This document shows, piece by piece, positions 1 to 64,000 of a stretch of DNA of 64,000 bases. The notes beneath the pieces were generated by a model that saw nothing but the letters and a program-made list of their open reading frames with translations, was not told the DNA's origin and made no database searches. The position numbers and the translations under genes were made by a program. How positions within the stretch are numbered: the first letter of the stretch is position 1; each line of letters begins with the position of its first letter. This DNA comes from an uncultured Candidatus Babeliaceae bacterium (GTDB lineage: Bacteria; Babelota; Babeliae; Babelales; Babelaceae), in contig OY969927.1 in assembly GCA_963704655.1 (NCBI GenBank), forward strand, positions 544,001 to 608,000, given 5' to 3'.

Positions 1-859
1 AAAAATCACTAAAGGTGAATTGCTTGATTATTATGAACATATAGCGCCCTATTTACTGCCGTATATTCATGACCGAGCAATTACCATGCATCGATTTCCT
101 GAAGGGATAACGGGCGAGGCATTTTACCAAAAAAATGCAGGTGAATATTTTCCTGATTGGATAGAGACAAAAAAAGTTTCCAACATAAGTGCAGAAAGTA
201 AACGTGATGTTACGTCGTATGTTGTGTGCCAAAATGCTGCAACATTAGTGTATATTGCCAATCAAGGCTGCATCACACCACATATGTGGCTCAGCAAAAT
301 CGACAAACTTGATTACCCGGATGTTCTTATCTTTGATCTTGACCCTGCTGGTGAAAAAGTAACAAACTTTAAGATTATTGCCGATACTGCCTTTGCATTA
401 AAAGATATTTTAGAAAAATGTAATTTAACTGCTTTTGTTATGACCACCGGTTCTCGCGGCCTGCACGTGCGTGTGCCATTAAAACCAGATCATACGTTTA
501 ATGAAGTGCGTGCATTTGCAAAATCTGTAGCAGAAATTATCGTCGCCCAGGACCCAGAACATATAACGCTCGAATCACACAAAGAAAAAAGAGTTAACAA
601 ACTTTTAATTGATATCATGCGCAATAGCTTTGGTGCAACTGCCGTTGTGCCGTACGCTGCCCGCGCGCATGAACACGCGCCTGTTGCAACGCCACTTGAA
701 TGGGAAGAACTTGCAGATAGCAAACTTCGCTCAGATACATACACCATTAAAACTATTTTCAAGCGCCTTGATAAAATCGGCGATATATGGAAAACTATGC
801 ATAAAAGACAAGAATCTTTAAAAAAAGCTATTTCTTGTTTGAATAAGCTCGCACAATAA
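1..859 (+). CDS. LigD-type primase-polymerase (NHEJ polymerase domain), 5'-truncated by the window edge
   Basis: Motifs RFPEG..FYQKN, PD.LIFDLDP, TTGSRGLHV, VATPLEWEEL. The frame is open to the window edge (KITKGELLDYY), so the real start lies upstream. Confidence 0.9.
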   Translation, partial: KITKGELLDYYEHIAPYLLPYIHDRAITMHRFPEGITGEAFYQKNAGEYFPDWIETKKVSNISAESKRDVTSYVVCQNAATLVYIANQGCITPHMWLSKIDKLDYPDVLIFDLDPAGEKVTNFKIIADTAFALKDILEKCNLTAFVMTTGSRGLHVRVPLKPDHTFNEVRAFAKSVAEIIVAQDPEHITLESHKEKRVNKLLIDIMRNSFGATAVVPYAARAHEHAPVATPLEWEELADSKLRSDTYTIKTIFKRLDKIGDIWKTMHKRQESLKKAISCLNKLAQ

Positions 860-865
860 AAATCT

Positions 866-1441
866 ATGAATAAAAAGTTTCAAATAATCTACCTAAACGG
901 TCCGTCTAGTGCTGGAAAATCAACCCTTGCACATGCCTTACAAGAACAGCTTACTGAACCATATTTATTAATTGGTATCGATAATCTTATCGATATGATG
1001 CCAAAAAAATCTAACGATTGGTACCATGATATCAAAACTGAGGGTTTCAGCTTCCAACCAGCGATAAGTAATGACAACGAAAAAGTATATCGCATTAACG
1101 CGGGCCCTTATGGTCAACGCATTATTCAAGCGCTTAAAGATACGGTTCTAACGCTTGCTTCTAAAGGATTTAATATTATCGTTGACGATGTTGCCTTTGG
1201 TAAAGAACCAGCAGAGCTTTGGCGAAAAACACTCAGCCCGTTTAATGTCTTATGGGTAGGCATTACAGCACCGGTTGAAGTTCTTGAGCAACGCGAACTC
1301 GACCGCGGAGATAGAAAGCGTGGTTCAGCACGTTGGCAAGCAGAGCACGTGCATCAAGATGTTCAGTATGACATGATGTTTGATACCCATGCACAATCAA
1401 TTCAAGATATTGTTATGAAATTGATACAACGTATCAACTAG
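866..1441 (+). CDS. Chloramphenicol phosphotransferase-like P-loop kinase
   Basis: IIYLNGPSSAGKST P-loop, NIIVDDV and RE..RGDR..G.A motifs of the CPT family. Confidence 0.85.
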   Translation: MNKKFQIIYLNGPSSAGKSTLAHALQEQLTEPYLLIGIDNLIDMMPKKSNDWYHDIKTEGFSFQPAISNDNEKVYRINAGPYGQRIIQALKDTVLTLASKGFNIIVDDVAFGKEPAELWRKTLSPFNVLWVGITAPVEVLEQRELDRGDRKRGSARWQAEHVHQDVQYDMMFDTHAQSIQDIVMKLIQRIN

Positions 1442-2772
1442 ACAATCTTATTAATCGCCGGGGGGTTCCAGGTGCCGTTTAGTAAAGATTCTTGTGGCCA
1501 GTATATCCGCATTGTCACATTAAACTCACCCTCTGGCGCAGGCAGCCAATTTGATTCTTTATCTTTGCCCGGTGAGGTATGCTGTATATAGATATCAAGA
1601 GAACCATCGGCATTAAATTTCAGTTTATCGCGGTCGCCAAGTGCGTAACGGTCAAGTTTATTTTTAATTAAAAAACTTTCTGAATTATACATAGTAATCG
1701 ACCAAAATGCATTGGCAGGTGGCAGCTTGCCTTTGTCAAAGTGAATAACATACTTATTTTTACCCATAAGTGGTTTGCCATTACCATCAAAATAGGCAGT
1801 TGGATATATCGCATCTTCTGGCAAGTTTGCCCCGATGCCGATATGCGCAATTTGCGCACGCAAAAGATAGCGAGTGCCATACGTACCAATATCACGCATA
1901 ACTGACCAGCCGTTTACCCGTTGCCCAAGAGTTGCTATATCAAAAATCTCTTTCTGCGCTGGCTTAATTGCGTCATTAAGAGCGGGGCTTTTAATATCAA
2001 TTTTTTTGCCAGGAATAATGCCAACTTTTTTCAAATCAGCAACTATTGCAGAATCTTGTTTTGATGGCGGATTATCTTGTAACTCTCGCGCAAAGACCGT
2101 GTAAAAAGTTTCTGCGTCCATGCTATTAACTTCATCGACAGGTGCTTTGTGTTTGCCCCCTACTTCGCCAAGGCTTCGTAGGGCTGGCGCAATTTTTTTG
2201 CCCCATTGGGTTAATGGCGTAAGTTTATATCCCGCTTGAATTTTTCGCACAAAATCGTAATCTGTTTTTCCATTTGTTTGTGTGCGGGCTAAGATTAACA
2301 CCATATTTGTTGGGCACTTAATTATCTTCATGCCCTCAGGCAATGTGCCGGTATAATGTGGGCCAACAATAACAAAATCTTGCGCGGATGTCCCGGTTGT
2401 CCGTTTGCCAATACTTGCACATACATTTGTCCAGGCATCCATAAACTCCATTAAATAATAGCGCCCTTTGGTATCTGGAACAGATAAAATAAGTGGGCCA
2501 TGGGCAAGATCGAGCCATGCAAATGAATAAAGTGTATCGACATTGGGGCGCACAATATCTTTAAAGGTATAATCAGGAAACTTGCTAATATGCGTAAATT
2601 GATTAATCCGCTTGCCATTATGTGTCATGCTATTTTTAGTAACAGCCATGGTCACTAATGGGTAAGCATAAATATACGCGCGTTTGCCGATATCAAAAGC
2701 TTTTTTATAGCTTACACACTGTATAAAACTACTTGAAAAAAAAATGATCGCTATAAAAAAATAATGTAACAT
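1438..2772 (-). CDS. DUF1254/DUF1214 exported protein
   Basis: Signal peptide, AYIYAYPLV, RPNVDTLYS.AWLDL, FWSITMY, NWLPAP. Confidence 0.9.
   Translation of the reverse strand: MLHYFFIAIIFFSSSFIQCVSYKKAFDIGKRAYIYAYPLVTMAVTKNSMTHNGKRINQFTHISKFPDYTFKDIVRPNVDTLYSFAWLDLAHGPLILSVPDTKGRYYLMEFMDAWTNVCASIGKRTTGTSAQDFVIVGPHYTGTLPEGMKIIKCPTNMVLILARTQTNGKTDYDFVRKIQAGYKLTPLTQWGKKIAPALRSLGEVGGKHKAPVDEVNSMDAETFYTVFARELQDNPPSKQDSAIVADLKKVGIIPGKKIDIKSPALNDAIKPAQKEIFDIATLGQRVNGWSVMRDIGTYGTRYLLRAQIAHIGIGANLPEDAIYPTAYFDGNGKPLMGKNKYVIHFDKGKLPPANAFWSITMYNSESFLIKNKLDRYALGDRDKLKFNADGSLDIYIQHTSPGKDKESNWLPAPEGEFNVTMRIYWPQESLLNGTWNPPAINKIV
2158..2187. repeat. Palindromic repeat family B, short form, in frame inside the DUF1254 gene
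   Basis: cctacttcgccaaggcttcgtagggctgg matches the intergenic copy cctactacgctaaagcttcgtaggacagg (51206-51234) at 24/29 nt. Confidence 0.7.
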
Positions 2773-2848
2773 AGTAAGCTCTTTCTCGTACTATTATAAT
2801 GTTGATATAATTACCAAAAAGCTTAAAACATGCGTGATAGGAAATTCT

Positions 2849-4030
2849 ATGAAAAAGTTACTCACGACGTTCTTTTTTTATCTGATCGTTCTTTCTGCAA
2901 CAGAAAGTTCAAACTCTATTCCCGTGATACACCTAAAAACTCCCGATCTTTCTGATGCGCAAATCTTAGGCTATAACGTTGGCGTTCGCCCGTACCGTAA
3001 ATCTGGCGTCAGAATTGAAAGCGAACATCTTGATAATAAACTTATTATTCATAATTACGGCTATGGCGGATCCGGGTTAACCTTATGTTGGGGTGGCGCG
3101 CAGCAAGCAATAGAAATTTTACAAGAAGAACAATCAAAAAATCCTGCACTTGCAGCATGCAAAACTGTCGCAATACTCGGCGCGGGGGTTATTGGTCTTG
3201 CAACAGCGTATGATCTGATGGCGCAAGGCTACGCGGTGCATATATATGCACAAGATTTTCCGCCACACACCACTTCAAATGTTGCAGCAGGCATCTGGAG
3301 CCCGCCTGCGCTATCACCACACTATTCACAAAAAACTAAAGATAGCCTTACAAATATGCTCAGAGTTTCAGAAGAGCGATTTTTGAAAAGCCTAAATTAT
3401 GAAAATTTCGGCCGCATGGATTCGACAGGGCTCACCACGAGCGGCGAGACAAATACTCCAGAATTTGTGGGCATAAAATGCATCGAAGATTATTCGTTTG
3501 AACGGCCAGATAGTGCAACCGCGCTATCGGGAGCATTTGGATTTAGTCATGATTATTCTAGTGAACTTGTTGAATTCAATTTTGATAATGGTGTAAAAAA
3601 AGTTGGCACGCGCCATGCGCAACTTCATCTAGATGGGCCACTCTTTATGGAAAGCCTTTTTAATAAAGTAAAAGCGCAAGCACCCCTAACGAAAATGCAT
3701 TTTAATTCACGTGAAGATATCATGCAATTAGACGAATCTATAATTATAAATTGCACAAGCTTAGGATCACGCGAGCTTTTTAATGATCAGGAATTTAACC
3801 CGGTAAGGGGACAGCTGATATATTTAAAACAACAGCCTGGCATAGATTATATTGTTCATGAAGATGTTGAAGGCTCACATAACTTTTGGGTGACCCTTTA
3901 TCCACTTTCTGACCGACTTTTAATTGGCGGAGTATTTGAACATGGCAAAGAAGATCTTACGCGTAACCAAGAAGTAATCAATGTGTTACTTCACAATGCC
4001 CGCAACTGCTTTCAGCCACTTAATTCTTAA
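2849..4030 (+). CDS. FAD-dependent oxidoreductase, D-amino acid oxidase-like, with signal peptide
   Basis: GVRPYR, HNYGYGGSGLTLCWG, GAGVIGL, TTSNVAAG, PVRGQL. Likely start is the ATG of MKKLL (2849). Confidence 0.85.
   Translation: MKKLLTTFFFYLIVLSATESSNSIPVIHLKTPDLSDAQILGYNVGVRPYRKSGVRIESEHLDNKLIIHNYGYGGSGLTLCWGGAQQAIEILQEEQSKNPALAACKTVAILGAGVIGLATAYDLMAQGYAVHIYAQDFPPHTTSNVAAGIWSPPALSPHYSQKTKDSLTNMLRVSEERFLKSLNYENFGRMDSTGLTTSGETNTPEFVGIKCIEDYSFERPDSATALSGAFGFSHDYSSELVEFNFDNGVKKVGTRHAQLHLDGPLFMESLFNKVKAQAPLTKMHFNSREDIMQLDESIIINCTSLGSRELFNDQEFNPVRGQLIYLKQQPGIDYIVHEDVEGSHNFWVTLYPLSDRLLIGGVFEHGKEDLTRNQEVINVLLHNARNCFQPLNS
3410..3445. repeat. Palindromic repeat family A, in frame inside the DAO-like gene
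   Basis: ggccgcatggattcgacagggctcaccacgagcggc is close to the reverse complement of intergenic 48041-48076 (ggccgcatggttcgacttcgctcaccacgagcggcc). Confidence 0.85.
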
Positions 4031-5204
4031 GCTCAAATAATATCCCTCTGCCTATCTTTTTAATCGAGTTCCACCCTTGCGGCATCGTGCGATTTATCAT
4101 GATCACAATACCACTTTTTTTCCCAGGAATAACCCCGATATACGTATGAAACCCACGGGTAGTGCCCGTTTTTTCAAAAAGTTGACGGTGTGCAGTCGGC
4201 TTTTCTGAACGAGTAATTTTTTGTGCTGGAAAGCCCCATGAAATAGAGTTTTTGGAAACCAGATTATCCACATCTTTTACTTCCCACCCAAGACCATGAC
4301 GTATATGAGCAACTTGTATATGTTGCTTTTGAGTTAATTGCATCGCCTGCGAAATTGAAGCCGGCGTTCCGGGTAAACCGATAGCCGCTTTTAAAAATTT
4401 AAGCATATCAGCGCTTGATGCGCGCACAGCGGCAGCCCCGTGCAGCAACCCATCATCCCAATAACGTGCAGGTTCGCCTACTTTATTCAAGCAATCTGCA
4501 TAGTGGGGCATATAATATGCAGGGACATTAATAGAAATGGGTGACATATTTAAGGGAATTAAAATTCTTTGGATAAAAAGATCATTAATAGATTCATGTG
4601 TTTGTTCTTCTAACGCAACCCGTAATAATTCGATGCCAGGATTTGAATATTGAAACCATAACTCTTCTTTTTGCGCCGGTTTCCATGTGCGCATGTACGT
4701 ATAAAAACTATCTTTACTGGTAACCCATGCTGGCACGTCAAAGGGCATAGTTGAGGTATGGGTACAGAGTTTTTCTAAAGTTGTTTTGCGCAACCTTTTA
4801 TTACCAGCTAAAGCGGGAATATGCTTATTTATAGGATCTGATAGATACATGTGCCCGGCAAGAACCTCTTGTGCAACCAGCAGGCAGGTAAAAACTTTAC
4901 TTACTGAACCGATTTCAAATATGGTATTTTGCGTAATCGGCTTTTTCTTTTCAAGATCTGCGTAACCATATGATAATAAATAACTTTCATCATTATGATA
5001 CAAAGCAATTGCAACACCAGGGATATTGTTTTTCTTCATCCATGGCTTTACAATACTTTTGACATGGCCCTCTAAAGTGTATGGTTGATTTTCTTGAACA
5101 GTAACTTTTTTAGTTTTATTTTTAGGGGCTGACCTAGCGCCCTTTTTTATATTTTTTGCACTGAGTGTGAATATACAAAAAAGAACAAGATACAGTCTCT
5201 TCAT
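4020..5204 (-). CDS. Serine hydrolase, class C (AmpC-like) beta-lactamase family
   Basis: FEIGSVSK (SxxK), YSN and KTG motifs, plus a signal peptide. Confidence 0.85.
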   Translation of the reverse strand: MKRLYLVLFCIFTLSAKNIKKGARSAPKNKTKKVTVQENQPYTLEGHVKSIVKPWMKKNNIPGVAIALYHNDESYLLSYGYADLEKKKPITQNTIFEIGSVSKVFTCLLVAQEVLAGHMYLSDPINKHIPALAGNKRLRKTTLEKLCTHTSTMPFDVPAWVTSKDSFYTYMRTWKPAQKEELWFQYSNPGIELLRVALEEQTHESINDLFIQRILIPLNMSPISINVPAYYMPHYADCLNKVGEPARYWDDGLLHGAAAVRASSADMLKFLKAAIGLPGTPASISQAMQLTQKQHIQVAHIRHGLGWEVKDVDNLVSKNSISWGFPAQKITRSEKPTAHRQLFEKTGTTRGFHTYIGVIPGKKSGIVIMINRTMPQGWNSIKKIGRGILFELKN

Positions 5205-5375
5205 AAATCCCCCTTTTACCCCAAGTCAAATATACTATTTTAAATTCCCATCCTATTATTTAATATAATAATAATTGCCTAAAATTGACATATCTTTAAC
5301 TATTGGCAAACATGACAAACCCACCGCGAAATATGTGAAATGGATAGCCCGCACTAATTAAGCATTCTCATGCTA

Positions 5376-6326
5376 CTATTGCCCAACAACTGATTCTGGT
5401 ATACGAAAAATTTCTTCAATATACTTCACCCTCTCATCAATTTTTTTCTGAATTTGAGGACTAATCCCTTGAGCGCATTCATTTCTAAGCGCTATCATTC
5501 CTTCAAGTTGTATGTGAAGCGAATAGCGATTTTCAATGCTTAACTGATGAAAACGAGCGATAATGTAAAAAAGCTTGCCGTTAGATTGAGGCCCCTTTTG
5601 AACAACCCTTCTAAAATTATCATAAGCTTCTCTTGCAAGTTGCTCTTGATAATCAGTGGTGAAAGGCTTGTTATTGTACTCATGAACGCCAAATACATTG
5701 ACCTTATGCAAAGCAGTTAATATAAGAGCTTTGCGTGAAATGTTATTATCACCCTTAGGATACAATGCATCTAACACACCAGACATCATTACAAACTTAT
5801 TATATGAAGGGATACGTGGAAAATCTATAGAATTCTCAAAAAAAGTATCTGGAACATTTTTCACTGCAAATTCCATCAGGGCCATGGGGCCCGAATAACT
5901 ATTGCGTTCAACAATATCATACCTATACGAACCATCATTATTTTTAATGGGTAGTATCTTACAGAGATCTATTCCGGTTATTTCAGCCCGTGTTAACGGA
6001 TTTTTCACTATTGTATCTGGTGAATTTAAAATATGCAGAACAATTTCGTCTTGTGTTGCCCAATATGATTCCTCATCAGGCAGCACCTCAATGCCCTGCA
6101 TTTTTTGTTGAATGCGTGTTTTCTTTGAAGTATTTTTTTTACTTTTAACTAATACAATAGCCAGGTTATCATGCTGATTTTGCTGCTCTTGTAAAAATGA
6201 AGCAAGAGTTTCAAAGGAATAGGGCGACTCCTTTTCATGGTACTTTTGCACAACATCGTCACATGCGTTTCCTGTCATGACAACCAATGCTCCCATTAAA
6301 AGTGGAGCTATACGAATACTATTCAT
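5376..6326 (-). CDS. Hypothetical secreted protein (paralog of 6329-7183)
   Basis: 316-aa ORF, hydrophobic N-terminus, ESPYSFETL motif shared with its neighbour. Confidence 0.7.
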   Translation of the reverse strand: MNSIRIAPLLMGALVVMTGNACDDVVQKYHEKESPYSFETLASFLQEQQNQHDNLAIVLVKSKKNTSKKTRIQQKMQGIEVLPDEESYWATQDEIVLHILNSPDTIVKNPLTRAEITGIDLCKILPIKNNDGSYRYDIVERNSYSGPMALMEFAVKNVPDTFFENSIDFPRIPSYNKFVMMSGVLDALYPKGDNNISRKALILTALHKVNVFGVHEYNNKPFTTDYQEQLAREAYDNFRRVVQKGPQSNGKLFYIIARFHQLSIENRYSLHIQLEGMIALRNECAQGISPQIQKKIDERVKYIEEIFRIPESVVGQ

Positions 6327-6328
6327 GT

Positions 6329-7183
6329 TTATTTTCCTAAAAGTTTATCAATGTCATCATTAACTGCTTGAGAAACAAGATGCCCAAACTTACTTTGTAA
6401 CTGAGACAACTCGACTTTAAAAATTTCTGAAGATATCTGGTTACTTGAGCATAGATGCGTTACCGTTGTCAAGAAATAAAATACCTCATGCATCTTATCC
6501 TCATCCAACTCGGCTTTCCCTTTTCCAAGCAGTGAATTACAATGGTTATGTGCCTCATTACGTATTGCCTCCTGAAAATGCTCTGTAAAAATAGATAGCT
6601 TTTTATTAACGCTTTCCGCCTGCGCTTTAATCAAAGCATTTAAAAGCAATGCACGACGTGCAATATCTACATCTTCATGTGCCGCCAGCCTATCTAAATA
6701 AAAAGTGATAAAAAAATACTTTTCTGGTGTTGGAACTATTCCAGCAAAATTTACAAAATAGTCTTCAAAAACTTTCTGCCTTGCATGCTTAATGGCATAA
6801 GGCAATATATTTATAGCGTTAATATCATCATGTTTATCAACCATGAAAAAGCCTTGGTCACCACCTTGTAAGCTAATCGTATAGGGAGTGATCACCAAAA
6901 CATCATCTTGAGTATATGCATGTTTAATAATCGTATGTTTAAGCCTTAAAACGTCTGTAGCCAGCTCTTGCGCCTCACACCAATAAGGTTGAGACTTTTC
7001 TTGATGAGATCTTATAATAGCAATCGCACAACGGTCGCCCTGATTCTGAGTATTCTCGATATGCTTTTCCAGCGTTTCTAGGCTATAGGGTGATTCCTGA
7101 TCTAAAAATTTTGATAAAAAAAATTCACCTGCAAATAATGAGTAGTTTATAACACTCAAAAAGACAAAAAAACATCTTTTCAT
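6329..7183 (-). CDS. Hypothetical secreted protein (paralog of 5376-6326)
   Basis: 284-aa ORF, signal peptide, ESPYSLETL motif. Confidence 0.7.
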   Translation of the reverse strand: MKRCFFVFLSVINYSLFAGEFFLSKFLDQESPYSLETLEKHIENTQNQGDRCAIAIIRSHQEKSQPYWCEAQELATDVLRLKHTIIKHAYTQDDVLVITPYTISLQGGDQGFFMVDKHDDINAINILPYAIKHARQKVFEDYFVNFAGIVPTPEKYFFITFYLDRLAAHEDVDIARRALLLNALIKAQAESVNKKLSIFTEHFQEAIRNEAHNHCNSLLGKGKAELDEDKMHEVFYFLTTVTHLCSSNQISSEIFKVELSQLQSKFGHLVSQAVNDDIDKLLGK

Positions 7184-7302
7184 ATAATGAATTACCTTAA
7201 TTTTTTATATTTAATACGTTATCACTTTAACTATATAAGTTTAAACAAGAACTTACGCATTGCAAATAGCTCTATATGGATACATGGAGTATGAATTTTT
7301 TA

Positions 7303-8586
7303 TCAATACAGTTGCAACGATGCAGATGACCATGATGGATATCCGCATTGCGCATATTCCGGCGTTAAGATTTTTTCTGTCTGCGTCATGCAATTATACA
7401 CAGCAATCTGTTCACGCGAGCCTTCAAGGCGAGTATAAACAATATAATTTCCACAGGGCGACCAGCAGGCATCGATTTTATTGCCGGACCCAAACGTTAA
7501 TTGTGTAATTTTTTTACCTTCAGAGTCACAACTATGCAGCTGTAAGACCCCTTTAACCGAGCGAGAAAAGATAATACGGTCAGATGCTTTATGCACATCT
7601 GGTGAAATGCAGTTGCCGGTGATAGGCAATTGATATTGTTTTTTTTCATGACGATCATATCGGTAAATTTTACTATTGCATGAAAAGATAATGTCCCCTG
7701 AACTTAATAACGATGGGCACCCGCACGTATTTTTTGCATCGGTAAGTTTTGTATGACGGCCTCTTCTATTTTTTTTATCAAATTCATACAACCACAAAAT
7801 ACCTGAACGTACATACACAAAGGTTGAATCGTCTTGTTGCGCGGTGCCAACGCATGTGCCACCAAGATCGATAATTGACCAACTGTGTCCATGAAGATCG
7901 ATACCCAAAAGCCGCACATTACTTGGCGTAAATTCTGAAACAGATAACCAAATTCTTTCATGACCACCATCGTCACGACGAGCAGGTTGTATATGGGACC
8001 ATTGCGGTGCAACTAAAATACGATTATCTTTTACCAATGTCTGCGTGGCACCATCAACAGGATCTAACATGCACAGTTCTGTTCTTTTTTTATTACGTAA
8101 TGTTGGGCTCTTTTTAATATAGGCTATTTTTGTTAAAAAATATGATGGGTGATTAAAAAGATGGCTGTATACTTGATCGGCAACTAAGCGCTGGGTCAGT
8201 TCAGGGCTACTGCTGCTCATATTTTTACCGAGTAACATAGTTGCATCAGTTACATCATACAGTCTAAAACTGACATGATCCTGAGTAGTGTGCTGTAAAA
8301 AAAGAATCACCGAAAAACCTTTACTCAAATAAGCAGTTATCTCGTTCTTAGTTGCTGGCGAAGAACCCACTGATAATTTAATCTCAAAAAGCCCGGTGCT
8401 ACTCAGTAATTTTTTTATTTCTTGTGCAACTGGTTGCATGACACTGTCTTCATAGACGAGTGCCATATGAACCGGCTCGCGCGTCTGTGGCTTTTCAATA
8501 ACCAACGGCTCACAAAACGCATAACTGATGAAAGTACACGAAACTATTAACGCTGTTAAAACTGTAGTAAACACTGCTTGCCCCAT
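7303..8586 (-). CDS. tolB: TolB-like beta-propeller protein
   Basis: TKIAYI, PD40-type repeats (WSPCGNYIVY, YPSWS), and position after tolQRA. Confidence 0.8.
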   Translation of the reverse strand: MGQAVFTTVLTALIVSCTFISYAFCEPLVIEKPQTREPVHMALVYEDSVMQPVAQEIKKLLSSTGLFEIKLSVGSSPATKNEITAYLSKGFSVILFLQHTTQDHVSFRLYDVTDATMLLGKNMSSSSPELTQRLVADQVYSHLFNHPSYFLTKIAYIKKSPTLRNKKRTELCMLDPVDGATQTLVKDNRILVAPQWSHIQPARRDDGGHERIWLSVSEFTPSNVRLLGIDLHGHSWSIIDLGGTCVGTAQQDDSTFVYVRSGILWLYEFDKKNRRGRHTKLTDAKNTCGCPSLLSSGDIIFSCNSKIYRYDRHEKKQYQLPITGNCISPDVHKASDRIIFSRSVKGVLQLHSCDSEGKKITQLTFGSGNKIDACWSPCGNYIVYTRLEGSREQIAVYNCMTQTEKILTPEYAQCGYPSWSSASLQLY

Positions 8587-9310
8587 ATACGTTTTGGAAG
8601 ATTACATTTTAATAAAGCACTTTTTGCTGAAATATCATACGCCGGAACACCTGAACTTTGTTGCACGACAACCTCTTGGCAGGCGCCCGTGGCCGATACC
8701 GTTATCATAATATGACACATAGCATCTGGATGTACGCCCATAGGCGGTTGCCACCAACGACGAATAGCGTCCACAATCTCAAATGTTTCCTGCTGTTCAT
8801 TAAACTCATGCACACTCAAAACCAGTGGTTCTTGTGAAACATTTCCAGCAACTATTTCTTTTTGCGCTTGAGGCGGCTCAATAACTTCTGGTTCTTGTGC
8901 CGGTTGCGGAGGTTGGTAGTTTGATGAGCTTTTTTCTTCTTTTTTTTTAGGCCTAAATCAATTTTTGAAAATTGATTAAGAGCACTAAATCGCTTTGCAG
9001 GTTCTTTTGCAGCAGGCTTTACTGGCGCAGGAACTGGTTTATTTTTTTTTACTGGCTCAATTTTAACCGGCGCTTCAGTTTTATGAGCAACTGTTTTTAC
9101 TGGCAAAGCCCGCTTGCTTGAAGAGCGCCATTTTATAATGACGTTATCTGCTTTTTGAAATGTTCGAATGTTAAGCACCATAGTGCTTACCGTCTTTGAC
9201 GTAACAAACAAAAGCGCTAAAAGCACACAGTGTGCACCTAAGACAAAAAGAAGGTGCTTAGTGAACTCCGCCTGAACCGGTGTGAGTTTTTTCTGTAGCA
9301 AACGCAACAT
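8556..9310 (-). CDS. tolA: TolA/TonB-like protein split into two frames at an A9 tract (8940-8948)
   Basis: N-terminal TM anchor and K/P-rich linker in ORF 8852-9310. The -1 frame continues EEKSSSNYQPPQPAQEPEVIEPP into a TolA/TonB C-domain (WQPP..QSSGVPAYDISAKSAL) ending at 8556. Confidence 0.75.
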
Positions 9311-9701
9311 ACTGAATTTTCCCTATATTTTTTATTGCGTCAACAAGTTCTATTATAATGCCAAACTGTGCCCCTGCATCCGCCCGCACAACAACCGCAT
9401 CAACACCATTGTTTTCTGCAGCATAACGCAACTGTTGCAATAAATCGTGTTGTGTTACAAGCTCTTTATTAAGATATGTTTTACCCTGCGCGTCAATTGA
9501 AACAACCCACTCTTTTGGCTGTTCAGAAAAATTAACTTCACTCACTTGCCCTTTTGGCAACTCTACTTTAATACCATTTTGTATTAATGGTGTAGTTACC
9601 ATAAAGATAACAAGCAACGTAAGCGCGGTATCAATAAGAGGTGTAAGGTTTACCCGCGGCAATGTCTGGTTTCTCTGTTGACGATGTTTGGGTATGCGCA
9701 T
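9258..9701 (-). CDS. tolR: TolR/ExbD biopolymer transporter
   Basis: VNLTPLIDTALTLLVIFMVTTP, VVVRADA. Confidence 0.9.
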   Translation of the reverse strand: MRIPKHRQQRNQTLPRVNLTPLIDTALTLLVIFMVTTPLIQNGIKVELPKGQVSEVNFSEQPKEWVVSIDAQGKTYLNKELVTQHDLLQQLRYAAENNGVDAVVVRADAGAQFGIIIELVDAIKNIGKIQYVAFATEKTHTGSGGVH

Positions 9702-10383
9702 GAATAAACTCCTTTTGCCATAATTTTTTTGCTAACATTTCATAACGATCTGCAACCACCATTAAACTGTCTTCTAAACGACGTACTTTTGCAAGCAACG
9801 TGTAATACAAAACTACAACGGGTATCGCAACTAAAAGGCCCGCTAACGTGGTAATTAACGCTTCGGCAATACCGGGTGCTACCGTGACAATATCTGCAGA
9901 CTGCCGTTCACTGATACGGATAAATGAATGAATAAGGCCCCAAATGGTACCAAATAACCCCAGAAGTGTTGCTATTTCTGATGTCATAGAAAATATAGGA
10001 AGTGTCGCTGTTTCTTTTTTAACTAAATCATCATAGACCGTGTATAATTGTTCAGAAAATTGCTCTTTTTCTTGTTGGGATAATTCAGTTTTTGCAATCA
10101 AGCGTTCTTGTAATAACTCATATGCAGGCATTAAAAAAAGGCCTGAATAGGTATCTTTAAATGTCGAAACAGTAAGCTTGAGTTGATCAAGATTGTTTAC
10201 AGAAGCTAGTGCCGAACGTGTTTGAGAAAGTTGTTTTAGTTTTAAGCGTAACAAAAAATAACGTTGAAAAAAGATTGTCCAACAAATTACTGACAATCCA
10301 AATAAAATCAACAACACTGCTTTACTGATAGTGTCTGATTGAAAAATTAGTTGCGCTACTGCGTTGCCTGAAAATAAACTCAT
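9631..10383 (-). CDS. tolQ: TolQ/ExbB/MotA proton channel
   Basis: LLGLFGTIWG, VAPGIAEALITTLAGLLVAIP. Confidence 0.9.
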   Translation of the reverse strand: MSLFSGNAVAQLIFQSDTISKAVLLILFGLSVICWTIFFQRYFLLRLKLKQLSQTRSALASVNNLDQLKLTVSTFKDTYSGLFLMPAYELLQERLIAKTELSQQEKEQFSEQLYTVYDDLVKKETATLPIFSMTSEIATLLGLFGTIWGLIHSFIRISERQSADIVTVAPGIAEALITTLAGLLVAIPVVVLYYTLLAKVRRLEDSLMVVADRYEMLAKKLWQKEFIHAHTQTSSTEKPDIAAGKPYTSY

Positions 10384-10407
10384 AATTACCCCAATTTAAA
10401 CTTAGTT

Positions 10408-10494
10408 CTCGCTAACCCTTCGACACGCTCAGGATGAGCGAGTCTGGAATTCCACTGCCCGCCGCCGCTCGTGGTGAGCCAAGTCGAACCATGC
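10408..10494. repeat. Two family A repeats in inverted orientation, downstream of cca
   Basis: ctcgctaacccttcgacacgctcaggatgagcgag (10408-10442) and gccgctcgtggtgagccaagtcgaaccatgc (10464-10494). Confidence 0.9.
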
Positions 10495-10505
10495 AAGGCG
10501 CAAAT

Positions 10506-12005
10506 TTATTTTACCATACGTTGCACATAACGTAAAAGAGTTTCTTTTGTAGGATTTTGTTGTTCAATCTGATATTCATATACTTTATCCAAAGCGCGCC
10601 CTAACGCGGGCCCTTCAAAGCCCAAGGGCATAAGATCTGCACCGGTTAGAATCGGTTTTTCTGGCTCGTATAAGACACCGTATTCCTGAGCACGTGCAAT
10701 AAATTCATCGATCGCCGGCAACGGGCCAGACAGGGGTGAATATTTTTCTGGGTTTCTGCCAAGTTTGTCTGCATAGGCAAGTTGCGCAAGTATATATAAA
10801 TTTAAATCTGGCGCCAAAACTCTTGCTAATTTCTTATATGCTTTTGCCGTTGCGTTTTGAGATACGAAATGTCCCGGAGCCATATGATGGCGCACCAACA
10901 GCGCTACCTGATCAATTAATTTTTTGTTTCCCGTTAATCGTTTACATAATGCATGCGTAGGTTCAACTCCAGCAGCATCGTGCCCCAAGCTGCGCAGGCG
11001 ACCATCGATGATACGTGTTGTAGTTACTTTGCCAAGATCATGACATAGTGCCGAATAACATAATAACCGTCTATCTATATTACAATTCCCAATGGTTCGA
11101 CTTTGCTCACCATGAGCGGCTCTTATCTCCCCGCTTGTCTCGAGTGAAAATTCTGGAAGAATTTTAGTATCGAGAGAACAGCGGTATACTGCGCCGTCAA
11201 GTGCTTGCATACTATGCTCAAAAACATCGCCCTCTGGGTGCCAACTTTTTTCTTGTTCAATGCCAACCGTTGCTGCAAGTTCGGGTAAAACCTCTTGCAA
11301 GCGGCCGATATCTTTTAACCAATAAATTCCCAAAGATGGTCGTTTACTAAGCATGATTAATTTATCAAACTCAGCATGAATACGTTCAACTGAAATAGCA
11401 GAGATATCCATAGATTTACACACAGCATCAAGCTCATGATTTGGCCGCATTTCAAAGCGGGCAATAAACTGCATAACACGGTAAAAACGTAACGGATCCT
11501 GCACAAAAAAATGGGCATCGGGTGTTGCAAGAACTTTATTTTTTAAATCGGTATATCCACCAAATGGGTCGATTAATTCACCCGTTGCAAGATCTACCGC
11601 CATAGCGTTCATCGTCAAATCACGCCGCTTGAGCGCCTCAGTTATATTCATGGTTGGATCAACTTCAACAACCGGTTTTCTGCCAGAAGAATCACGGCGC
11701 GGAAGGGACCAATCAACGGGTAATGAACCAATGTTTACATTACTCACGCGAAAAACGCCAAAACTTTTCCCATCATAATGAACGGACCCGAATGTAGCCA
11801 ATATTTTTTCTAGCTGGTCACTGGTTATTCCATGAACTTCAATATCAAGATCATGTATCGGTAATTTTAAAAGAAAGTCACGCACAACACCACCAACAGC
11901 ATAAACCCGCGCATTATGTTGCAACAAACAATTGACAATATCGGTAATTATGGGCGAAACTCTTGTGGATACCGATGATAACAATAAGGATTTTTCTATG
12001 AACAT
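10506..12005 (-). CDS. cca: CCA tRNA nucleotidyltransferase with HD domain
   Basis: VGGVVRD, DLDIEV, RRDLTMNAMA, DPLRFYR, HPEGDVFEH, HDLGK. Exact start uncertain. Confidence 0.92.
   Translation of the reverse strand: MFIEKSLLLSSVSTRVSPIITDIVNCLLQHNARVYAVGGVVRDFLLKLPIHDLDIEVHGITSDQLEKILATFGSVHYDGKSFGVFRVSNVNIGSLPVDWSLPRRDSSGRKPVVEVDPTMNITEALKRRDLTMNAMAVDLATGELIDPFGGYTDLKNKVLATPDAHFFVQDPLRFYRVMQFIARFEMRPNHELDAVCKSMDISAISVERIHAEFDKLIMLSKRPSLGIYWLKDIGRLQEVLPELAATVGIEQEKSWHPEGDVFEHSMQALDGAVYRCSLDTKILPEFSLETSGEIRAAHGEQSRTIGNCNIDRRLLCYSALCHDLGKVTTTRIIDGRLRSLGHDAAGVEPTHALCKRLTGNKKLIDQVALLVRHHMAPGHFVSQNATAKAYKKLARVLAPDLNLYILAQLAYADKLGRNPEKYSPLSGPLPAIDEFIARAQEYGVLYEPEKPILTGADLMPLGFEGPALGRALDKVYEYQIEQQNPTKETLLRYVQRMVK
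11092..11184. repeat. Compound family A element, in frame inside the cca HD domain
   Basis: atggttcgactttgctcaccatgagcggc followed by an inverted long variant ccgcttgtctcgag-aaaattct/agaatttt-tcgag..agcgg. Confidence 0.8.
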
Positions 12006-12747
12006 ATATATAGCTATGGTTAGTATGGGGTGCTTTTTTTCTGCCTACGCATGGGAACTTACCGACATGCTGCCGGCGTCAATATTTCCACGCCATGAGT
12101 CTATTGTATCTCATGAATTTATTAAAGTAACAGAGCCTATCTCCTTTATGGTAACACAACAGCAGGGCATAGTTAAAGTAAAAGGGTGGGACAAAGAATC
12201 GGTCTCGATAGAGATCACCCAAAAAGGCACAAAAGAGGCCCTTGATAATACCGTTGTTACCGTAAATAAAGAAAAGCTACCCAAAGAAATTTCATGCACG
12301 GTAAGCCGCAAAGATGAAGGAAAATCATTAGCGCAGGTGACCATTAAAGCAAGCGTGCCCTTTAGTTGCGACCTGACGGTGCAATCACACAAAGGTCTTG
12401 TCAGAACAAAAAATCTGACACGCGCACAATCAATTTATGCTGATGATGGAAACGTTGAAGTGGTGCTCAATAAATTCTCAGTTGAAAGTTCACTTTTTAT
12501 TCATAACAAAAAAGGTTCTATCACCATTGAGGCACCCAAAAAAATTCAGGCACAACTTGCAGCATCAACATTACGCGGCACTATCACTTCTGAACTTTTT
12601 ATAACATTACAACCACACACCACGTTACTTGACAAAGACTATTGGCAACGGGTTAAAAAAGAAGTAAACGGATTTCTTGGCGACGGCGGCGCACCGATTA
12701 CCATCGAAGCTGAATATGGCGATATTAAGTTAGTCGCCAAAAAATAG
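11998..12747 (+). CDS. DUF4097/putative adhesin-like beta-strand repeat protein
   Basis: Signal peptide, G.V.VKGWDKESV.IE, ST..G.I, and C-terminal G.GGAPI.IE...GDI. Likely ATG at 11998. Confidence 0.7.
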   Translation: MNIYIAMVSMGCFFSAYAWELTDMLPASIFPRHESIVSHEFIKVTEPISFMVTQQQGIVKVKGWDKESVSIEITQKGTKEALDNTVVTVNKEKLPKEISCTVSRKDEGKSLAQVTIKASVPFSCDLTVQSHKGLVRTKNLTRAQSIYADDGNVEVVLNKFSVESSLFIHNKKGSITIEAPKKIQAQLAASTLRGTITSELFITLQPHTTLLDKDYWQRVKKEVNGFLGDGGAPITIEAEYGDIKLVAKK

Positions 12748-12758
12748 GATATTTTTTT

Positions 12759-14144
12759 ATGTTTCAAAGATATATGCTCTTTATCTTTTTAACACAAGCA
12801 CTGTACGCAGAAATTATTATCCGCCCTGCGCTAGAAGGTGATTTAGAAAACGTGATGCAGCTTGATCGTGAAATATCATGGGAATATTTTAAGCCGCTTT
12901 TTTTAGAGTATACCGGCTTGCCCTTGGCTGAAAACCCAGATACACTTCTTGAGGAAGATCTTGTCCCTGATCGTGAAATGTTTATTCATGCAATCAAGAA
13001 TACATGGTTATATATTGCTTGTGAGAATACAAAGATTATTGGGTTTATAGCTTTCAGTAGAGAACAAGCAACAGTTAATATCGATTTATTATTAGTGCAC
13101 AAAGATTATCGTAATAAAAAAGTTGGAAAGGGCTTGCTTAATACCGCACTTACTGCTTTTAACGATATAGAAACATGCACGTTAATTGTGTTAGATAAAA
13201 ATATCTCTGCACGCAAATTATATGAATCATACGGCTTTGTTCTACAAGAAATGCCCAACGATATCAAACAGCATTTTCCTGCGGAATATAATTATATTTA
13301 TCTTTTTTATACACTCAAACTACGTAAGCATAAGGCAGCTGCTCAAAGTCTAGAAGCCTATGAATATTGGCTTAACCAATTTGAAGGGGCGCGCTGTGAA
13401 AAGTCACCAACCATGACGTTTTGGCGCTCACCTATTAAAGATCCCGCACTTAATATAGTTACTCGATACACACCTGATGACCCAACAAAAATATCTTCAG
13501 ATATTGATGCTATCGCTTCTTGGGCGCGCACGAACCATACCCCCATCTCATGGATATTAGAGGAAAATATATATAAAAAAGATATCGAACAACATTTACA
13601 AAAACATGGCTTTACCCATGTACCATTAATGCTCATGGTACATGAATTACAACAAATACCAGACGCCGTATCTGATACAATAAAATGTATTTCGTCTGAA
13701 GATCTGCCAAATTGGCTGGAAGCATTTAATGACGCTTTTGGTGAATTATCACAAGCGTTAAAATCTGTTATGGAGTCTGATCTCATAAAACCAAATAAAG
13801 AGCCTTATAGCGAACATTATGGAGGATATCTCAATAACAAGTTGGTAACTACCGGCTCACTATTTATTACGCCAAATTATGCTGAGCTATCTGATATTGG
13901 CACCAGAAAAGAGGCACGCAATAAAGGCATGGCAACCATAATGGTAGTAACGCTATTAAACCGCGCCAAAAAATTGCAGGTTCCCTATGTCATTCTTACA
14001 GCAGAACAAGAAGCGCAAAATATTTATAAAAAAGCAGGCTTTGTCCCCGTCGCACGAGCAGATCGTTATATTTTAGAAAAGGAAAATAATGAGACTGATC
14101 AGATCACTCATAGCCATCTTATACATAAACGTTATCACGCTTAA
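12759..14144 (+). CDS. Multi-domain GNAT acetyltransferase
   Basis: Two acetyl-CoA motifs (VHKDYRNKKVGKGLL and TRKEARNKGMAT..YKKAGF). Confidence 0.85.
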   Translation: MFQRYMLFIFLTQALYAEIIIRPALEGDLENVMQLDREISWEYFKPLFLEYTGLPLAENPDTLLEEDLVPDREMFIHAIKNTWLYIACENTKIIGFIAFSREQATVNIDLLLVHKDYRNKKVGKGLLNTALTAFNDIETCTLIVLDKNISARKLYESYGFVLQEMPNDIKQHFPAEYNYIYLFYTLKLRKHKAAAQSLEAYEYWLNQFEGARCEKSPTMTFWRSPIKDPALNIVTRYTPDDPTKISSDIDAIASWARTNHTPISWILEENIYKKDIEQHLQKHGFTHVPLMLMVHELQQIPDAVSDTIKCISSEDLPNWLEAFNDAFGELSQALKSVMESDLIKPNKEPYSEHYGGYLNNKLVTTGSLFITPNYAELSDIGTRKEARNKGMATIMVVTLLNRAKKLQVPYVILTAEQEAQNIYKKAGFVPVARADRYILEKENNETDQITHSHLIHKRYHA

Positions 14145-15357
14145 TGCGCAGTGGGATATTCTGTATTACTTTGATTCATCAGATGGATTAAGCCAAGCTG
14201 CTATAAAAAATATTACTGATCTTGTACGCGGTTATAATCAAAACCCAGACAAACAGGAACTGAACATCTATATTCAGCTTCACTGTCTTGATCAAGATGG
14301 GCCCATTGGTAAAGAAGCATTTCGTTATCGCGTTACCTCACAAGGCTTGGTTGTGTGTGACTCTGCACAATTAAGTTATGATTGCACACAAGATCTTATT
14401 GATGCTGCACGCTGGGCTTTTGAAAACAGTGCGCCTACTTCTCACACGATGATTATTTTTAGCAATCATGGCGGCGGCATTATCGACCCAATTTGGCATG
14501 AAACTGAATGTGGTGGCCATTGGGACGCGCAAGAGGACGCCCTTATGACAATGCATAAAAGCAAGAAAATTAACCGCCGGCACTATAAAGCGCTTATGAT
14601 GATGCGAGAACCACGGGTTTATTTAAGCATCGATGAACTTAATAAAGCGCTTGCAGTCATTACGCAAGAAATTCTCCCTCAAAAAAAGTTTGATATTATT
14701 GGCATGGACATGTGCTTAATGTCGATACTTGAAGTTATGTGGCACATTGCACCCTATGGAAAGTTTTATATAGCCTCTCAAGAAGCATCATCAAGTTACG
14801 GATGGGATTATTATCAGCTTTTTAAAAATATAACCGATACTATGCAAGCAAAAGATCTTGCAGATACTATTGTAACGACGTATGATCAATTTTATTCTGC
14901 ATTAGGCAGCGATGAACACACGCTTGCAGTTGTCGACCTTACTAAGATCGATACGGTGAAAAACAGCTTTGAAAAAGTTTGTGAAAGCTTACAAGAGTGC
15001 ATTACTATGCATGGTAATGCCCTGGTACAAGATATAAAAATTTTGCGGCCACAACTGTACTGTTTCCATTTAGTGCCAATGTACACGGACCTGCACCAAT
15101 TTTATTCGCGTCTAGAAAAACTTTTAGCTGAGTATGAGCAAACTGCTGAAAAAGATCTTTTAATTACTCGCATTAAGCATGCTAAAAATGCTATTGAACA
15201 ATCAGTATTAACACGATGCGCTGGTAGTAAACGTTCTGAAACGCGTGGGCTTTCGGTCTATTTTCCGCTTTCGCACATGGACACTTCGTATCCACCATCG
15301 CTATTTGCGCAAAGCTCACGTTGGCCAGAAATAATTACGAGTATTATACAGATTTAA
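14089..15357 (+). CDS. Clostripain-family (C11) cysteine peptidase
   Basis: NHGGG (catalytic His), DMCLM (catalytic Cys), ASQE..GWDY, GLSVYFP, signal peptide. Confidence 0.85.
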   Translation: MRLIRSLIAILYINVITLNAQWDILYYFDSSDGLSQAAIKNITDLVRGYNQNPDKQELNIYIQLHCLDQDGPIGKEAFRYRVTSQGLVVCDSAQLSYDCTQDLIDAARWAFENSAPTSHTMIIFSNHGGGIIDPIWHETECGGHWDAQEDALMTMHKSKKINRRHYKALMMMREPRVYLSIDELNKALAVITQEILPQKKFDIIGMDMCLMSILEVMWHIAPYGKFYIASQEASSSYGWDYYQLFKNITDTMQAKDLADTIVTTYDQFYSALGSDEHTLAVVDLTKIDTVKNSFEKVCESLQECITMHGNALVQDIKILRPQLYCFHLVPMYTDLHQFYSRLEKLLAEYEQTAEKDLLITRIKHAKNAIEQSVLTRCAGSKRSETRGLSVYFPLSHMDTSYPPSLFAQSSRWPEIITSIIQI

Positions 15358-15839
15358 CGTGAAGCACCCTCTAAGTGCTTTTTTGCGAATTTTTTAAGTC
15401 GTTTTTCAAACTGAGTAACCCTACATTTTTTCACATTACCAACCCATTGGTATATAGTATCATAAACATCTCTATACTCTGCATCATTTTCAGAAGTTGG
15501 GTCTTGTTCGATCATATACTTAAGAGCACCTTTAAATATTGCTTTTGAAGTTGCAGAAAGGTTGTCGGGCGACCCACCAGTTATAGAAGAGGAGATATAT
15601 TCATGCCAAGCCCAATCGGCAAGCTCCTTTTGTATTATATGAAAAGTGTCTGGAAAATGTAACGCATAAAGATAATCTGCTAATATCTCTCTATTATGAT
15701 GATGACCATTCATATGCTCACGGATATAGAATTTGTATGCGGGGATTAATACTTTATAATCATGCTTTGCATAACTGCATTCAAATGCTATAAAAACAAA
15801 AGTCGCAAAAACTAATTTGTTTATATTCATAACATTCAC
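15354..15839 (-). CDS. Small secreted hypothetical protein, tandem paralog 1 of 3
   Basis: Signal peptide; DYKVLIPAY..N.EILADY..FKGAL..MI..DPT. Confidence 0.75.
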   Translation of the reverse strand: MNVMNINKLVFATFVFIAFECSYAKHDYKVLIPAYKFYIREHMNGHHHNREILADYLYALHFPDTFHIIQKELADWAWHEYISSSITGGSPDNLSATSKAIFKGALKYMIEQDPTSENDAEYRDVYDTIYQWVGNVKKCRVTQFEKRLKKFAKKHLEGASR

Positions 15840-15842
15840 ATA

Positions 15843-16322
15843 TTAAAGATGGGCCCGCGCACAAGCAAACGCAAAAATACGCGCCTTCACCCCTTGTAAT
15901 GCTTCAACAGAAACAGGGCCAATATTTTGCAATCTCTCATTAATAATTTTTTGATATAAACTAGCTGTTGATCTGGTTGGATCTTCGTCAATCATAGTCT
16001 GTAAAGCCTCCTTAAATACCGCATTTGCATCAGGGGTAAAATAATTTTTGGGATAATCAATCTGAGCATAACATGCCAAGCGTACATTTTGAAAATTTTC
16101 TCGTCGACGCTTATCTCCATCCAACGCTTTAACCAGCACATAACGGGCTAAAACCACTTCGTTATCGCGGCTCTTTTGGTCACTGCAGCTGCGAGTCAAA
16201 ATTTCTAGGTATGCAGGAACTACCATTTTATAATCAACTTTATCGGGAGACATTGCATAAGTATTTTGATTTAAAAGAGCAATAACGCCAAACAATATCG
16301 TATATAATGTATTAATTTTCAT
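15843..16322 (-). CDS. Small secreted hypothetical protein, tandem paralog 2 of 3
   Basis: Signal peptide; DYKMVVPAY..NEVVLARY..FKEAL..MI..DPT. Confidence 0.75.
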   Translation of the reverse strand: MKINTLYTILFGVIALLNQNTYAMSPDKVDYKMVVPAYLEILTRSCSDQKSRDNEVVLARYVLVKALDGDKRRRENFQNVRLACYAQIDYPKNYFTPDANAVFKEALQTMIDEDPTRSTASLYQKIINERLQNIGPVSVEALQGVKARIFAFACARAHL

Positions 16323-16341
16323 AGATTCAGTCTATATTTTT

Positions 16342-16869
16342 TTAAAGATTTTCTAACAATATTAAAGATTTCCCGAATAATGTAATTCTATTTTTAATAC
16401 CATCTAATTCAGCCTCAGGAACAGGCGGAAATTCACTATATATTTGATCGAGTAAACTTGCATAGCAACTCGTATCCAAATCGTCATCACAGTTATTAAG
16501 AGCTTGTTGTAAAGCAACTTTAAGTACAGAACCTGTAGTAACTGAAAATTTCGGTACCACATCCCCATTTCCATCAGCAACATGTTCGCAAAGAGCACTG
16601 TATGCATTAGCTTTGTGCATGCAAGCGCTCTTATGCGGCACATTCAAAGCCAAAAAATAGCGCGCTAAAATTACTTCATTAAAAGCTTTATCACGAGTAA
16701 GTTTCTTATCCTTTGTCACATACTTTATATATACAGGGACAACCGTTGCATAATCAATCTCAAATAAGTTTTCTGCATAATCAATCTCAAATAAGTTTTC
16801 TGTTGAATGGCTCGGATTAACAAAGAGTAAACCCGCTAGAAACACAATAAATACTCTACTATTATTCAT
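16342..16869 (-). CDS. Small secreted hypothetical protein, tandem paralog 3 of 3
   Basis: Signal peptide; DYATVVPVY..NEVILARY..LKVAL. Confidence 0.75.
   Translation of the reverse strand: MNNSRVFIVFLAGLLFVNPSHSTENLFEIDYAENLFEIDYATVVPVYIKYVTKDKKLTRDKAFNEVILARYFLALNVPHKSACMHKANAYSALCEHVADGNGDVVPKFSVTTGSVLKVALQQALNNCDDDLDTSCYASLLDQIYSEFPPVPEAELDGIKNRITLFGKSLILLENL
16747..16802. repeat. Perfect 27-bp in-frame tandem duplication (ENLFEIDYA x2)
   Basis: tgcataatcaatctcaaataagttttc occurs twice back to back. Confidence 0.95.
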
Positions 16870-17048
16870 AGCTATATAACTTTTTTTTTAATTTAAAAAA
16901 TCACCATTTTTATCTTAATAAACTATACAAACTATAAAAACAAAGTCAAACAAGCCATTCTGCAAGCATGGCTTGCTTACCGAATAAAAAATTTCTATAG
17001 TAACCAAAGAGAGTTTAACAATTTTTTTATAAAAACGGAGAAATAACC

Positions 17049-17825
17049 ATGTTAAAAAAATATATAAGTGTCATGCTTCTTATGGGTACATTTTTACGCG
17101 CTAGTGAATGTCCACAACTTGCACCTTATTGCCAAAGTATCGAATGCCTAACGCAAGAAGAGTTGGAAGCAGTAAGAGCCTGCAGCAAAACATATAACAA
17201 CTTGGTAGTAACCAATGCATTACGCACCAGTAACCTGAATGTCACGTCTGCATCAACGCTAAACGGCTCTGCAACGGTAAATGGCACGCTTAATGTTAAT
17301 GGCACATTATTGGTAGATGGCTTAGATGTTGTAGCAGGGCTCCCTTCATTTGGAAGCTTTGTTAATGTTGACCCAGTACCTGCCGAAAATATTAATGCAA
17401 CAGTTTTATGGTCAACAGACAGCGGCGATACCACACTTGCAAACCCTTCAAACAAAGGTTTTGTCATAACGTCTACAGGGAGTGGCTTAATCAATGTTCA
17501 AAACACAGGAATCTTTTTATACAACTTTGGCGTTGTTCTTTCTGGAGTAGCGTCTCCAGATACACCGCAAGTTGCTACGGCTCAGCTTCTTCTTAACGGC
17601 TCACCAATTGTCATCCCTGTTGCGGCAGTAAGCAGTTTCACTATACCTGTAAACCCATCCCCCGACCTTACACCACAGCCATATGAATTAACAAGCTCAG
17701 GGCTCATTAACATCATGTCACTACCTGCAACACTAGCTTTAAGTATAAACTTAACACCTAGTTGGGAAATGCCAGAAAATGGCGATAGCGGAAATGCTTA
17801 CATAACGCTTATCCAAGTAAAATAA
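17049..17825 (+). CDS. Hypothetical exported beta-rich protein (fibre-like region plus possible BclA/C1q-like C-terminus)
   Basis: GGAG Shine-Dalgarno, signal peptide, short NG-T/S-L/A-xV repeats, G.FLYNFGV and AYITLIQV terminal strands. Confidence 0.6.
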   Translation: MLKKYISVMLLMGTFLRASECPQLAPYCQSIECLTQEELEAVRACSKTYNNLVVTNALRTSNLNVTSASTLNGSATVNGTLNVNGTLLVDGLDVVAGLPSFGSFVNVDPVPAENINATVLWSTDSGDTTLANPSNKGFVITSTGSGLINVQNTGIFLYNFGVVLSGVASPDTPQVATAQLLLNGSPIVIPVAAVSSFTIPVNPSPDLTPQPYELTSSGLINIMSLPATLALSINLTPSWEMPENGDSGNAYITLIQVK

Positions 17826-17836
17826 TTCTCTCAAAA

Positions 17837-17865
17837 AAAAGCCCTGTATTTTCTACAGGGCTTTT
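17837..17865. terminator. Bidirectional intrinsic terminator
   Basis: aaaagccctgta-ttttc-tacagggctttt between convergent genes. Confidence 0.85.
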
Positions 17866-17885
17866 AAGTCTTACTATCCCATTTT

Positions 17886-18587
17886 TCATTCGTAAGTACC
17901 AGTATCAACAACAGCATCGGTATTACTCAACATTCTTGTAAAAAGAGCAGCTTTAACAACAGAATAGGCTGACCATGGGTGTACATCCATGCAATTTGAA
18001 GGTGGCCACTTTGTATGGGTATATCCCAATAACTCGGGCAATGTTTGAGGATGTGCTTCTTGAATCCACTTATGATTGTCACATTCAAGCATTTTACTCA
18101 AAATGAACAGATCCCGTACCCGAGTCTTTTCTAATAGGTCCCTATCTATTTTATCTATCCCACCACCGAAATCAATTAATGCATCTTCTAGTGCCCCAAT
18201 GCCTGAAACAAAAATGCGCAGGAGATCCTGTGGATTATGTTCTCGTATTGGCCTGTCTGATGTATAAGTAGCACTAAAATAAGACTTATCATACAAGAAA
18301 CTACTTGCAACTATATGCATATTATCACTCATATTCTGACGTCTAGCTACGTTATTAAAAGTATTTTCTCGTGTGATCTCACCATACCGCATCTTTAATA
18401 AAATCCAACGCCCACCTGAAATATAGGGAAATGACTTAAGAAGCGGATCTTTAAAAAAGCCATTTTCATTAATCTCTTGAAATATATCATTTGAGTAAGC
18501 ATCTACAATGCCATGCATACCATAAATATATATAGGCGAACATATAAAAAACAATTTTACTAAGAAAATAAGATTAATTTTTTTCAC
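17886..18587 (-). CDS. Hypothetical secreted protein (paralog of 18659-19405)
   Basis: Shared GIGALED, EKTRV.DL, LPELL..TH..WPP and DVHP.SAY.VVK.AL motifs. Likely GTG start at 18587. Confidence 0.75.
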   Translation of the reverse strand: MKKINLIFLVKLFFICSPIYIYGMHGIVDAYSNDIFQEINENGFFKDPLLKSFPYISGGRWILLKMRYGEITRENTFNNVARRQNMSDNMHIVASSFLYDKSYFSATYTSDRPIREHNPQDLLRIFVSGIGALEDALIDFGGGIDKIDRDLLEKTRVRDLFILSKMLECDNHKWIQEAHPQTLPELLGYTHTKWPPSNCMDVHPWSAYSVVKAALFTRMLSNTDAVVDTGTYE

Positions 18588-18658
18588 ACAAGTTTCCCCC
18601 AAAAAGTAATTTCTTTATAAGGAACATATATCCGCTTTCACCGCCGCCTTGATATACT

Positions 18659-19405
18659 CTACTTTGCTTGATGCGAAATTTCTACGCTCCACTTCTCACT
18701 ATAATTGCTCATATCAATATCATCAACCTTCTGAGCTTTTCTTTTTGCAAGAGCCTCTTTAACAACGGTATATGCTGATTTTGGATGCACATCGTTCTTA
18801 CAACTTAAGGGCGGCCAGTTTGCATGCGTAGCATATAATAATTCTGGCAATGAATCTGGATCAGCACCGTTAATATCTGGCATATTATCATTTTCAAGTG
18901 CTGTTCTTAAAAGATACAAATCACACACGCGAGTTTTTTCCATGTTCTGCTTTATTGTTTTAGCCATATTATTACCTGTATGAATAAATACATCTTCTAG
19001 CGCTCCTATTCCTGCAGTGAACGTGCGCAGAAAATGTATGAGGTTATCAAACGAAACACCTCTTTTTGATGTATATATATTAACATCATAGGTTCTATTA
19101 TAACTATTTACAACCAAACGCACATCATCGCTATTCACCCGCCTATTAACATGATCATAAGCAAACATATTTTCTCTTAAAATTTCATCAGCACGCTTTC
19201 TTATTAAAAATAATCGTCCCCACTGAGTTTCTACAAGCATATTTGTAAGATAGTCATCCGTAAACCCGTCACGTTCGATTTCCGAGAACATATCCTTTAC
19301 TTGTCCCGCGGCAGGATTTTCCATGCCATGCATAAAGACCGGCGAACATATAAAAAAAAGTTTTGATAAGAAAATAAGATTATTTTTTTTCATGATAAAT
19401 TCCAA
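18659..19405 (-). CDS. Hypothetical secreted protein (paralog of 17886-18587)
   Basis: Same motifs and a near-identical leader KK.NLIFL.KLFFICSP. Confidence 0.75.
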   Translation of the reverse strand: MEFIMKKNNLIFLSKLFFICSPVFMHGMENPAAGQVKDMFSEIERDGFTDDYLTNMLVETQWGRLFLIRKRADEILRENMFAYDHVNRRVNSDDVRLVVNSYNRTYDVNIYTSKRGVSFDNLIHFLRTFTAGIGALEDVFIHTGNNMAKTIKQNMEKTRVCDLYLLRTALENDNMPDINGADPDSLPELLYATHANWPPLSCKNDVHPKSAYTVVKEALAKRKAQKVDDIDMSNYSEKWSVEISHQAK

Positions 19406-19418
19406 GTTGAAAATTTAC

Positions 19419-29385: not shown

Positions 29386-30072
29386 TCATTCTGATAAATT
29401 GAATAGCACAAAGGTATTTTCTTCACCTTGAAGCTTAAATAGATTGACCAGACAAACGACCGACCCACTTACCAAAAATTCACTCAAGGTACTTTTTTTC
29501 AACTGATCCACTATATCTGGTGAAACTTCTTGACCATTTTCTTCAAAAACTCTTCCGATAGTAATATGTGCGCTAAATGGAAAAGCCTGTTTAATCTTAT
29601 ATTTTTCTTCAAGAATCGTACGTATTGCTTGCGCAAGATCAAACAACTCTGATGAATCTTTAAGCTTCAGTACTATGTTATAATAATTTTTAATTTTTTT
29701 GTCATTATAATCGATTTCAAATGTACCCTGCCAGCAATCGATTGCGCCATACGCAATAGAACTTGAAATATCAAATTTTTTATACTGATTGCTTATTACT
29801 TTTAGATCAGATTCCAATTCAGGATTATTTTCTAAAAAGCTCTTAACAGTTACACGTTCTTGCGAAACAAATGCCAACGTTATATGTGCACTATAAGATA
29901 CTTGTTGAAACGTGTAGCCAGCCTGCGATGCAACAGACTCAACTACTTTTGCACTATCTTCTAGTAAGGCTTTTGACTCAACCGGCACTTCTACAAGCAC
30001 TACCACACCTGCAAAAAGAGTATGCCAAATACAAAGAGTTAAAAATAGACCGGTTCTAAAAAACATATTCAT
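29386..30072 (-). CDS. 2H phosphoesterase (LigT / 2'-5' RNA ligase-like) with signal peptide
   Basis: Two HxT motifs (AHITL, AHITI). Likely ATG at 30072 or 30066. Confidence 0.75.
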   Translation of the reverse strand: MNMFFRTGLFLTLCIWHTLFAGVVVLVEVPVESKALLEDSAKVVESVASQAGYTFQQVSYSAHITLAFVSQERVTVKSFLENNPELESDLKVISNQYKKFDISSSIAYGAIDCWQGTFEIDYNDKKIKNYYNIVLKLKDSSELFDLAQAIRTILEEKYKIKQAFPFSAHITIGRVFEENGQEVSPDIVDQLKKSTLSEFLVSGSVVCLVNLFKLQGEENTFVLFNLSE

Positions 30073-30210
30073 GAATCTCGTATAAAGTAAAAAAGAGGAG
30101 CAGATACAAAAACTTCCGCTAACCGTGCTGCTTCTTTTCAGACCTGACACATTATTTAACTGTTTTTTATCTACTCCTCAAGTTTTTTATGCCCAATAAG
30201 TGGCACTAGT

Positions 30211-30243
30211 TCGCTAACCCTTCGACAGGCTCAGGATGAGCGG
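30211..30243. repeat. Family A repeat
   Basis: tcgctaacccttcgacaggctcaggatgagcgg, near-identical to 10409-10440. Confidence 0.9.
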
Positions 30244-30282
30244 ATTGAGACTGGCCCGCCAGGCATTTCTTTCAGGAACGAT

Positions 30283-30335
30283 GGCCTGCCATCTGAAGCT
30301 TGCCAAGCCAGTAGGCGTGGATAAGCGAAAGATGG
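30283..30335. repeat. Family B repeat, long form, overlapping the tRNA-Ser CCA end
   Basis: ggcctgccatctgaagcttgccaagccagtaggcgtggataagcgaaagatgg. Confidence 0.9.
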
Positions 30336-30424
30336 TGGAGAGAGAGGGATTCGAACCCTCGATGCCCTTTTCAGAGCATACATGATTTCCAATCATGCTC
30401 TTTCGGCCTCTCAGACATCTCTCC
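30333..30424 (-). tRNA. tRNA-Ser(GGA)
   Basis: Reverse complement GGAGAGATGTCTGAGAGGCCGAAAGAG-CATGA-TT-GGA-AA-TCATG, long variable arm, GGTTCGAATCCC, TCTCTCCACCA. Confidence 0.96.
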
Positions 30425-30427
30425 GTA

Positions 30428-30452
30428 GTTCGACTTCGCTCACTATGAGTGG
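30428..30452. repeat. Family A repeat filling the rpsB to tRNA-Ser spacer
   Basis: gttcgacttcgctcactatgagtgg. Confidence 0.8.
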
Positions 30453-30453
30453 T

Positions 30454-31305
30454 CTAAGCTTTACGCTGAGCTGGACGAGACTGTAAACGTTTTTGCGGAC
30501 GTGCAGCAGGCGCTGTACGTTTTGCTTTTTGACGTTCGGCTTCAGTTCCATCTTCACTTAATACCGTCTGAATAATACGATCAAGTGAATTGTCTTCAAT
30601 AATTTCTTCTTGTGGTTTAGCAGTAGCAGCTACTTGCTGACCACGCTTAACTGCTTCTGCAAGATAATTCAAAATAACTTCAAGTGCTCTTGGCGCATCA
30701 TCATTTGTTGGAATAACAAAATCAATTCCTGATGGATCAGAATTTGTATCAACTAATGCAACAATAGGCACACCAGCAGATTTTGCTTCTTTAATAGCAA
30801 CATGTTCTTTATTTACATCCACTACAACAAGTGCACCAACTGGCCAACGCAACTCACGAATACCGCCAACGTTTTTTTCAAGACGCTCTTTCATTTTATT
30901 GAAAAGATTAAGCTCTTTTTTAATGTAGTGTGATGAATCAGATTTTGCCAAAATATCTTCAAAATGGAGCATTTTGGTAACAGATTTTTTAACTTGTGGA
31001 TAATTGGTAAGTGTACCACCAATCCAGCGATGTGTTACTGAAGGAGACTTAACGGTTTCAAGAACTTTAGGCAATACCGCTTGAGCTGATTTTTTTGTAC
31101 CGACCCATAAAACTGATTTGCCTTGAGATGCTAAAGATTCAAGAAACTGAGCAGCTCTTTCAAGTTGAAAAGCTGTCTTTGAAACGTCAATGAGATGAAT
31201 TCCGTTTTTATGACCCCAAATATAAGGGCTCATTTTTGGATTCCAGCGCCATGTTTGGTGTCCAAATTGGACGCCATTTTTAATAAGATGTTTTAAATCG
31301 ATCAT
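30454..31305 (-). CDS. rpsB: 30S ribosomal protein S2
   Basis: GVQFGHQTWRWNPKM, RWIGGTLTN, VDTNSDP, NDDA. Confidence 0.98.
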   Translation of the reverse strand: MIDLKHLIKNGVQFGHQTWRWNPKMSPYIWGHKNGIHLIDVSKTAFQLERAAQFLESLASQGKSVLWVGTKKSAQAVLPKVLETVKSPSVTHRWIGGTLTNYPQVKKSVTKMLHFEDILAKSDSSHYIKKELNLFNKMKERLEKNVGGIRELRWPVGALVVVDVNKEHVAIKEAKSAGVPIVALVDTNSDPSGIDFVIPTNDDAPRALEVILNYLAEAVKRGQQVAATAKPQEEIIEDNSLDRIIQTVLSEDGTEAERQKAKRTAPAARPQKRLQSRPAQRKA

Positions 31306-31332
31306 ACGTATCTTTCGGTAGGTTATAGTCTA

Positions 31333-31414
31333 TTGTTTTCTGGTATCTTTATAAGATTTACCACCTACATCAGAAAACAAGGGGTTTAACAAGCCCCGCT
31401 CCATACGAGCGGGG
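31333..31414 (-). promoter_or_regulatory. Structured rpsB 5' leader (candidate S2 autoregulatory RNA)
   Basis: Two hairpins (ccccgctc/gagcgggg and ttgttttctg/cagaaaacaa) between the promoter and the rpsB start. Confidence 0.55.
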
Positions 31415-31430
31415 TCAAAAGGTTATATTT

Positions 31431-31458
31431 AGTGTAACTTTCTTACAAAAAATTGCAA
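31431..31458 (-). promoter_or_regulatory. Candidate sigma70 promoter for rpsB
   Basis: Minus strand reads TTGCAA-16 nt-TACACT. Confidence 0.55.
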
Positions 31459-31460
31459 TA

Positions 31461-32960
31461 CTACTGATTATGAGCCGCTCCATCCTGAGAGCTTTCATCA
31501 GAGCCGATCACTTCGCCACTGGCTACGGCTTTCTCATAGCGACGTCCTAAAAAGTGCGCTACTACCATCCAACAGCCTATGATCAAGGTAAAGAAGATAC
31601 CATTAACTGCATTTATTGATATAAATACAGTCCCAAGTTTCCCAGAGATTCCAGAAAACGTTGCACCAACGCTTTTAGCGAACTTAGTACCAAATGAATC
31701 GATCCACGATTTTGATTTAAACTTAATAAGCTTAGTCGTTGGAATATATAAGCTTTCACGCAATGGGGAGGCAAATGCATAATTAAGGGCTTTAAGTAAA
31801 ATATACACAAGACTTATACTTGTCGCAGCCGCTTGATTTGTTATCTCTGACGCGGTGAAGTAATATACCATTAAAACGGCAGTGATAATAGGCACCAGAA
31901 GCAAGGAGCGTCTTTCACCTAAATATTCAATAAGCGCTCTGGTTCCTAAAAGGGTAATAAAAAAACCAACTAGATGCACCCAGAAATCATCGCCTAGCAA
32001 CGATGCTGTTTTTTGAGAAATAGTAAATGATGCCGCGCCAGCCACTACTACACGCTCAATGTTAACATAGACATTAACCACTTCCCAGAAGGAAACAACA
32101 CCCAATATTCCCATAACATAGGGATATTTTACCATAAGGGTAAGTCCTTCAAGGTTCTTTTTCAGGGCATCCCACCAACTAGCTGCAGGCTGTTTCTCTT
32201 CTTTTGCATGCTGCTTTTCAAACTTATACGCCGCTTCATAGCCATGCATTGTTTTAGAAGGAACAAAATAAATCATTAATGCAATCAAAACAGGAACAAC
32301 AAGAAGCAACCCTGAGGTCATATAAAAAAGAATTTGATGGTTAAATGCATCAGAAAGTAATTGTTGTCCAGTTACTGGATCAATTCGTCTTAACCACCAG
32401 CAGGCAAATGTCGTTGCAACAACACCACCAAATTTTGAAGCCGCCACCATAATAGGATAATTACTTTTTGCGGCACTGGGCGAAGTTATAGAGTGGCTGA
32501 AGGACCAAAAAAGACCGACCACAAAGGGATTAAAGCCATCCATAAAAAAGTATAAGAGCCAACCAAAAATCCTATCTACGCTTTGCTCAGTATTAGGCAA
32601 TCCGATAGTTGGATGGGTAATAAAATAACCGATAACCAAGCCACCAACCCCATAAATTACACTATAAAGTGTCATAAGCTGCGCTCGACGCATAACATCT
32701 ACAAGCTTAGAAAAAAGCAAAATTGCAGGAATCAGAAGTATCATTGACCATAACTTAGCAACTGCAAGCGACTCTTTGCCGCCTACAATACTCATAAAAA
32801 GAGAGTCTTTAAGCGTACGAACCACCGTATAAGTACCAATAATGCAAAAGAATGAAAGAGAAAGAAGTAAGACTTTTACACGCTCATCTTTTTTAATATA
32901 CACCAACTTATTATAAAGTGCGTGTAATGAAAACTTAGAAAATATGCCCTTAAAACCCAT
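31461..32960 (-). CDS. NTT/TLC-family nucleotide (ATP/ADP) translocase, copy 2
   Basis: Multiple TM segments; Y.VVRTLKDSLF, LFWSF....AKSNY, LYIPT....KFKSKSWID.FG.KFAK. Confidence 0.88.
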   Translation of the reverse strand: MGFKGIFSKFSLHALYNKLVYIKKDERVKVLLLSLSFFCIIGTYTVVRTLKDSLFMSIVGGKESLAVAKLWSMILLIPAILLFSKLVDVMRRAQLMTLYSVIYGVGGLVIGYFITHPTIGLPNTEQSVDRIFGWLLYFFMDGFNPFVVGLFWSFSHSITSPSAAKSNYPIMVAASKFGGVVATTFACWWLRRIDPVTGQQLLSDAFNHQILFYMTSGLLLVVPVLIALMIYFVPSKTMHGYEAAYKFEKQHAKEEKQPAASWWDALKKNLEGLTLMVKYPYVMGILGVVSFWEVVNVYVNIERVVVAGAASFTISQKTASLLGDDFWVHLVGFFITLLGTRALIEYLGERRSLLLVPIITAVLMVYYFTASEITNQAAATSISLVYILLKALNYAFASPLRESLYIPTTKLIKFKSKSWIDSFGTKFAKSVGATFSGISGKLGTVFISINAVNGIFFTLIIGCWMVVAHFLGRRYEKAVASGEVIGSDESSQDGAAHNQ

Positions 32961-32982
32961 AATATCCCTTACCCTTAGAAAG

Positions 32983-33022
32983 ATGGGTTTTCTTATGAAA
33001 CTTTTATCACAAGAAAACCCAT
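32983..33022 (-). terminator. Hairpin between the two NTT genes (terminator or attenuator)
   Basis: 12-bp inverted repeat atgggttttctt/aagaaaacccat. Confidence 0.55.
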
Positions 33023-33058
33023 TTTATTTACAACATAGTGCTTAACACAAGATGATCA

Positions 33059-34633
33059 TTAACAAACAACGCGTTTTTCGTCGATTGCACTTTTGTATGT
33101 TTTACCAAGATAAAGCGCTACAAAGAACCACATCGCAACCAATCCATAACCAAGAACTGATGCCATTAAAATATAATGTGATTTTCCAACTACATCACCA
33201 AAGACTTTTTGTAATGGTTTGAGCGACATGTTAAATATCGATCCAACTTCTTTAGATCCGCGTGAACCGAATACTTCGATCCATGCTTGAGATTTAAAGC
33301 GAACATCATGAGTTGTTGGGATATAAAGCTGTTTCATAGCAGGACCATTAAGCGCATAGTTAATCGCTTTAGAACCAACCATAAGCCAGAACAAGAATGT
33401 TAAGCTATCAAAGGTAATAAATCCAGTAATTGCACCAGCTACAATAATAGGCATCATAACTAAAGCAACGCCTACGCCAAGTAAACGAGTGATATTACTT
33501 ACACCAAGCAATAAGCAGATCAGTGAAATAATATTAACATATGAACCATATTGACCAAGATACGCATCAAGATCACGGCCTACATAGTGAGTACTTGCAA
33601 GAACTTTGAAATTGAAATCAAAGATAGTAACAATAATCTCATAGCTAGCGATAGCTGCAAAGATGCCCATCAAATACCTATGGCTTAATAATAATTTTAA
33701 CCCTTCAAGGAATCCTGGCTCTTGCTCTTTTTCAGCAGCAGCTTCGTTTTTACCATGAAATGAAGCAAGTAATGCTTTAGGCGTAACTTTTAAGAAGTTT
33801 TTGATTAAAACACCTACTAAACCAATGCTAATTGCGCATACAAAGAAAGAAATTGCACTGGTTGTTTTTAAATATGCTGGAACAAATTGCGCAAATGACA
33901 CTAAAGATGCACCAAAAGGCTTTAAATAATTAGGAATGTTATCAATACTTTCAAACTTTTGTAAAGTCTGTGCTATTGGCGTAACAAACATTGGCCCGAT
34001 GATACCACCAAATTGGCCAATTGCGGTAACAAGATAGAACCCTTTTTTTGCAGAGTTTGAATCTGTTGTATCAGAAGCAAAAGCCCAAAACAATGCCACA
34101 ACCAATGAGCCATAGCTTTCAACAAAAATATAGATCACATAACCCAAAACTTTTGTTAAGTAATATTCAGCGCCTGTATATGAAGCAATAGTTGCTGCAT
34201 CAGCCTGAAATTTACATAATAACAGACCAAATAATAATGCACCACCGGCATAAATAGTTGAAAGAATATAGAACATCTTCTCACGAGAGTATCTGTCCAT
34301 AAGCTTTGTGTAGAACATAACTAATGGGAAAAGCAAAAACAATGAAGCTGTTTTAGCCCAAGGAATATCATGCTTGCTCACAAGATTTATAAAAACTGAA
34401 TCTTTTAAAACGCGAAGTGTCCAATAAGAGCCAATAATAAGAGCAAAAATTAGACCCATACGGAGGAATTTCTTAAACTCTTCTTTTTCAAACTCGCCAA
34501 AAATTGGTCTGAAAATATACTGTAACGCCGGAAGTATCATACAAAAGTCCTTTTTGTAGGTAAAAAATAAAAAAAGTTTCATATTTATATTACTACGCGA
34601 TTTTTCTTTTGTAAAACTAAAAAACCCGCTCAT
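33059..34633 (-). CDS. NTT/TLC-family nucleotide (ATP/ADP) translocase, copy 1
   Basis: EEFKKFL, YWTLRVLKDSVF, LFWAFA....AKKGFY, LYIPT..VRFKSQAWIE.FG.R.SK. Real start probably near 34540 (MILPAL). Confidence 0.9.
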   Translation of the reverse strand: MSGFFSFTKEKSRSNINMKLFLFFTYKKDFCMILPALQYIFRPIFGEFEKEEFKKFLRMGLIFALIIGSYWTLRVLKDSVFINLVSKHDIPWAKTASLFLLFPLVMFYTKLMDRYSREKMFYILSTIYAGGALLFGLLLCKFQADAATIASYTGAEYYLTKVLGYVIYIFVESYGSLVVALFWAFASDTTDSNSAKKGFYLVTAIGQFGGIIGPMFVTPIAQTLQKFESIDNIPNYLKPFGASLVSFAQFVPAYLKTTSAISFFVCAISIGLVGVLIKNFLKVTPKALLASFHGKNEAAAEKEQEPGFLEGLKLLLSHRYLMGIFAAIASYEIIVTIFDFNFKVLASTHYVGRDLDAYLGQYGSYVNIISLICLLLGVSNITRLLGVGVALVMMPIIVAGAITGFITFDSLTFLFWLMVGSKAINYALNGPAMKQLYIPTTHDVRFKSQAWIEVFGSRGSKEVGSIFNMSLKPLQKVFGDVVGKSHYILMASVLGYGLVAMWFFVALYLGKTYKSAIDEKRVVC

Positions 34634-34741
34634 TTACGTATCAATTTGCCTGTGATAGACTATCTTCATATGCACGATAGAACCCTACCGTAAACTACGC
34701 CGTACCTACGTGTTATAACCTGCGTGTGGAGAATTTAATCT

Positions 34742-37159
34742 ATGATTAACCAAGAAAATAGTGCGTCAGAACGCACCAATAACCATAAAAAACATATTTT
34801 ACCTCTTTTACCCTTAAAAAATGTGGTCATTTTGCCTAAAAGCATTATTCCTATTATTGTAGGAAGACCCTCATCAATTCAAGCGGTAGAACATGCACTT
34901 AAGAATTCAAAAGAAATTTTTATCTCCGCCCAAAAAGATCCTGCCGTAGAAAACCCTACTCAAGATGATGTCTTTGCCTATGGAACCCGTTCTATTATTC
35001 TACAGGTTGTACGTATGCCAAAAGGTGCGCTTAAAATCCTCGTAGAGGGGCTCTCGCGTGCTCGCATGGTCGATTCAGAGATGCAAGATGGCTTTTATTT
35101 GGCAGAATTTATCAATTTACCTACGCCAAACTTTGAACGCACCCTTGAAATTGAAGCGCTCTGGCGCCATTTACATGTATTATATGTACGCTATACGCAG
35201 CTTAATACCAAGATCCCTCAAGATCTCATGGGTAACGCCAAAACGGTCGAAGATATCGACAGTATTGCAGATACGTTTACGATACATATGAATTTAACCT
35301 TTGATGAACGACAAGAGTTACTTGAAATCGTTTCACTTGAAGATCGCCTGGTTCGTCTGGCTCAATTAATGAATAAAGAAATCGATATTCTGGAAACTGA
35401 AGAGCGTATTCGTGGACGCGTACAAACGCAAGTTGAAAAAAATCAACGTGAATATTACCTCAGCGAACAGCTTAAAGCTATTCAAAAAGAACTTGGGAGA
35501 GACGATCAGCATGGTGAAATACAACAACTTCGCACAAAAATAAAAGCCCTAGGGCTGCCTGAAGAACCCGCTGAAAAGGTTGAAAAGGAGCTTAAGCGCC
35601 TTGAACAAATGCCGCCAATGTCATCAGAAGCAGTCGTAAGTCGCAACTATATCGACTGGGTGATATCGCTCCCTTGGACAAAACTAAGTAAAGATACCAT
35701 CAGCTTTGAACAAGCAGAAAAGATATTAAATAAGAGCCATGCTGGCCTTAAAAAGGCTAAAGAGCGCATTATAGAGTTTTTAGCCGCTAAAAAGTTTTCT
35801 AGCTCTCTTGAACGATCGCCCATCATCTGCTTAGTCGGCCCTCCTGGTGTAGGGAAAACCTCACTTGCTGAATCTATAGCAGAAAGTCTTGGACGAGAAT
35901 TTGTACGTATCTCCCTAGGAGGCGTACGTGATGAAGCTGAAATCCGTGGTCACCGCAGAACCTATATTGGGGCGTTGCCTGGCAAAATTTTACAAGCAAT
36001 GCGTAAAGCAAAATTCCACAACCCTGTGATATTACTTGATGAGATCGATAAAATGTCGCAAGACACGCATGGTGATCCAGGCTCTGCGCTCTTAGAAGTT
36101 CTTGACCCAGAACAAAATAAATCATTTGTTGATCACTTTTTAGAACTTGAATACGATCTTTCTAAGGTGATGTTTATTACCACCGCAAACCACCTAGAGG
36201 GGATTCCGTATCCGCTTTTTGATCGCATGGAGATCATATCTCTTTCTGGTTATACCGACGATGAAAAAGTCTCTATTGCACATGATTTTCTTGTTCCAAA
36301 AAATCTCAAAGAATACGGCCTGAAAAAGACTCAGTGCAAAATAAGCGATGAAATACTCAAAATTATTATTAGTGATTACACAAAAGAGTCTGGAGTTAGA
36401 CAACTTGATCGCACCATTGCAAAAATTATGCGCAAAGTTATTCAACAGCTTTTGTTAAACTCAAAAACAAAATCAGTTACCGTCACACCTGAATTAGTTA
36501 AAGTGTGGTTGGGAAATACCAAATACAGAAGAACTGATCTTGAAGTTGGGATACCTAAAATCGGCTTAGCAACGGGGCTCGCTTGGACTGAAATGGGGGG
36601 GGATGTGCTTGAAATCGAAGCTACCGTAATGCCTGGCAAAGGAAGCATCAACCTTACCGGACAACTCGGTGATGTTATGCAAGAGTCTGCACATGCGGCA
36701 CTCAGCTATATTCGTTCACGAGCAGTTGATCTTGGCCTGCCGGCTAGCTTTAACCAGACACGTGACATCCATATCCATATACCAGAAGGCGCAACCCCTA
36801 AAGATGGCCCTTCAGCTGGTATTACTATGTGCACAGCACTGATATCTGCGCTTACAAAAAATCCCATTAATCCGCGTGTTGCTATGACCGGTGAGATCAC
36901 GTTACGTGGCCGTGTGTTAGGGGTAGGTGGGCTTAAAGAGAAAATTCTTGCTGGGCACCAGCACAAAATTTCAACGATATTGCTTCCTTATGAAAATAAA
37001 GATGATGTCGAAGAATTTATTAAAGATATACCAAGCGATTTAAAGCTCATATACGTCAAAACGATCGACGAAGTGCTTAAACTTGCACTCACGAAAAATC
37101 CATTTTCACGGCCTATGAAGCAGGCAAAGAAAAAAAGTAAAACAACACAATCTAAATAA
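34742..37159 (+). CDS. lon: ATP-dependent protease La (Lon)
   Basis: GPPGVGKTS, DEIDK, PKDGPSAG catalytic Ser, GGLKEK. Confidence 0.98.
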   Translation: MINQENSASERTNNHKKHILPLLPLKNVVILPKSIIPIIVGRPSSIQAVEHALKNSKEIFISAQKDPAVENPTQDDVFAYGTRSIILQVVRMPKGALKILVEGLSRARMVDSEMQDGFYLAEFINLPTPNFERTLEIEALWRHLHVLYVRYTQLNTKIPQDLMGNAKTVEDIDSIADTFTIHMNLTFDERQELLEIVSLEDRLVRLAQLMNKEIDILETEERIRGRVQTQVEKNQREYYLSEQLKAIQKELGRDDQHGEIQQLRTKIKALGLPEEPAEKVEKELKRLEQMPPMSSEAVVSRNYIDWVISLPWTKLSKDTISFEQAEKILNKSHAGLKKAKERIIEFLAAKKFSSSLERSPIICLVGPPGVGKTSLAESIAESLGREFVRISLGGVRDEAEIRGHRRTYIGALPGKILQAMRKAKFHNPVILLDEIDKMSQDTHGDPGSALLEVLDPEQNKSFVDHFLELEYDLSKVMFITTANHLEGIPYPLFDRMEIISLSGYTDDEKVSIAHDFLVPKNLKEYGLKKTQCKISDEILKIIISDYTKESGVRQLDRTIAKIMRKVIQQLLLNSKTKSVTVTPELVKVWLGNTKYRRTDLEVGIPKIGLATGLAWTEMGGDVLEIEATVMPGKGSINLTGQLGDVMQESAHAALSYIRSRAVDLGLPASFNQTRDIHIHIPEGATPKDGPSAGITMCTALISALTKNPINPRVAMTGEITLRGRVLGVGGLKEKILAGHQHKISTILLPYENKDDVEEFIKDIPSDLKLIYVKTIDEVLKLALTKNPFSRPMKQAKKKSKTTQSK

Positions 37160-37182
37160 ACCACCCTAGAAAGGTTAATTTA

Positions 37183-37356
37183 ATGAAATATTTATCACTT
37201 GCATTAGTCGTTACACTTTCTGCACTTACTTTTGTTGGTTGCAAAAAAAAGGCGGAACCAGCAAAACCACAACCAGTTGCTGAACAAACTGCTGAGCGTG
37301 TTTCAGGCACACATAGCGCGGTTGATATCGTTTGGGAAGAGATTGACCTTAAGTAA
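37183..37356 (+). CDS. Small lipoprotein, 57 aa, missing from the ORF track
   Basis: MKYLSLALVVTLSALTFVG-C-KKKAEPAKPQ...WEEIDLK*; AAGG Shine-Dalgarno upstream, lipobox, terminator downstream. Confidence 0.8.
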   Translation: MKYLSLALVVTLSALTFVGCKKKAEPAKPQPVAEQTAERVSGTHSAVDIVWEEIDLK

Positions 37357-37383
37357 AAAAAGATATTTTTATTAGATAATCTC

Positions 37384-37416
37384 AAGGGAGCCTTCAAAAA
37401 GCTCCCTTTATTTTTT
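37384..37416 (+). terminator. Intrinsic terminator
   Basis: aagggagc-loop-gctccctt followed by a T-rich tract. Confidence 0.8.
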
Positions 37417-37451
37417 ATACTGAAAGTAGATTTTCAAAAAAAGGGTACTTA

Positions 37452-38492
37452 ATGCATATACTTTCAAAAAAAATAGCTAAACAAATATTCTTTTGTTTAA
37501 CTCTCTGTATTTCTTTTTCTTTACAAACATATGTAGAAAAACTCTTATATACGACGTTTAAAATCACAGACACGCGTATTCTTCGTATTATCAATTCACA
37601 ATGTTTTCAGCGATTATATGATATTAAACAATATGGCATAGACTCAAAAGTACTTCCCAAACGCAAAAATTCAGAGGTATATAATCGCGCACACCATTCA
37701 CTGGGAGTACTTTATCTTTTGCAGCGATACAAGGCGCCTTTTGTAGAACAAGTTGCTGGCACTTGCCATGATGCTTCACATACGGCATTCTCTCATGGAG
37801 GCGATGAAGTTTTTAGGCATAAGGATGGCAAAGATTCATATCAAGATGTTCACCATTTAAAATTTTTAAGCAAAACAGATATTCCTACAGCTTTGCAAAG
37901 CTGTGGCTTAACACTTGCCGATATCGACCATAAAAATCCTGCATTTACCTGCCTAGAGCAGCCACTTCCGGATATCTGCGCGGACCGCCTGGAATACAAT
38001 CTTGCAGGCGGTGTTTTGGAGAATCTTATAACCTCACAAGAAGCGCTAGAAATTTTAGAGCATTTAAATTTTGAAAATAGCACATGGTACTTTACCGATG
38101 CATATCACGCCAAAAAATTTGCTACAATTTCATTGTGGCACACCGAGCATGTTTGGGGCTCACAAATGAGCCATTATGTTTCTAACGAATTAGCACAAGC
38201 TATTAGAACAGCTTTTGAACTCGATATTCTCACCCATGAAGAATTTATATATGGCACCGATGAGACTGTATGGCAAAAGCTCCGCTCATGTAATAGCGCA
38301 GAAATAAATAACCATATACAAAAATTAATGCACGCACATGAACATGAAACAGAAATGAATAAACAACCAAGAAATAATAAGTTTAGGGGCATTAACCCCT
38401 GGGTTCTTGTAAATGGAGAGCTTAAACGTCTTACTGAACTCGATAAAGAATTTGAAAAAGAGTACAATCGCGTAAAAGCTGAATCGCATTAA
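37452..38492 (+). CDS. HD-domain phosphohydrolase (SAMHD1/dNTPase-like)
   Basis: FQRL..IKQ.G, NRAHHSLGV, CHDASHTAFSH, ADRLEY. Confidence 0.85.
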   Translation: MHILSKKIAKQIFFCLTLCISFSLQTYVEKLLYTTFKITDTRILRIINSQCFQRLYDIKQYGIDSKVLPKRKNSEVYNRAHHSLGVLYLLQRYKAPFVEQVAGTCHDASHTAFSHGGDEVFRHKDGKDSYQDVHHLKFLSKTDIPTALQSCGLTLADIDHKNPAFTCLEQPLPDICADRLEYNLAGGVLENLITSQEALEILEHLNFENSTWYFTDAYHAKKFATISLWHTEHVWGSQMSHYVSNELAQAIRTAFELDILTHEEFIYGTDETVWQKLRSCNSAEINNHIQKLMHAHEHETEMNKQPRNNKFRGINPWVLVNGELKRLTELDKEFEKEYNRVKAESH

Positions 38493-38500
38493 AAAATATC

Positions 38501-39121
38501 TTAGGATATTTTTAACTCAGTCATTTTCCAAGAGCCGTCAGCTAATGGCTCGAAATGCCAAATTACATCGTGCGGGATATCTTTAACTTCACACCCTAAT
38601 AACTTACCAATACAGCGCAAATTATTTGAATGAGCAACAATGCAGGGTCGGCCCGGTTCAGATAAAATTTCACGCAAAACGCGCTCTGTACGCTGCTTAA
38701 ATAGATCTTTATTTTCCATTGCCGCATCTATCACATCACGACTTAACTGCTTCCATTCTTTTTCAGTAATACCTTCAAGCGAACCTTTGCCCTGCTCCTG
38801 TAAATCATCAAAGCTATACTCAAACAGATTACGTGAACTATTCAAAATTTTCATAGTTTCAAATGCTCGAGATAGCGTACTGCTACAGAAATGGGTAATT
38901 GGTAATGTTTCGCATAAAGGCCGAAGTTTGCGAACCTGTTCGCGCCCAGTATCATTTAATGGGATATCTGCTTTCCCCTGCTGCTTTGACAACATATTCC
39001 ACTCTGTCATGCCATGACGAACAAAATAAAATGGCTTGCAGGATATTTTTTCAGCATCACAAGCCAAGATAGAATACGAAATAGAATAAAAGATAATACC
39101 TAATAATACATTTATACGCAT
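38501..39121 (-). CDS. Histidine phosphatase (PGM family) with signal peptide
   Basis: FVRHGMTEWN, SS.L.RA.ET, VAHS. Confidence 0.9.
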   Translation of the reverse strand: MRINVLLGIIFYSISYSILACDAEKISCKPFYFVRHGMTEWNMLSKQQGKADIPLNDTGREQVRKLRPLCETLPITHFCSSTLSRAFETMKILNSSRNLFEYSFDDLQEQGKGSLEGITEKEWKQLSRDVIDAAMENKDLFKQRTERVLREILSEPGRPCIVAHSNNLRCIGKLLGCEVKDIPHDVIWHFEPLADGSWKMTELKIS

Positions 39122-39357
39122 AAAAAGTCACCCGAACTCAATAAAAAATCTAGTTTTCCTTCCTAAAAAGTATATCACGCCCAAGAAAATATGGCAAATA
39201 GAATAAAATGAGCCAACTAAAGTGGGTATAAAAACCAAAAGCTCATCAACAACAATGAGATTATTGAATAAAAAGGCTAAACGTTTACACTATATAATTA
39301 AAGTTGGGATGATTTATACACCCCATTTATTTAGTAAACTATCGATATCAATTTTTT

Positions 39358-40356
39358 ATGAAAACAGTATTTCACCATACATTCTTAATGCTATTATTCT
39401 GCTTCTCTGTTTCTACTGAATGCATGCAGGAAAGAAATCTCTTCACCCTACTTAAGCAACGCGAAACCTTCGGACGAACTGATACTAAAAAAATAAAAAA
39501 TAGTATAGCAACGATGCAACACCCCGAGGTAGTTGATACATTACGCAAAATTGATATATGGGAAGATGTTATGCCCGCCATCCCGATAGAATATGTTCCT
39601 GACGAATCAGCTTCATTTGAAGATAATATCCTAATGGATATTATACCCCCAGCACTACATGATAAAACACATGAATTTAAAACAGCGATCGCAGAAAAAT
39701 TAACTAGCCGTTTGCATATCGCGCCTGTTGATAAATTATTTGCAATAGCATTGGTAGAAGCAGGAGCACACCCAGATATATTCTTAAAACATAATTTTTA
39801 CTTAAATGAATACAATTACACAAACGCACTTTTGACGCGGGGAGGTAATCCTAATATTTTTATCGAAGAATTTAATTATGGATATGATGTGCATGAAAAT
39901 CAACCTTTATTATTTAGTGCAGAAAAGCTTACATTAATCAAACTTATGATATTGCATGGCGCCAATATACACGCAAGAAGCTCTATATCACGCGAAACAA
40001 TATTGCATGCCGCAGCGAATAATCAAATTTTATCAGCTGAAATTTTATTATTTTATATAAGAAACAACATTAATGTTAATGCAAAAGATGCTTTTGGTTC
40101 AACGCCACTTGAGGTTTTGATACTTAATAAAGAAAGCTATGTGGGTGGATACAAAAAAAGATTGCCTGACGTGGTAAATATTTTACTTAATAATGGGGCT
40201 CATTATAAAAGAGCATTAAAACTTGTTGAAGAAAAGCTAAAAGAACCATTTCCAATACTTTATACAAACAAATGTAGAATATTATACGATATTTTGACCA
40301 AACATGATGCATATGCAGAAGAAGCATATCGATTAAGAAATATAACTCTAGATTGA
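39358..40356 (+). CDS. Ankyrin-repeat secreted protein
   Basis: Signal peptide; HGANIHAR..ETILHAAA, NVNAKDAFGSTPL, LLNNGA. Confidence 0.85.
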   Translation: MKTVFHHTFLMLLFCFSVSTECMQERNLFTLLKQRETFGRTDTKKIKNSIATMQHPEVVDTLRKIDIWEDVMPAIPIEYVPDESASFEDNILMDIIPPALHDKTHEFKTAIAEKLTSRLHIAPVDKLFAIALVEAGAHPDIFLKHNFYLNEYNYTNALLTRGGNPNIFIEEFNYGYDVHENQPLLFSAEKLTLIKLMILHGANIHARSSISRETILHAAANNQILSAEILLFYIRNNINVNAKDAFGSTPLEVLILNKESYVGGYKKRLPDVVNILLNNGAHYKRALKLVEEKLKEPFPILYTNKCRILYDILTKHDAYAEEAYRLRNITLD

Positions 40357-40451
40357 AACTGAACCATGATTTGCGGGCGACTATAGCCAAAAACTCAAAT
40401 TTTGCATATACTCAATTGTTATAAAAAATAACCTTTAACCAGTGAAAAAAT

Positions 40452-41360
40452 ATGTTATTTCTCGTAATTCTTTTGTATGCACTTTTTGGCTTTACCTTCA
40501 CGCTAGGTAAAATAGTACTCTTTTATGCATCACCTTTTTTTGTTGTAGCAACACGCATGATTATCGGTGGGCTTGCATTAGGCGCCTATTTAACCTGGTA
40601 CCATAAAATTAAATGTTGGCCGGCAAGAAAAGATTTTTGGCTCTATGTACAATTTGTATTTTTTAACATCTGTATCTTTTACGGTGCCCGTTCATGGTCA
40701 CTCCAGTACCTGACAACGTCAAAAGCAGCATTATTAATGAACTTATCACCCTTTTTCACTGCTCTTTTAGCTTTCTTTTTTCTTAAAGAACGCCTTACCA
40801 TATTAAAAGCTCTCGGACTGGTTATCGGATTTTCGGGGATGTTGCCTGTGCTTATTGCACAAAGCTCCCCTGAAGAGAATATCTGGGGAAGTATTGCTTA
40901 TTTTTCAACCCCTGAACTGATTATGATTTTTGCCGTAGCCTGCTTAAGTTATAGTATGATTGTTATGCAAAAGCTCGTTAAACATCGTGGCGTAAGCCCA
41001 ATATTAGTAAATACTATTTGCATGGTCTCTGGCGGTGCAGCTATGGGGATCACTTCAATTGCAAGTGCTGAAAAAATGATATTTGGCGACCCGGTGCTTT
41101 TTTGGAGTGTTATCGGCATGCAAATTATTGTAAGTAATATTTTGTGTTCAAATTTACAAGCGTTCTTACTGCGAAGCTATTCAACAACATTTTTAGCATT
41201 TGCAAGCTTTATCTCGCCATTATGTGCATTAGGCTATGGCGCATTACTCTTAAATGAGGTTATCACGTGGCACTTTTTTGCATCATTTTTTATTGTCATT
41301 GTTGGACTTTCGATTTTTTATCTTGATGATATTAGACAAGGGAAATTAACTGCCGTATGA
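40452..41360 (+). CDS. DMT/EamA-family transporter
   Basis: About 10 TM helices; SPFFTALLAFFFLKERLT EamA signature. Confidence 0.9.
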   Translation: MLFLVILLYALFGFTFTLGKIVLFYASPFFVVATRMIIGGLALGAYLTWYHKIKCWPARKDFWLYVQFVFFNICIFYGARSWSLQYLTTSKAALLMNLSPFFTALLAFFFLKERLTILKALGLVIGFSGMLPVLIAQSSPEENIWGSIAYFSTPELIMIFAVACLSYSMIVMQKLVKHRGVSPILVNTICMVSGGAAMGITSIASAEKMIFGDPVLFWSVIGMQIIVSNILCSNLQAFLLRSYSTTFLAFASFISPLCALGYGALLLNEVITWHFFASFFIVIVGLSIFYLDDIRQGKLTAV

Positions 41361-42622
41361 ACTTTACAGGATTACATATCGGCGTCTGGGGAACTGGTGT
41401 TGTTGGCACCAGCGCGTTACATTTTTTTAAGAAAAATGACGCTATAGTATCTGTTTATGATACTAAGCCACTTTCAGAAGATACCAAAAAGTTCTGTCTA
41501 GAAAATAACATTTCACTTTATGAGCCTGAGAAATTAGAAGATTTTTTAAAAAAATGTAACTATATTTTACCCAGTGCAGGGATTAATCTTAAGCCCTATC
41601 AGGAATATAGCAGTAAATTTTTAAGCGAAGTTGATATTTTTTTTGAACGTTACAGAAAACCGATTATTGCTATTACCGGCACGATTGGCAAAACAACTGT
41701 TACCCATGCGCTACAAAAAATGCTTGAATTTTATGGTTATCGTATTCAGGTTGGCGGTAATATTGGAGTAGGATTATTTGATCTTTTAGATAATCAAGAA
41801 TCATATGATTACGCAGTGCTTGAGCTTTCTAGCTTTCAGCTTGAAAACACCAAAAACTTTTCACCGGATATTGCGATTTGGACAAACTTGTTTGCAAACC
41901 ATCTTGATCGCCATGGCACAATGGAAGAATACTTCTTAGCAAAATTTCCTATTTTAAAAAAACAGACAAATACTCAGCATGCGCTTATACACGATTCTGT
42001 TAAAAAATATCTGCAAGAATACTCAGTTAAAAATTCTGTAAAATATTTTGATTCGCAACTTTCAAAAAATATACAAGAATTAATTATTGAACAAAAAACA
42101 CACACAGATCATTATATTATTTTATATGAACTGGCACAGATACTTAATCTTGATATAACAAAATTACGTGACTTTTTTAATTCACTCGAAACACCAGCAC
42201 ATCGCGTACAATATCTTGGTAATTTTCATGGCGTAGATTTTTATGACGATTCTAAATCAACAGTGGTTGAAGCAACGCAAGGCGCCTTAACAAGATTTAC
42301 CGATAAACCTGTGATTCTCTTTTTCGGGGGTGTCAGCAAAGGCGTATCGCGTGAACATTTTTTTCATAATCTACCCGTTAACATTAAGCATATATGCTTG
42401 TTTGGTAAAGAAGCAGCAGAGTTGCAAAAATTATGCACGAAAACTTCTACACCAAGCTCCGAACATGCAACACTTGAAGGAGCATTCGCTCACTGCATTT
42501 CGCTTATAAAACCTGGAGATGTTGTGCTCTTTTCACCCGCCGGCGCAAGCTTTGATCTTTTTACCGACTACAAACATCGCGGAAAAAGATTTCAAGAACT
42601 TGTTAGAAATTGTATACGATAA
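41357..42622 (+). CDS. murD: UDP-N-acetylmuramoyl-L-alanine--D-glutamate ligase
   Basis: AITGTIGKTT, GGNIG, ELSSFQL, HLDRH, DDSKST, SPAGASFD.F..Y.HRG. Confidence 0.95.
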   Translation: MNFTGLHIGVWGTGVVGTSALHFFKKNDAIVSVYDTKPLSEDTKKFCLENNISLYEPEKLEDFLKKCNYILPSAGINLKPYQEYSSKFLSEVDIFFERYRKPIIAITGTIGKTTVTHALQKMLEFYGYRIQVGGNIGVGLFDLLDNQESYDYAVLELSSFQLENTKNFSPDIAIWTNLFANHLDRHGTMEEYFLAKFPILKKQTNTQHALIHDSVKKYLQEYSVKNSVKYFDSQLSKNIQELIIEQKTHTDHYIILYELAQILNLDITKLRDFFNSLETPAHRVQYLGNFHGVDFYDDSKSTVVEATQGALTRFTDKPVILFFGGVSKGVSREHFFHNLPVNIKHICLFGKEAAELQKLCTKTSTPSSEHATLEGAFAHCISLIKPGDVVLFSPAGASFDLFTDYKHRGKRFQELVRNCIR

Positions 42623-42652
42623 TTAAGCTCATTTATTATAAGAAAGACATGT

Positions 42653-42892
42653 ATGAACAACACAAAATATATAATAATCGTGCTCTGTTTAATGACAACA
42701 GGGGTTATTTTTCCCATAAGCAAAAAAATGGAAACCTTCAGAAGTAAACTTCCTAGACTTATTATTTATGAATATAAAGATAATTTATATGGGAAATTGC
42801 TTATGGTCGTTAATAAGCAAAAAACTAATAAGCGAATTTATCCAGAAGTAAGTTTTAACTCTTTTGAAGCATTATTAAACAGCTTGGAATAA
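42653..42892 (+). CDS. Small hypothetical protein with N-terminal hydrophobic segment
   Basis: 79-aa ORF filling the murD-ftsW gap. Confidence 0.5.
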   Translation: MNNTKYIIIVLCLMTTGVIFPISKKMETFRSKLPRLIIYEYKDNLYGKLLMVVNKQKTNKRIYPEVSFNSFEALLNSLE

Positions 42893-42935
42893 AATCGATT
42901 GACTTCATACTATCTAGATTTTTATGATCTAAAGT

Positions 42936-44042
42936 ATGAAAAGCCATACACGTGTATTATTTATTTTTCTCTTGTGCGTAGCGCTGCTGACCTGCATCGG
43001 CTTTATCTTTATTTATTCCTCAAGTTCTGCATATGCATTAGAACGCTATCAAGACGGTCTTTTCTATGCGAAAAAACAGTTTCTTGGACTTATTTTAGGT
43101 ATAATCGGTGGCCTAATATTATCGATTATCCCCTTAAACTTTCTGAAAAATGCGGCGCCCTATCTGTTTCTGTGTGCACTGTGCGCAACAGCTGCAACAT
43201 TGTTGCCCTATGTCGGCGTATCGATCCATGGCTCACACCGGTGGCTTTCTCTTGCAGGGTTTTCTTTTCAGCCGAGTGAATTTTTAAAAATATTTTTTAT
43301 CTTGTATTGTGCGTACTTTTTAGAAAAGAAACAGTTTTCATTACATGCCATTAAACATTACATGCAACTACTTATTGTCATAAGTATCACAGCGGGGATA
43401 CTGTTATTGCAGCCAGATTTTGGACAGATGGTGACGTTGAGCTTAACAGCAGTTTTATTATTTTTCTTAGCCCAAGTACCGATCATATATTTAGCTATTA
43501 CCGGCATTCCTGTTTTACCAATTCTGGGACTACTTGTTTATCTTAAACCCTATCGTTTCCATAGAATTTTAATTTATCAAAACCCATGGAAAGATCCACA
43601 GGGTGCAGGTTTTCAAATTATACAATCTCTGATTGCTATCGGCTCTGGCGGCTGGACCGGCGTTGGAATTGCACAATCAAAACAGAAATTCTTTTATTTA
43701 CCGATGCACCATACAGATTTTATTTTTTCAATTATTGCCGAAGAGACAGGATTTTTAGGTGTTACATTTTTGATTAGTATTTATTGTATCTTTTTATTTA
43801 CCGGCTTTAAACTTGCATCGTATATGAAGGAACAGTTTTCATTTTTATGCATAGCAGGTATCGTTACCCTGATTACATTACAAACTATTATTAATATCGG
43901 CGTTGCATGCGCATTGCTGCCTACCAAAGGAATCGGGCTGCCCTTTATTAGCTATGGTGCATCATCACTACTTGCACATTTATGCATGATCGGCGTTATT
44001 TGCAATTGCGTAAAAAGCAACCGTTCCCTTCGTATTCATTAA
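42936..44042 (+). CDS. ftsW: FtsW (SEDS peptidoglycan polymerase)
   Basis: RWL..FQPSEF.K, QPDFG, GFQ.IQS.IAIGSGG, HTDFIF, LPFISYG; follows murD. Confidence 0.93.
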   Translation: MKSHTRVLFIFLLCVALLTCIGFIFIYSSSSAYALERYQDGLFYAKKQFLGLILGIIGGLILSIIPLNFLKNAAPYLFLCALCATAATLLPYVGVSIHGSHRWLSLAGFSFQPSEFLKIFFILYCAYFLEKKQFSLHAIKHYMQLLIVISITAGILLLQPDFGQMVTLSLTAVLLFFLAQVPIIYLAITGIPVLPILGLLVYLKPYRFHRILIYQNPWKDPQGAGFQIIQSLIAIGSGGWTGVGIAQSKQKFFYLPMHHTDFIFSIIAEETGFLGVTFLISIYCIFLFTGFKLASYMKEQFSFLCIAGIVTLITLQTIINIGVACALLPTKGIGLPFISYGASSLLAHLCMIGVICNCVKSNRSLRIH

Positions 44043-45175
44043 TCAACTTCACTAAATGGTTCATATTGCGCAGAAGGCTCAACTGCTTTAGCGGAAATTA
44101 ATGGTTTTCTATGCTCAACGGGAGAATATCTTCTTAGTGGGCGCGTTAATCTTAATGTTTCAGTAGGCTTAGGGTTTTCTGCCTGCCGGCTTGCACGCTC
44201 AAAAAAGAAAAGATACGACTGAAACCTCTGCCGAAATGCGCCTTGGGGCTCGCCTTGAAGAATGTTGCCTAAGCGCCCTTCATTAATTGGCTCAATATGC
44301 GAATCATTACACAAGTACCACTGATTACCATAACGGCTTACTGCAATATAATGGCCCCCCTTTAAAGAAGATCCAGAATGCAAAACAGCCCCAATTAATG
44401 AATACCAATACTTAGTAGACGAGTCATCTTTTTTAGACAGATAAAATTGATGGGTTAATGACCATATGGGAATCATATGCTTTTCAAGCATCTCATTAAC
44501 TCGAGGTGCTGTTACCACTAAAATCTCTGAAGCCTGGTTAAAATTATTCTCTTCGCTCATAATGAACGAGCCCATTTTTCCAGCAGGGTTTGTGCCTTCA
44601 ACCGTAGCTTTTTTTGATACAGAGAAAAAACTTTTTATTAACGTTTCTATTGCCGTTCCTTGTTCACGTTTTTCTACAGGCACATAATCAAAAGGTATAT
44701 TTAAATGAAATAATCCATACTCTCTATTATCTACTTCAACCCTATCAAAAACTTTTTTATAGGTATACCCTATTTTAAATAAATTTGTTAATGCTGGCTT
44801 TGGATAAAGATGGTCAATAAATTTTATAAAAAATTCTTCTGCATCCTGTTGTCGGCCAACTTCATTAAATATATTTGTATTTACAAGATTCACTAATTCT
44901 GCTGGAGCAATAGAACTTTCAGAAGTAGAACTATACTGCTTAATCAAACTCTGCAATGCTTGCGTAAAATTTTTATCAATCGAATTATCCCCTTCACCTG
45001 GCTCATAAGAAAGAACTGTATCGCGAAAAGATTTAGTCGCAAACAAACATTGCAACGTAGAGTTCAAATAACAGGTATTTCCAAGATTATTAAAACCCTT
45101 AGGCATATTGAGCAGTTCAGATGAATAACTTACCTGAACTGTGCATAATAACATAAAAAATATAATTTTTTTCAT
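44039..45175 (-). CDS. Ubiquitin-specific protease (USP/UBP, peptidase C19) with signal peptide
   Basis: Cys box GFNNLGNTCYLNSTLQCL, QQDAEEF, His box YSLIGAVLHSG....GGHYIA, WYLCNDS. Confidence 0.92.
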   Translation of the reverse strand: MKKIIFFMLLCTVQVSYSSELLNMPKGFNNLGNTCYLNSTLQCLFATKSFRDTVLSYEPGEGDNSIDKNFTQALQSLIKQYSSTSESSIAPAELVNLVNTNIFNEVGRQQDAEEFFIKFIDHLYPKPALTNLFKIGYTYKKVFDRVEVDNREYGLFHLNIPFDYVPVEKREQGTAIETLIKSFFSVSKKATVEGTNPAGKMGSFIMSEENNFNQASEILVVTAPRVNEMLEKHMIPIWSLTHQFYLSKKDDSSTKYWYSLIGAVLHSGSSLKGGHYIAVSRYGNQWYLCNDSHIEPINEGRLGNILQGEPQGAFRQRFQSYLFFFERASRQAENPKPTETLRLTRPLRRYSPVEHRKPLISAKAVEPSAQYEPFSEVD

Positions 45176-45261
45176 AGCGCCCCCGAATAAAATTTTATTT
45201 ACTATTTATAATTATAACCTGAATAATATTTTTTTAGCTAGAAATAATAAAAAGTGCTCAA

Positions 45262-45293
45262 ATATAAAGGCCCCAAATTTGGGGCCTTTATAT
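45262..45293. terminator. Perfect 32-bp palindrome, probable terminator
   Basis: atataaaggccccaaa/tttggggcctttatat downstream of 45348-45761. Confidence 0.8.
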
Positions 45294-45347
45294 CTTAAAG
45301 AATCTTATAAATTAAGCTTCTACTGAAGAATCGGTATCTTGCGGAGC

Positions 45348-45761
45348 CTACGGCATAGGACAAACTTCTTGTGGTGCAGCAGCAGCTTCTATTTTTTCTG
45401 CTACTTCAGCAGCATTAACTTGTGCATTTAAAGCTGCCTGAATTTCAAGTTTTCTTGCAAGAGATGCTGATATAATTTTTTCAAAAAAAGATATAAAACT
45501 TCCGCAGACCTTACTGTTTGCTGCCAGATCTTCACATCTTTTCAATGTCCCCTTACGAAGATCTAAGAAAGCTTGTACTTTTTCATCGAGCTCTAAAGGA
45601 TTAGTAATTTGGGCTATCTCTTTTGCTTGCACTTCAGCTTGAGCTCTTATCATTATTTCAACAGCTTCTTCAGGCGTAGCTATATAGATTGTTAATCTTT
45701 CCTGCTCAGAGTAAGCAATGTTCTTAGAAAGTAACAATAAACCTAATAATAATTTTTTCAT
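45348..45761 (-). CDS. Secreted hypothetical protein (paralog of 45828-46364)
   Basis: MKKLLLGLL leader; EK..A.L.L..C..VC..FI.F...I..S..RK.E..AAL. Confidence 0.75.
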   Translation of the reverse strand: MKKLLLGLLLLSKNIAYSEQERLTIYIATPEEAVEIMIRAQAEVQAKEIAQITNPLELDEKVQAFLDLRKGTLKRCEDLAANSKVCGSFISFFEKIISASLARKLEIQAALNAQVNAAEVAEKIEAAAAPQEVCPMP

Positions 45762-45827
45762 AAAAACTTTCTACAATTAAAATGCGTTGTATATAAAAAG
45801 GGGGCACATCTTAGGGCCCTAAAAAAT

Positions 45828-46364
45828 CTATATTAATGTTTCTACTTGAGCAGCTTTTTCAGCAGCAGTCTTTGCAGCTTCAATGGCATCAGCAATAACA
45901 GTTGTATCTACTACAGCTTCTGCTTTTGCTTCTAAATCAACAAAATCAGTTTCTGAAGTGGTCTCAACCGCAGCTACTACTGATTCAGTAACTACAGGCT
46001 CATGTGTTTGAGCTAATGCTGCGCCAAGTTCATTTTTACGTTCTTCTGAAACGGTAATCAATCCTTGTACAAATGCAATAAATTCATCACAAACTGCAGG
46101 AACCCCACTTTGTGTACGACAATTGGCTGAAGCATCCTGCTCTATTAATTTCAACAGAGCAAGTCTTTTTTCATTCACATGTGCGTCACTACTTTTAATC
46201 GCAGATACATATTGTCCATGCAGCGCTTCTAGAGCGTTTTGCACTCCATTTTTCATCGATAAACCCATCAAAACACCAGCGGGGTTAAAAAGTCCAGGAT
46301 TAATCTCAATGTTGCAAAAAACTGAATTTGTAACAAACAATAAACCTAACAATATTTTTTTCAT
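45828..46364 (-). CDS. Secreted hypothetical protein (paralog of 45348-45761)
   Basis: MKKILLGLL leader, same core motif, Ala/Glu/Thr-rich tail. Confidence 0.75.
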   Translation of the reverse strand: MKKILLGLLFVTNSVFCNIEINPGLFNPAGVLMGLSMKNGVQNALEALHGQYVSAIKSSDAHVNEKRLALLKLIEQDASANCRTQSGVPAVCDEFIAFVQGLITVSEERKNELGAALAQTHEPVVTESVVAAVETTSETDFVDLEAKAEAVVDTTVIADAIEAAKTAAEKAAQVETLI

Positions 46365-46402
46365 AAGAAGCCTTTCTTAAAAGTTAATATATATTTGCAA
46401 AG

Positions 46403-47929
46403 TTATTCAAAATGCATAAGAAAATCGATAAACAGACGTACACCAAAACCGGTTGCCCCAGGACGATAATAACTCATATCAGGAACATTAAACGAAGTAC
46501 CTGCAATATCCAAATGTACCCATGGCGTTTCACCCACAAAATTTTGTAAGAAAAATCCTGCAGTAATTGCACCAGCTTTATATGTTTCATTACCAATGTT
46601 ACACATATCAGCTATATGCGAACGAACAGCACGTTTATAATCTTCATGAAAAGGAAGACGCCATAGGCGGTCGCCTGAACGCTGAGATGCTATTGTAAGT
46701 TTATCTACTATCTCATCATGATTACTCATCATACCCGCAAAGAAAGGTCCTAAAGCCGCGGCACATGAACCAGTAAGCGTTGCGACGTTAATAATCATGT
46801 CTGGCTTATAATGTTTAACGGCATAAGAAAGCGCATCTGCAAGAATTAAACGGCCTTCTGCATCAGTATTTTTAACTTCAGCGGTCATGCCATTATAAAA
46901 CGTTACGATATCACCCGGTTTAACAGCGGTCCCTGAAGGCATATTTTCTGCAATTGGGGTAATGCCGATAACATTAACACGTGGTTTTAAATGTGAAATT
47001 GCTTCCATAGTTGATATAACTGCAGCTGCACCGGCCATGTCATCTTTCATTTCATCCATGCGTGATGCTGGCTTAATACTAATGCCACCTGAGTCAAAAG
47101 TGATGCCCTTACCAGTAAGAACTATAGTTGGAGCATCTTTATGTTCTGTATGGTACTCGATTGCAACAAAACGGCATTCCTGCACAGAGCCTGCTGCAAC
47201 TGCAGCAAGACCGCCCATGCCCATTTTCTTTACTGTCGGCTCATCATAAACGGTTATTTTTAAATTATGAACCTGCGCAATGCGAACTGCATGCTCAGCA
47301 AGAATTTTAGGAGTCAAAACATCTGCTGGCAAATCACACCATTGACGGGCCTGATTTACTGCATGACCGATTCGTTGACCAAATTCTAAGCCAACTGACA
47401 TTTGATCATGTAAAATCTCAGAAGCACAAAGTATTATTTCTATATCGCGCGTTGATTTATTTGCTGGATCAGTAATAAACTGGTCAAAATGATACGCTGC
47501 CATCATGAAAACAGAGACCAACTCTTTAGTTAATTCAAATTCATTGATTCCAAACCAGTGATGATCTGGCATTAAAACTGCTACTCGTGCAGCTTTTACG
47601 CTTTCAGCAGCTCGAATAACTAAACCCGTAGCACGACGTGCGTATTCTAAACGATCAGTAGCAGATTTTTTTTCTGAACCTAATCCAACCAACAGTAGTG
47701 ATACCGGTTTATTGCTACGAATGGCGGCCAAAAGCAGCTGGCTACCTGCAGCCCCAGTAAAATTACGGTTTTTAATGACTTCATGCAAAGGCGCATACAG
47801 CGTTGAAAAATCTTTAAGTAAATTTTCAAGAAGGGTACTCTCTGAAAGAGCATTTTGGGGACAAAAGCCAACATACAAGTCAGCATCATGCCCTACTATA
47901 TGTTGATTTGCCAGTTTAAAGTTAAGCAT
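46403..47929 (-). CDS. pepA: Leucyl aminopeptidase (M17)
   Basis: GKGITFDSGG, MK.DMAGAA, NTDAEGRL, WVHLDIAG. Confidence 0.96.
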   Translation of the reverse strand: MLNFKLANQHIVGHDADLYVGFCPQNALSESTLLENLLKDFSTLYAPLHEVIKNRNFTGAAGSQLLLAAIRSNKPVSLLLVGLGSEKKSATDRLEYARRATGLVIRAAESVKAARVAVLMPDHHWFGINEFELTKELVSVFMMAAYHFDQFITDPANKSTRDIEIILCASEILHDQMSVGLEFGQRIGHAVNQARQWCDLPADVLTPKILAEHAVRIAQVHNLKITVYDEPTVKKMGMGGLAAVAAGSVQECRFVAIEYHTEHKDAPTIVLTGKGITFDSGGISIKPASRMDEMKDDMAGAAAVISTMEAISHLKPRVNVIGITPIAENMPSGTAVKPGDIVTFYNGMTAEVKNTDAEGRLILADALSYAVKHYKPDMIINVATLTGSCAAALGPFFAGMMSNHDEIVDKLTIASQRSGDRLWRLPFHEDYKRAVRSHIADMCNIGNETYKAGAITAGFFLQNFVGETPWVHLDIAGTSFNVPDMSYYRPGATGFGVRLFIDFLMHFE

Positions 47930-48017
47930 ACAAGTTCTTTCTTTAGTTAGAATTATTGCATCAACTAGTATACCAAAACTTAACCAAAAAGAACGTGCTT
48001 AAAATTAATTCCCAACA

Positions 48018-48076
48018 CTTCGACTTCGCTCAGTGTGAGCGGCCGCTCGTGGTGAGCGAAGTCGAACCATGCGGCC
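48018..48076. repeat. Inverted pair of family A repeats
   Basis: cttcgacttcgctcagtgtgagcgg joined directly to ccgctcgtggtgagcgaagtcgaaccatgcggcc. Confidence 0.9.
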
Positions 48077-48086
48077 TGACAAATAA

Positions 48087-48737
48087 TTAATTAGGTAATC
48101 TTCTAAAACCCATACCGAAACTATAACCGCTGACGGCCATGCCATACCCAAGAGGCGGCTCACCACCCATAACACCATAATACCCTGCGGCATACCACGA
48201 TGGCCTACTAAGCGGGTCTTGATGTGGAGCATTGCACGGGCAATAACGTTCTTTTTTTTGACAACATTGACCATTTTTACAACTACTAAGTGTCTCGCCG
48301 CCTGAATTTTTAATATAAGAAATAAGTTGCTGTTCTGATGGCGATCCTGTTAAATAATCGTAACTTACCACCATGCCATCGATAAAGACAATAAACGTAT
48401 CTGGGCTTTTCAGTGACAAAAAATCTTTAATATTTTTAATGCGATAACGTGATGAATCGATGGTCATAAAATGCACATCTGCTGCGCGAAACTCAGGATA
48501 ACAACTGACATTAAAGAATCTTTTTTTATTACTATGGTAAACAGGCCTGCGCTCAGGGCACTGCTCTGCTTGAGCATGCCGACAGCCGTCATAAATATAT
48601 GCTACGGTAATTTTATGATCAGCGGCTCTATCAAAAAAACGGCCTTGCGTCCGTATCTGTTCTGCATGTAACGCACCATAGACAATCAATAACGCGCATA
48701 CTAATACTATCAAAAAAATATGTAATCTGTATTTCAC
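48087..48737 (-). CDS. Exported hypothetical protein, possibly a degenerate thioredoxin-like fold, with Cys-rich and G/Y/P-rich tail
   Basis: Signal peptide; V.F.TID..PDTFIVFIDG..LTG..EQQL..YI resembles the thioredoxin C-half but has no CxxC. Confidence 0.55.
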   Translation of the reverse strand: MKYRLHIFLIVLVCALLIVYGALHAEQIRTQGRFFDRAADHKITVAYIYDGCRHAQAEQCPERRPVYHSNKKRFFNVSCYPEFRAADVHFMTIDSSRYRIKNIKDFLSLKSPDTFIVFIDGMVVSYDYLTGSPSEQQLISYIKNSGGETLSSCKNGQCCQKKERYCPCNAPHQDPLSRPSWYAAGYYGVMGGEPPLGYGMAVSGYSFGMGFRRLPN

Positions 48738-49831
48738 AAAACCTCCTTATGGACAAAGGGATCATCCATATCTTCAACAATTTTTGCAGTAACTTTATTT
48801 TTTAACACATCATCTAAGAAATTCTTTATAAATGAACGAACCTTATGAGTATATTTTTCTGGGTTATAGAAAAACGAATCAAAATGATTGCGCCCACTAG
48901 TAAGCCATAAGCGTTTATAGCCAGGCTTATTAACATAAATAGAACGAACGGCTTCAACAGGCGCTTTATCATCATTTTTGCAAGTAATGAAAAAAGTAGG
49001 AACGGTAACTTTTTTTATCTCTTGAACGGTATTAGACGGCAATATGCAGGTAGCAATATCATGGGTCCCGACATGAGCAACCGTTTTGAGCGCAAGTTTT
49101 ACCATAGCTTGTATTGAAGGGTTGTAGGCATATTTCTTTAATAACCCACGCCCTGGAAGACCATACTGATAACCACCTATTGAAAAAGTAAGCTGCTCAA
49201 TAAGCCTATGAATAACCATTTCTGTTGAATCAAAAGGGCAATCAAGAATAAGAGCAGAGAACATATCCGGGTGTTGAGCTTGCGCTAAAATCGCAGTTAC
49301 CGCACCCATAGAAAATCCATACGCTATAAGAGGCAACCTTGCCAACTCGAGGTTATTTTTAACAAATGCTACAGCACCTTCAAGATCGAGTACTTCATTA
49401 ACACCAAAAGAACTACATTGATCTTCGATATTTTCACCATGAGCTCTAAAATCAAAAACCATAACATTATAATCATAGAATATGCTTCGTAAAAAACTGA
49501 CATCATTTTTATTACACATAAAACCATGACAAATGACTATCGTCGCCCGTGCACCTGGGCGCGTAACCAGAATCCCCTTACGTAAAATCATTTTTTCAGA
49601 ACCACGCGCTTCAGGAACGGTAAAAACAATCTGTTCAACTTTACCGTTATTATGATACTTTTTGAGCTTTGACTGTTTTTTTATGTCATAATCTTCTTTG
49701 TCTTTGCAATCTGGTGATGCTATAGAACGAGTATAAATATTTTTTATATCAAGATAAAAACGCATACCAACGCCAATAAAGATAACTGTTGCACATGTTA
49801 AAAATATCATGAGTAATATTTTTTTATTCAT
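48734..49831 (-). CDS. Alpha/beta hydrolase, membrane anchored
   Basis: CHGF, FDFRAHG, GFSMG nucleophile elbow, D..AP, C-terminal H. Confidence 0.9.
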   Translation of the reverse strand: MNKKILLMIFLTCATVIFIGVGMRFYLDIKNIYTRSIASPDCKDKEDYDIKKQSKLKKYHNNGKVEQIVFTVPEARGSEKMILRKGILVTRPGARATIVICHGFMCNKNDVSFLRSIFYDYNVMVFDFRAHGENIEDQCSSFGVNEVLDLEGAVAFVKNNLELARLPLIAYGFSMGAVTAILAQAQHPDMFSALILDCPFDSTEMVIHRLIEQLTFSIGGYQYGLPGRGLLKKYAYNPSIQAMVKLALKTVAHVGTHDIATCILPSNTVQEIKKVTVPTFFITCKNDDKAPVEAVRSIYVNKPGYKRLWLTSGRNHFDSFFYNPEKYTHKVRSFIKNFLDDVLKNKVTAKIVEDMDDPFVHKEVL

Positions 49832-50487
49832 AGTCTGCCTTTTCTTTGTGGGTAAGAAAAATTAAACGATTCATAGAATTTAAGCTGTTTATCATAGACC
49901 CGTAATAGCTCATTAACCTTTGTTTGGGGTTGATTATACATATTACCCGGCATAGGCGCCCAAAACCTACTTGCTTTAGTAATAGCGCCCATAATATTAC
50001 TTTTTAAAATCTCATCCATGGCACCAGAGACCACTAATAAAAATACAGCGGCAAGATCTTGATTAACAGGACTGAAATCCCGCAACTCTATACGACTTTT
50101 GACCCAATCCCACGTTTTTTGTAAAAACATATATCTACCTGCGGCCGTAGCGCAAATAATACGATCACCTACCGGATTACAACATCGCACTCTTGGGTGG
50201 TCCTTAAAAGAAGCTAATTTTCCATTATTACAAAAACTTATACGGTATTGATCGGTAGAAATTCTTACTTCAGGATGGTACGAAGTTCCTTCACCATGGG
50301 CCAAAAGATCAAGAAATGCCTTAACTCGAATATCTTTTGATAATATAATAAGGCTGGTTTTATCTGTTGCGATAACAGGCGCCACAGGCTTTATGGGCGA
50401 ATAATTTAATGGCTTTGCCCTCTGAGCCTGCACAAAGCCCGACATAACAATTACAAGTACTGAATATTTTAAAATTAACTTTTCCAT
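49828..50487 (-). CDS. Lambda-R-like lysozyme / lytic transglycosylase (GH104) with signal peptide
   Basis: AFLDLLAHGEGT, F.DHPR, TAAGRYMFL.KTW, DFSP.NQD.AA, WA.MPG..YNQ. Confidence 0.88.
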   Translation of the reverse strand: MEKLILKYSVLVIVMSGFVQAQRAKPLNYSPIKPVAPVIATDKTSLIILSKDIRVKAFLDLLAHGEGTSYHPEVRISTDQYRISFCNNGKLASFKDHPRVRCCNPVGDRIICATAAGRYMFLQKTWDWVKSRIELRDFSPVNQDLAAVFLLVVSGAMDEILKSNIMGAITKASRFWAPMPGNMYNQPQTKVNELLRVYDKQLKFYESFNFSYPQRKGRL

Positions 50488-50770
50488 ATGCTACCTTACC
50501 CTTTTTACAGGTAAGCCTTTACATTACTTAGGTTTCTACTAGTAGCATACAATATTTTTAATTCATTTTGTAATAATTATTTAAATTTAGTTAATCAAGC
50601 AAGCAAATAAAGAGATATTTAAGGATATTAAAAATAGCATTGCCTCATAAATCTGCCCACTGTTATATTTATTATGTAAAAAAACCTTTTATTAAGACGC
50701 TTTATGAGAAATTTTTTCTTTTTTGCCCCATTTTTTCTTAATCTTGTTATAGCCTTGCAAGGCAACAACA

Positions 50771-51079
50771 ATGAATCCCCAAGTATTAGTAAATAATAGC
50801 TACCAATCATTAAATTTTATTATTTATGGGCTGATGAGAAAACGAATTATAAATCTTAAGCCAGGAGAAAGCTACAATGTTCCAAAAAACAGCCTCATAT
50901 TCCTGAACAAATTTGCCAAAATACAAGTCGATCGCCCGAAAGCAGATTTATCCCTTACCATAAAATTTCCTAGCTTATCCGAGGCTACAAATCCATTTCA
51001 TTATGTAATAAGAAATAGAACCACACTGGGAATTGCAGGTTTTAATGAATTTGGATTATATATTTGGGAATTTGCATAA
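50771..51079 (+). CDS. Hypothetical protein, possibly frameshifted from an upstream signal peptide starting at 50704
   Basis: 102-aa ORF. Confidence 0.45.
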   Translation: MNPQVLVNNSYQSLNFIIYGLMRKRIINLKPGESYNVPKNSLIFLNKFAKIQVDRPKADLSLTIKFPSLSEATNPFHYVIRNRTTLGIAGFNEFGLYIWEFA

Positions 51080-51180
51080 CAGCAAGATTCAGATTAATAA
51101 GCTCAAAAGTTGCCATTTTAAAAGGCAAGCTTATTATACTATAACGAAATAACGTCTTTAATATCAGGAAATTTATCGGA

Positions 51181-51298
51181 TCCGACCTTCGTTTATCCAT
51201 GCCTTCCTACTACGCTAAAGCTTCGTAGGACAGGTCCGGCCCTGTACTTCGTAGCTACGTAAGTAGCGAAGTAGTATTGACAAACTTCGGTGGACAGG
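51181..51298. repeat. Nested family B cluster (long copy interrupted by two inverted short copies)
   Basis: Outer arms tccgaccttcgtttatccatgcctt and ttgacaaacttcggtggacagg; inner copies at 51206-51234 and 51241-51273. Confidence 0.8.
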
Positions 51299-51304
51299 CG
51301 GTCG

Positions 51305-51535
51305 CTATTGAACTGCAACAACGTCTTTGATAGTAGGGAATTTCTCTGAAAGTCGATCTAGGATACCCATTTTTAGGGTCATAAAAGAATAAGGGCATGA
51401 TACACATGCCCCTAAAAACTTAATTGTCACAACGCCATTAACAAAACTAACAAACTCAATATCGCCGCCATCTTTTTTTATAAGTGGCCGAATATCTTGT
51501 TCGATTACTGCTTTAATGTCGTTGTCCATAGTCAT
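51305..51535 (-). CDS. NifU/NfuA-like Fe-S scaffold domain protein
   Basis: IRP....DGGDIE, GACVSCP.S.MTLK.GI. Confidence 0.92.
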   Translation of the reverse strand: MTMDNDIKAVIEQDIRPLIKKDGGDIEFVSFVNGVVTIKFLGACVSCPYSFMTLKMGILDRLSEKFPTIKDVVAVQ

Positions 51536-51563
51536 AAAATACCTAACTCTTGCCAGTCCCCAA

Positions 51564-51592
51564 CCCTTCGACTACGCTCAGGGCGAGCGGCC
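51564..51592. repeat. Family A repeat between rplQ and the NifU-like gene
   Basis: cccttcgactacgctcagggcgagcggcc. Confidence 0.9.
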
Positions 51593-51610
51593 GGTGGTGG
51601 AGTAAGATTA

Positions 51611-51970
51611 TTACTCTACCCACTCAAGACGGGCAATTTCAGCAGTATCACTGATACGACGCGCTAAAGGAATAATGCGTGTATAGCCACCAGGACGTTG
51701 TTTAAAACGTGGAGCAATATCAGAGAAAAGCTTAGTTAACGCTTCATCTTTGTAAGGGAGTAATGCATGCGCACGACGACGAGCATTAAAGTTATTACCT
51801 TCGCGAGCAAGGGTAACAAGTTTTTCAGCAAAGCGTCTTACTTCTTTAATGCGTGCAACCGTAGAAACTAAATGCCCTTTTTCGATAAGGATAATAGCCT
51901 GGTTACGCATCATAGAGCGTTTATGAGCCGGATTTAAATTTAATTTTTTTCTACCATTTTGATGATTCAT
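51611..51970 (-). CDS. rplQ: 50S ribosomal protein L17
   Basis: AEKLVTLA, RPGGYTRI. Confidence 0.97.
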   Translation of the reverse strand: MNHQNGRKKLNLNPAHKRSMMRNQAIILIEKGHLVSTVARIKEVRRFAEKLVTLAREGNNFNARRRAHALLPYKDEALTKLFSDIAPRFKQRPGGYTRIIPLARRISDTAEIARLEWVE

Positions 51971-51972
51971 AG

Positions 51973-53013
51973 CTATTCCTTATCAATCAACTTTCTTAAT
52001 TCAGCCTCTTTGACATTCATGCCAAAGGAAAGACCAAACGATTTCATGCCTTCTTTGACTTCGTCATAAGATTTGCGGCCGAAATTCTTAATTTTTAATA
52101 CGTCATCTTCTGTCAAATTAACCAAATCGATAATTCGCTTGATGCCTGCGTTAATAAGACAATTATGAGCACGTACTGAAAATTCAAGTGCATTAATTGG
52201 CTTTAACAAAAGTTCTACTGAAACACCTTTATAACGAACATCTTGAGCTTCAGGTTTTAACTCTTGTTTACCTTCAACAACCGGGCGAGAAATTTCATTA
52301 AAGGGAATTTCAGGAGCGGCTAAGAAATGCTCAAGTTGTGAACGAACAACAGAAACAGCATAACGAACTACTTCAAGTGGTGATTCTGTACCATCCGTAG
52401 CGATTTGAAGTAACAGTTTATCGTAATCAATAGAGGTACCTACACGAGTTTTTTCAACATCGTAACTTACCTTACGCACCGGAGAGAACATCGCATCGAT
52501 ATAGATTCGATTATCTTCTTGAAGCGCTTTACCTGCAGGCCATTTGGCTGCTTGGTAACCACGGCCAGATTCAACAAAAAACTGGATATCAAGCACGCCG
52601 CCTTGAGCAACATGCGCAATAATATGTTCTTTATTAATAAGTTCTAAATGATCATCAGCTTGAATCTCTGCAACAGTAGCCACACCTTCACCAGAAACAA
52701 CAAGTTTCATAGAACCAGGCTGACCTGTTTTATTTTTTATAACAATTTCTTTGCAGTTTAATACAATCTGAACCACATCTTCAACTACACCAGAAACTGA
52801 AGAGAATTCGTTGTTTACGCCTTTAATAATTACCGACGTAACAGCAGATCCTTCTACAGCACCAAGCAATGTACGTCTAATAGCATTACCCATGGTTGTA
52901 CCAAAACCTGGCTCAAGTGGTTCTACCACAAGCTCACCAAACGTTGCTGACAACGTCTGTTTATTCCACGCAAGCTGCGGAATAGTAAGTGATTGATATT
53001 CTTTTTTTTGCAT
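51973..53013 (-). CDS. rpoA: RNA polymerase alpha subunit
   Basis: EPLEPGFGTTMGNAIRRTLL, SVRAHNCL, NFGRKS. Confidence 0.98.
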   Translation of the reverse strand: MQKKEYQSLTIPQLAWNKQTLSATFGELVVEPLEPGFGTTMGNAIRRTLLGAVEGSAVTSVIIKGVNNEFSSVSGVVEDVVQIVLNCKEIVIKNKTGQPGSMKLVVSGEGVATVAEIQADDHLELINKEHIIAHVAQGGVLDIQFFVESGRGYQAAKWPAGKALQEDNRIYIDAMFSPVRKVSYDVEKTRVGTSIDYDKLLLQIATDGTESPLEVVRYAVSVVRSQLEHFLAAPEIPFNEISRPVVEGKQELKPEAQDVRYKGVSVELLLKPINALEFSVRAHNCLINAGIKRIIDLVNLTEDDVLKIKNFGRKSYDEVKEGMKSFGLSFGMNVKEAELRKLIDKE

Positions 53014-53042
53014 GTATACCCCTCTATATCTTTACTAACCTA

Positions 53043-53612
53043 TTACTTGGAGTACAACTCAACAATGAGATACTCTTCGATTGGAACTTGAATATCTGTA
53101 CGAACAGGCATGCGTAATACATTTCCTGAACGCGCCTTTTTATCCAACTCTAACCAATCTGGCACTTTAACCCCTGAAGCAAGTCGTTTTTCAACAACTG
53201 TCTCCATAAAAACTGGATGCTTTTCAATAGCAGGAGAAAGAGAAACCACATCATTAATTTGTATAAAATATGACGGAGAGTAAACTTTTTTACCATTTAC
53301 TAAAATATGTCCATGAACAACAACTTGACGCGCTTGAGCACGTGTTGCTGCAAATTTAAGACGAAATACCACGTTATCAAGACGTCTTTCAAGCAAGCTT
53401 AAAAGTAACTGACCTGGAGCTTCTTTACTGGAGGAAGCAATCGCGTAGAACTTTTTAAATTGGCGTTCACGCATTCCGTACATTTCTTTAACTTTTTGTT
53501 TTTCTTCAAGCTGTTTGCCATACTCAGTAGTTTTCTTGCCTCTTTTAGGGGCAGCTTCTGGAGAAGTTTTAGTTCCTCTTTCTGGCCTTACTTGTGGTGA
53601 TCTTTTTTCCAT
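53043..53612 (-). CDS. rpsD: 30S ribosomal protein S4
   Basis: EYGKQLEEKQK, LERRLDNVVFR, ARQ.V.HGHI, IVELYSK. Confidence 0.97.
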   Translation of the reverse strand: MEKRSPQVRPERGTKTSPEAAPKRGKKTTEYGKQLEEKQKVKEMYGMRERQFKKFYAIASSSKEAPGQLLLSLLERRLDNVVFRLKFAATRAQARQVVVHGHILVNGKKVYSPSYFIQINDVVSLSPAIEKHPVFMETVVEKRLASGVKVPDWLELDKKARSGNVLRMPVRTDIQVPIEEYLIVELYSK

Positions 53613-53645
53613 ATACTGGTTTATACTTTCATTTCTAAATGATAA

Positions 53646-54029
53646 CTATACACGTCGTTTTTTTGGACGACGACATCCGTTGTGTGGAAGCGGAGTAACA
53701 TCGCGTAATACCGAAATATTAAATCCAGAAGACTGGAGCGCTCGTACTACCGAATCTCTTCCCGCGCCTGGCCCTTGAAGATTTACTTCAAGTTGTCTAA
53801 TGCCAAGGCCACTCATTTCTTTTGCAAGTGTTGATCCAATTTGTGAAGCTACAAAAGGAGTACCCTTACGAGCACCTTTATAACCCAACTTACCTGAACT
53901 GGAGCGCAACAATACATCGCCATCAACGGTAGTAACCGTGACAAGCGTATTATTAAATGAAGACTTTACATGCACAACAGCAGAATCTACTTGTCTTTTA
54001 TTTTTTTTAGTTTTTTTCTTGTAACTCAT
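53646..54029 (-). CDS. rpsK: 30S ribosomal protein S11
   Basis: SSFNNT, GPGAGR, DVTPLPHNGCRRPK.RRV. Confidence 0.98.
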   Translation of the reverse strand: MSYKKKTKKNKRQVDSAVVHVKSSFNNTLVTVTTVDGDVLLRSSSGKLGYKGARKGTPFVASQIGSTLAKEMSGLGIRQLEVNLQGPGAGRDSVVRALQSSGFNISVLRDVTPLPHNGCRRPKKRRV

Positions 54030-54054
54030 GTGATACCTAAGAGACTTTGATTAC

Positions 54055-54444
54055 TTATTTTTTAGTAACTTTACGTTTAAGAGCGACAATTGAACCTGCT
54101 TTACGAGGACCCTTACGAGTACGCGCATTAGTTTTAGTTCTTTGGCCGCGAACTGGTAAAGACCTTTTGTGACGAAGCCCACGATATGAACCAATATCTT
54201 GAAGTCTTTTAATATCTGCTTTGATTTCTTTACGCAAATCACCTTCGATCATATACTCACTAGTCACTTCTTTTTGAAGCGTAGCAACTTGCTGATCGGT
54301 TAAGTCTTTAACGCGAGTATCAAAGTTAATATGTAATTTATTTAAAATATCACGTGAACGTTTTAAACCAATACCAAACAAGTAGGTAAGTCCATATTCA
54401 ATTCTTTTTTCTCGCGGTAGGTTAACACCTTCGATTCTAGCCAT
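54055..54444 (-). CDS. rpsM: 30S ribosomal protein S13
   Basis: [33 protein letters not shown]. Confidence 0.98.
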
Positions 54445-54453
54445 AATATCCTT

Positions 54454-54570
54454 CTAACCTTGACGTTGCTTGTGTCTAGGATTTTTTTTACAAATAACGC
54501 GAACTACGCCATCACGCTTAATAGTTCTGCAATCACGACAAATTGCGGTTACTGATGTCCGTACTTTCAT
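54454..54570 (-). CDS. rpmJ: 50S ribosomal protein L36 (38 aa, missing from the ORF track)
   Basis: Translates to [38 protein letters not shown]. Confidence 0.97.
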
Positions 54571-54606
54571 TGAAATACCTTTATATAAATCTGCAATAAT
54601 TACTTA

Positions 54607-54843
54607 TTATGCCTTATATCTTAAAACAATTCTACCCCGTGTAAGATCATAGGGGGATAATTCCATCGAAACCCTATCTCCAGGGAGCATACGTATACCA
54701 TTCATGCGCATCCGTCCAGAAGCGTGCCCTAGTACCATATGACCGCCTTCAACTTCCACGCGGAACATATCGTTAGGCAACGTATCACGAACGATGCCAT
54801 CTATAGTTATAATATCATCTTTTTGCTTTTTTTTCATCATCAA
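54607..54843 (-). CDS. infA: Translation initiation factor IF-1
   Basis: [33 protein letters not shown]. Confidence 0.97.
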
Positions 54844-54851
54844 TTTTACTC

Positions 54852-55613
54852 TTATAATCTAGTAGTAATTTCAGGTCCATGGTCTGTCACGATAACCGTA
54901 TCTTCAACATGCGCTGCCAATGAGCCATCTGCGGTTCTAGCAGTCCATTTATCATCATCCATTTTTACAGCATAATTACCTAAAGTAATCATGGGTTCTA
55001 GGGCAAAAGCCATGCCTACTTCAATAAGCGGCCCTTTGCCTGGAGCCCCAAAATTAACAATTTCTGGATCTTCATGCATTTTTTTACCGATTCCATGTCC
55101 GGCAAAATCACGAACAACTCCAAATCCTTGAGCCTCTACAGTACTTTGTATGGCAAAAGAGATATCAGAGATGCGATTACCAACACGAATTTTATCAATT
55201 CCAGCATCTAATGAATCATATGCTGTTTTTACCAGGCATGCAGCTTCAGAAGTTAAAGCTATTCCACCCACTATATAAGTACGAGCCATATCAGCACAAT
55301 ACCCATTATACGATGCGCAAACATCAACTTTTACAAGATCACCCTGCTTAAGTAGCTGCTGCGAACTTGGAATACCGTGTACGATAACATCATTAACAGA
55401 AATACAGGCAGCAGCAGGAAATGGTGGATATCCGTACCCTTTGCATTGAGAATATAAACCACAAGCCAGTAACCGTTTTTCAACAAAACTATCCAGCGCT
55501 TGGGTAGAAATCCCTTCTTTTAATTGTTCAGGGATCTCCTGAAAAACCTGCGCAAGCCTTTTTCCAGCTTCACGCATAATAGAAAATGCATGGTTATTTT
55601 TTCGAACTATCAT
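54852..55613 (-). CDS. map: Methionine aminopeptidase type I
   Basis: [34 protein letters not shown]. Confidence 0.97.
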
Positions 55614-56293
55614 GCCACTTTTCCCGTAGATTCAATAAATGCCTTAAAAACATTATCCAATGGCAACTCGACATTAAGATCAATAACTTTACGTGAGGAA
55701 TTTCGATAATAATCAAGAAGATCATCTGCAAATCGATGGTATGTTTTTAAACGCTCAAAAACAACATCACTTTTATCATCAATTCTTTGCACAACAGGAG
55801 ATCCACATTCTTGACAAACAAGATCTGTATGAACCTGATGAGGCAAAATCGAATAAACAACCTGACATGAGTCACTTTGGCAAACAAAGCGTGTTTTTAA
55901 ACGATTAATAACATGATCATCATGAATATTCATTGAAACAACTGTAACTGACGAATTATTAAAATTATCCTGAGCAAATAAATAATCCAATGCGCGTGCC
56001 TGAGCTACCGTGCGTGGAAAGCCATCAAGAATAATCCCAGAGGATAACTCGGTAGCTTCTTGAATCCAAGAAGCTACCATATCTATCATAAGTTCATCAT
56101 CAATCAATTTTCCTGACTTAATTGCATGATCAATCTTCAGGCCGATATCAGTCATGCGGGCAATATGCTGCCTGCATAAGTTACCGGTTGATAAATGCGC
56201 CCAACCAAGGTTTTTCTTACATAAGTGAGAAAGTGAACCTTTACCAGAACCTGGAGGGCCTACAAAAATGTATATATCTTTAACAGATTTCAC
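55610..56293 (-). CDS. adk: Adenylate kinase
   Basis: GPPGSGKG, LDGFPRT, 4-Cys LID. Confidence 0.95.
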   Translation of the reverse strand: MKSVKDIYIFVGPPGSGKGSLSHLCKKNLGWAHLSTGNLCRQHIARMTDIGLKIDHAIKSGKLIDDELMIDMVASWIQEATELSSGIILDGFPRTVAQARALDYLFAQDNFNNSSVTVVSMNIHDDHVINRLKTRFVCQSDSCQVVYSILPHQVHTDLVCQECGSPVVQRIDDKSDVVFERLKTYHRFADDLLDYYRNSSRKVIDLNVELPLDNVFKAFIESTGKVA

Positions 56294-57612
56294 CGAGCTG
56301 CCCTAGATTTAATACGACTACCTGACGTTAAAAAGCCTGCATAGTTGCTTTCAAGAAGATAAGCCTCTAATTGTGAACTTAATTCTAATCCAACACCAAC
56401 CACAATCAATAACGATGTACCACCAAGAACAAAGGGCATATACACTAATGCTTGAAGAATGTTTGGCAATAACGCTAAACATGCCAAGTAAATAGCACCT
56501 ACAAGACCTAAACGAGTTAAAATCTTGTCAAGTTCATCAGCCGTTTGTTTACCAGGACGAATCCCAGGAATAAATCCACCATTTTTTTTCAAATTTTGCG
56601 ATAGTTCGTTTGGGTCGAAAATAATCGACGTGTAAACAAAGGTAAACACAATAATAAGAATAAAGGTCAAAATATTGTACATAACGCCGCCACGAGAGAG
56701 ATCCATTGCCAATGAACTTAGTGCTTCCCAATGAAAATAATTTGCTAAAAAGCTAAAAATCGCAGAAGGAATACTTAAGATCGTTGATGCAAAAATCGCA
56801 GGCATAACACCAACGTTATTAATCTTAAAGGGTATATAGGTGCTTTGCCCGCCATATACTCGTTGACCAACAACACGACGTGCATAGTGAACCGGAATTT
56901 TTCTCTCGCCCTTTTCTAAATACACAATTGCAGCAGCAACTGCTATGAAAAAGGCCAAAATACCAAGCGCCACAAGTAATGACATGTTTCCTTCTTTGAC
57001 CTGAAGAACGGTTCTCAAAACATCTTGAGGAAATGCAGACACAATACCCGCAAAGATAAGCATCGAACTTCCATTACCAAGACCATACAGAGAAATCTGT
57101 TCGCCGAGCCACATAACAAACATGGCACCAGTGGTAAGACACAGTACAAAAAAGAGTTTAAATCCAAGACCTGGCGTTAATACAAGATTATATGTCGTAA
57201 GATAGGTTAAAAGACCTGAACTATAGACAATGCCAAGAATAAGGGTTAAGTAACGGGTATACTGATTAATAATTCTTCGACCATATTCGCCTTCTTTTGA
57301 AAGCACTTCAAGTTGCGGTATCGCCATAGAGGCAAACTGCATAACTAATGAAGCAACGATATAAGGACTAATACCTAAAGCAAAGAGCGCGCACTGTTGC
57401 AAGGCGCCTCCAGAAAAGGTATTCAGATAACTTAAAAATCCACCAACAAAATTGGATGATTTCATAGTTTCAGCAAGAAGATCAATATTGATCCCTGAAA
57501 CTGGAATAAAAACACCAACTCGATAAATTATGAGTACCGTTAGAGTAAAAAACAACTTACGGCTTAACTCAGGAATTTTAAAAATATTCCAAAAATTATT
57601 AAACAGAACCAC
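56290..57612 (-). CDS. secY: Preprotein translocase SecY
   Basis: LGISPYI.AS, WLGEQI..G.GNG.S, FIPGIRPG, GGTSLLIVVGV. Confidence 0.98.
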   Translation of the reverse strand: MVLFNNFWNIFKIPELSRKLFFTLTVLIIYRVGVFIPVSGINIDLLAETMKSSNFVGGFLSYLNTFSGGALQQCALFALGISPYIVASLVMQFASMAIPQLEVLSKEGEYGRRIINQYTRYLTLILGIVYSSGLLTYLTTYNLVLTPGLGFKLFFVLCLTTGAMFVMWLGEQISLYGLGNGSSMLIFAGIVSAFPQDVLRTVLQVKEGNMSLLVALGILAFFIAVAAAIVYLEKGERKIPVHYARRVVGQRVYGGQSTYIPFKINNVGVMPAIFASTILSIPSAIFSFLANYFHWEALSSLAMDLSRGGVMYNILTFILIIVFTFVYTSIIFDPNELSQNLKKNGGFIPGIRPGKQTADELDKILTRLGLVGAIYLACLALLPNILQALVYMPFVLGGTSLLIVVGVGLELSSQLEAYLLESNYAGFLTSGSRIKSRAAR

Positions 57613-57616
57613 AGTA

Positions 57617-58057
57617 TTACTTCTCCTTATTTATGTGCACGAGGCCACCGGCCTGTACGATCTGTCCTTGCGCTGATTTACTAATAAAATCGGTGTGGAG
57701 CGTTAACTTTTTATCAACAGTTCCTGATGATAAAACTTTAACAAAAGAACCTTTTCGACCTCTAATAAGACCGACTTCAATCAAAGATTCTCTATTAACT
57801 ACCGCACCATTTTCAAAAATTTCATGAATGTCTGCTAATTGTACAATTTCAATTTCTTTTTGAAACATCGTATTGTTAAATCCGCGTTTAGGAAGACGAC
57901 GAGTTAAAGGCATTTGACCACCTTCAAACAAGATCCCTAAATTAGCGCCAGAACGTCCTTTTTGGCCTTTATTACCGCGACCAGATGTTCCGCCGCGACT
58001 TCCACCGCGGCCAATACGTTTTCTATCTTTTCCAGCTGAAGGTAAATTATGCAACAT
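57617..58057 (-). CDS. rplO: 50S ribosomal protein L15
   Basis: GRG.KGQK.RSG, FEGGQMPL.RRLPKRGF. Confidence 0.97.
   Translation of the reverse strand: MLHNLPSAGKDRKRIGRGGSRGGTSGRGNKGQKGRSGANLGILFEGGQMPLTRRLPKRGFNNTMFQKEIEIVQLADIHEIFENGAVVNRESLIEVGLIRGRKGSFVKVLSSGTVDKKLTLHTDFISKSAQGQIVQAGGLVHINKEK

Positions 58058-64000: not shown

What the first reader, a model, noticed from the sequence alone, without database searches (positions are those of the whole stretch)
3410..51592. Palindromic repeat family A spreads between genes and in frame into protein genes (RPE-like)
Seen: a 27-36-nt imperfect hairpin, approximate consensus (CCC/TGG)TTCGAC-N2-3-GCTCA-N4-GAGCGG. It occurs intergenically at 10408, 10464 (inverted), 30211, 30428, 48018, 48043 (inverted) and 51564. 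It also occurs inside three intact ORFs without breaking the frame: DAO-like 3410, cca 11092 and dnaX 28311. Copies often form inverted pairs, like REP/REPIN units. Known: Rickettsia palindromic elements insert in frame and add peptide segments to proteins, and REP elements are associated with RAYT (TnpA-REP) HUH transposases. Inference: this is a recently active non-autonomous element adding new protein sequence in this lineage. No mobilising enzyme is visible in the window. The coding copies use different frames and orientations, which points to a DNA/RNA-level element rather than a peptide motif.
Basis: partly seen in the sequence, partly recalled or inferred. Interest (0 to 1): 0.85.

Follow-up and report, generated by a model that had tools for sequence, protein, structure and literature searches.

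The report
Hairpin repeats written into housekeeping proteins
A short DNA repeat has spread through this small bacterial genome, between genes and in frame inside many essential genes, and small nuclease genes elsewhere in the genome are framed by copies of the same repeat.

Summary
The strict motif occurs 68 times in the 1.3-Mb genome and a profile finds 99-136 copies; controls give 0-1.

Eighteen copies lie inside 17 intact ORFs, in both orientations and all six frames. The hosts include cysS, valS, hisS, pheT, mnmE, mnmG, cca, dnaX, dnaG and pcrA. In 7 of 9 genes compared with five same-genus genomes the insert is unique to this genome. Two are shared with at least one congener.

No RAYT gene was found. 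Five ~100-aa GIY-YIG genes outside the window are each bracketed by inverted copies. The same pairing recurs in relatives and in 80 loci from many phyla. Repeat-rich Dependentiae genomes nearly always carry this nuclease.

The motif does not fit the published Ssn-related motif, and the nuclease is nearer UPF0213 proteins.

Verdict: an RPE/REP-like element with an Ssn-like partner, a new variant of a known kind. Earlier notes of this scan report similar cases on other DNA.

The parts
3411..3445 (+). Type-2 copy (stem TGG/CCA) read in frame, sense, as GRMDSTGLTTSG inside the DAO-like ORF 2834-4030(+)
   Evidence: The same element sits at the same place in the 74%-identical orthologue of same-genus genome G004, so this insertion is older and shared.
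10409..10440 (+). Type-1 copy (stem CCC/GGA, 3' box GAGCGA), intergenic between an exbB-like ORF and cca
   Evidence: E 1.3e-7. It forms a tail-to-tail pair with the copy at 10463-10492.
10463..10492 (-). Type-2 copy, the inverted partner of 10409-10440 (gap about 22 nt)
11073..11165 (-). In-frame insertion of about 29-31 codons in cca (ORF 10506-12005, -). It contains the type-2 copy at 11087-11120, read antisense as AAHGEQSRTIGN
   Evidence: The segment is absent from all 24 relatives searched, which show split matches, and from 10 of 10 aligned orthologues. In the AlphaFold model it is the only long low-confidence segment (residues 281-308), lying between two confident helices.
28309..28337 (-). 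Type-1 copy in dnaX (ORF 27780-29366, -), read sense as PFDYAQGER
   Evidence: It is a net +8 codons relative to same-genus G003, G001 and G002, in the variable linker after the ATPase domains.
30212..30244 (+). Type-1 copy, intergenic between SRP RNA (30089-30182) and a tRNA (30336-30424)
30429..30449 (+). Degenerate copy (GTAGTTCGACTTCGCTCACTATGAGTGG) next to the tRNA
   Evidence: E 0.0011. This is the weakest of the ten.
48009..48070 (.). Abutting tail-to-tail doublet: a type-4 copy (stem CAC/GTG, +) joined at GAGCGG|CCGCTC to a type-2 copy (-)
   Evidence: It folds as one long hairpin at -19.9 kcal/mol, z -5.1. Near-identical doublets lie at genome positions 708635 and 740094.
51556..51592 (+). 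Type-1-like copy (stem CCCT/AGGG), 19 nt beyond the 3' end of rplQ (51611-51970, -)

Best explanation
Family A is the minimal form of a superfamily of oriented DNA repeats. Each unit has two conserved boxes, TTCGAC and GCTCA-N4-GAGCGG. The 4-5 nt before the first box pair with the N4, giving a stem that varies in sequence but stays complementary.

The repeats behave as gene-less (MITE/REP-like) derivatives of a tiny cassette. That cassette is a ~100-aa single-domain GIY-YIG nuclease gene ('GIY-A', UPF0213-like) bracketed by two outward-facing inverted copies.

Shown: copies and tail-to-tail doublets have entered new sites in this lineage. Most are intergenic, but 18 lie inside 17 intact ORFs. 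There they survive only as in-frame, stop-free inserts of 8 to about 40 codons.

Shown: the nuclease and the repeat go together, across genera and across phyla.

Inferred: the nuclease recognises the folded single-stranded motif and nicks next to it, as its distant relative SsnA does with NTS. Host repair or replication then copies the element into new places. The strand-joining step is unknown.
For: Abundance:
- The strict motif occurs 68 times, against 0 for the reversed pattern.
- The profile finds 99 copies at E<1e-3 and 136 at E<1, against 1 hit at E<1 in the reversed genome.

Structure:
- Stem classes in this genome are TGG/CCA, CCC/GGG, CAC/GTG and TAC/GTA.
- In 150 copies from other phyla, 89.6% of cells pair against 68.9% in shuffles (0 of 500 reach it). 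Slid controls give 30-46%, and 5 of 5 pairs show compensatory changes.

DNA-level insertion:
- 71 of 99 copies lie in the ~12.5% of the genome that is non-coding. 18 are internal to ORFs and use all six frames.
- Segments unique to this genome against same-genus genomes: cca, dnaX, mnmG, valS, pcrA, cysS and mnmE, which is 7 of 9 genes tested. The DAO-like gene and hisS are shared or polymorphic.
- Copies nested inside other copies exist.

Nuclease link:
- No RAYT was found.
- All 5 GIY-A genes in G000 have the reverse-complement copy upstream and the forward copy downstream, each with its own subtype.
- In relatives' genomes most of the 16 GIY-A loci inspected by eye show the same layout.
- In 80 loci from many phyla, the nearest upstream hit is on the minus strand in 47 of 51, the nearest downstream hit is on the plus strand in 40 of 45, and both hold in 33 of 80.
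- The two flanks of one gene share the identical stem in 15 of 33 loci against 3.9 expected.
- In 201 Dependentiae genomes, 18 of 19 with 20 or more copies and 27 of 34 with 10 or more carry GIY-A, against 36 of 167 with fewer.
Against: - GIY-YIG enzymes are hydrolytic nucleases with no known strand-transfer activity (established knowledge), so how an element would be inserted is unexplained.
- I found no consistent target-site duplication at the empty sites.
- There is no orientation bias relative to replication (44 of 99, p 0.31) or to transcription (28 against 19). IS200/IS605-type ssDNA elements usually show such a bias (recalled).
- Single units are not unusually stable hairpins.
- Seven genomes with 10-20 copies had no GIY-A match. 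Twenty-three genomes with GIY-A lack the minimal motif, although those I inspected carry long variants.
- The co-occurrence statistics ignore relatedness among genomes.
- The A3 covariation alignment was fitted to the model's structure.
- Translation of the inserts is inferred from intact frames only.
Confidence: 0.62

Rival explanations
1. The pairing of nuclease and repeat is real, but the nuclease does not spread the repeats. As proposed for SsnA/NTS in Neisseria, it would be a domesticated single-strand DNA nuclease that uses the motifs as recognition sites, for example to restrict incoming or aberrant ssDNA. The motifs themselves would spread by recombination, template switching or some other unidentified activity.
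For: Chenal et al. show that SsnA cleaves ssDNA near NTS and modulates transformation, and they only hypothesise an IS-like origin (sections 10 and 12 read). Here 7 genomes with 10-20 copies had no GIY-A match. No target-site duplication and no strand bias were seen.
Against: The cassette itself looks mobile. It occurs at 50-60% protein identity in many phyla, always with its flanks, and in several copies per genome, some broken. Its two flanks match each other more than chance allows. Inserts inside essential genes are hard to explain as selected recognition sites.
Confidence: 0.25
2. A classical REP/REPIN family mobilised by a RAYT (IS200-like HUH tyrosine transposase).
For: The repeats are short and palindromic and often sit in inverted pairs.
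Against: PF01797 gives 0 matches in a single-contig genome rated 96% complete, while the same search rings in 6 of 14 control genomes. There is no conserved GTAG tag. The genes bracketed by the repeats are GIY-YIG genes.
Confidence: 0.03
3. The repeats are functional sites selected in place, such as terminators, mRNA stabilisers or protein-binding sites, or a peptide module selected at the protein level, rather than mobile DNA.
For: The copy at 51556 lies just beyond rplQ. REPs in other bacteria often sit downstream of genes (Di Nocera 2013, abstract).
Against: Intergenic contexts follow the background: tandem 47, divergent 17 and convergent 7, against 58%, 25% and 16% of intergenic bases. There is no bias relative to transcription. 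Single units fold weakly. No Rfam family matches them. All six frames are translated, and the inserts are absent from orthologues.
Confidence: 0.04

Closest known systems
Ssn nucleases with NTS / Ssn-related motifs (SsnA of Neisseria meningitidis; Chenal et al. 2025, PMC11893778; abstract and sections 6, 7, 10, 12, 17, 18 read)
   Same: A single-domain GIY-YIG protein of about 100 aa is bracketed by inverted, oriented hairpin repeats that also occur in tens to hundreds of solo copies. Repeat-rich genomes usually hold the gene. Symbionts and intracellular bacteria are enriched among such genomes.
   Different: The motif is another one. The published SRM search pattern matches 0 of 136 copies here and 0 of 80 GIY-A loci. 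GIY-A is 28% identical (pairwise E 1e-7) to an SRM-flanked SsnA-type protein found in the same Rhizorhabdus genome that also holds a GIY-A with our motif. Here the conserved bases lie inside the stem's loop and 3' of it, not in 5'/3' tails. About 2% of NTS copies are in genes in N. meningitidis (their Discussion), against 18 of 99 here.
Rickettsia palindromic elements (RPEs; Ogata et al. 2000 and 2002, known to me only through the MITE review PMC10969869 and Di Nocera 2013, passages read)
   Same: Palindromic repeats are inserted in frame into unrelated housekeeping genes of an intracellular bacterium with a reduced genome. They are often dimers or groups that add 20-30 residues.
   Different: The sequences are unrelated. 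The units here are 27-36 nt, against about 150 bp for the first RPEs. The host phylum is different. A candidate partner enzyme is present in the same genome.
REP/REPIN elements with RAYT transposases, and the GTAG- and CGTC-tagged REP superfamilies (Di Nocera et al. 2013, PMC3733652; abstract and passages read)
   Same: The repeats are short palindromes, inverted dimers are common, some copies are intragenic, and a small gene is flanked by its own repeats.
   Different: There is no GTAG or CGTC tag and no RAYT. Dimers here are tail-to-tail, 9 of 9, whereas head-to-head dimers predominate in their Table 1.
UPF0213 GIY-YIG proteins (BH0048, PDB 1zg2; EF2693, PDB 1ywl), function unknown
   Same: The GIY-A profile matches both at E 1.5e-21 and 5.7e-21 over nearly the full length.
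   Different: I found no paper that links UPF0213, YhbQ or COG2827 proteins to repeats. Whether those two proteins are themselves flanked by such motifs was not tested.

Membership tests
Ssn / SRM system (Chenal 2025) | A single-domain GIY-YIG protein of about 100 aa flanked on both sides by inverted hairpin repeats | tested here: met
   All 5 GIY-A genes in G000. Both flanks in the canonical orientation in 33 of 80 loci from other phyla.
Ssn / SRM system (Chenal 2025) | The repeat fits the published SRM search sequence HGTCWY...RNCYNB (section 17 of the paper) | tested here: not met
   0 of 136 copies overlap an SRM match. The genome has 4 SRM matches, against 1-6 in shuffles. 0 of 80 GIY-A loci have one.
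Ssn / SRM system (Chenal 2025) | The protein belongs to cd10448, or gives blastp E<1e-10 at 75% cover to N. meningitidis SsnA | tested here: inconclusive
   No CDD and no SsnA sequence were on hand. As a proxy I used an SRM-flanked SsnA-type protein from Rhizorhabdus: 28% identity and pairwise E 1e-7 to GIY-A. The GIY-A profile hits UPF0213 structures at 1e-21, but the proxy, searched as a single sequence, hits them only at 0.026. Profile and single-sequence searches are not strictly comparable.
Ssn / SRM system (Chenal 2025) | Site-specific cleavage of single-stranded DNA next to the motif | not testable with these tools
   This needs a nuclease assay.
REP/REPIN with RAYT | A RAYT (Y1_Tnp, PF01797) gene in the genome, flanked by the repeats | tested here: not met
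   0 matches in G000, which is 96% complete and a single contig. The control genomes ring.
REP/REPIN with RAYT | A conserved GTAG tag at one end of the palindrome | tested here: not met
   The consensus and information profile of 68 copies show no such tag. GTAG appears only by chance in the variable N3 of some copies.
Rickettsia palindromic elements (works like) | A palindromic repeat inserted in frame in unrelated protein genes and absent from orthologues | tested here: met
   18 copies in 17 ORFs. 7 of 9 genes tested have same-genus orthologues without the segment.
Rickettsia palindromic elements (member of) | Sequence similarity to one of the RPE families of Rickettsia | not tested
   No RPE sequences were on hand. 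Size and host differ. Di Nocera equates RPE-4 and RPE-6 with CGTC REPs, and our motif does not fit the CGTC/SRM pattern.
MITE (IS-derived, TIR plus TSD) | A target-site duplication flanking the insert | tested here: inconclusive
   Filled against empty sites show only short, inconsistent direct repeats, such as AAAAAAAT at pcrA and CAAT at cysS. The relatives are too diverged to fix the borders.
UPF0213-type GIY-YIG nucleases | Full-length sequence similarity and conserved GIY, YIG, Arg and Glu positions | tested here: met
   PDB profile search E 1.5e-21 and 5.7e-21. Invariant Y19, G21, R29, H33 and E65, and nearly invariant Y9, in 17 sequences.

The most novel reading that the evidence does not exclude
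The UPF0213-like GIY-YIG gene and the roughly 24-nt motif CCYTTCGAC-N2-3-GCTCAGGRYGARCGG form a third, so far undescribed superfamily of nuclease-associated palindromic repeats, alongside GTAG/RAYT and CGTC/Ssn. It has spread horizontally through at least eight bacterial phyla. Its nuclease keeps 50-60% identity and its motif is almost unchanged. Its gene-less copies and doublets are what write extra loops into essential proteins of reduced genomes such as this one. If so, this gives a testable function to an orphan protein family and supplies a new set of matched nuclease and ssDNA-motif pairs.
Probability: 0.5. Interest if true: 0.82.

Novelty: new variant of a known kind. Interest (0 to 1): 0.7.

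Why it matters
Three reasons.

1. It gives a concrete enzyme candidate for RPE-like 'protein-coding palindromes'. Their means of spread has been open since they were found in Rickettsia. CGTC REPs were still said to lack a dedicated transposase in 2013 (Di Nocera, abstract).

2. It suggests a function for the UPF0213/COG2827-type GIY-YIG proteins, and a motif to test them on. The motif is conserved from Dependentiae to Proteobacteria, Chloroflexota and Planctomycetota. That would extend the newly described class of site-specific ssDNA nucleases with new specificities.

3. It matters for annotation. In this 1.3-Mb genome at least 15 named housekeeping genes carry translated repeat inserts, so protein lengths, alignments and phylogenies of such genomes are affected by selfish DNA.

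Tried and rejected
- RAYT/IS200: a PF01797 search of the genome found nothing.

- Known RNA family: an Rfam gathering scan of the window gave only two tRNAs and SRP RNA.

- Published SRM/NTS patterns do not match family A.

- Replication-strand or transcription bias, or enrichment in convergent spacers: none found.

- Target-site duplications: no consistent one.

- Public runs: no RNA holder was listed. Only four low-share DNA contig sets held parts of the stretch. Laying them gave short pieces and no joints across any copy. One 211-base contig (X3) covers the cca insert without differences. This gives no evidence on expression or on presence/absence polymorphism.

- Literature: exact motif strings and two derived peptides gave 0 papers. 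GIY-YIG/Ssn/hairpin from 2025 on gave only Chenal et al. as relevant. Dependentiae with palindromic repeats gave nothing relevant. UPF0213/YhbQ/COG2827/cd10456/cd10448 gave no link to repeats. The Minerva preprint only uses SsnA loci as a benchmark. Motif strings are not in the main text of Di Nocera 2013, nor in 12 of the 14 supplementary files of Chenal et al. (files 13 and 14 were not searched, and figures are not held). Motifs printed only in figures or in unsearched supplements could therefore have escaped me.

- Look-up of earlier scan notes by sequence found nothing.

- First-pass co-occurrence in 41 relatives was weak: both 4, motif only 6, GIY-A only 6, neither 25. The larger sample of 201 genomes gave the clear signal.


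Full report
**Setting.** The window is G000:C1:544001-608000 of a single-contig genome of 1,298,077 bp with 38% G+C, rated 96% complete. Earlier notes of this scan call it a Dependentiae (Babeliaceae) bacterium. I did not test that label. It agrees with Babeliales MAGs being among the best hits of one of its genes.

**1. The observation.**
- The strict pattern TTCGAC-N2-3-GCTCA-N3-5-GAGCGG matches 8 times in the window, against 0 in 100 shuffles.
- It matches 68 times in the genome. The reversed pattern matches 0 times.
- A profile HMM built from the 68 copies finds 99 copies at E<1e-3 and 136 at E<1. The reversed genome gives one hit below E 1.
The copy at 30429 is the weakest.

**2. Anatomy.**
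- The invariant parts are TTCGAC, GCTCA and GAGCG(G).
- The 4-5 nt before TTCGAC covary with the four bases between GCTCA and GAGCGG. The classes are ATGGA/CCAC (22 copies), AACCC/GGAT (19), AACAC/GTGT (5) and AATAC/GTAT (2), with others. I call these type 2, type 1 and type 4.
- I built a covariance model from nine window copies and ran it on 80 loci from other phyla. It gave 160 hits.
- On the 150 best hits the 5-bp stem pairs in 89.6% of cells, against 68.9% in shuffles (0 of 500 reach it) and 30-46% when the partner is slid. All five pairs show compensatory changes. That alignment was fitted to the model, which favours the structure somewhat.
- Thermodynamically a single unit is unremarkable. 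It folds at -3.9 to -5.9 kcal/mol with z from -1.9 to +0.25, and the minimum-energy fold is the small GCTCA/TGAGC hairpin.
- The abutting doublet at 48009-48072 forms one long hairpin at -19.9 kcal/mol, z -5.1.
- Adjacent copies are always tail-to-tail (9 of 9).
- Type 2 is the usual partner. 15 of 31 type-2 copies have an inverted 3' box within about 22 nt, against 1 of 56 type-1 copies and 23 of 2000 random sites.
- A looser pattern of the two boxes finds 118 elements, against 1 in the reversed genome. 72 are minimal. 46 are long forms whose middle holds a further, variable hairpin or a nested copy.

**3. Where the copies are.** I made rough gene calls: 1190 ORFs covering 87.5% of the genome.
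- Of the 99 copies, 71 are intergenic and 18 are internal to ORFs. Four lie near 5' ends, two near 3' ends and four overlap an edge.
- The 18 internal copies lie in 17 ORFs. Fifteen of these have family matches: cysS, tlyA, dprA, a DAO-like oxidoreductase, cca, dnaX, pcrA/uvrD, pheT, valS (two copies), hisS, a PMT-like protein, mnmE, dnaG, mnmG and an MBL-fold hydrolase.
- They are read in both orientations and in all six frames. The peptides include PFDYAQGER, LTLRQAQDER, MDSTGLTTSG, AHPEPVEGLA, PLVVSEVESIA, AARGERSRIH and PLILSLSKG.
- A DNA-level element explains this. A peptide motif does not.

**4. Empty sites.** I compared nine host genes with five genomes of the same genus, and two of them also with more distant relatives.
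- Seven segments are unique to this genome:
  - cca: +29-31 residues. All 24 relatives show a split match, and 10 of 10 aligned orthologues lack the segment.
  - dnaX: +8 residues.
  - mnmG: +31 residues, a long-form plus type-2 doublet. Flanks are up to 93% identical in the closest congener.
  - valS: about 37-40 residues, three modules.
  - pcrA: +16 residues. The closest orthologue is 92% identical.
  - cysS: +13 residues.
  - mnmE: about 24-28 residues, a doublet.
- Two are not unique:
  - The DAO-like gene of G004 carries the same element at the same place.
  - In hisS, G003 has a decayed copy in the same frame, G004 has none, and G002 has a copy in another frame at the same spot.
- An AlphaFold model of the CCA enzyme has mean pLDDT 86.2. 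Its only long low-confidence segment is residues 281-308, which is the insert, between two confident helices. Part of that low confidence is simply the lack of aligned sequences over the insert.

**5. The partner gene.**
- No RAYT was found.
- PF01541 (GIY-YIG) matches ten places in the genome.
- Five of them are paralogues of about 100 aa, which I call GIY-A. They lie at 482659, 488366, 767552 and 474580, plus a truncated one at 375531.
- Each has a reverse-complement copy upstream and a forward copy downstream. The flanks are type 1 at 482659 and 488366, type 2 at 767552, and long forms at the other two.
- In the 41 nearest genomes (including G000), ten hold a strong GIY-A match. Most of the 16 relatives' loci I inspected show the same bracketing, with variant stems or long forms.
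- A scan of one genome per species found 547 relatives. The best 80 are 46-62% identical. They come from Sphingomonadales, Burkholderiales, Methylococcales, Dehalococcoidia, Kuenenia, Nitrospiraceae, Geobacter, Binatia, Myxococcales and others.
- The minimal motif lies within 300 nt of the gene in 50 of the 80.
- By the covariance model, the nearest upstream hit is on the minus strand in 47 of 51 loci. The nearest downstream hit is on the plus strand in 40 of 45. Both hold in 33 of 80.
- The two flanks of one gene share the identical stem in 15 of 33 loci, against 3.9 expected (0 of 2000 shuffles reach it).
- In a sample of 201 Dependentiae genomes the motif occurs in 68, spread over 43 of 120 genera, with up to 82 copies. 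G000 has 69.
- GIY-A (best E 1e-28 or lower) occurs in 63 of them.
- It is present in 18 of 19 genomes with 20 or more copies and in 27 of 34 with 10 or more, against 36 of 167 of the rest. Fisher p is 2e-10, uncorrected for relatedness.

**6. Relation to what is known.** Chenal et al. (2025) described SsnA, a GIY-YIG nuclease that cuts single-stranded DNA next to NTS hairpins, and thousands of homologues flanked by 'Ssn-related motifs'.
- The layout here is the same, but the motif is not. Their search pattern matches none of our copies and none of the 80 loci.
- One Rhizorhabdus genome holds both systems side by side. It has an SsnA-type gene between four canonical CGTCATTCCCGCG...GGGAATCC hairpins, and a GIY-A gene with our motif.
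- The two proteins are 28% identical.
- The GIY-A profile matches the UPF0213 structures 1zg2 and 1ywl at about 1e-21. The SsnA-type protein matches them only at 0.026.
- In-frame palindromes are known from Rickettsia (RPEs) and from tagged REPs in several species.
- I therefore file this as an RPE/REP-like element with an Ssn-like partner, and not as a member of the Ssn/SRM family as published.
- I found no paper giving this motif or linking UPF0213-type proteins to repeats. Figures and two supplementary files could not be searched.
- Earlier notes of this scan had already pointed to the GIY-YIG cassettes in this genome and to similar in-frame repeats in other genomes. I re-tested the former and did not test the latter.

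**7. Mechanism.**
- Shown: DNA-level insertion in this lineage, selection for a paired stem, and the nuclease-repeat association.
- Inferred: that the nuclease recognises the folded single strand and that its cut starts the copying.
- Against a simple transposon model: no consistent target duplication, no strand bias, and an enzyme class without known strand transfer.
- The main rival is that the nuclease merely uses the motifs, as proposed for Neisseria, while something else spreads them.

Noticed in passing
G000:C1:488366-488671 and 767552-767905 (outside the window; loci L072, L071): Two GIY-A genes end inside their own downstream repeat. The stop codon of the 488366 copy is the TAA of the element's CGCTAACCC arm. 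The 767552 copy reads through a type-2 unit, giving ...CRMDSTTLTTSG..., the same peptide that the DAO-like gene of the window carries.
   Followed up: partly
G000:C1, e.g. 474485, 474561, 188589, 794410, 1192283 (outside the window): There are about 30 long-form elements of the shape TTCGATACA-[hairpin]-CACTCAGGRTGCACGG. Their central stem differs from copy to copy but stays complementary. How copies of one family come to differ in this way is unexplained.
   Followed up: partly
G000:C1:736188, 374260, 1022402, 951399, 13946 (outside the window): Some elements carry another element, in reverse orientation, nested in their central part. The middle of an element may be a preferred insertion site.
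   Followed up: no
G000:C1:358007, 959051, 423939 (outside the window): Three hairpins of the shape TGTCATCCCGGACTCGATCCGGGATC fit the published Ssn-related motif. The total number of pattern matches (4) is at chance level, and no SsnA-type gene was looked for.
   Followed up: no
hisS: L009 (G000:C1:788037-789344) against L208, L209, L210: The same spot of hisS is in four states in four congeners: an intact copy, a decayed copy in the same frame, no copy, and a copy of another subtype in another frame. This means either an insertion hot spot or an old insert that has been remodelled.
   Followed up: partly
window 30089-30449: SRP RNA (30089-30182) and a tRNA (30336-30424) are each followed or preceded within a few tens of bases by a repeat copy (30212-30244, 30429-30449).
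   Followed up: no
window 2834-4030: In the DAO-like ORF, the best-scoring matched stretch to the FAD-oxidoreductase profiles begins only at residue 107-112 and covers only the first ~50-70 profile positions (Pfam reports a second stretch that I did not see). Only one of five congeners (G004) has a close orthologue. The true start and the state of this gene are unclear.
   Followed up: no
G000:C1:231537-231788, 1291162-1291413, 1292190-1292288 (outside the window): A second kind of small GIY-YIG gene (83 aa) is nearest to SLX1 in the PDB search. No family-A profile hit lies within 600 nt of it.
   Followed up: partly
L186 (genome contigs record titled Nitrososphaera sp. MAG): One GIY-A cassette with the motif lies on a 1.7-kb contig binned as an archaeon. 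This could be a binning error or a real transfer.
   Followed up: no

Follow-up and report, generated by a model that had tools for sequence, protein, structure and literature searches.

A Hairpin Repeat Probably Inserted in Frame in the HD-Domain Loop of a Dependentiae tRNA Nucleotidyltransferase

Introduction

Palindromic repeats that lie in frame within genes are known above all from Rickettsia, and REPs inside genes are known in several other bacterial groups. Ogata et al. are said to have described, in 2000 and 2002, Rickettsia palindromic elements (RPEs) that interrupt protein-coding genes without breaking the frame. Two published accounts (PMC10969869, PMC3733652) present RPEs as palindromic elements lying in frame in protein-coding genes. 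RPE-1 is an element of ~150 bp that encodes a conserved peptide. The intragenic REPs tagged with GTAG or CGTC belong, according to Di Nocera et al. 2013 (PMC3733652), to stem-loops of 20–40 nt that lie mostly 3' of genes and form head-to-head dimers; many of the known genes containing such REPs are concerned with replication or repair, and orthologous genes can carry different REPs at about one site. REPINs are described, in PMC8049555, as being mobilised by RAYT transposases and as consisting of two inverted monomers, which form a longer hairpin. In a study on Coxiella burnetii (PMC5896051), QMITE insertions of 150–400 bp with direct repeats are reported in ORFs, where they mostly change gene ends or affect hypothetical ORFs, and an account of the mitochondrial genes of Nematomorpha (PMC6649704) describes coding palindromes that are long, perfect inverted repeats.

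Our literature search yielded no earlier report of an in-frame palindromic repeat of this kind in Dependentiae. Here, we describe an insert in the cca gene of a Dependentiae genome, situated in a window of 64 kb (the whole stretch of DNA analysed), and compare it with the systems above.

Results

The cca Gene and Its Product

The open reading frame at 10506–12005 (minus strand), whose translation contains ...HPEGDVFEHSMQALDGAVYRCSLDTKILPEFSLETSGEIRAAHGEQSRTIGNCNIDRRLLCYSALCHDLGK..., was assigned to cca on the basis of the ORF list and of Pfam, PDB and Foldseek searches, and encodes a class II tRNA nucleotidyltransferase of 499 aa. Pfam domains PF01743 (E = 4.5e-20), PF12627 and PF01966 were found in the protein, which consists of a class II nucleotidyltransferase (PolyA_pol) head, an RNA-binding domain and a C-terminal HD domain with the arrangement H...HD...H...D. 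The best match in a PDB sequence search was 3wfo (1.1e-21), a CC-adding enzyme of Aquifex; "CCA-adding" is the name that some sources use for relatives. Solved class II CCA/CC-adding enzymes were also the fold matches of the Cca model, with 3wfp, 3wfs and 5hc9 as the top Foldseek matches (TM 0.57–0.70). In the HD domain, the codon of H264 (..VFEH..), the first of the metal-binding His residues, lies at 11214–11216 and those of the HD motif, H322-D323, at 11037–11042 (both on the minus strand); all 121 sequences compared, among them the Cca of the window, have these residues as well as K326, H342 and H374. Since the two tRNA genes in the window both encode their own CCA end, Cca may serve in the repair rather than the maturation of tRNA.

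An Extended Loop in the HD Domain

The spacer between H264 and H322 measured 19–31 aa in 115 of the 121 homologs, with a mode of 28 (n = 88), as compared with 57 aa in the Cca of the window. The ~30 extra residues lie after the first His and before the HD motif and correspond to an insert first given as 93 nt, or 31 codons (11092–11184, minus strand), which starts at base 3 of the Y274 codon and stops at base 2 of the I305 codon. The length of ~93 nt is a multiple of three, and the reading frame is free of stop codons. Without the insert, Cca reads ...DGAVYGNCNIDRRLL, a loop of ordinary length. The homolog P0003, which is 88.9% identical outside the loop, reads DSAVTRQVPEEDKKLL and showed a clean gap of 30 aa against the window, and the DNA alignment with the five closest genome loci (L001–L005) showed a single uninterrupted gap at the insert in all five. 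The earlier note on this DNA had foretold such a gap of ~30 aa, as was found in both protein and DNA. Its remark that the spacer is normally much shorter holds for the Dependentiae orthologs but does not extend to the distant Aquifex enzyme 3wfo, in which a native segment about as long occupies the insert position.

The boundaries of the insert are uncertain by ~8 nt, the empty-site DNA compared being that of relatives at ≤79% protein identity. The element may start near 11084 and not at 11092, because the left extension AATTCCCAA beside the insert is also present in the copy at 48005–48018.

The AlphaFold model of Cca had a mean pLDDT of 91.7 and a pTM of 0.90. The sole run of three or more residues with a pLDDT below 50 was 282–306, inside the insert and between two confidently predicted helices (261–278 and 312–321), although these low values arise partly because only 2 of the 121 aligned sequences cover those columns. 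The model agrees with the proposal that the insert forms a loop, which is probably flexible and solvent-exposed.

Make-Up and Folding of the Insert

The segment at 11089–11121 (plus strand) was a monomer of a repeat family, family A, with the core TTCGAC-N3-GCTCA-N4-GAGCGG (nhmmer E = 8.7e-10). Its coding-strand peptide is RAAHGEQSRTIG, and it contains a small GCTCA/TGAGC hairpin with a stem of only ~5 bp. The segment at 11131–11184 was a 54-nt imperfect palindrome, recognised from the DNA fold and present as a single copy in the data searched, which encodes (Y)RCSLDTKILPEFSLETSG and has CCGCT/AGCGG and TCTCGA/TCGAGA as its outer pairs. Nested within it, both sequence and fold revealed an inner hairpin, AAAATTCT-GGA-AGAATTTT (11147–11165), with arms at 11147–11154 and 11158–11165. 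The DNA fold of 11085–11190 had an energy of −17.5 kcal/mol (z = −3.19), equalled by 0 of 200 shuffles. The RNA fold of the insert region was unremarkable (z = −1.13), with 23 of 200 shuffles folding equally well.

No second copy of the 54-nt palindrome beyond 14 nt was detected by blastn-short with 11121–11190 in the window and 836 kb from 50 related loci. The nhmmer profile of family A did not detect the second half of the insert in the window, and an alignment of the cca insert with other monomer sites showed no homology past the monomer; the idea that the second half is itself a family-A monomer was rejected for want of any nhmmer or blastn-short match. We also considered a composite element of monomer, AT-rich hairpin and second arm, but the sites aligned (the cca insert, the DAO-like site, the cca-tolQ doublet and the L005 doublet) matched over the monomer alone. 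The sequence AAATTCTGGA, a candidate for a common part of the element, proved to be part of the host's own coding sequence (PEFVG) in the DAO-like gene. Promoter and terminator consensus sites inside cca were no commoner than in shuffles, and such a role was rejected. At the flanks of the insert, neither a target-site duplication nor terminal inverted repeats were visible; in comparison with MITEs, the ends of the 93 nt were not inverted copies and no direct repeat flanked them, at boundaries uncertain by ~8 nt.

The earlier note had described the insert as a compound palindrome of ~93 bp, in frame, formed by a family A copy and an inverted long variant of the same family with an internal hairpin. 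The frame, the family A copy and the hairpin were all recovered, the last within the 54-nt palindrome. The palindrome, however, appeared unrelated to family A, the supposed inverted long variant being seen by neither nhmmer, blastn-short nor the alignment of sites. Of the ~30 aa proposed to be repeat-derived, about 10 codons (the 29–33-nt monomer) could be so explained, and the rest was not tied to any repeat. We do not, in consequence, present the ~93-nt insert as a single composite element; of its length, only the 29–33 nt of the monomer can be assigned to the repeat family.

The Repeat Family in the Window

The pattern TTCGACNNNGCTCACCANGAGCGG, with up to three mismatches, matched the window 8 times, as compared with 0.00 expected from 100 shuffles. 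An nhmmer profile found 10 monomers in the 64 kb, the cca copy scoring best and being itself among the 8 copies from which the profile was built. The repeated unit was a GC-rich hairpin of ~30–40 nt. The cca monomer (11092–11120) was 93% identical (27 of 29 nt) to the inverted copies at 10464–10492 and 48042–48070, with a blastn E value against other copies of 1.75e-05 in a database of 900 kb and an nhmmer E value of ~1e-8. Although ORFs of at least 90 aa cover ~91% of the window, 7 of the 10 monomers were intergenic, several of them directly 3' of a gene; the other 3 lay in frame within conserved genes.

Among the intergenic copies, a doublet of two monomers in opposite orientation (10409–10494, nhmmer) lies directly past the cca stop codon. 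One of these, the copy at 10464–10492, forms an inverted repeat with the in-gene monomer of cca, 599 nt away. The locus L005, whose Cca is 79% identical, has an orthologous doublet after the cca stop (11420–11490). A head-to-head dimer with a long hairpin, identified from nhmmer and the DNA fold (−20.1 kcal/mol, z = −4.81), occupies 48012–48072. Single intergenic monomers, all on the plus strand, were found at 30217–30243 between the SRP RNA gene and tRNA-Ser (GCTCAGGATGAGCG subfamily, nhmmer), at 30422–30454 between rpsB and tRNA-Ser, and at 51560–51593 directly 3' of rplQ (the latter two by both pattern and nhmmer).

When the monomer profile was run against 50 related loci, matches were obtained in L005 alone. 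No transposase, RAYT-type included, was found among the 70 ORFs of the 64-kb window, in a genome of ~1.3 Mb. Of the terminal tetranucleotides that define tagged REPs, GTAG occurred in 1 of the 10 monomers and CGTC or GACG in 0 of 10. Similar repeat-encoded peptides may be widespread across phyla, which we take as a lead only; a literature search with short peptide motifs of such repeats returned nothing relevant.

In-Frame Copies in dnaX and a DAO-Like Gene

Besides cca, two conserved genes of the window carry a monomer in frame. In dnaX (27780–29366, minus strand), the monomer at 28309–28340 (minus strand) is read as PPFDYAQGERP in a variable linker. The closest relative, P0122 (83%), has a clean gap here, and P0123 has a different, longer insert at this site. 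In a gene for a FAD-dependent oxidoreductase of the DAO family (ORF 2834–4030, plus strand), the monomer at 3415–3446 (plus strand) encodes GRMDSTGLTTSG. P0242, which is 89% identical, showed a clean gap of 17 aa here; the insert is also present in P0243 (L005, 15120–15151) and absent from the other 8 aligned homologs. The three in-frame monomers are read in three different combinations of frame and orientation, and their peptides (RAAHGEQSRTIG, GRMDSTGLTTSG and PPFDYAQGERP) all differ.

Inserts in Other Cca Proteins

Four further Cca proteins (P0002, P0004, P0027 and P0090) have different inserts in the same HD loop. The peptides of three of these four, as well as that of P0043 in another loop, matched translated monomers of the window at 6–7 of 8 residues, a level equalled by 0–6 of 200 shuffles. 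The inserts of P0004, P0112, P0086, P0103, P0115 and P0095 were untied to monomers, matching at 4–5 of 8 residues, which 66–199 of 200 shuffles reached. On the tree of 121 homologs, at least three origins of inserts are needed.

P0001, encoded on another contig, has a region of 43 residues identical to that of the window (43/43), with 89.7% identity elsewhere. Since the contigs are separate, P0001 independently confirms the sequence of the insert. The longest identical run between the two proteins is 52 aa (residues 266–317) and spans the insert; the simulated probability of finding no difference over this stretch was 0.005 at the site and 0.19 anywhere in the protein. Such identity is more in line with a segment that is under constraint or was transferred recently than with neutral junk. 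Of the variable host flanks, GAVYR and NCNIDRR are likewise identical in the window and P0001 only. P0002 is 96.5% identical to P0001 outside the loop and has a wholly different insert, and P0003 has none. When the loop columns were left out of a FastTree phylogeny, P0001 and P0002 came out as sisters (100) and the window joined them (96), these being local supports and not bootstraps. The insert of P0002 was also considered as an inverted or frame-shifted version of that of the window; this was rejected, as stop codons occur in the 2 other coding-strand and the 3 opposite-strand frames. Cca probably tolerates its insert, as had been proposed: the frame is intact, the invariant HD residues are retained and P0001 carries the same insert.

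Discussion

Both the cca repeat and the RPEs of Rickettsia are dispersed palindromic repeats, and the host in each case is obligately intracellular and has a small genome. In both, a good part of the copies lie in frame in unrelated housekeeping genes, at fold-compatible sites and with orthologs lacking the insert. The cca insert lies in frame in a conserved gene with insert-free orthologs (115 of 121 homologs; 5 of 5 loci), at a position compatible with the fold. Dispersal in the same genome was seen for the 29–33-nt monomer, but not for the 54-nt palindrome. Unlike RPE-1, with its ~150 bp and conserved peptide, the repeat of the window has a unit of ~30–40 nt and neither a common peptide nor a constant frame, and the host belongs to Dependentiae, as against Alphaproteobacteria for RPEs. 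Judging by these features, we consider it likely that the cca insert is an in-frame repeat of the RPE kind in the phylum Dependentiae.

The family also recalls the GTAG/CGTC REPs in its short palindromic units, its bias to the 3' side of coding regions and its dimers (48012–48072 and 10409–10494), and the copy in dnaX and the recurrent Cca loop match the pattern given for intragenic REPs. However, the terminal tetranucleotide that defines GTAG/CGTC REPs is absent from the family (GTAG in 1 of 10, CGTC in 0 of 10), the monomer stem is ~5 bp and the 64-kb window contains no RAYT-type transposase. The inverted monomer pairs at the same two places and the copies kept at syntenic sites in L005 resemble REPINs, but the cca copy is a lone monomer beside an unrelated palindrome, and no RAYT was seen in the window. 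QMITEs and the palindromes of Nematomorpha share with the cca repeat that palindromic or inverted-repeat DNA is read within protein-coding genes; the former are larger (150–400 bp) and have direct repeats, and the latter are long and perfect and occur in organelle genes.

Taken as a whole, the data are probably best read as an in-frame insertion of a repeat in cca, in a near-neutral flexible loop. One difficulty is the identity of the window and P0001 over the insert and its variable flanks. One possible explanation for this is that the insert is a selected feature, either a new peptide surface for a partner, localisation or regulation, or a palindrome acting in cis on mRNA stability, transcription pausing or recombination. 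The 43/43 identity as compared with 89.7% elsewhere, the 52-aa run covering the insert, a DNA fold that beats 200 of 200 shuffles and a doublet after cca kept in L005 despite 79% Cca identity would all suit it. However, a run of that length arises somewhere in 19% of simulations, and the RNA fold is ordinary; P0002 with another insert and P0003 with none indicate that no particular sequence is required, and three frame/orientation combinations in three in-frame monomers indicate no common peptide, so we regard selection as quite improbable. Alternatively, the identical insert in lineages ~10% apart may have spread laterally not long ago, when strains recombined homologously over a short patch made up of the insert and its flanks; the loop would then exchange or replace repeat-bearing alleles, beyond mere inheritance. 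We think this rather unlikely. In its favour, the window and P0001 carry one insert and the sister of P0001, P0002, another, the flanks GAVYR and NCNIDRR are shared by the former two only, and the DAO-like insert is absent in the closer P0242 and present in the more distant P0243. Against it, vertical inheritance with replacement in the P0002 lineage needs no more events, the contigs encoding P0001 and P0002 are metagenomic, so that chimeric assembly is possible, and the FastTree supports are local.

Inteins have a HINT-type fold of 130 or more residues. The cca insert, with 31 residues, is far below that size and has no such Pfam domain, and no Rfam match, introns included, was found in 10300–12100 at E values up to 1; an intein, a self-splicing intron and translational bypass were rejected on these grounds. 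The insert does start with Cys and end with Asn followed by Cys, superficially like intein junctions, and its palindrome could form a stem-loop as at bypass sites, but the RNA fold (z only −1.13) does not favour this. Removal before the mature protein, or the decay of cca as a pseudogene, is very improbable also in view of the open frame, the retention of every residue invariant among the 121 homologs and the persistence of the insert in frame in a second lineage (P0001). That the loop is an ordinary lineage-specific expansion resembling the repeat by chance is scarcely credible: the inter-helix segment does vary in length across the wider family, the Aquifex homolog being natively long, but two other copies share 27 of the 29 nt (blastn E = 1.75e-05), the nhmmer E value is ~1e-8, the pattern is expected 0.00 times and orthologs show one undivided gap.

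We therefore prefer the hypothesis of a near-neutral in-frame insertion. A GC-rich hairpin repeat of REP-like character, which is native to the Babeliaceae-like Dependentiae genome studied, sits in cca beside the 54-nt palindrome. The site is the loop between HD-domain helices one and two, which leads from the metal-binding His to the HD dyad. We infer that it arose by insertion, through transposition or template copying, and that it is translated and near-neutral. The mRNA would most likely be read straight through, giving an enzyme with ~30 extra residues and with its fold and catalytic residues intact. Persisting copies would be the survivors of purifying selection, with insertions kept in permissive loops or linkers alone.

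More tentatively, and with some doubt, hairpin repeats may still be active and may repeatedly land in, or be exchanged at, the HD loop of Dependentiae Cca. If so, the in-frame repeats of Dependentiae would come and go quickly, through gain, swapping, precise loss or passage from strain to strain, and selfish DNA inside proteins would have a second "Rickettsia-like" system, of independent origin, in parasites of protists. With the DNA compared, the identical insert in distant strains and the different inserts in near-identical ones would offer a handle on repeat turnover.

On this reading, the pattern known from Rickettsia recurs in Dependentiae, a phylum with no relation to it whose members parasitise protists and are obligately intracellular. 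This lends support to the view that selfish hairpin DNA can invade permissive loops of proteins where populations are small and selection is relaxed. The inserts mark places at which Cca, DnaX and an oxidoreductase naturally tolerate insertions, and they serve as a warning for annotation that odd GC-rich peptides in Dependentiae proteins may be repeat-derived.

Cca and Its HD-Domain Insert

The cca gene (10506-12005, minus strand) is an ORF of 499 aa, the product of which contains a PolyA_pol head (PF01743, 4.5e-20), an RNA-binding domain (PF12627) and a C-terminal HD domain. The best solved relatives by sequence were class II tRNA nucleotidyltransferases, with the CC-adding enzyme of Aquifex aeolicus, 3wfo, at the top (aligned over residues 28-499, 1.1e-21), and the AlphaFold model matched the folds of 3wfp, 3wfs, 3wfr and the Thermotoga structures 5hc9 and 3h38 (TM 0.57-0.71). 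Named relatives belong to Candidatus Babeliaceae and Dependentiae. Between ..VFEH(264).. and ..CH(322)D(323)LGK, the window protein reads SMQALDGAVYRCSLDTKILPEFSLETSGEIRAAHGEQSRTIGNCNIDRRLLCYSALC. We counted the residues between H264 and H322 in this protein and 120 homologs (121 sequences). The spacer comprised 19-31 residues in 115 of them, with a mode of 28 (88 sequences), in agreement with an earlier note that it is normally much shorter, and 40-61 residues in six: the window protein and the homologs P0001, P0002, P0004, P0027 and P0090. The homolog P0003, 88.9% identical to the window protein outside the loop, has SAVTRQVPEEDKK in place of GAVYR...NIDRR. A single scan of genome contigs returned 50 loci, none of them from the window's own genome, the closest being L005 (79%) and L002 (74%). 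In each of the five close loci (L001-L005), the stretch from WHPEG to HDLGK is 40-43 residues long, versus 72 in the window, and their DNA alignment with the window shows a single unbroken gap at the insert. Deletion of 11092-11184 (93 nt) gives DGAVYGNCNIDRRLL, a normal loop. The clean gap that the earlier note expected in orthologs was thus found in P0003 and in L001-L005.

Every position invariant in the 121 sequences is kept in the window protein, including H264, H322, D323, K326, H342 and H374. An AlphaFold2 run with the 121-sequence alignment gave a model with a mean pLDDT of 91.7 and a pTM of 0.90, in which pLDDT fell below 50 only at residues 282-306, flanked by the helices 261-278 and 312-321, in part because only two sequences fill those columns. 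In this structure prediction, a check proposed beforehand, the insert was nevertheless placed as a low-confidence loop leaving the fold between the first and second helix of the HD domain, and the otherwise confident remainder of the model was undisturbed. In the distant Aquifex enzyme, the native segment at this site is almost of the same length, again suggesting that the site is permissive. P0001, encoded on a different contig, is 89.7% identical to the window protein elsewhere (409/456), yet has exactly the same 43-residue insert region; the insert is therefore no product of misassembly in the window, and another lineage has retained it in frame. Tolerance of a repeat-derived peptide is therefore supported by the invariant residues, the model and P0001; the accompanying view of Cca as a core tRNA-maturation enzyme needs to be nuanced. 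Both tRNA genes of the window, Ala (20220-20295) and Ser (30333-30424), encode their own 3' CCA, so that Cca may act mainly in repair rather than maturation, a role that may relax constraint on the enzyme.

The Repeat Family and the DNA of the Insert

The core pattern of the family A monomer, a dispersed GC-rich hairpin repeat unit, was matched eight times in the window with at most 3 mismatches (0.00 expected). A profile built from these eight copies found 10 monomers in the window, eight with E <1e-6; the other two (E 5e-4 and 2.5e-3) belong to a sister subfamily. Seven of the 10 are intergenic, although ORFs of at least 90 aa cover about 91% of the window; several monomers lie just 3' of genes, namely cca, rplQ, rpsB and ORF 48090-48737. 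Monomers in opposite orientation form a pair at 48012-48072, which folds into a hairpin (-20.1 kcal/mol, z = -4.81), and a doublet at 10409-10494, past the cca stop codon. L005, the only one of the 50 loci in which the profile found the family, has a doublet at the orthologous place. The REP-superfamily end tags were scarce in the monomers (GTAG 1/10, CGTC 0/10), and the 70 window ORFs contained no transposase domain.

The family A copy claimed for the cca insert was borne out by pattern, profile and complementarity: the plus strand at 11092-11120, ATGGTTCGACTTTGCTCACCATGAGCGGC, is 93% complementary to both 10464-10492 and 48042-48070. The copies at 11092-11120 and 10464-10492 are inverted repeats 599 nt apart that bracket the 3' third of cca, an arrangement by which local copying or inversion would in principle be possible. 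After a 9-nt spacer, the monomer is followed by an imperfect 54-nt palindrome (11131-11184) with the pairs CCGCT/AGCGG, TCTCGA/TCGAGA and AAAATTCT/AGAATTTT, the last of which is the internal hairpin described previously. The same description took this second half for an inverted long variant of family A, for which we found no support: the monomer profile missed the palindrome, blastn-short gave no match above 14 nt, whether elsewhere in the window or across 836 kb of related loci, and the likeness to other monomer-bearing sites was confined to the monomer. Folded as DNA, the region 11085-11190 reaches -17.5 kcal/mol (z = -3.19, equalled by 0 of 200 shuffles); the coding-strand RNA of this region reached a z of only -1.13. 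A 9-nt extension left of the monomer, AATTCCCAA, is common to the copy at 48005-48018, so that the element may begin near 11084 and the ends of the insert are uncertain. No direct repeat is visible flanking it.

Monomers occur in frame in three long ORFs, in three different frame/orientation combinations: cca, dnaX (27780-29366, -; Pfam DNA_pol3_delta2, 5.7e-36) and a DAO-family oxidoreductase ORF (2834-4030, +). For dnaX, the window's PFDYAQGER faces a clean gap in the closest relative, P0122 (83%), and P0123 carries another, longer insert at this spot. The DAO-like insert corresponds to a clean 17-aa gap in P0242 (89%); it is present in P0243 (74%), seen as a monomer at L005 15120-15151, and absent from the other eight aligned homologs. 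Its presence in the more distant P0243 and not in the closer P0242 implies precise loss or independent gain.

Recurrence and Apparent Turnover of Inserts in Cca

We compared 8-mers of the Cca inserts with six-frame translations of the window's monomers, using 200 shuffles as control. The inserts of P0002, P0027 and P0090, in the same HD loop, and of P0043, in a head-domain loop, contain 8-mers matching monomer translations at 6-7 of 8 positions (0-6 of 200 shuffles as good). No such match was obtained in this comparison for P0004, P0112, P0086, P0103, P0115 and P0095. In L010, a more distant locus (42% Cca identity), repeated units follow one another downstream of cca (3410-3724); they translate to CHPEFISGS-like peptides similar to the P0002 insert, which suggests that the phylum has further families of hairpin repeats.

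A FastTree tree of all 121 Cca sequences, computed after the loop columns had been taken out, requires three or more changes of the long-loop state (starred branches force two), and P0027 and P0090 fall far from the window's clade. In that clade, P0001 has P0002 as its sister (support 100); the two share 96.5% identity outside the loop (415/430), yet their inserts are unrelated, and it is the less similar window protein (89.7%) that has the insert of P0001. A 5-residue head-domain insertion (SNVNI or SNIDI; residues ~87-91, window ~11733-11747), found only in the window protein, P0001 and P0002, sets these three apart as a clade without recourse to the HD-loop insert. Residues 266-317 are free of differences between the window protein and P0001, and no other identical run in the protein is as long; the simulated P is 0.005 for such a run at that site and 0.19 for one anywhere.

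Other Features of the Window

A second repeat family of ~50 nt lies directly downstream of tRNA-Ala (20169-20219) and tRNA-Ser (30282-30332), with a partial third copy upstream of tRNA-Ala (20338-20369). The two copies are 80% alike (TGGCCTGCCATCTGAAGCTTGCC...GATAAGCGAAAGA, with a GC-rich hairpin inside) and could be a common tRNA 3' processing or terminator element, or another REP family. An SRP RNA gene is located at 30089-30182. At 16747-16800, a 27-nt unit is present in two tandem copies that are 100% identical; the duplication, in frame by length, adds 9 aa to ORF 16345-16869 (-), which has no Pfam match. The cluster at 2-5204, unusual for a reduced parasite genome, encodes a LigD primase-polymerase domain (truncated at the end of the window), a chloramphenicol-phosphotransferase-like kinase, a DUF1254/DUF1214 protein, the DAO-like oxidoreductase and a beta-lactamase-family protein. 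Consistent with an intracellular parasite of eukaryotes, the window also encodes two TLC ATP/ADP translocases, their genes adjacent (31464-34633), and a eukaryote-type UCH ubiquitin hydrolase (44042-45175), hallmarks of energy parasitism and host manipulation.

Discussion

We propose that the insert probably represents REP/RPE-like selfish hairpin DNA that landed in, or was copied into, a permissive loop of Cca, and we expect it to be transcribed and translated as part of the enzyme. Chance likeness to the repeat has little or no support given the eight pattern matches against 0.00 expected and the profile and blastn matches; the same applies to a cca pseudogene, since frame and motifs are intact, and to removal at the RNA or protein level, as Rfam gave no match with E of 1 or below and the insert is far too small for an intein. 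Conservation in P0001 would be expected if the peptide or palindrome had a selected role, but P0003 lacks the insert and P0002 has a different one, which argues against the need for any specific sequence, and we regard such a role as quite improbable. For the insert common to the window and P0001, two readings are left: inheritance under constraint followed by replacement in the P0002 lineage, or, as seems rather unlikely, a short patch that strains exchanged recently.

Selfish hairpin DNA in cca would work similarly to Rickettsia RPEs and intragenic REPs. The literature describes in-frame palindromic repeats as a Rickettsia hallmark (PMC10969869) and, in Di Nocera et al. (PMC3733652), short REPs inside known genes of several species, many of them replication/repair genes, and different REPs near the same recB site in two Xanthomonas species; further analogues are Coxiella QMITEs (PMC5896051) and coding palindromes of Nematomorpha mitochondria (PMC6649704). 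The REP superfamilies, defined by GTAG or CGTC end tags (PMC3733652), do not include the window's monomers, which lack these tags, and RPE-1 has a constant frame, unlike the window's in-frame monomers. The titles and abstracts searched contained no report of short palindromic repeats in Dependentiae/TM6/Babela, which is not proof of novelty; in three genome papers (PMC4776705, PMC6561590, PMC4378268), 'palindrom' had 0 matches and the matches to 'repeat' and 'transpos' did not concern short DNA repeats. Taken together, the original observation was largely right and the interpretation of the insert is supported. The more interesting aspects are the recurrence of inserts in one loop of Cca and their apparent rapid turnover.

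Follow-up and report, generated by a model that had tools for sequence, protein, structure and literature searches.

Why would a reduced bacterial chromosome carry a gene for a USP-type deubiquitinase, and where would its product work? The window (the whole stretch of DNA analysed, 64,000 nucleotides) raises this question through one gene beside ftsW, and the answer depends on whether the gene is bacterial, whether the enzyme is competent, whether it leaves the cell and what it would act upon. Judged from the sequence, the protein is probably a deubiquitinase that is exported through Sec and acts on ubiquitin conjugates of the host. Sequence evidence places the organism in the Dependentiae, a phylum of protist parasites, with a reduced genome, and among relatives with a name the closest are 'Candidatus Dependentiae' MAGs, in which this locus recurs. 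Another feature of the window suggests a context of energy parasitism:

31461..34633, minus strand: two tandem TLC ATP/ADP translocase genes (PF03219, E 9.9e-20 and 9.8e-30)

The USP gene and its active site

The gene and the positions that define its putative active site are as follows.

44039..45175, minus strand: USP gene (MEROPS C19, Pfam PF00443), 378 codons and a stop, supported by the ORF, the Pfam UCH match and a whole-domain fold match
45071..45073, minus strand: codon of catalytic Cys35 in the Cys box GNTCYLNS, with N30 at -5; C35 is present in 28/28 aligned USPs
44843..44851, minus strand: QQD box, Q109, Q110 and D111; D111 is present in 28/28 aligned USPs
44348..44353, minus strand: catalytic His275 and aromatic gatekeeper Tyr276 (GGHY), both in at least 90% of 28 aligned rows
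44303..44308, minus strand: Asn290-Asp291 (CNDS), the position of the third catalytic residue; D291 in at least 90% of 28 aligned rows

In the ORF list, the 378-aa product begins MKKIIFFMLLCTVQVSYS, and it contains the motifs GNTCYLNS, QQDAEEF, GGHY and WYLCNDS. The first-pass annotation had described a complete USP signature here, a description borne out by motifs, Pfam and fold. The HMM check against Pfam UCH that it proposed was run, and PF00443 matched along the whole domain (residues 27-304, profile positions 2-242 of 254) with E 3.5e-36 and a score of 125.5 bits, the curated cut-off being 23.9. PF13423 also matches (E 1.3e-5). A sequence search of the PDB returned 94 distinct sequences at E <= 0.001, with yeast Ubp6 at the top (2.2e-16), and all of the 60 matches listed are USPs.

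Both N30, which we take to be the oxyanion asparagine by homology to USP7 N218, and the catalytic C35 five residues on lie inside GFNNLGNTCYLNS. The QQD box reads Q109-Q110-D111-A-E-E-F, and GGH275-Y276 is followed by W286-Y-L-C-N290-D291-S, in which N290 and D291 presumably complete the triad, as in USP2 and USP7 (codons: H275, 44351-44353; N290, 44306-44308; D291, 44303-44305). Across the 28 aligned USPs of the lineage, C35, Q42 and D111 are invariant, while N30, H275, Y276, W286 and D291 are kept in at least 90%.

Fold and domain architecture

44186..45097, minus strand: USP catalytic domain (Thumb, Fingers, Palm), residues 27-330, from Pfam (27-304), AlphaFold2 and Foldseek
44042..44167, minus strand: Pro/Arg-rich tail, residues 337-378, predicted to be disordered (pLDDT <50) and not alignable among relatives

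According to the AlphaFold2 model (pLDDT 82.9, pTM 0.80), the protein folds as an entire Thumb-Palm-Fingers USP domain, with four long antiparallel Fingers strands modelled at residues 135-143, 146-155, 188-195 and 201-214. At least 458 PDB chains were matched by Foldseek at E <= 0.001, and the best matches are whole USP domains (USP35, USP18, USP12/46, USP14 and USP1; E ~3e-20), with target TM values of 0.72-0.80 over 319-357 columns for the top matches. A fingerless USP of the TssM type was considered and rejected, as the model has the four Fingers strands and aligns over full canonical USP domains. The zinc ribbon, that is, two CxxC pairs in the Fingers, is absent from the protein: cysteines occur only at 11, 35, 43 and 289, with none in 121-270. 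Paired cysteines are retained in some relatives in the USP alignment (L008, L018, L019, L023, L030 and L032). The zinc ribbon is common in the USP family without defining it, and several human USPs have no zinc site.

The structural matches also bear on the substrate. USP folds can favour ISG15, Fubi or SUMO, so that ubiquitin is the likely but not the certain substrate. Were the enzyme specific not for ubiquitin but for a ubiquitin-like protein of its protist host (e.g. NEDD8, SUMO, or a protein resembling Fubi or ISG15), this would accord with the presence of ISG15-specific USP18 and Fubi-bound USP36 among the best structural matches, and with the description of SnUSP2 as reacting with an ISG15 probe too (PMC10643670). 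We nevertheless think it improbable: the ubiquitin-specific USP35, USP12/46, USP14, USP2 and USP21 match equally well, the tree places the window protein apart from every eukaryotic subfamily sampled, and ubiquitin is universal in eukaryote hosts.

Locus and genome context

42936..44042, plus strand: ftsW, conserved left flank (ORF), 70-86% identical in five genus relatives
45260..45295, minus strand: 16-bp hairpin with a U-rich run after it, in the gap that separates the USP gene from the small gene upstream (found by eye and folding)
45348..45761, minus strand: small protein S1, 137 aa, variable insert (ORF), no Pfam match, secretion predicted
45828..46364, minus strand: small protein S2, 178 aa, variable insert (ORF), weak S1 paralogue, secretion predicted
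46403..47929, minus strand: leucyl aminopeptidase (LAP), conserved right flank, 88% identical in genus relative G003 and 81% in MAG locus L042; named from the look of the sequence, not by family search

The ORF coordinates agree with the earlier description of the USP gene as convergent with ftsW; the two genes overlap in their stop codons (44039-44042). What lies between the flanks is variable. S1 and S2 are 26% identical, and in the genus relative G003 the USP gene and S1 are absent from the locus, with ftsW and LAP 124 nt apart. Where a genus relative has a syntenic USP, it is 32.5% identical, versus 80% for FtsW and 81% for LAP; such fast USP divergence between conserved flanks is an arms-race signature.

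The hairpin upstream of the USP gene (-24.8 kcal/mol, z -6.2, matched by 0/200 shuffles) is probably an intrinsic terminator, in which case the USP gene would be its own transcription unit. A scan for consensus promoters and terminators gave 7 promoter-like hits versus 10.0 expected and 2 terminator-like hits versus 1.8, and did not list this hairpin.

The USP gene is a genuine bacterial gene and not contamination, because it lies on a closed contig, has native composition and sits in a LAP-USP-ftsW locus that recurs in an independently assembled, Dependentiae-labelled MAG (locus L042). The first-pass annotation had placed the USP in a bacterial chromosome and named a chimeric eukaryotic contaminant as the opposing case; that case was looked for and finds no support. 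That the gene is a contaminant from a eukaryote or a giant virus, or the product of a chimeric assembly, might be suspected given that USPs are overwhelmingly eukaryotic and that 331 relatives lie on giant-virus contigs, but the probability we attach to this is close to nil. A single closed contig of 1,298,077 bp makes up the genome, which is 96% complete, and the gene, between ftsW and the aminopeptidase, stands ~7 kb from rpoA/S4/SecY with bacterial core genes around the locus. Among 1168 crude genes, its GC content (35.7%) is at the 23rd percentile, its GC3 at the 29th and its codon-usage likelihood at the 67th. A second USP paralogue occurs elsewhere in the same genome, the closest relatives form their own clade (SH-aLRT 97-99), and giant-virus USPs have no leader. 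Public sequencing runs weigh neither way: the best share of a 4-kb stretch was 0.17, and the contigs were of read length, none bridging the ftsW/USP junction with 31 letters on each side; no RNA run was among those listed.

Leader and proposed export

45119..45175, minus strand: predicted Sec-type leader, codons 1-19 (MKK, hydrophobic core IIFFMLLCTV, SYS before the likely cut)

Leader calls were based on a simple hydrophobicity rule of our own together with conservation in relatives. By this rule the leader scores 2.88 over 9 residues with no charge; AlphaFold2 models residues 2-22 as a separate helix, and an invariant M1 and an M[KR]K start are kept in 9/9 close relatives (alignment rows). 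The MKKIIFF..SYS leader noticed on first inspection is thus conserved and, by this rule, fits an export signal, for which cleavage would be expected around residue 18-19. The rule flags 678 of the 1168 crude genes of the genome (58%) because membrane proteins are caught too, and it is unable to tell whether a signal peptide is cleaved or stays in place as an anchor. A hydrophobic, uncharged leader stands directly before the Cys box in 35/40 USP ORFs from loci of the phylum, as compared to a leader in 27/66 comparison ORFs of the same loci, counts that overstate the statistics since kin among the ORFs are not independent. No C-terminal tripeptide was enriched among the leader-bearing genes of this genome.

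This limit of the rule leaves room for a tethered surface deubiquitinase, in which the N-terminus is an uncleaved anchor, or the protein is bound to the envelope or to vesicles, and the enzyme works only at the bacterial surface or compartment and not as a free effector. The catalytic domain starts only ~8 residues past the hydrophobic stretch, TssM, which has a hydrophobic region ahead of its domain, has been proposed to work at the surface of the bacterium (PMC10719079, PMC13720258), and the hydrophobic regions of the Simkania USPs are described as probably membrane-attaching (PMC10643670). Against this, the MKK start, 10-residue core and S-Y-S follow the n-h-c layout of a cleaved signal, an inner-membrane anchor would confine the enzyme to the periplasm, a compartment not expected to contain ubiquitin, and the linker is so short that the domain could hardly reach past the envelope. 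We therefore hold tethering to be unlikely, and prefer the exported deubiquitinase with a cleaved leader.

As for export machinery, SecY is encoded inside the window, and elsewhere in the genome there are 2 secretins, 2 T2SSE ATPases and 2 T2SSF genes, although both secretin/ATPase sets may be pili and not secretion systems. VirB4 was not found in the genome by family search. Sec together with a type II system takes a protein no further than the exterior of the bacterium; entry into the host cytosol would require a cytosolic lifestyle, vesicles or a leaky vacuole.

Proposed mechanism

The gene would encode a catalytically competent, conventional, Fingers-bearing and zinc-less USP-type cysteine protease, which a bacterium of the Dependentiae, obligately associated with protists, would produce with a Sec signal peptide. 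The gene would be transcribed separately, past the terminator-like hairpin, and Sec would take its product across the inner membrane, with the leader cut at about residue 18-19. Exit from the periplasm could follow through one of the two type II secretion or type IV pilus-like machines, or in outer-membrane vesicles. In the host cell, C35, H275 and N290-D291 would hydrolyse the isopeptide bond after the Gly-Gly of ubiquitin, and the stripping of ubiquitin from the bacterial surface, the compartment or host proteins may blunt ubiquitin-dependent autophagy or degradation. Within this scheme, we infer the leader cleavage, the outer-membrane route, ubiquitin as opposed to a ubiquitin-like substrate, and the benefit to the bacterium.

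Distribution and phylogeny

USP genes were found in 90/261 genomes of the phylum, with roughly 200 USP matches in Dependentiae altogether, whereas the PF00443 family occurred in 0/14 control genomes of free-living prokaryotes. The first-pass annotation regarded USP-type enzymes as rare in bacteria, which stands for the characterised ones, of which few are described (TssM and SnUSP1-3), but fails for this lineage. Outside the Dependentiae, a scan of genome contigs found relatives at 36 loci, a sample and not a census, as one pattern from a narrower alignment was used. This mixed set includes host-associated Amoebophilus, Simkaniaceae, Chlamydiae and Puniceicoccales, together with MAGs that bear the labels Dehalococcoidia, Desulfobacteraceae, Clostridia and others; some of these are on short contigs.

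Such a distribution speaks to the suggestion that the protein is a pseudo-enzyme, or that it cleaves a bacterial (periplasmic) substrate other than ubiquitin, its USP fold recruited for a bacterial job. The leader would send the protein to the periplasm, from which ubiquitin is absent, and SnUSP3 is described as showing little chain cleavage, both of which would suit this suggestion. It is, however, very hard to credit in view of the retention of all catalytic and gatekeeper residues, the lack of the family in the free-living controls, the host-associated groups and others among the 36 loci, and the failure to find a ubiquitin-domain gene in the genome, in a search run without a positive control. 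Searches of the genome for the ubiquitin, OTU, F-box-like, U-box and Peptidase_C48 families were all negative; for four of these five, absence is not proven because the searches had no positive control. The reading of the protein as a deubiquitinase aimed at the host remains the preferred one.

In two trees, built on an hmmalign alignment to a profile of the lineage's own USPs, which may favour those rows, the window USP belongs to a clade of 11-13 rows (SH-aLRT 97-99) made up of genus-level relatives and rows without a taxon label. It is outside all sampled eukaryotic subfamilies, and an Amoebophilus-labelled USP does not group with its clade in either tree. Giant-virus USPs group with a subset of eukaryotic USPs and not with Dependentiae, at a support of 82-86 that is not strong. 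Origin from eukaryotic USP14/Ubp6, the top PDB sequence matches, was considered and is unsupported because both trees place those sequences in a clade apart from the window USP (SH-aLRT 96-98).

There is, in our estimation, an even chance that the Dependentiae are a very large reservoir of canonical USPs, derived mostly from one acquisition that then multiplied and diverged fast. All would be adapted to Sec export by a leader before the Cys box, some would be chained into secreted giants with at least five catalytic domains, and the window gene would be a fast-evolving member in a gain-and-loss hot-spot between ftsW and the aminopeptidase. If true, it would be USPs, and not CE-clan or OTU enzymes, that predominate among the deubiquitinases of an entire phylum of parasites, and they would be delivered without an injection system.

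Comparison with known systems

The nearest described case is Babela massiliensis, for which three secreted C19 ubiquitin C-terminal hydrolases were predicted (Pagnier et al., 2015; PMC4378268). They share with the window protein the phylum, the C19/USP family, and a predicted secretion by signal peptide with interference in host ubiquitin (PMC4378268). In contrast, the window gene comes from another genus and genome (1.30 Mb, 38% GC), and the likeness is drawn from the published description. What the present analysis adds to that account, as far as its available text goes, is the phylum-wide count, the leader statistics and the variability of the locus (Pagnier et al., 2015; PMC4378268). With secreted C19 enzymes predicted for Babela in 2015 and TssM and SnUSP1-3 described as characterised bacterial USPs, the window USP adds to an already known kind. 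For this single gene the result is confirmatory, supporting an intracellular, host-manipulating lifestyle.

Simkania is a chlamydia with type III secretion. SnUSP1 and SnUSP2 of Simkania negevensis are reported to be active, linkage-promiscuous deubiquitinases, and SnUSP1-3 resemble the window protein in having a conventional USP domain, all active-site residues and the aromatic gatekeeper, in an amoeba-associated intracellular bacterium (PMC10643670). The SnUSPs are described as large, with the catalytic domain from about residue 170-190 behind hydrophobic regions, whereas the window protein is minimal: a leader, the domain and a 42-residue tail. TssM of Burkholderia pseudomallei and B. mallei is a USP described as secreted by a type II system, and its export by the general pathway plus type II, with no injection system, is a precedent for the route proposed here (PMC10719079). 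Unlike the window protein, which is modelled with full Fingers, TssM is described as having no Fingers, and as carrying a 'Littlefinger' loop and an Ig-like N-terminal domain. USPs have also been predicted in Amoebophilus asiaticus (Aasi_0770, Aasi_1805) and Cardinium hertigii (CAHE_0028) (PMC8831229, PMC3486910), and one Amoebophilus USP is reported to be up-regulated 12 h after amoeba infection (PMC8831229). These are likewise USP genes of obligate intracellular symbionts of eukaryotes, but of Bacteroidota.

Giant-virus USPs (IMG/VR GVMAG contigs) resemble the window protein in being minimal and in belonging to protist parasites, the viral ones being 270-360 aa long with the catalytic domain only. 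They are 22-29% identical to it, about as close as the USPs of other Dependentiae families. Unlike the window protein, 0/23 giant-virus USP ORFs have a leader before the Cys box, which lies 7-26 residues past the first Met in 22/23 and at 49 in one. These leaderless USPs of similar size constitute a natural control for the export argument.

Deubiquitinase reviews of 2023-2026, in the portions available, name only TssM and the three enzymes of Simkania as bacterial USPs. Yet USPs occur in one third of the Dependentiae genomes searched, nearly all of them with a predicted export leader. The small Dependentiae USPs, with a leader, a domain and a short tail, would be easy to express and could reveal how parasites with only Sec and type II-like systems tamper with host ubiquitin.

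The USP gene and its predicted fold

The first-pass annotation had described a eukaryote-type USP gene running convergently with ftsW, and every detail that it gave of the ORF and its motifs was correct in the ORF listing and codon positions:

44039-45175 (-): USP ORF, 378 codons, N-terminus MKKIIFFMLLCTVQVSYSSELLNMPKGFNNLGNTCYLNS
45071-45073 (-): Cys35 codon
44843-44851 (-): Q109-Q110-D111 codons
44348-44353 (-): H275-Y276 codons
44303-44308 (-): N290-D291 codons
42936-44042 (+): ftsW, convergent with the USP gene, the stop codons of both overlapping

The UCH profile search that it had proposed returned PF00443 (UCH, USP family) at E 3.5e-36 over residues 27-304 (125.5 bits, cut-off 23.9); PF13423 scored 1.3e-5 (both Pfam). 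A PDB sequence search gave 94 distinct chains at E <= 0.001, and all 60 chains listed were USPs, the top matches among them being yeast Ubp6 (2.2e-16) and human USP36, USP12/46, USP2 and USP21. Across the lineage USPs (alignment A1, 28 rows), C35, Q42 and D111 are invariant, and N30, N38, G274, H275, Y276, W286 and D291 are kept in at least 90% of rows.

In the AlphaFold2 model (pLDDT 82.9, pTM 0.80) the leader forms an N-terminal helix over residues 2-22. A compact domain follows at approximately 26-330, in which four long strands (135-155, 188-214) occupy the USP Fingers position, and the tail (337-378) has pLDDT below 50. Foldseek matches in the PDB were whole catalytic domains of USP35, USP18, USP12/46, USP14, USP1 and USP34 (E ~3e-20, target-normalised TM 0.72-0.80, 319-357 columns aligned). 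Because of these whole-domain alignments and the strands at the Fingers position, the protein is predicted to be a conventional USP 'hand'. Its only cysteines are at 11, 35, 43 and 289, and therefore its Fingers hold no zinc ribbon; paired Fingers cysteines are retained in some relatives (A1). In many Dependentiae USPs the catalytic domain is followed at the C-terminal end by a short helix with a heptad-like pattern, e.g. L..L...L..L in LTQLKSSLQELKTRLETL (A1 columns ~900-1000), at the place where the window USP has a Pro/Arg-rich disordered tail.

A putative Sec leader and the export machinery

The first 19 residues follow the n-h-c pattern of a Sec signal (MKK, then ten residues of hydrophobic core, then S-Y-S), and an M[KR]K start is retained in 9/9 close relatives, in agreement with the signal peptide that had been proposed from the sequence alone. 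Judging by the sequence, the stretch before C11 does not resemble a lipobox consensus. The conserved start favours the ATG at 45175, immediately preceded by a GGGGG Shine-Dalgarno-like run, and supports it as the probable true start rather than Met-8 of the database gene call (P0001).

Leaders were scored by a rule requiring, within the first 30 residues, a 9-residue stretch free of charge whose mean Kyte-Doolittle hydrophobicity is 2.0 or more. Of 40 USP ORFs in loci L001-L036, 35 pass, each with the hydrophobic stretch directly before the Cys box, compared with 27/66 other ORFs of these loci; at least two of the five failing USPs have an apparent wrong start call or a near-threshold leader (by eye). 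The rule is loose, passing 678 of the 1168 crude genes of the own genome (58%), because membrane proteins are also caught. Giant-virus USPs, which are comparable in size and produced within the cytoplasm of the host, are a better control. The 23 examined are domain-only proteins of 270-360 aa, with the Cys box 7-26 residues from the start in most, and none has a hydrophobic stretch before it (Fisher's test, 35/40 vs 0/23, 1e-12, with kin that are not independent).

As for export, a SecY gene lies within the window, and profile searches of the own genome detected two secretins, two T2SSE ATPases and two T2SSF platform genes, with no match to VirB4. Searches of the own genome for Peptidase_C48, ubiquitin domain, OTU, F-box-like and U-box families gave no match, four of the five being run without a positive control. 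For Chromulinavorax, signal peptides are reported on 44% of genes, with a Sec system as the likely export route (PMC6561590).

The ftsW-aminopeptidase interval

On the minus strand the order is the aminopeptidase gene, S2, S1 and the USP gene:

45828-46364 (-): S2, 178 aa, leader-bearing
45348-45761 (-): S1, 137 aa, leader-bearing
45260-45295 (-): perfect 16-bp hairpin with U-rich tail, between S1 and the USP gene

S1 and S2 match zero Pfam families and are weak paralogues (26% identical) with a common C...C.xF[IL][SA]F...RK stretch. Both accompany the USP insert, and in the relative G001 a small ORF resembling them precedes the USP. The hairpin (-24.8 kcal/mol, z -6.2, 0/200 shuffles as good) was not picked up by a consensus terminator scan; it is likely a terminator, and since it lies with its U-rich run between S1 and the USP gene, the latter is probably transcribed on its own.

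The segment 44039-46400 was compared with loci L037, L038, L039, L040 and L042.

Content of the ftsW-aminopeptidase interval in genomes of genus relatives (with FtsW identity)
G003 (86%): ftsW and aminopeptidase gene 124 nt apart, nothing between
G001 (80%): a 341-aa USP, 32.5% identical
G004 (85%): two different small ORFs, each with a leader
G005 (74%): a fibre-like protein

In another MAG a USP fragment comes after the aminopeptidase gene (80% identical). The interval is thus a hot-spot of gain and loss for secreted-protein genes in the genus. Divergence is much quicker in the USP than in the genes that flank it, as would be expected of a host-interaction gene; less probably, the low identity of syntenic USPs reflects replacement by a paralogue. 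In another genus of the family (G017, L009:1300-3896), a USP adjoins ftsW (FtsW 54% identical) in divergent rather than convergent orientation, perhaps by coincidence or perhaps as the vestige of an old linkage.

Bacterial origin and the organism

A chimeric eukaryotic contaminant had been named as the alternative to a bacterial gene. Read mapping yielded no usable evidence, as it returned only read-length contigs at low share, none spanning the ftsW/USP junction. Contamination or a chimeric join is very unlikely because the genome is a single contig (1,298,077 bp, 96% complete), the neighbours are bacterial, the composition is native and the locus is common to a Dependentiae MAG; the placement in a bacterial chromosome thus stands. 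MurD-like and FtsW genes adjoin the USP gene, and the window holds tRNA-Ala, tRNA-Ser and bacterial SRP RNA as well as genes for Lon, RpoA, ribosomal protein S4, methionine aminopeptidase and SecY. GC is even (0.347-0.411 in 2-kb bins; 0.355 at the USP gene), and when ranked among the crudely called own-genome genes the USP has percentiles of 23 (GC), 29 (GC3) and 67 (codon-usage likelihood). The MAG, titled 'Candidatus Dependentiae bacterium', has the matching order of aminopeptidase (81% identical), small ORF, USP (32.5%) and FtsW (80%), which supports assignment to the phylum Dependentiae. The closest USP loci bearing organism names are Dependentiae or Babeliales MAGs.

Features pointing to lifestyle are also encoded in the window:

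31461-32960 (-) and 33059-34633 (-): tandem TLC ATP/ADP translocase genes
39358-40356 (+): leader-bearing ankyrin-repeat protein, 3.7 kb from the USP

The translocase pair is a mark of energy parasitism, and an ankyrin-repeat gene near the USP is what the effector-rich genomes reported for Dependentiae typically show. Together they match descriptions of the cultured members of the phylum, energy parasites that live on protists. Downstream of the ankyrin-repeat gene are an EamA-like transporter ORF (named by eye), murD and ftsW.

Distribution and phylogeny

PF00443 was detected in 22 of the 41 nearest relatives (own genome counted) and, phylum-wide, in 90/261 genomes, 63/189 high-quality genomes and 50/145 genera, with up to nine matches per genome; none of 14 control genomes of free-living prokaryotes had one. 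Families are very uneven (29/40, 28/35 and 5/5 vs 0/16, 0/14 and 9/80). A scan of species genomes beyond the phylum with one pattern, which is a sample and not a census, found 36 loci, including Amoebophilus, Simkaniaceae, Chlamydiae, Puniceicoccales, Oligoflexales, Pseudobdellovibrionaceae and Poribacteria; those on short contigs might be contaminants. Giant-virus contigs contributed 331 relatives (IMG/VR, L079-L158). An all-against-all profile search gave 8081 proteins at E <= 0.001, only 12 of them at E <= 1e-30; the nearest, a truncated protein, has 54% identity, followed by others at 36%.

Both trees were built with hmmalign on a profile from the lineage's own USPs and IQ-TREE 'quick' (LG+C20, SH-aLRT support only). 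The backbone of tree 1 (97 rows) is poorly supported, 44 of 89 inner branches being below 80. The window USP falls in a 13-row clade (support 97) of genus-level relatives or metagenomic proteins, with three sub-lineages: one linked to ftsW (support 96), one containing the own genome's second USP and a third. For tree 2 (98 rows), 22 rows were removed (long branches, duplicates, most other bacteria) and 23 giant-virus USPs added. Here 40 of the 41 Dependentiae rows and five unnamed rows form one group (support 83, not strong), giant-virus USPs cluster with a subset of eukaryotic USPs, and the USP14/Ubp6 clade stands apart (support 96). The data are compatible with one main acquisition followed by much duplication.

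The second USP of the own genome represents a sister sub-lineage within the same genus-level clade:

G000:C1:1056232-1057215 (= L002:1429-2412) (+): second USP gene, 327 aa, with leader

In GC it ranks at the 5th percentile of own-genome genes; it adjoins a nucleotidyltransferase/HEPN-like pair of small ORFs (judged by eye), and two secretin genes (C1:1068670-1073730) lie 11-16 kb away. Elsewhere, a 3751-aa open frame at L078:6431-17683 (+) (= G146:C17, a Dependentiae genome of the same order) has a leader-like N-terminus and five USP domains, and among the database proteins P0028, P0030, P0033 and P0037 the numbers of full UCH domains are ten (in a 3205-aa protein), seven, three and three. 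USPs are otherwise not known to combine several catalytic domains in one chain.

Comparison with known bacterial USPs

The window USP is real, and its interpretation in the first-pass annotation as a putative host-directed deubiquitinase effector is supported. Its kind is not new, because such genes have already been predicted in Dependentiae (Pagnier et al., 2015; PMC4378268). New here are the scale of USPs across the phylum, the near-universal leader on lineage USPs with giant viruses as contrast, the hot-spot locus with very fast USP divergence and, as a side observation, the multi-domain giants. We consider it an evenly balanced proposition that Dependentiae are a large reservoir of USPs, mostly from one acquisition, with Sec-export leaders and some multi-domain giants. 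Full-text literature searches, whose coverage excluded many subscription papers and supplements, turned up neither a survey nor an assay of USPs from Dependentiae.

In the literature on deubiquitinases, USPs are regarded as almost lacking from bacteria. USP genes have been predicted in Amoebophilus and Cardinium (PMC8831229, PMC3486910), three Simkania USPs were later added (PMC10643670), and a 2026 review still names only TssM and the Simkania enzymes (PMC13720258). TssM is fingerless; by contrast, the modelled window USP has Fingers.
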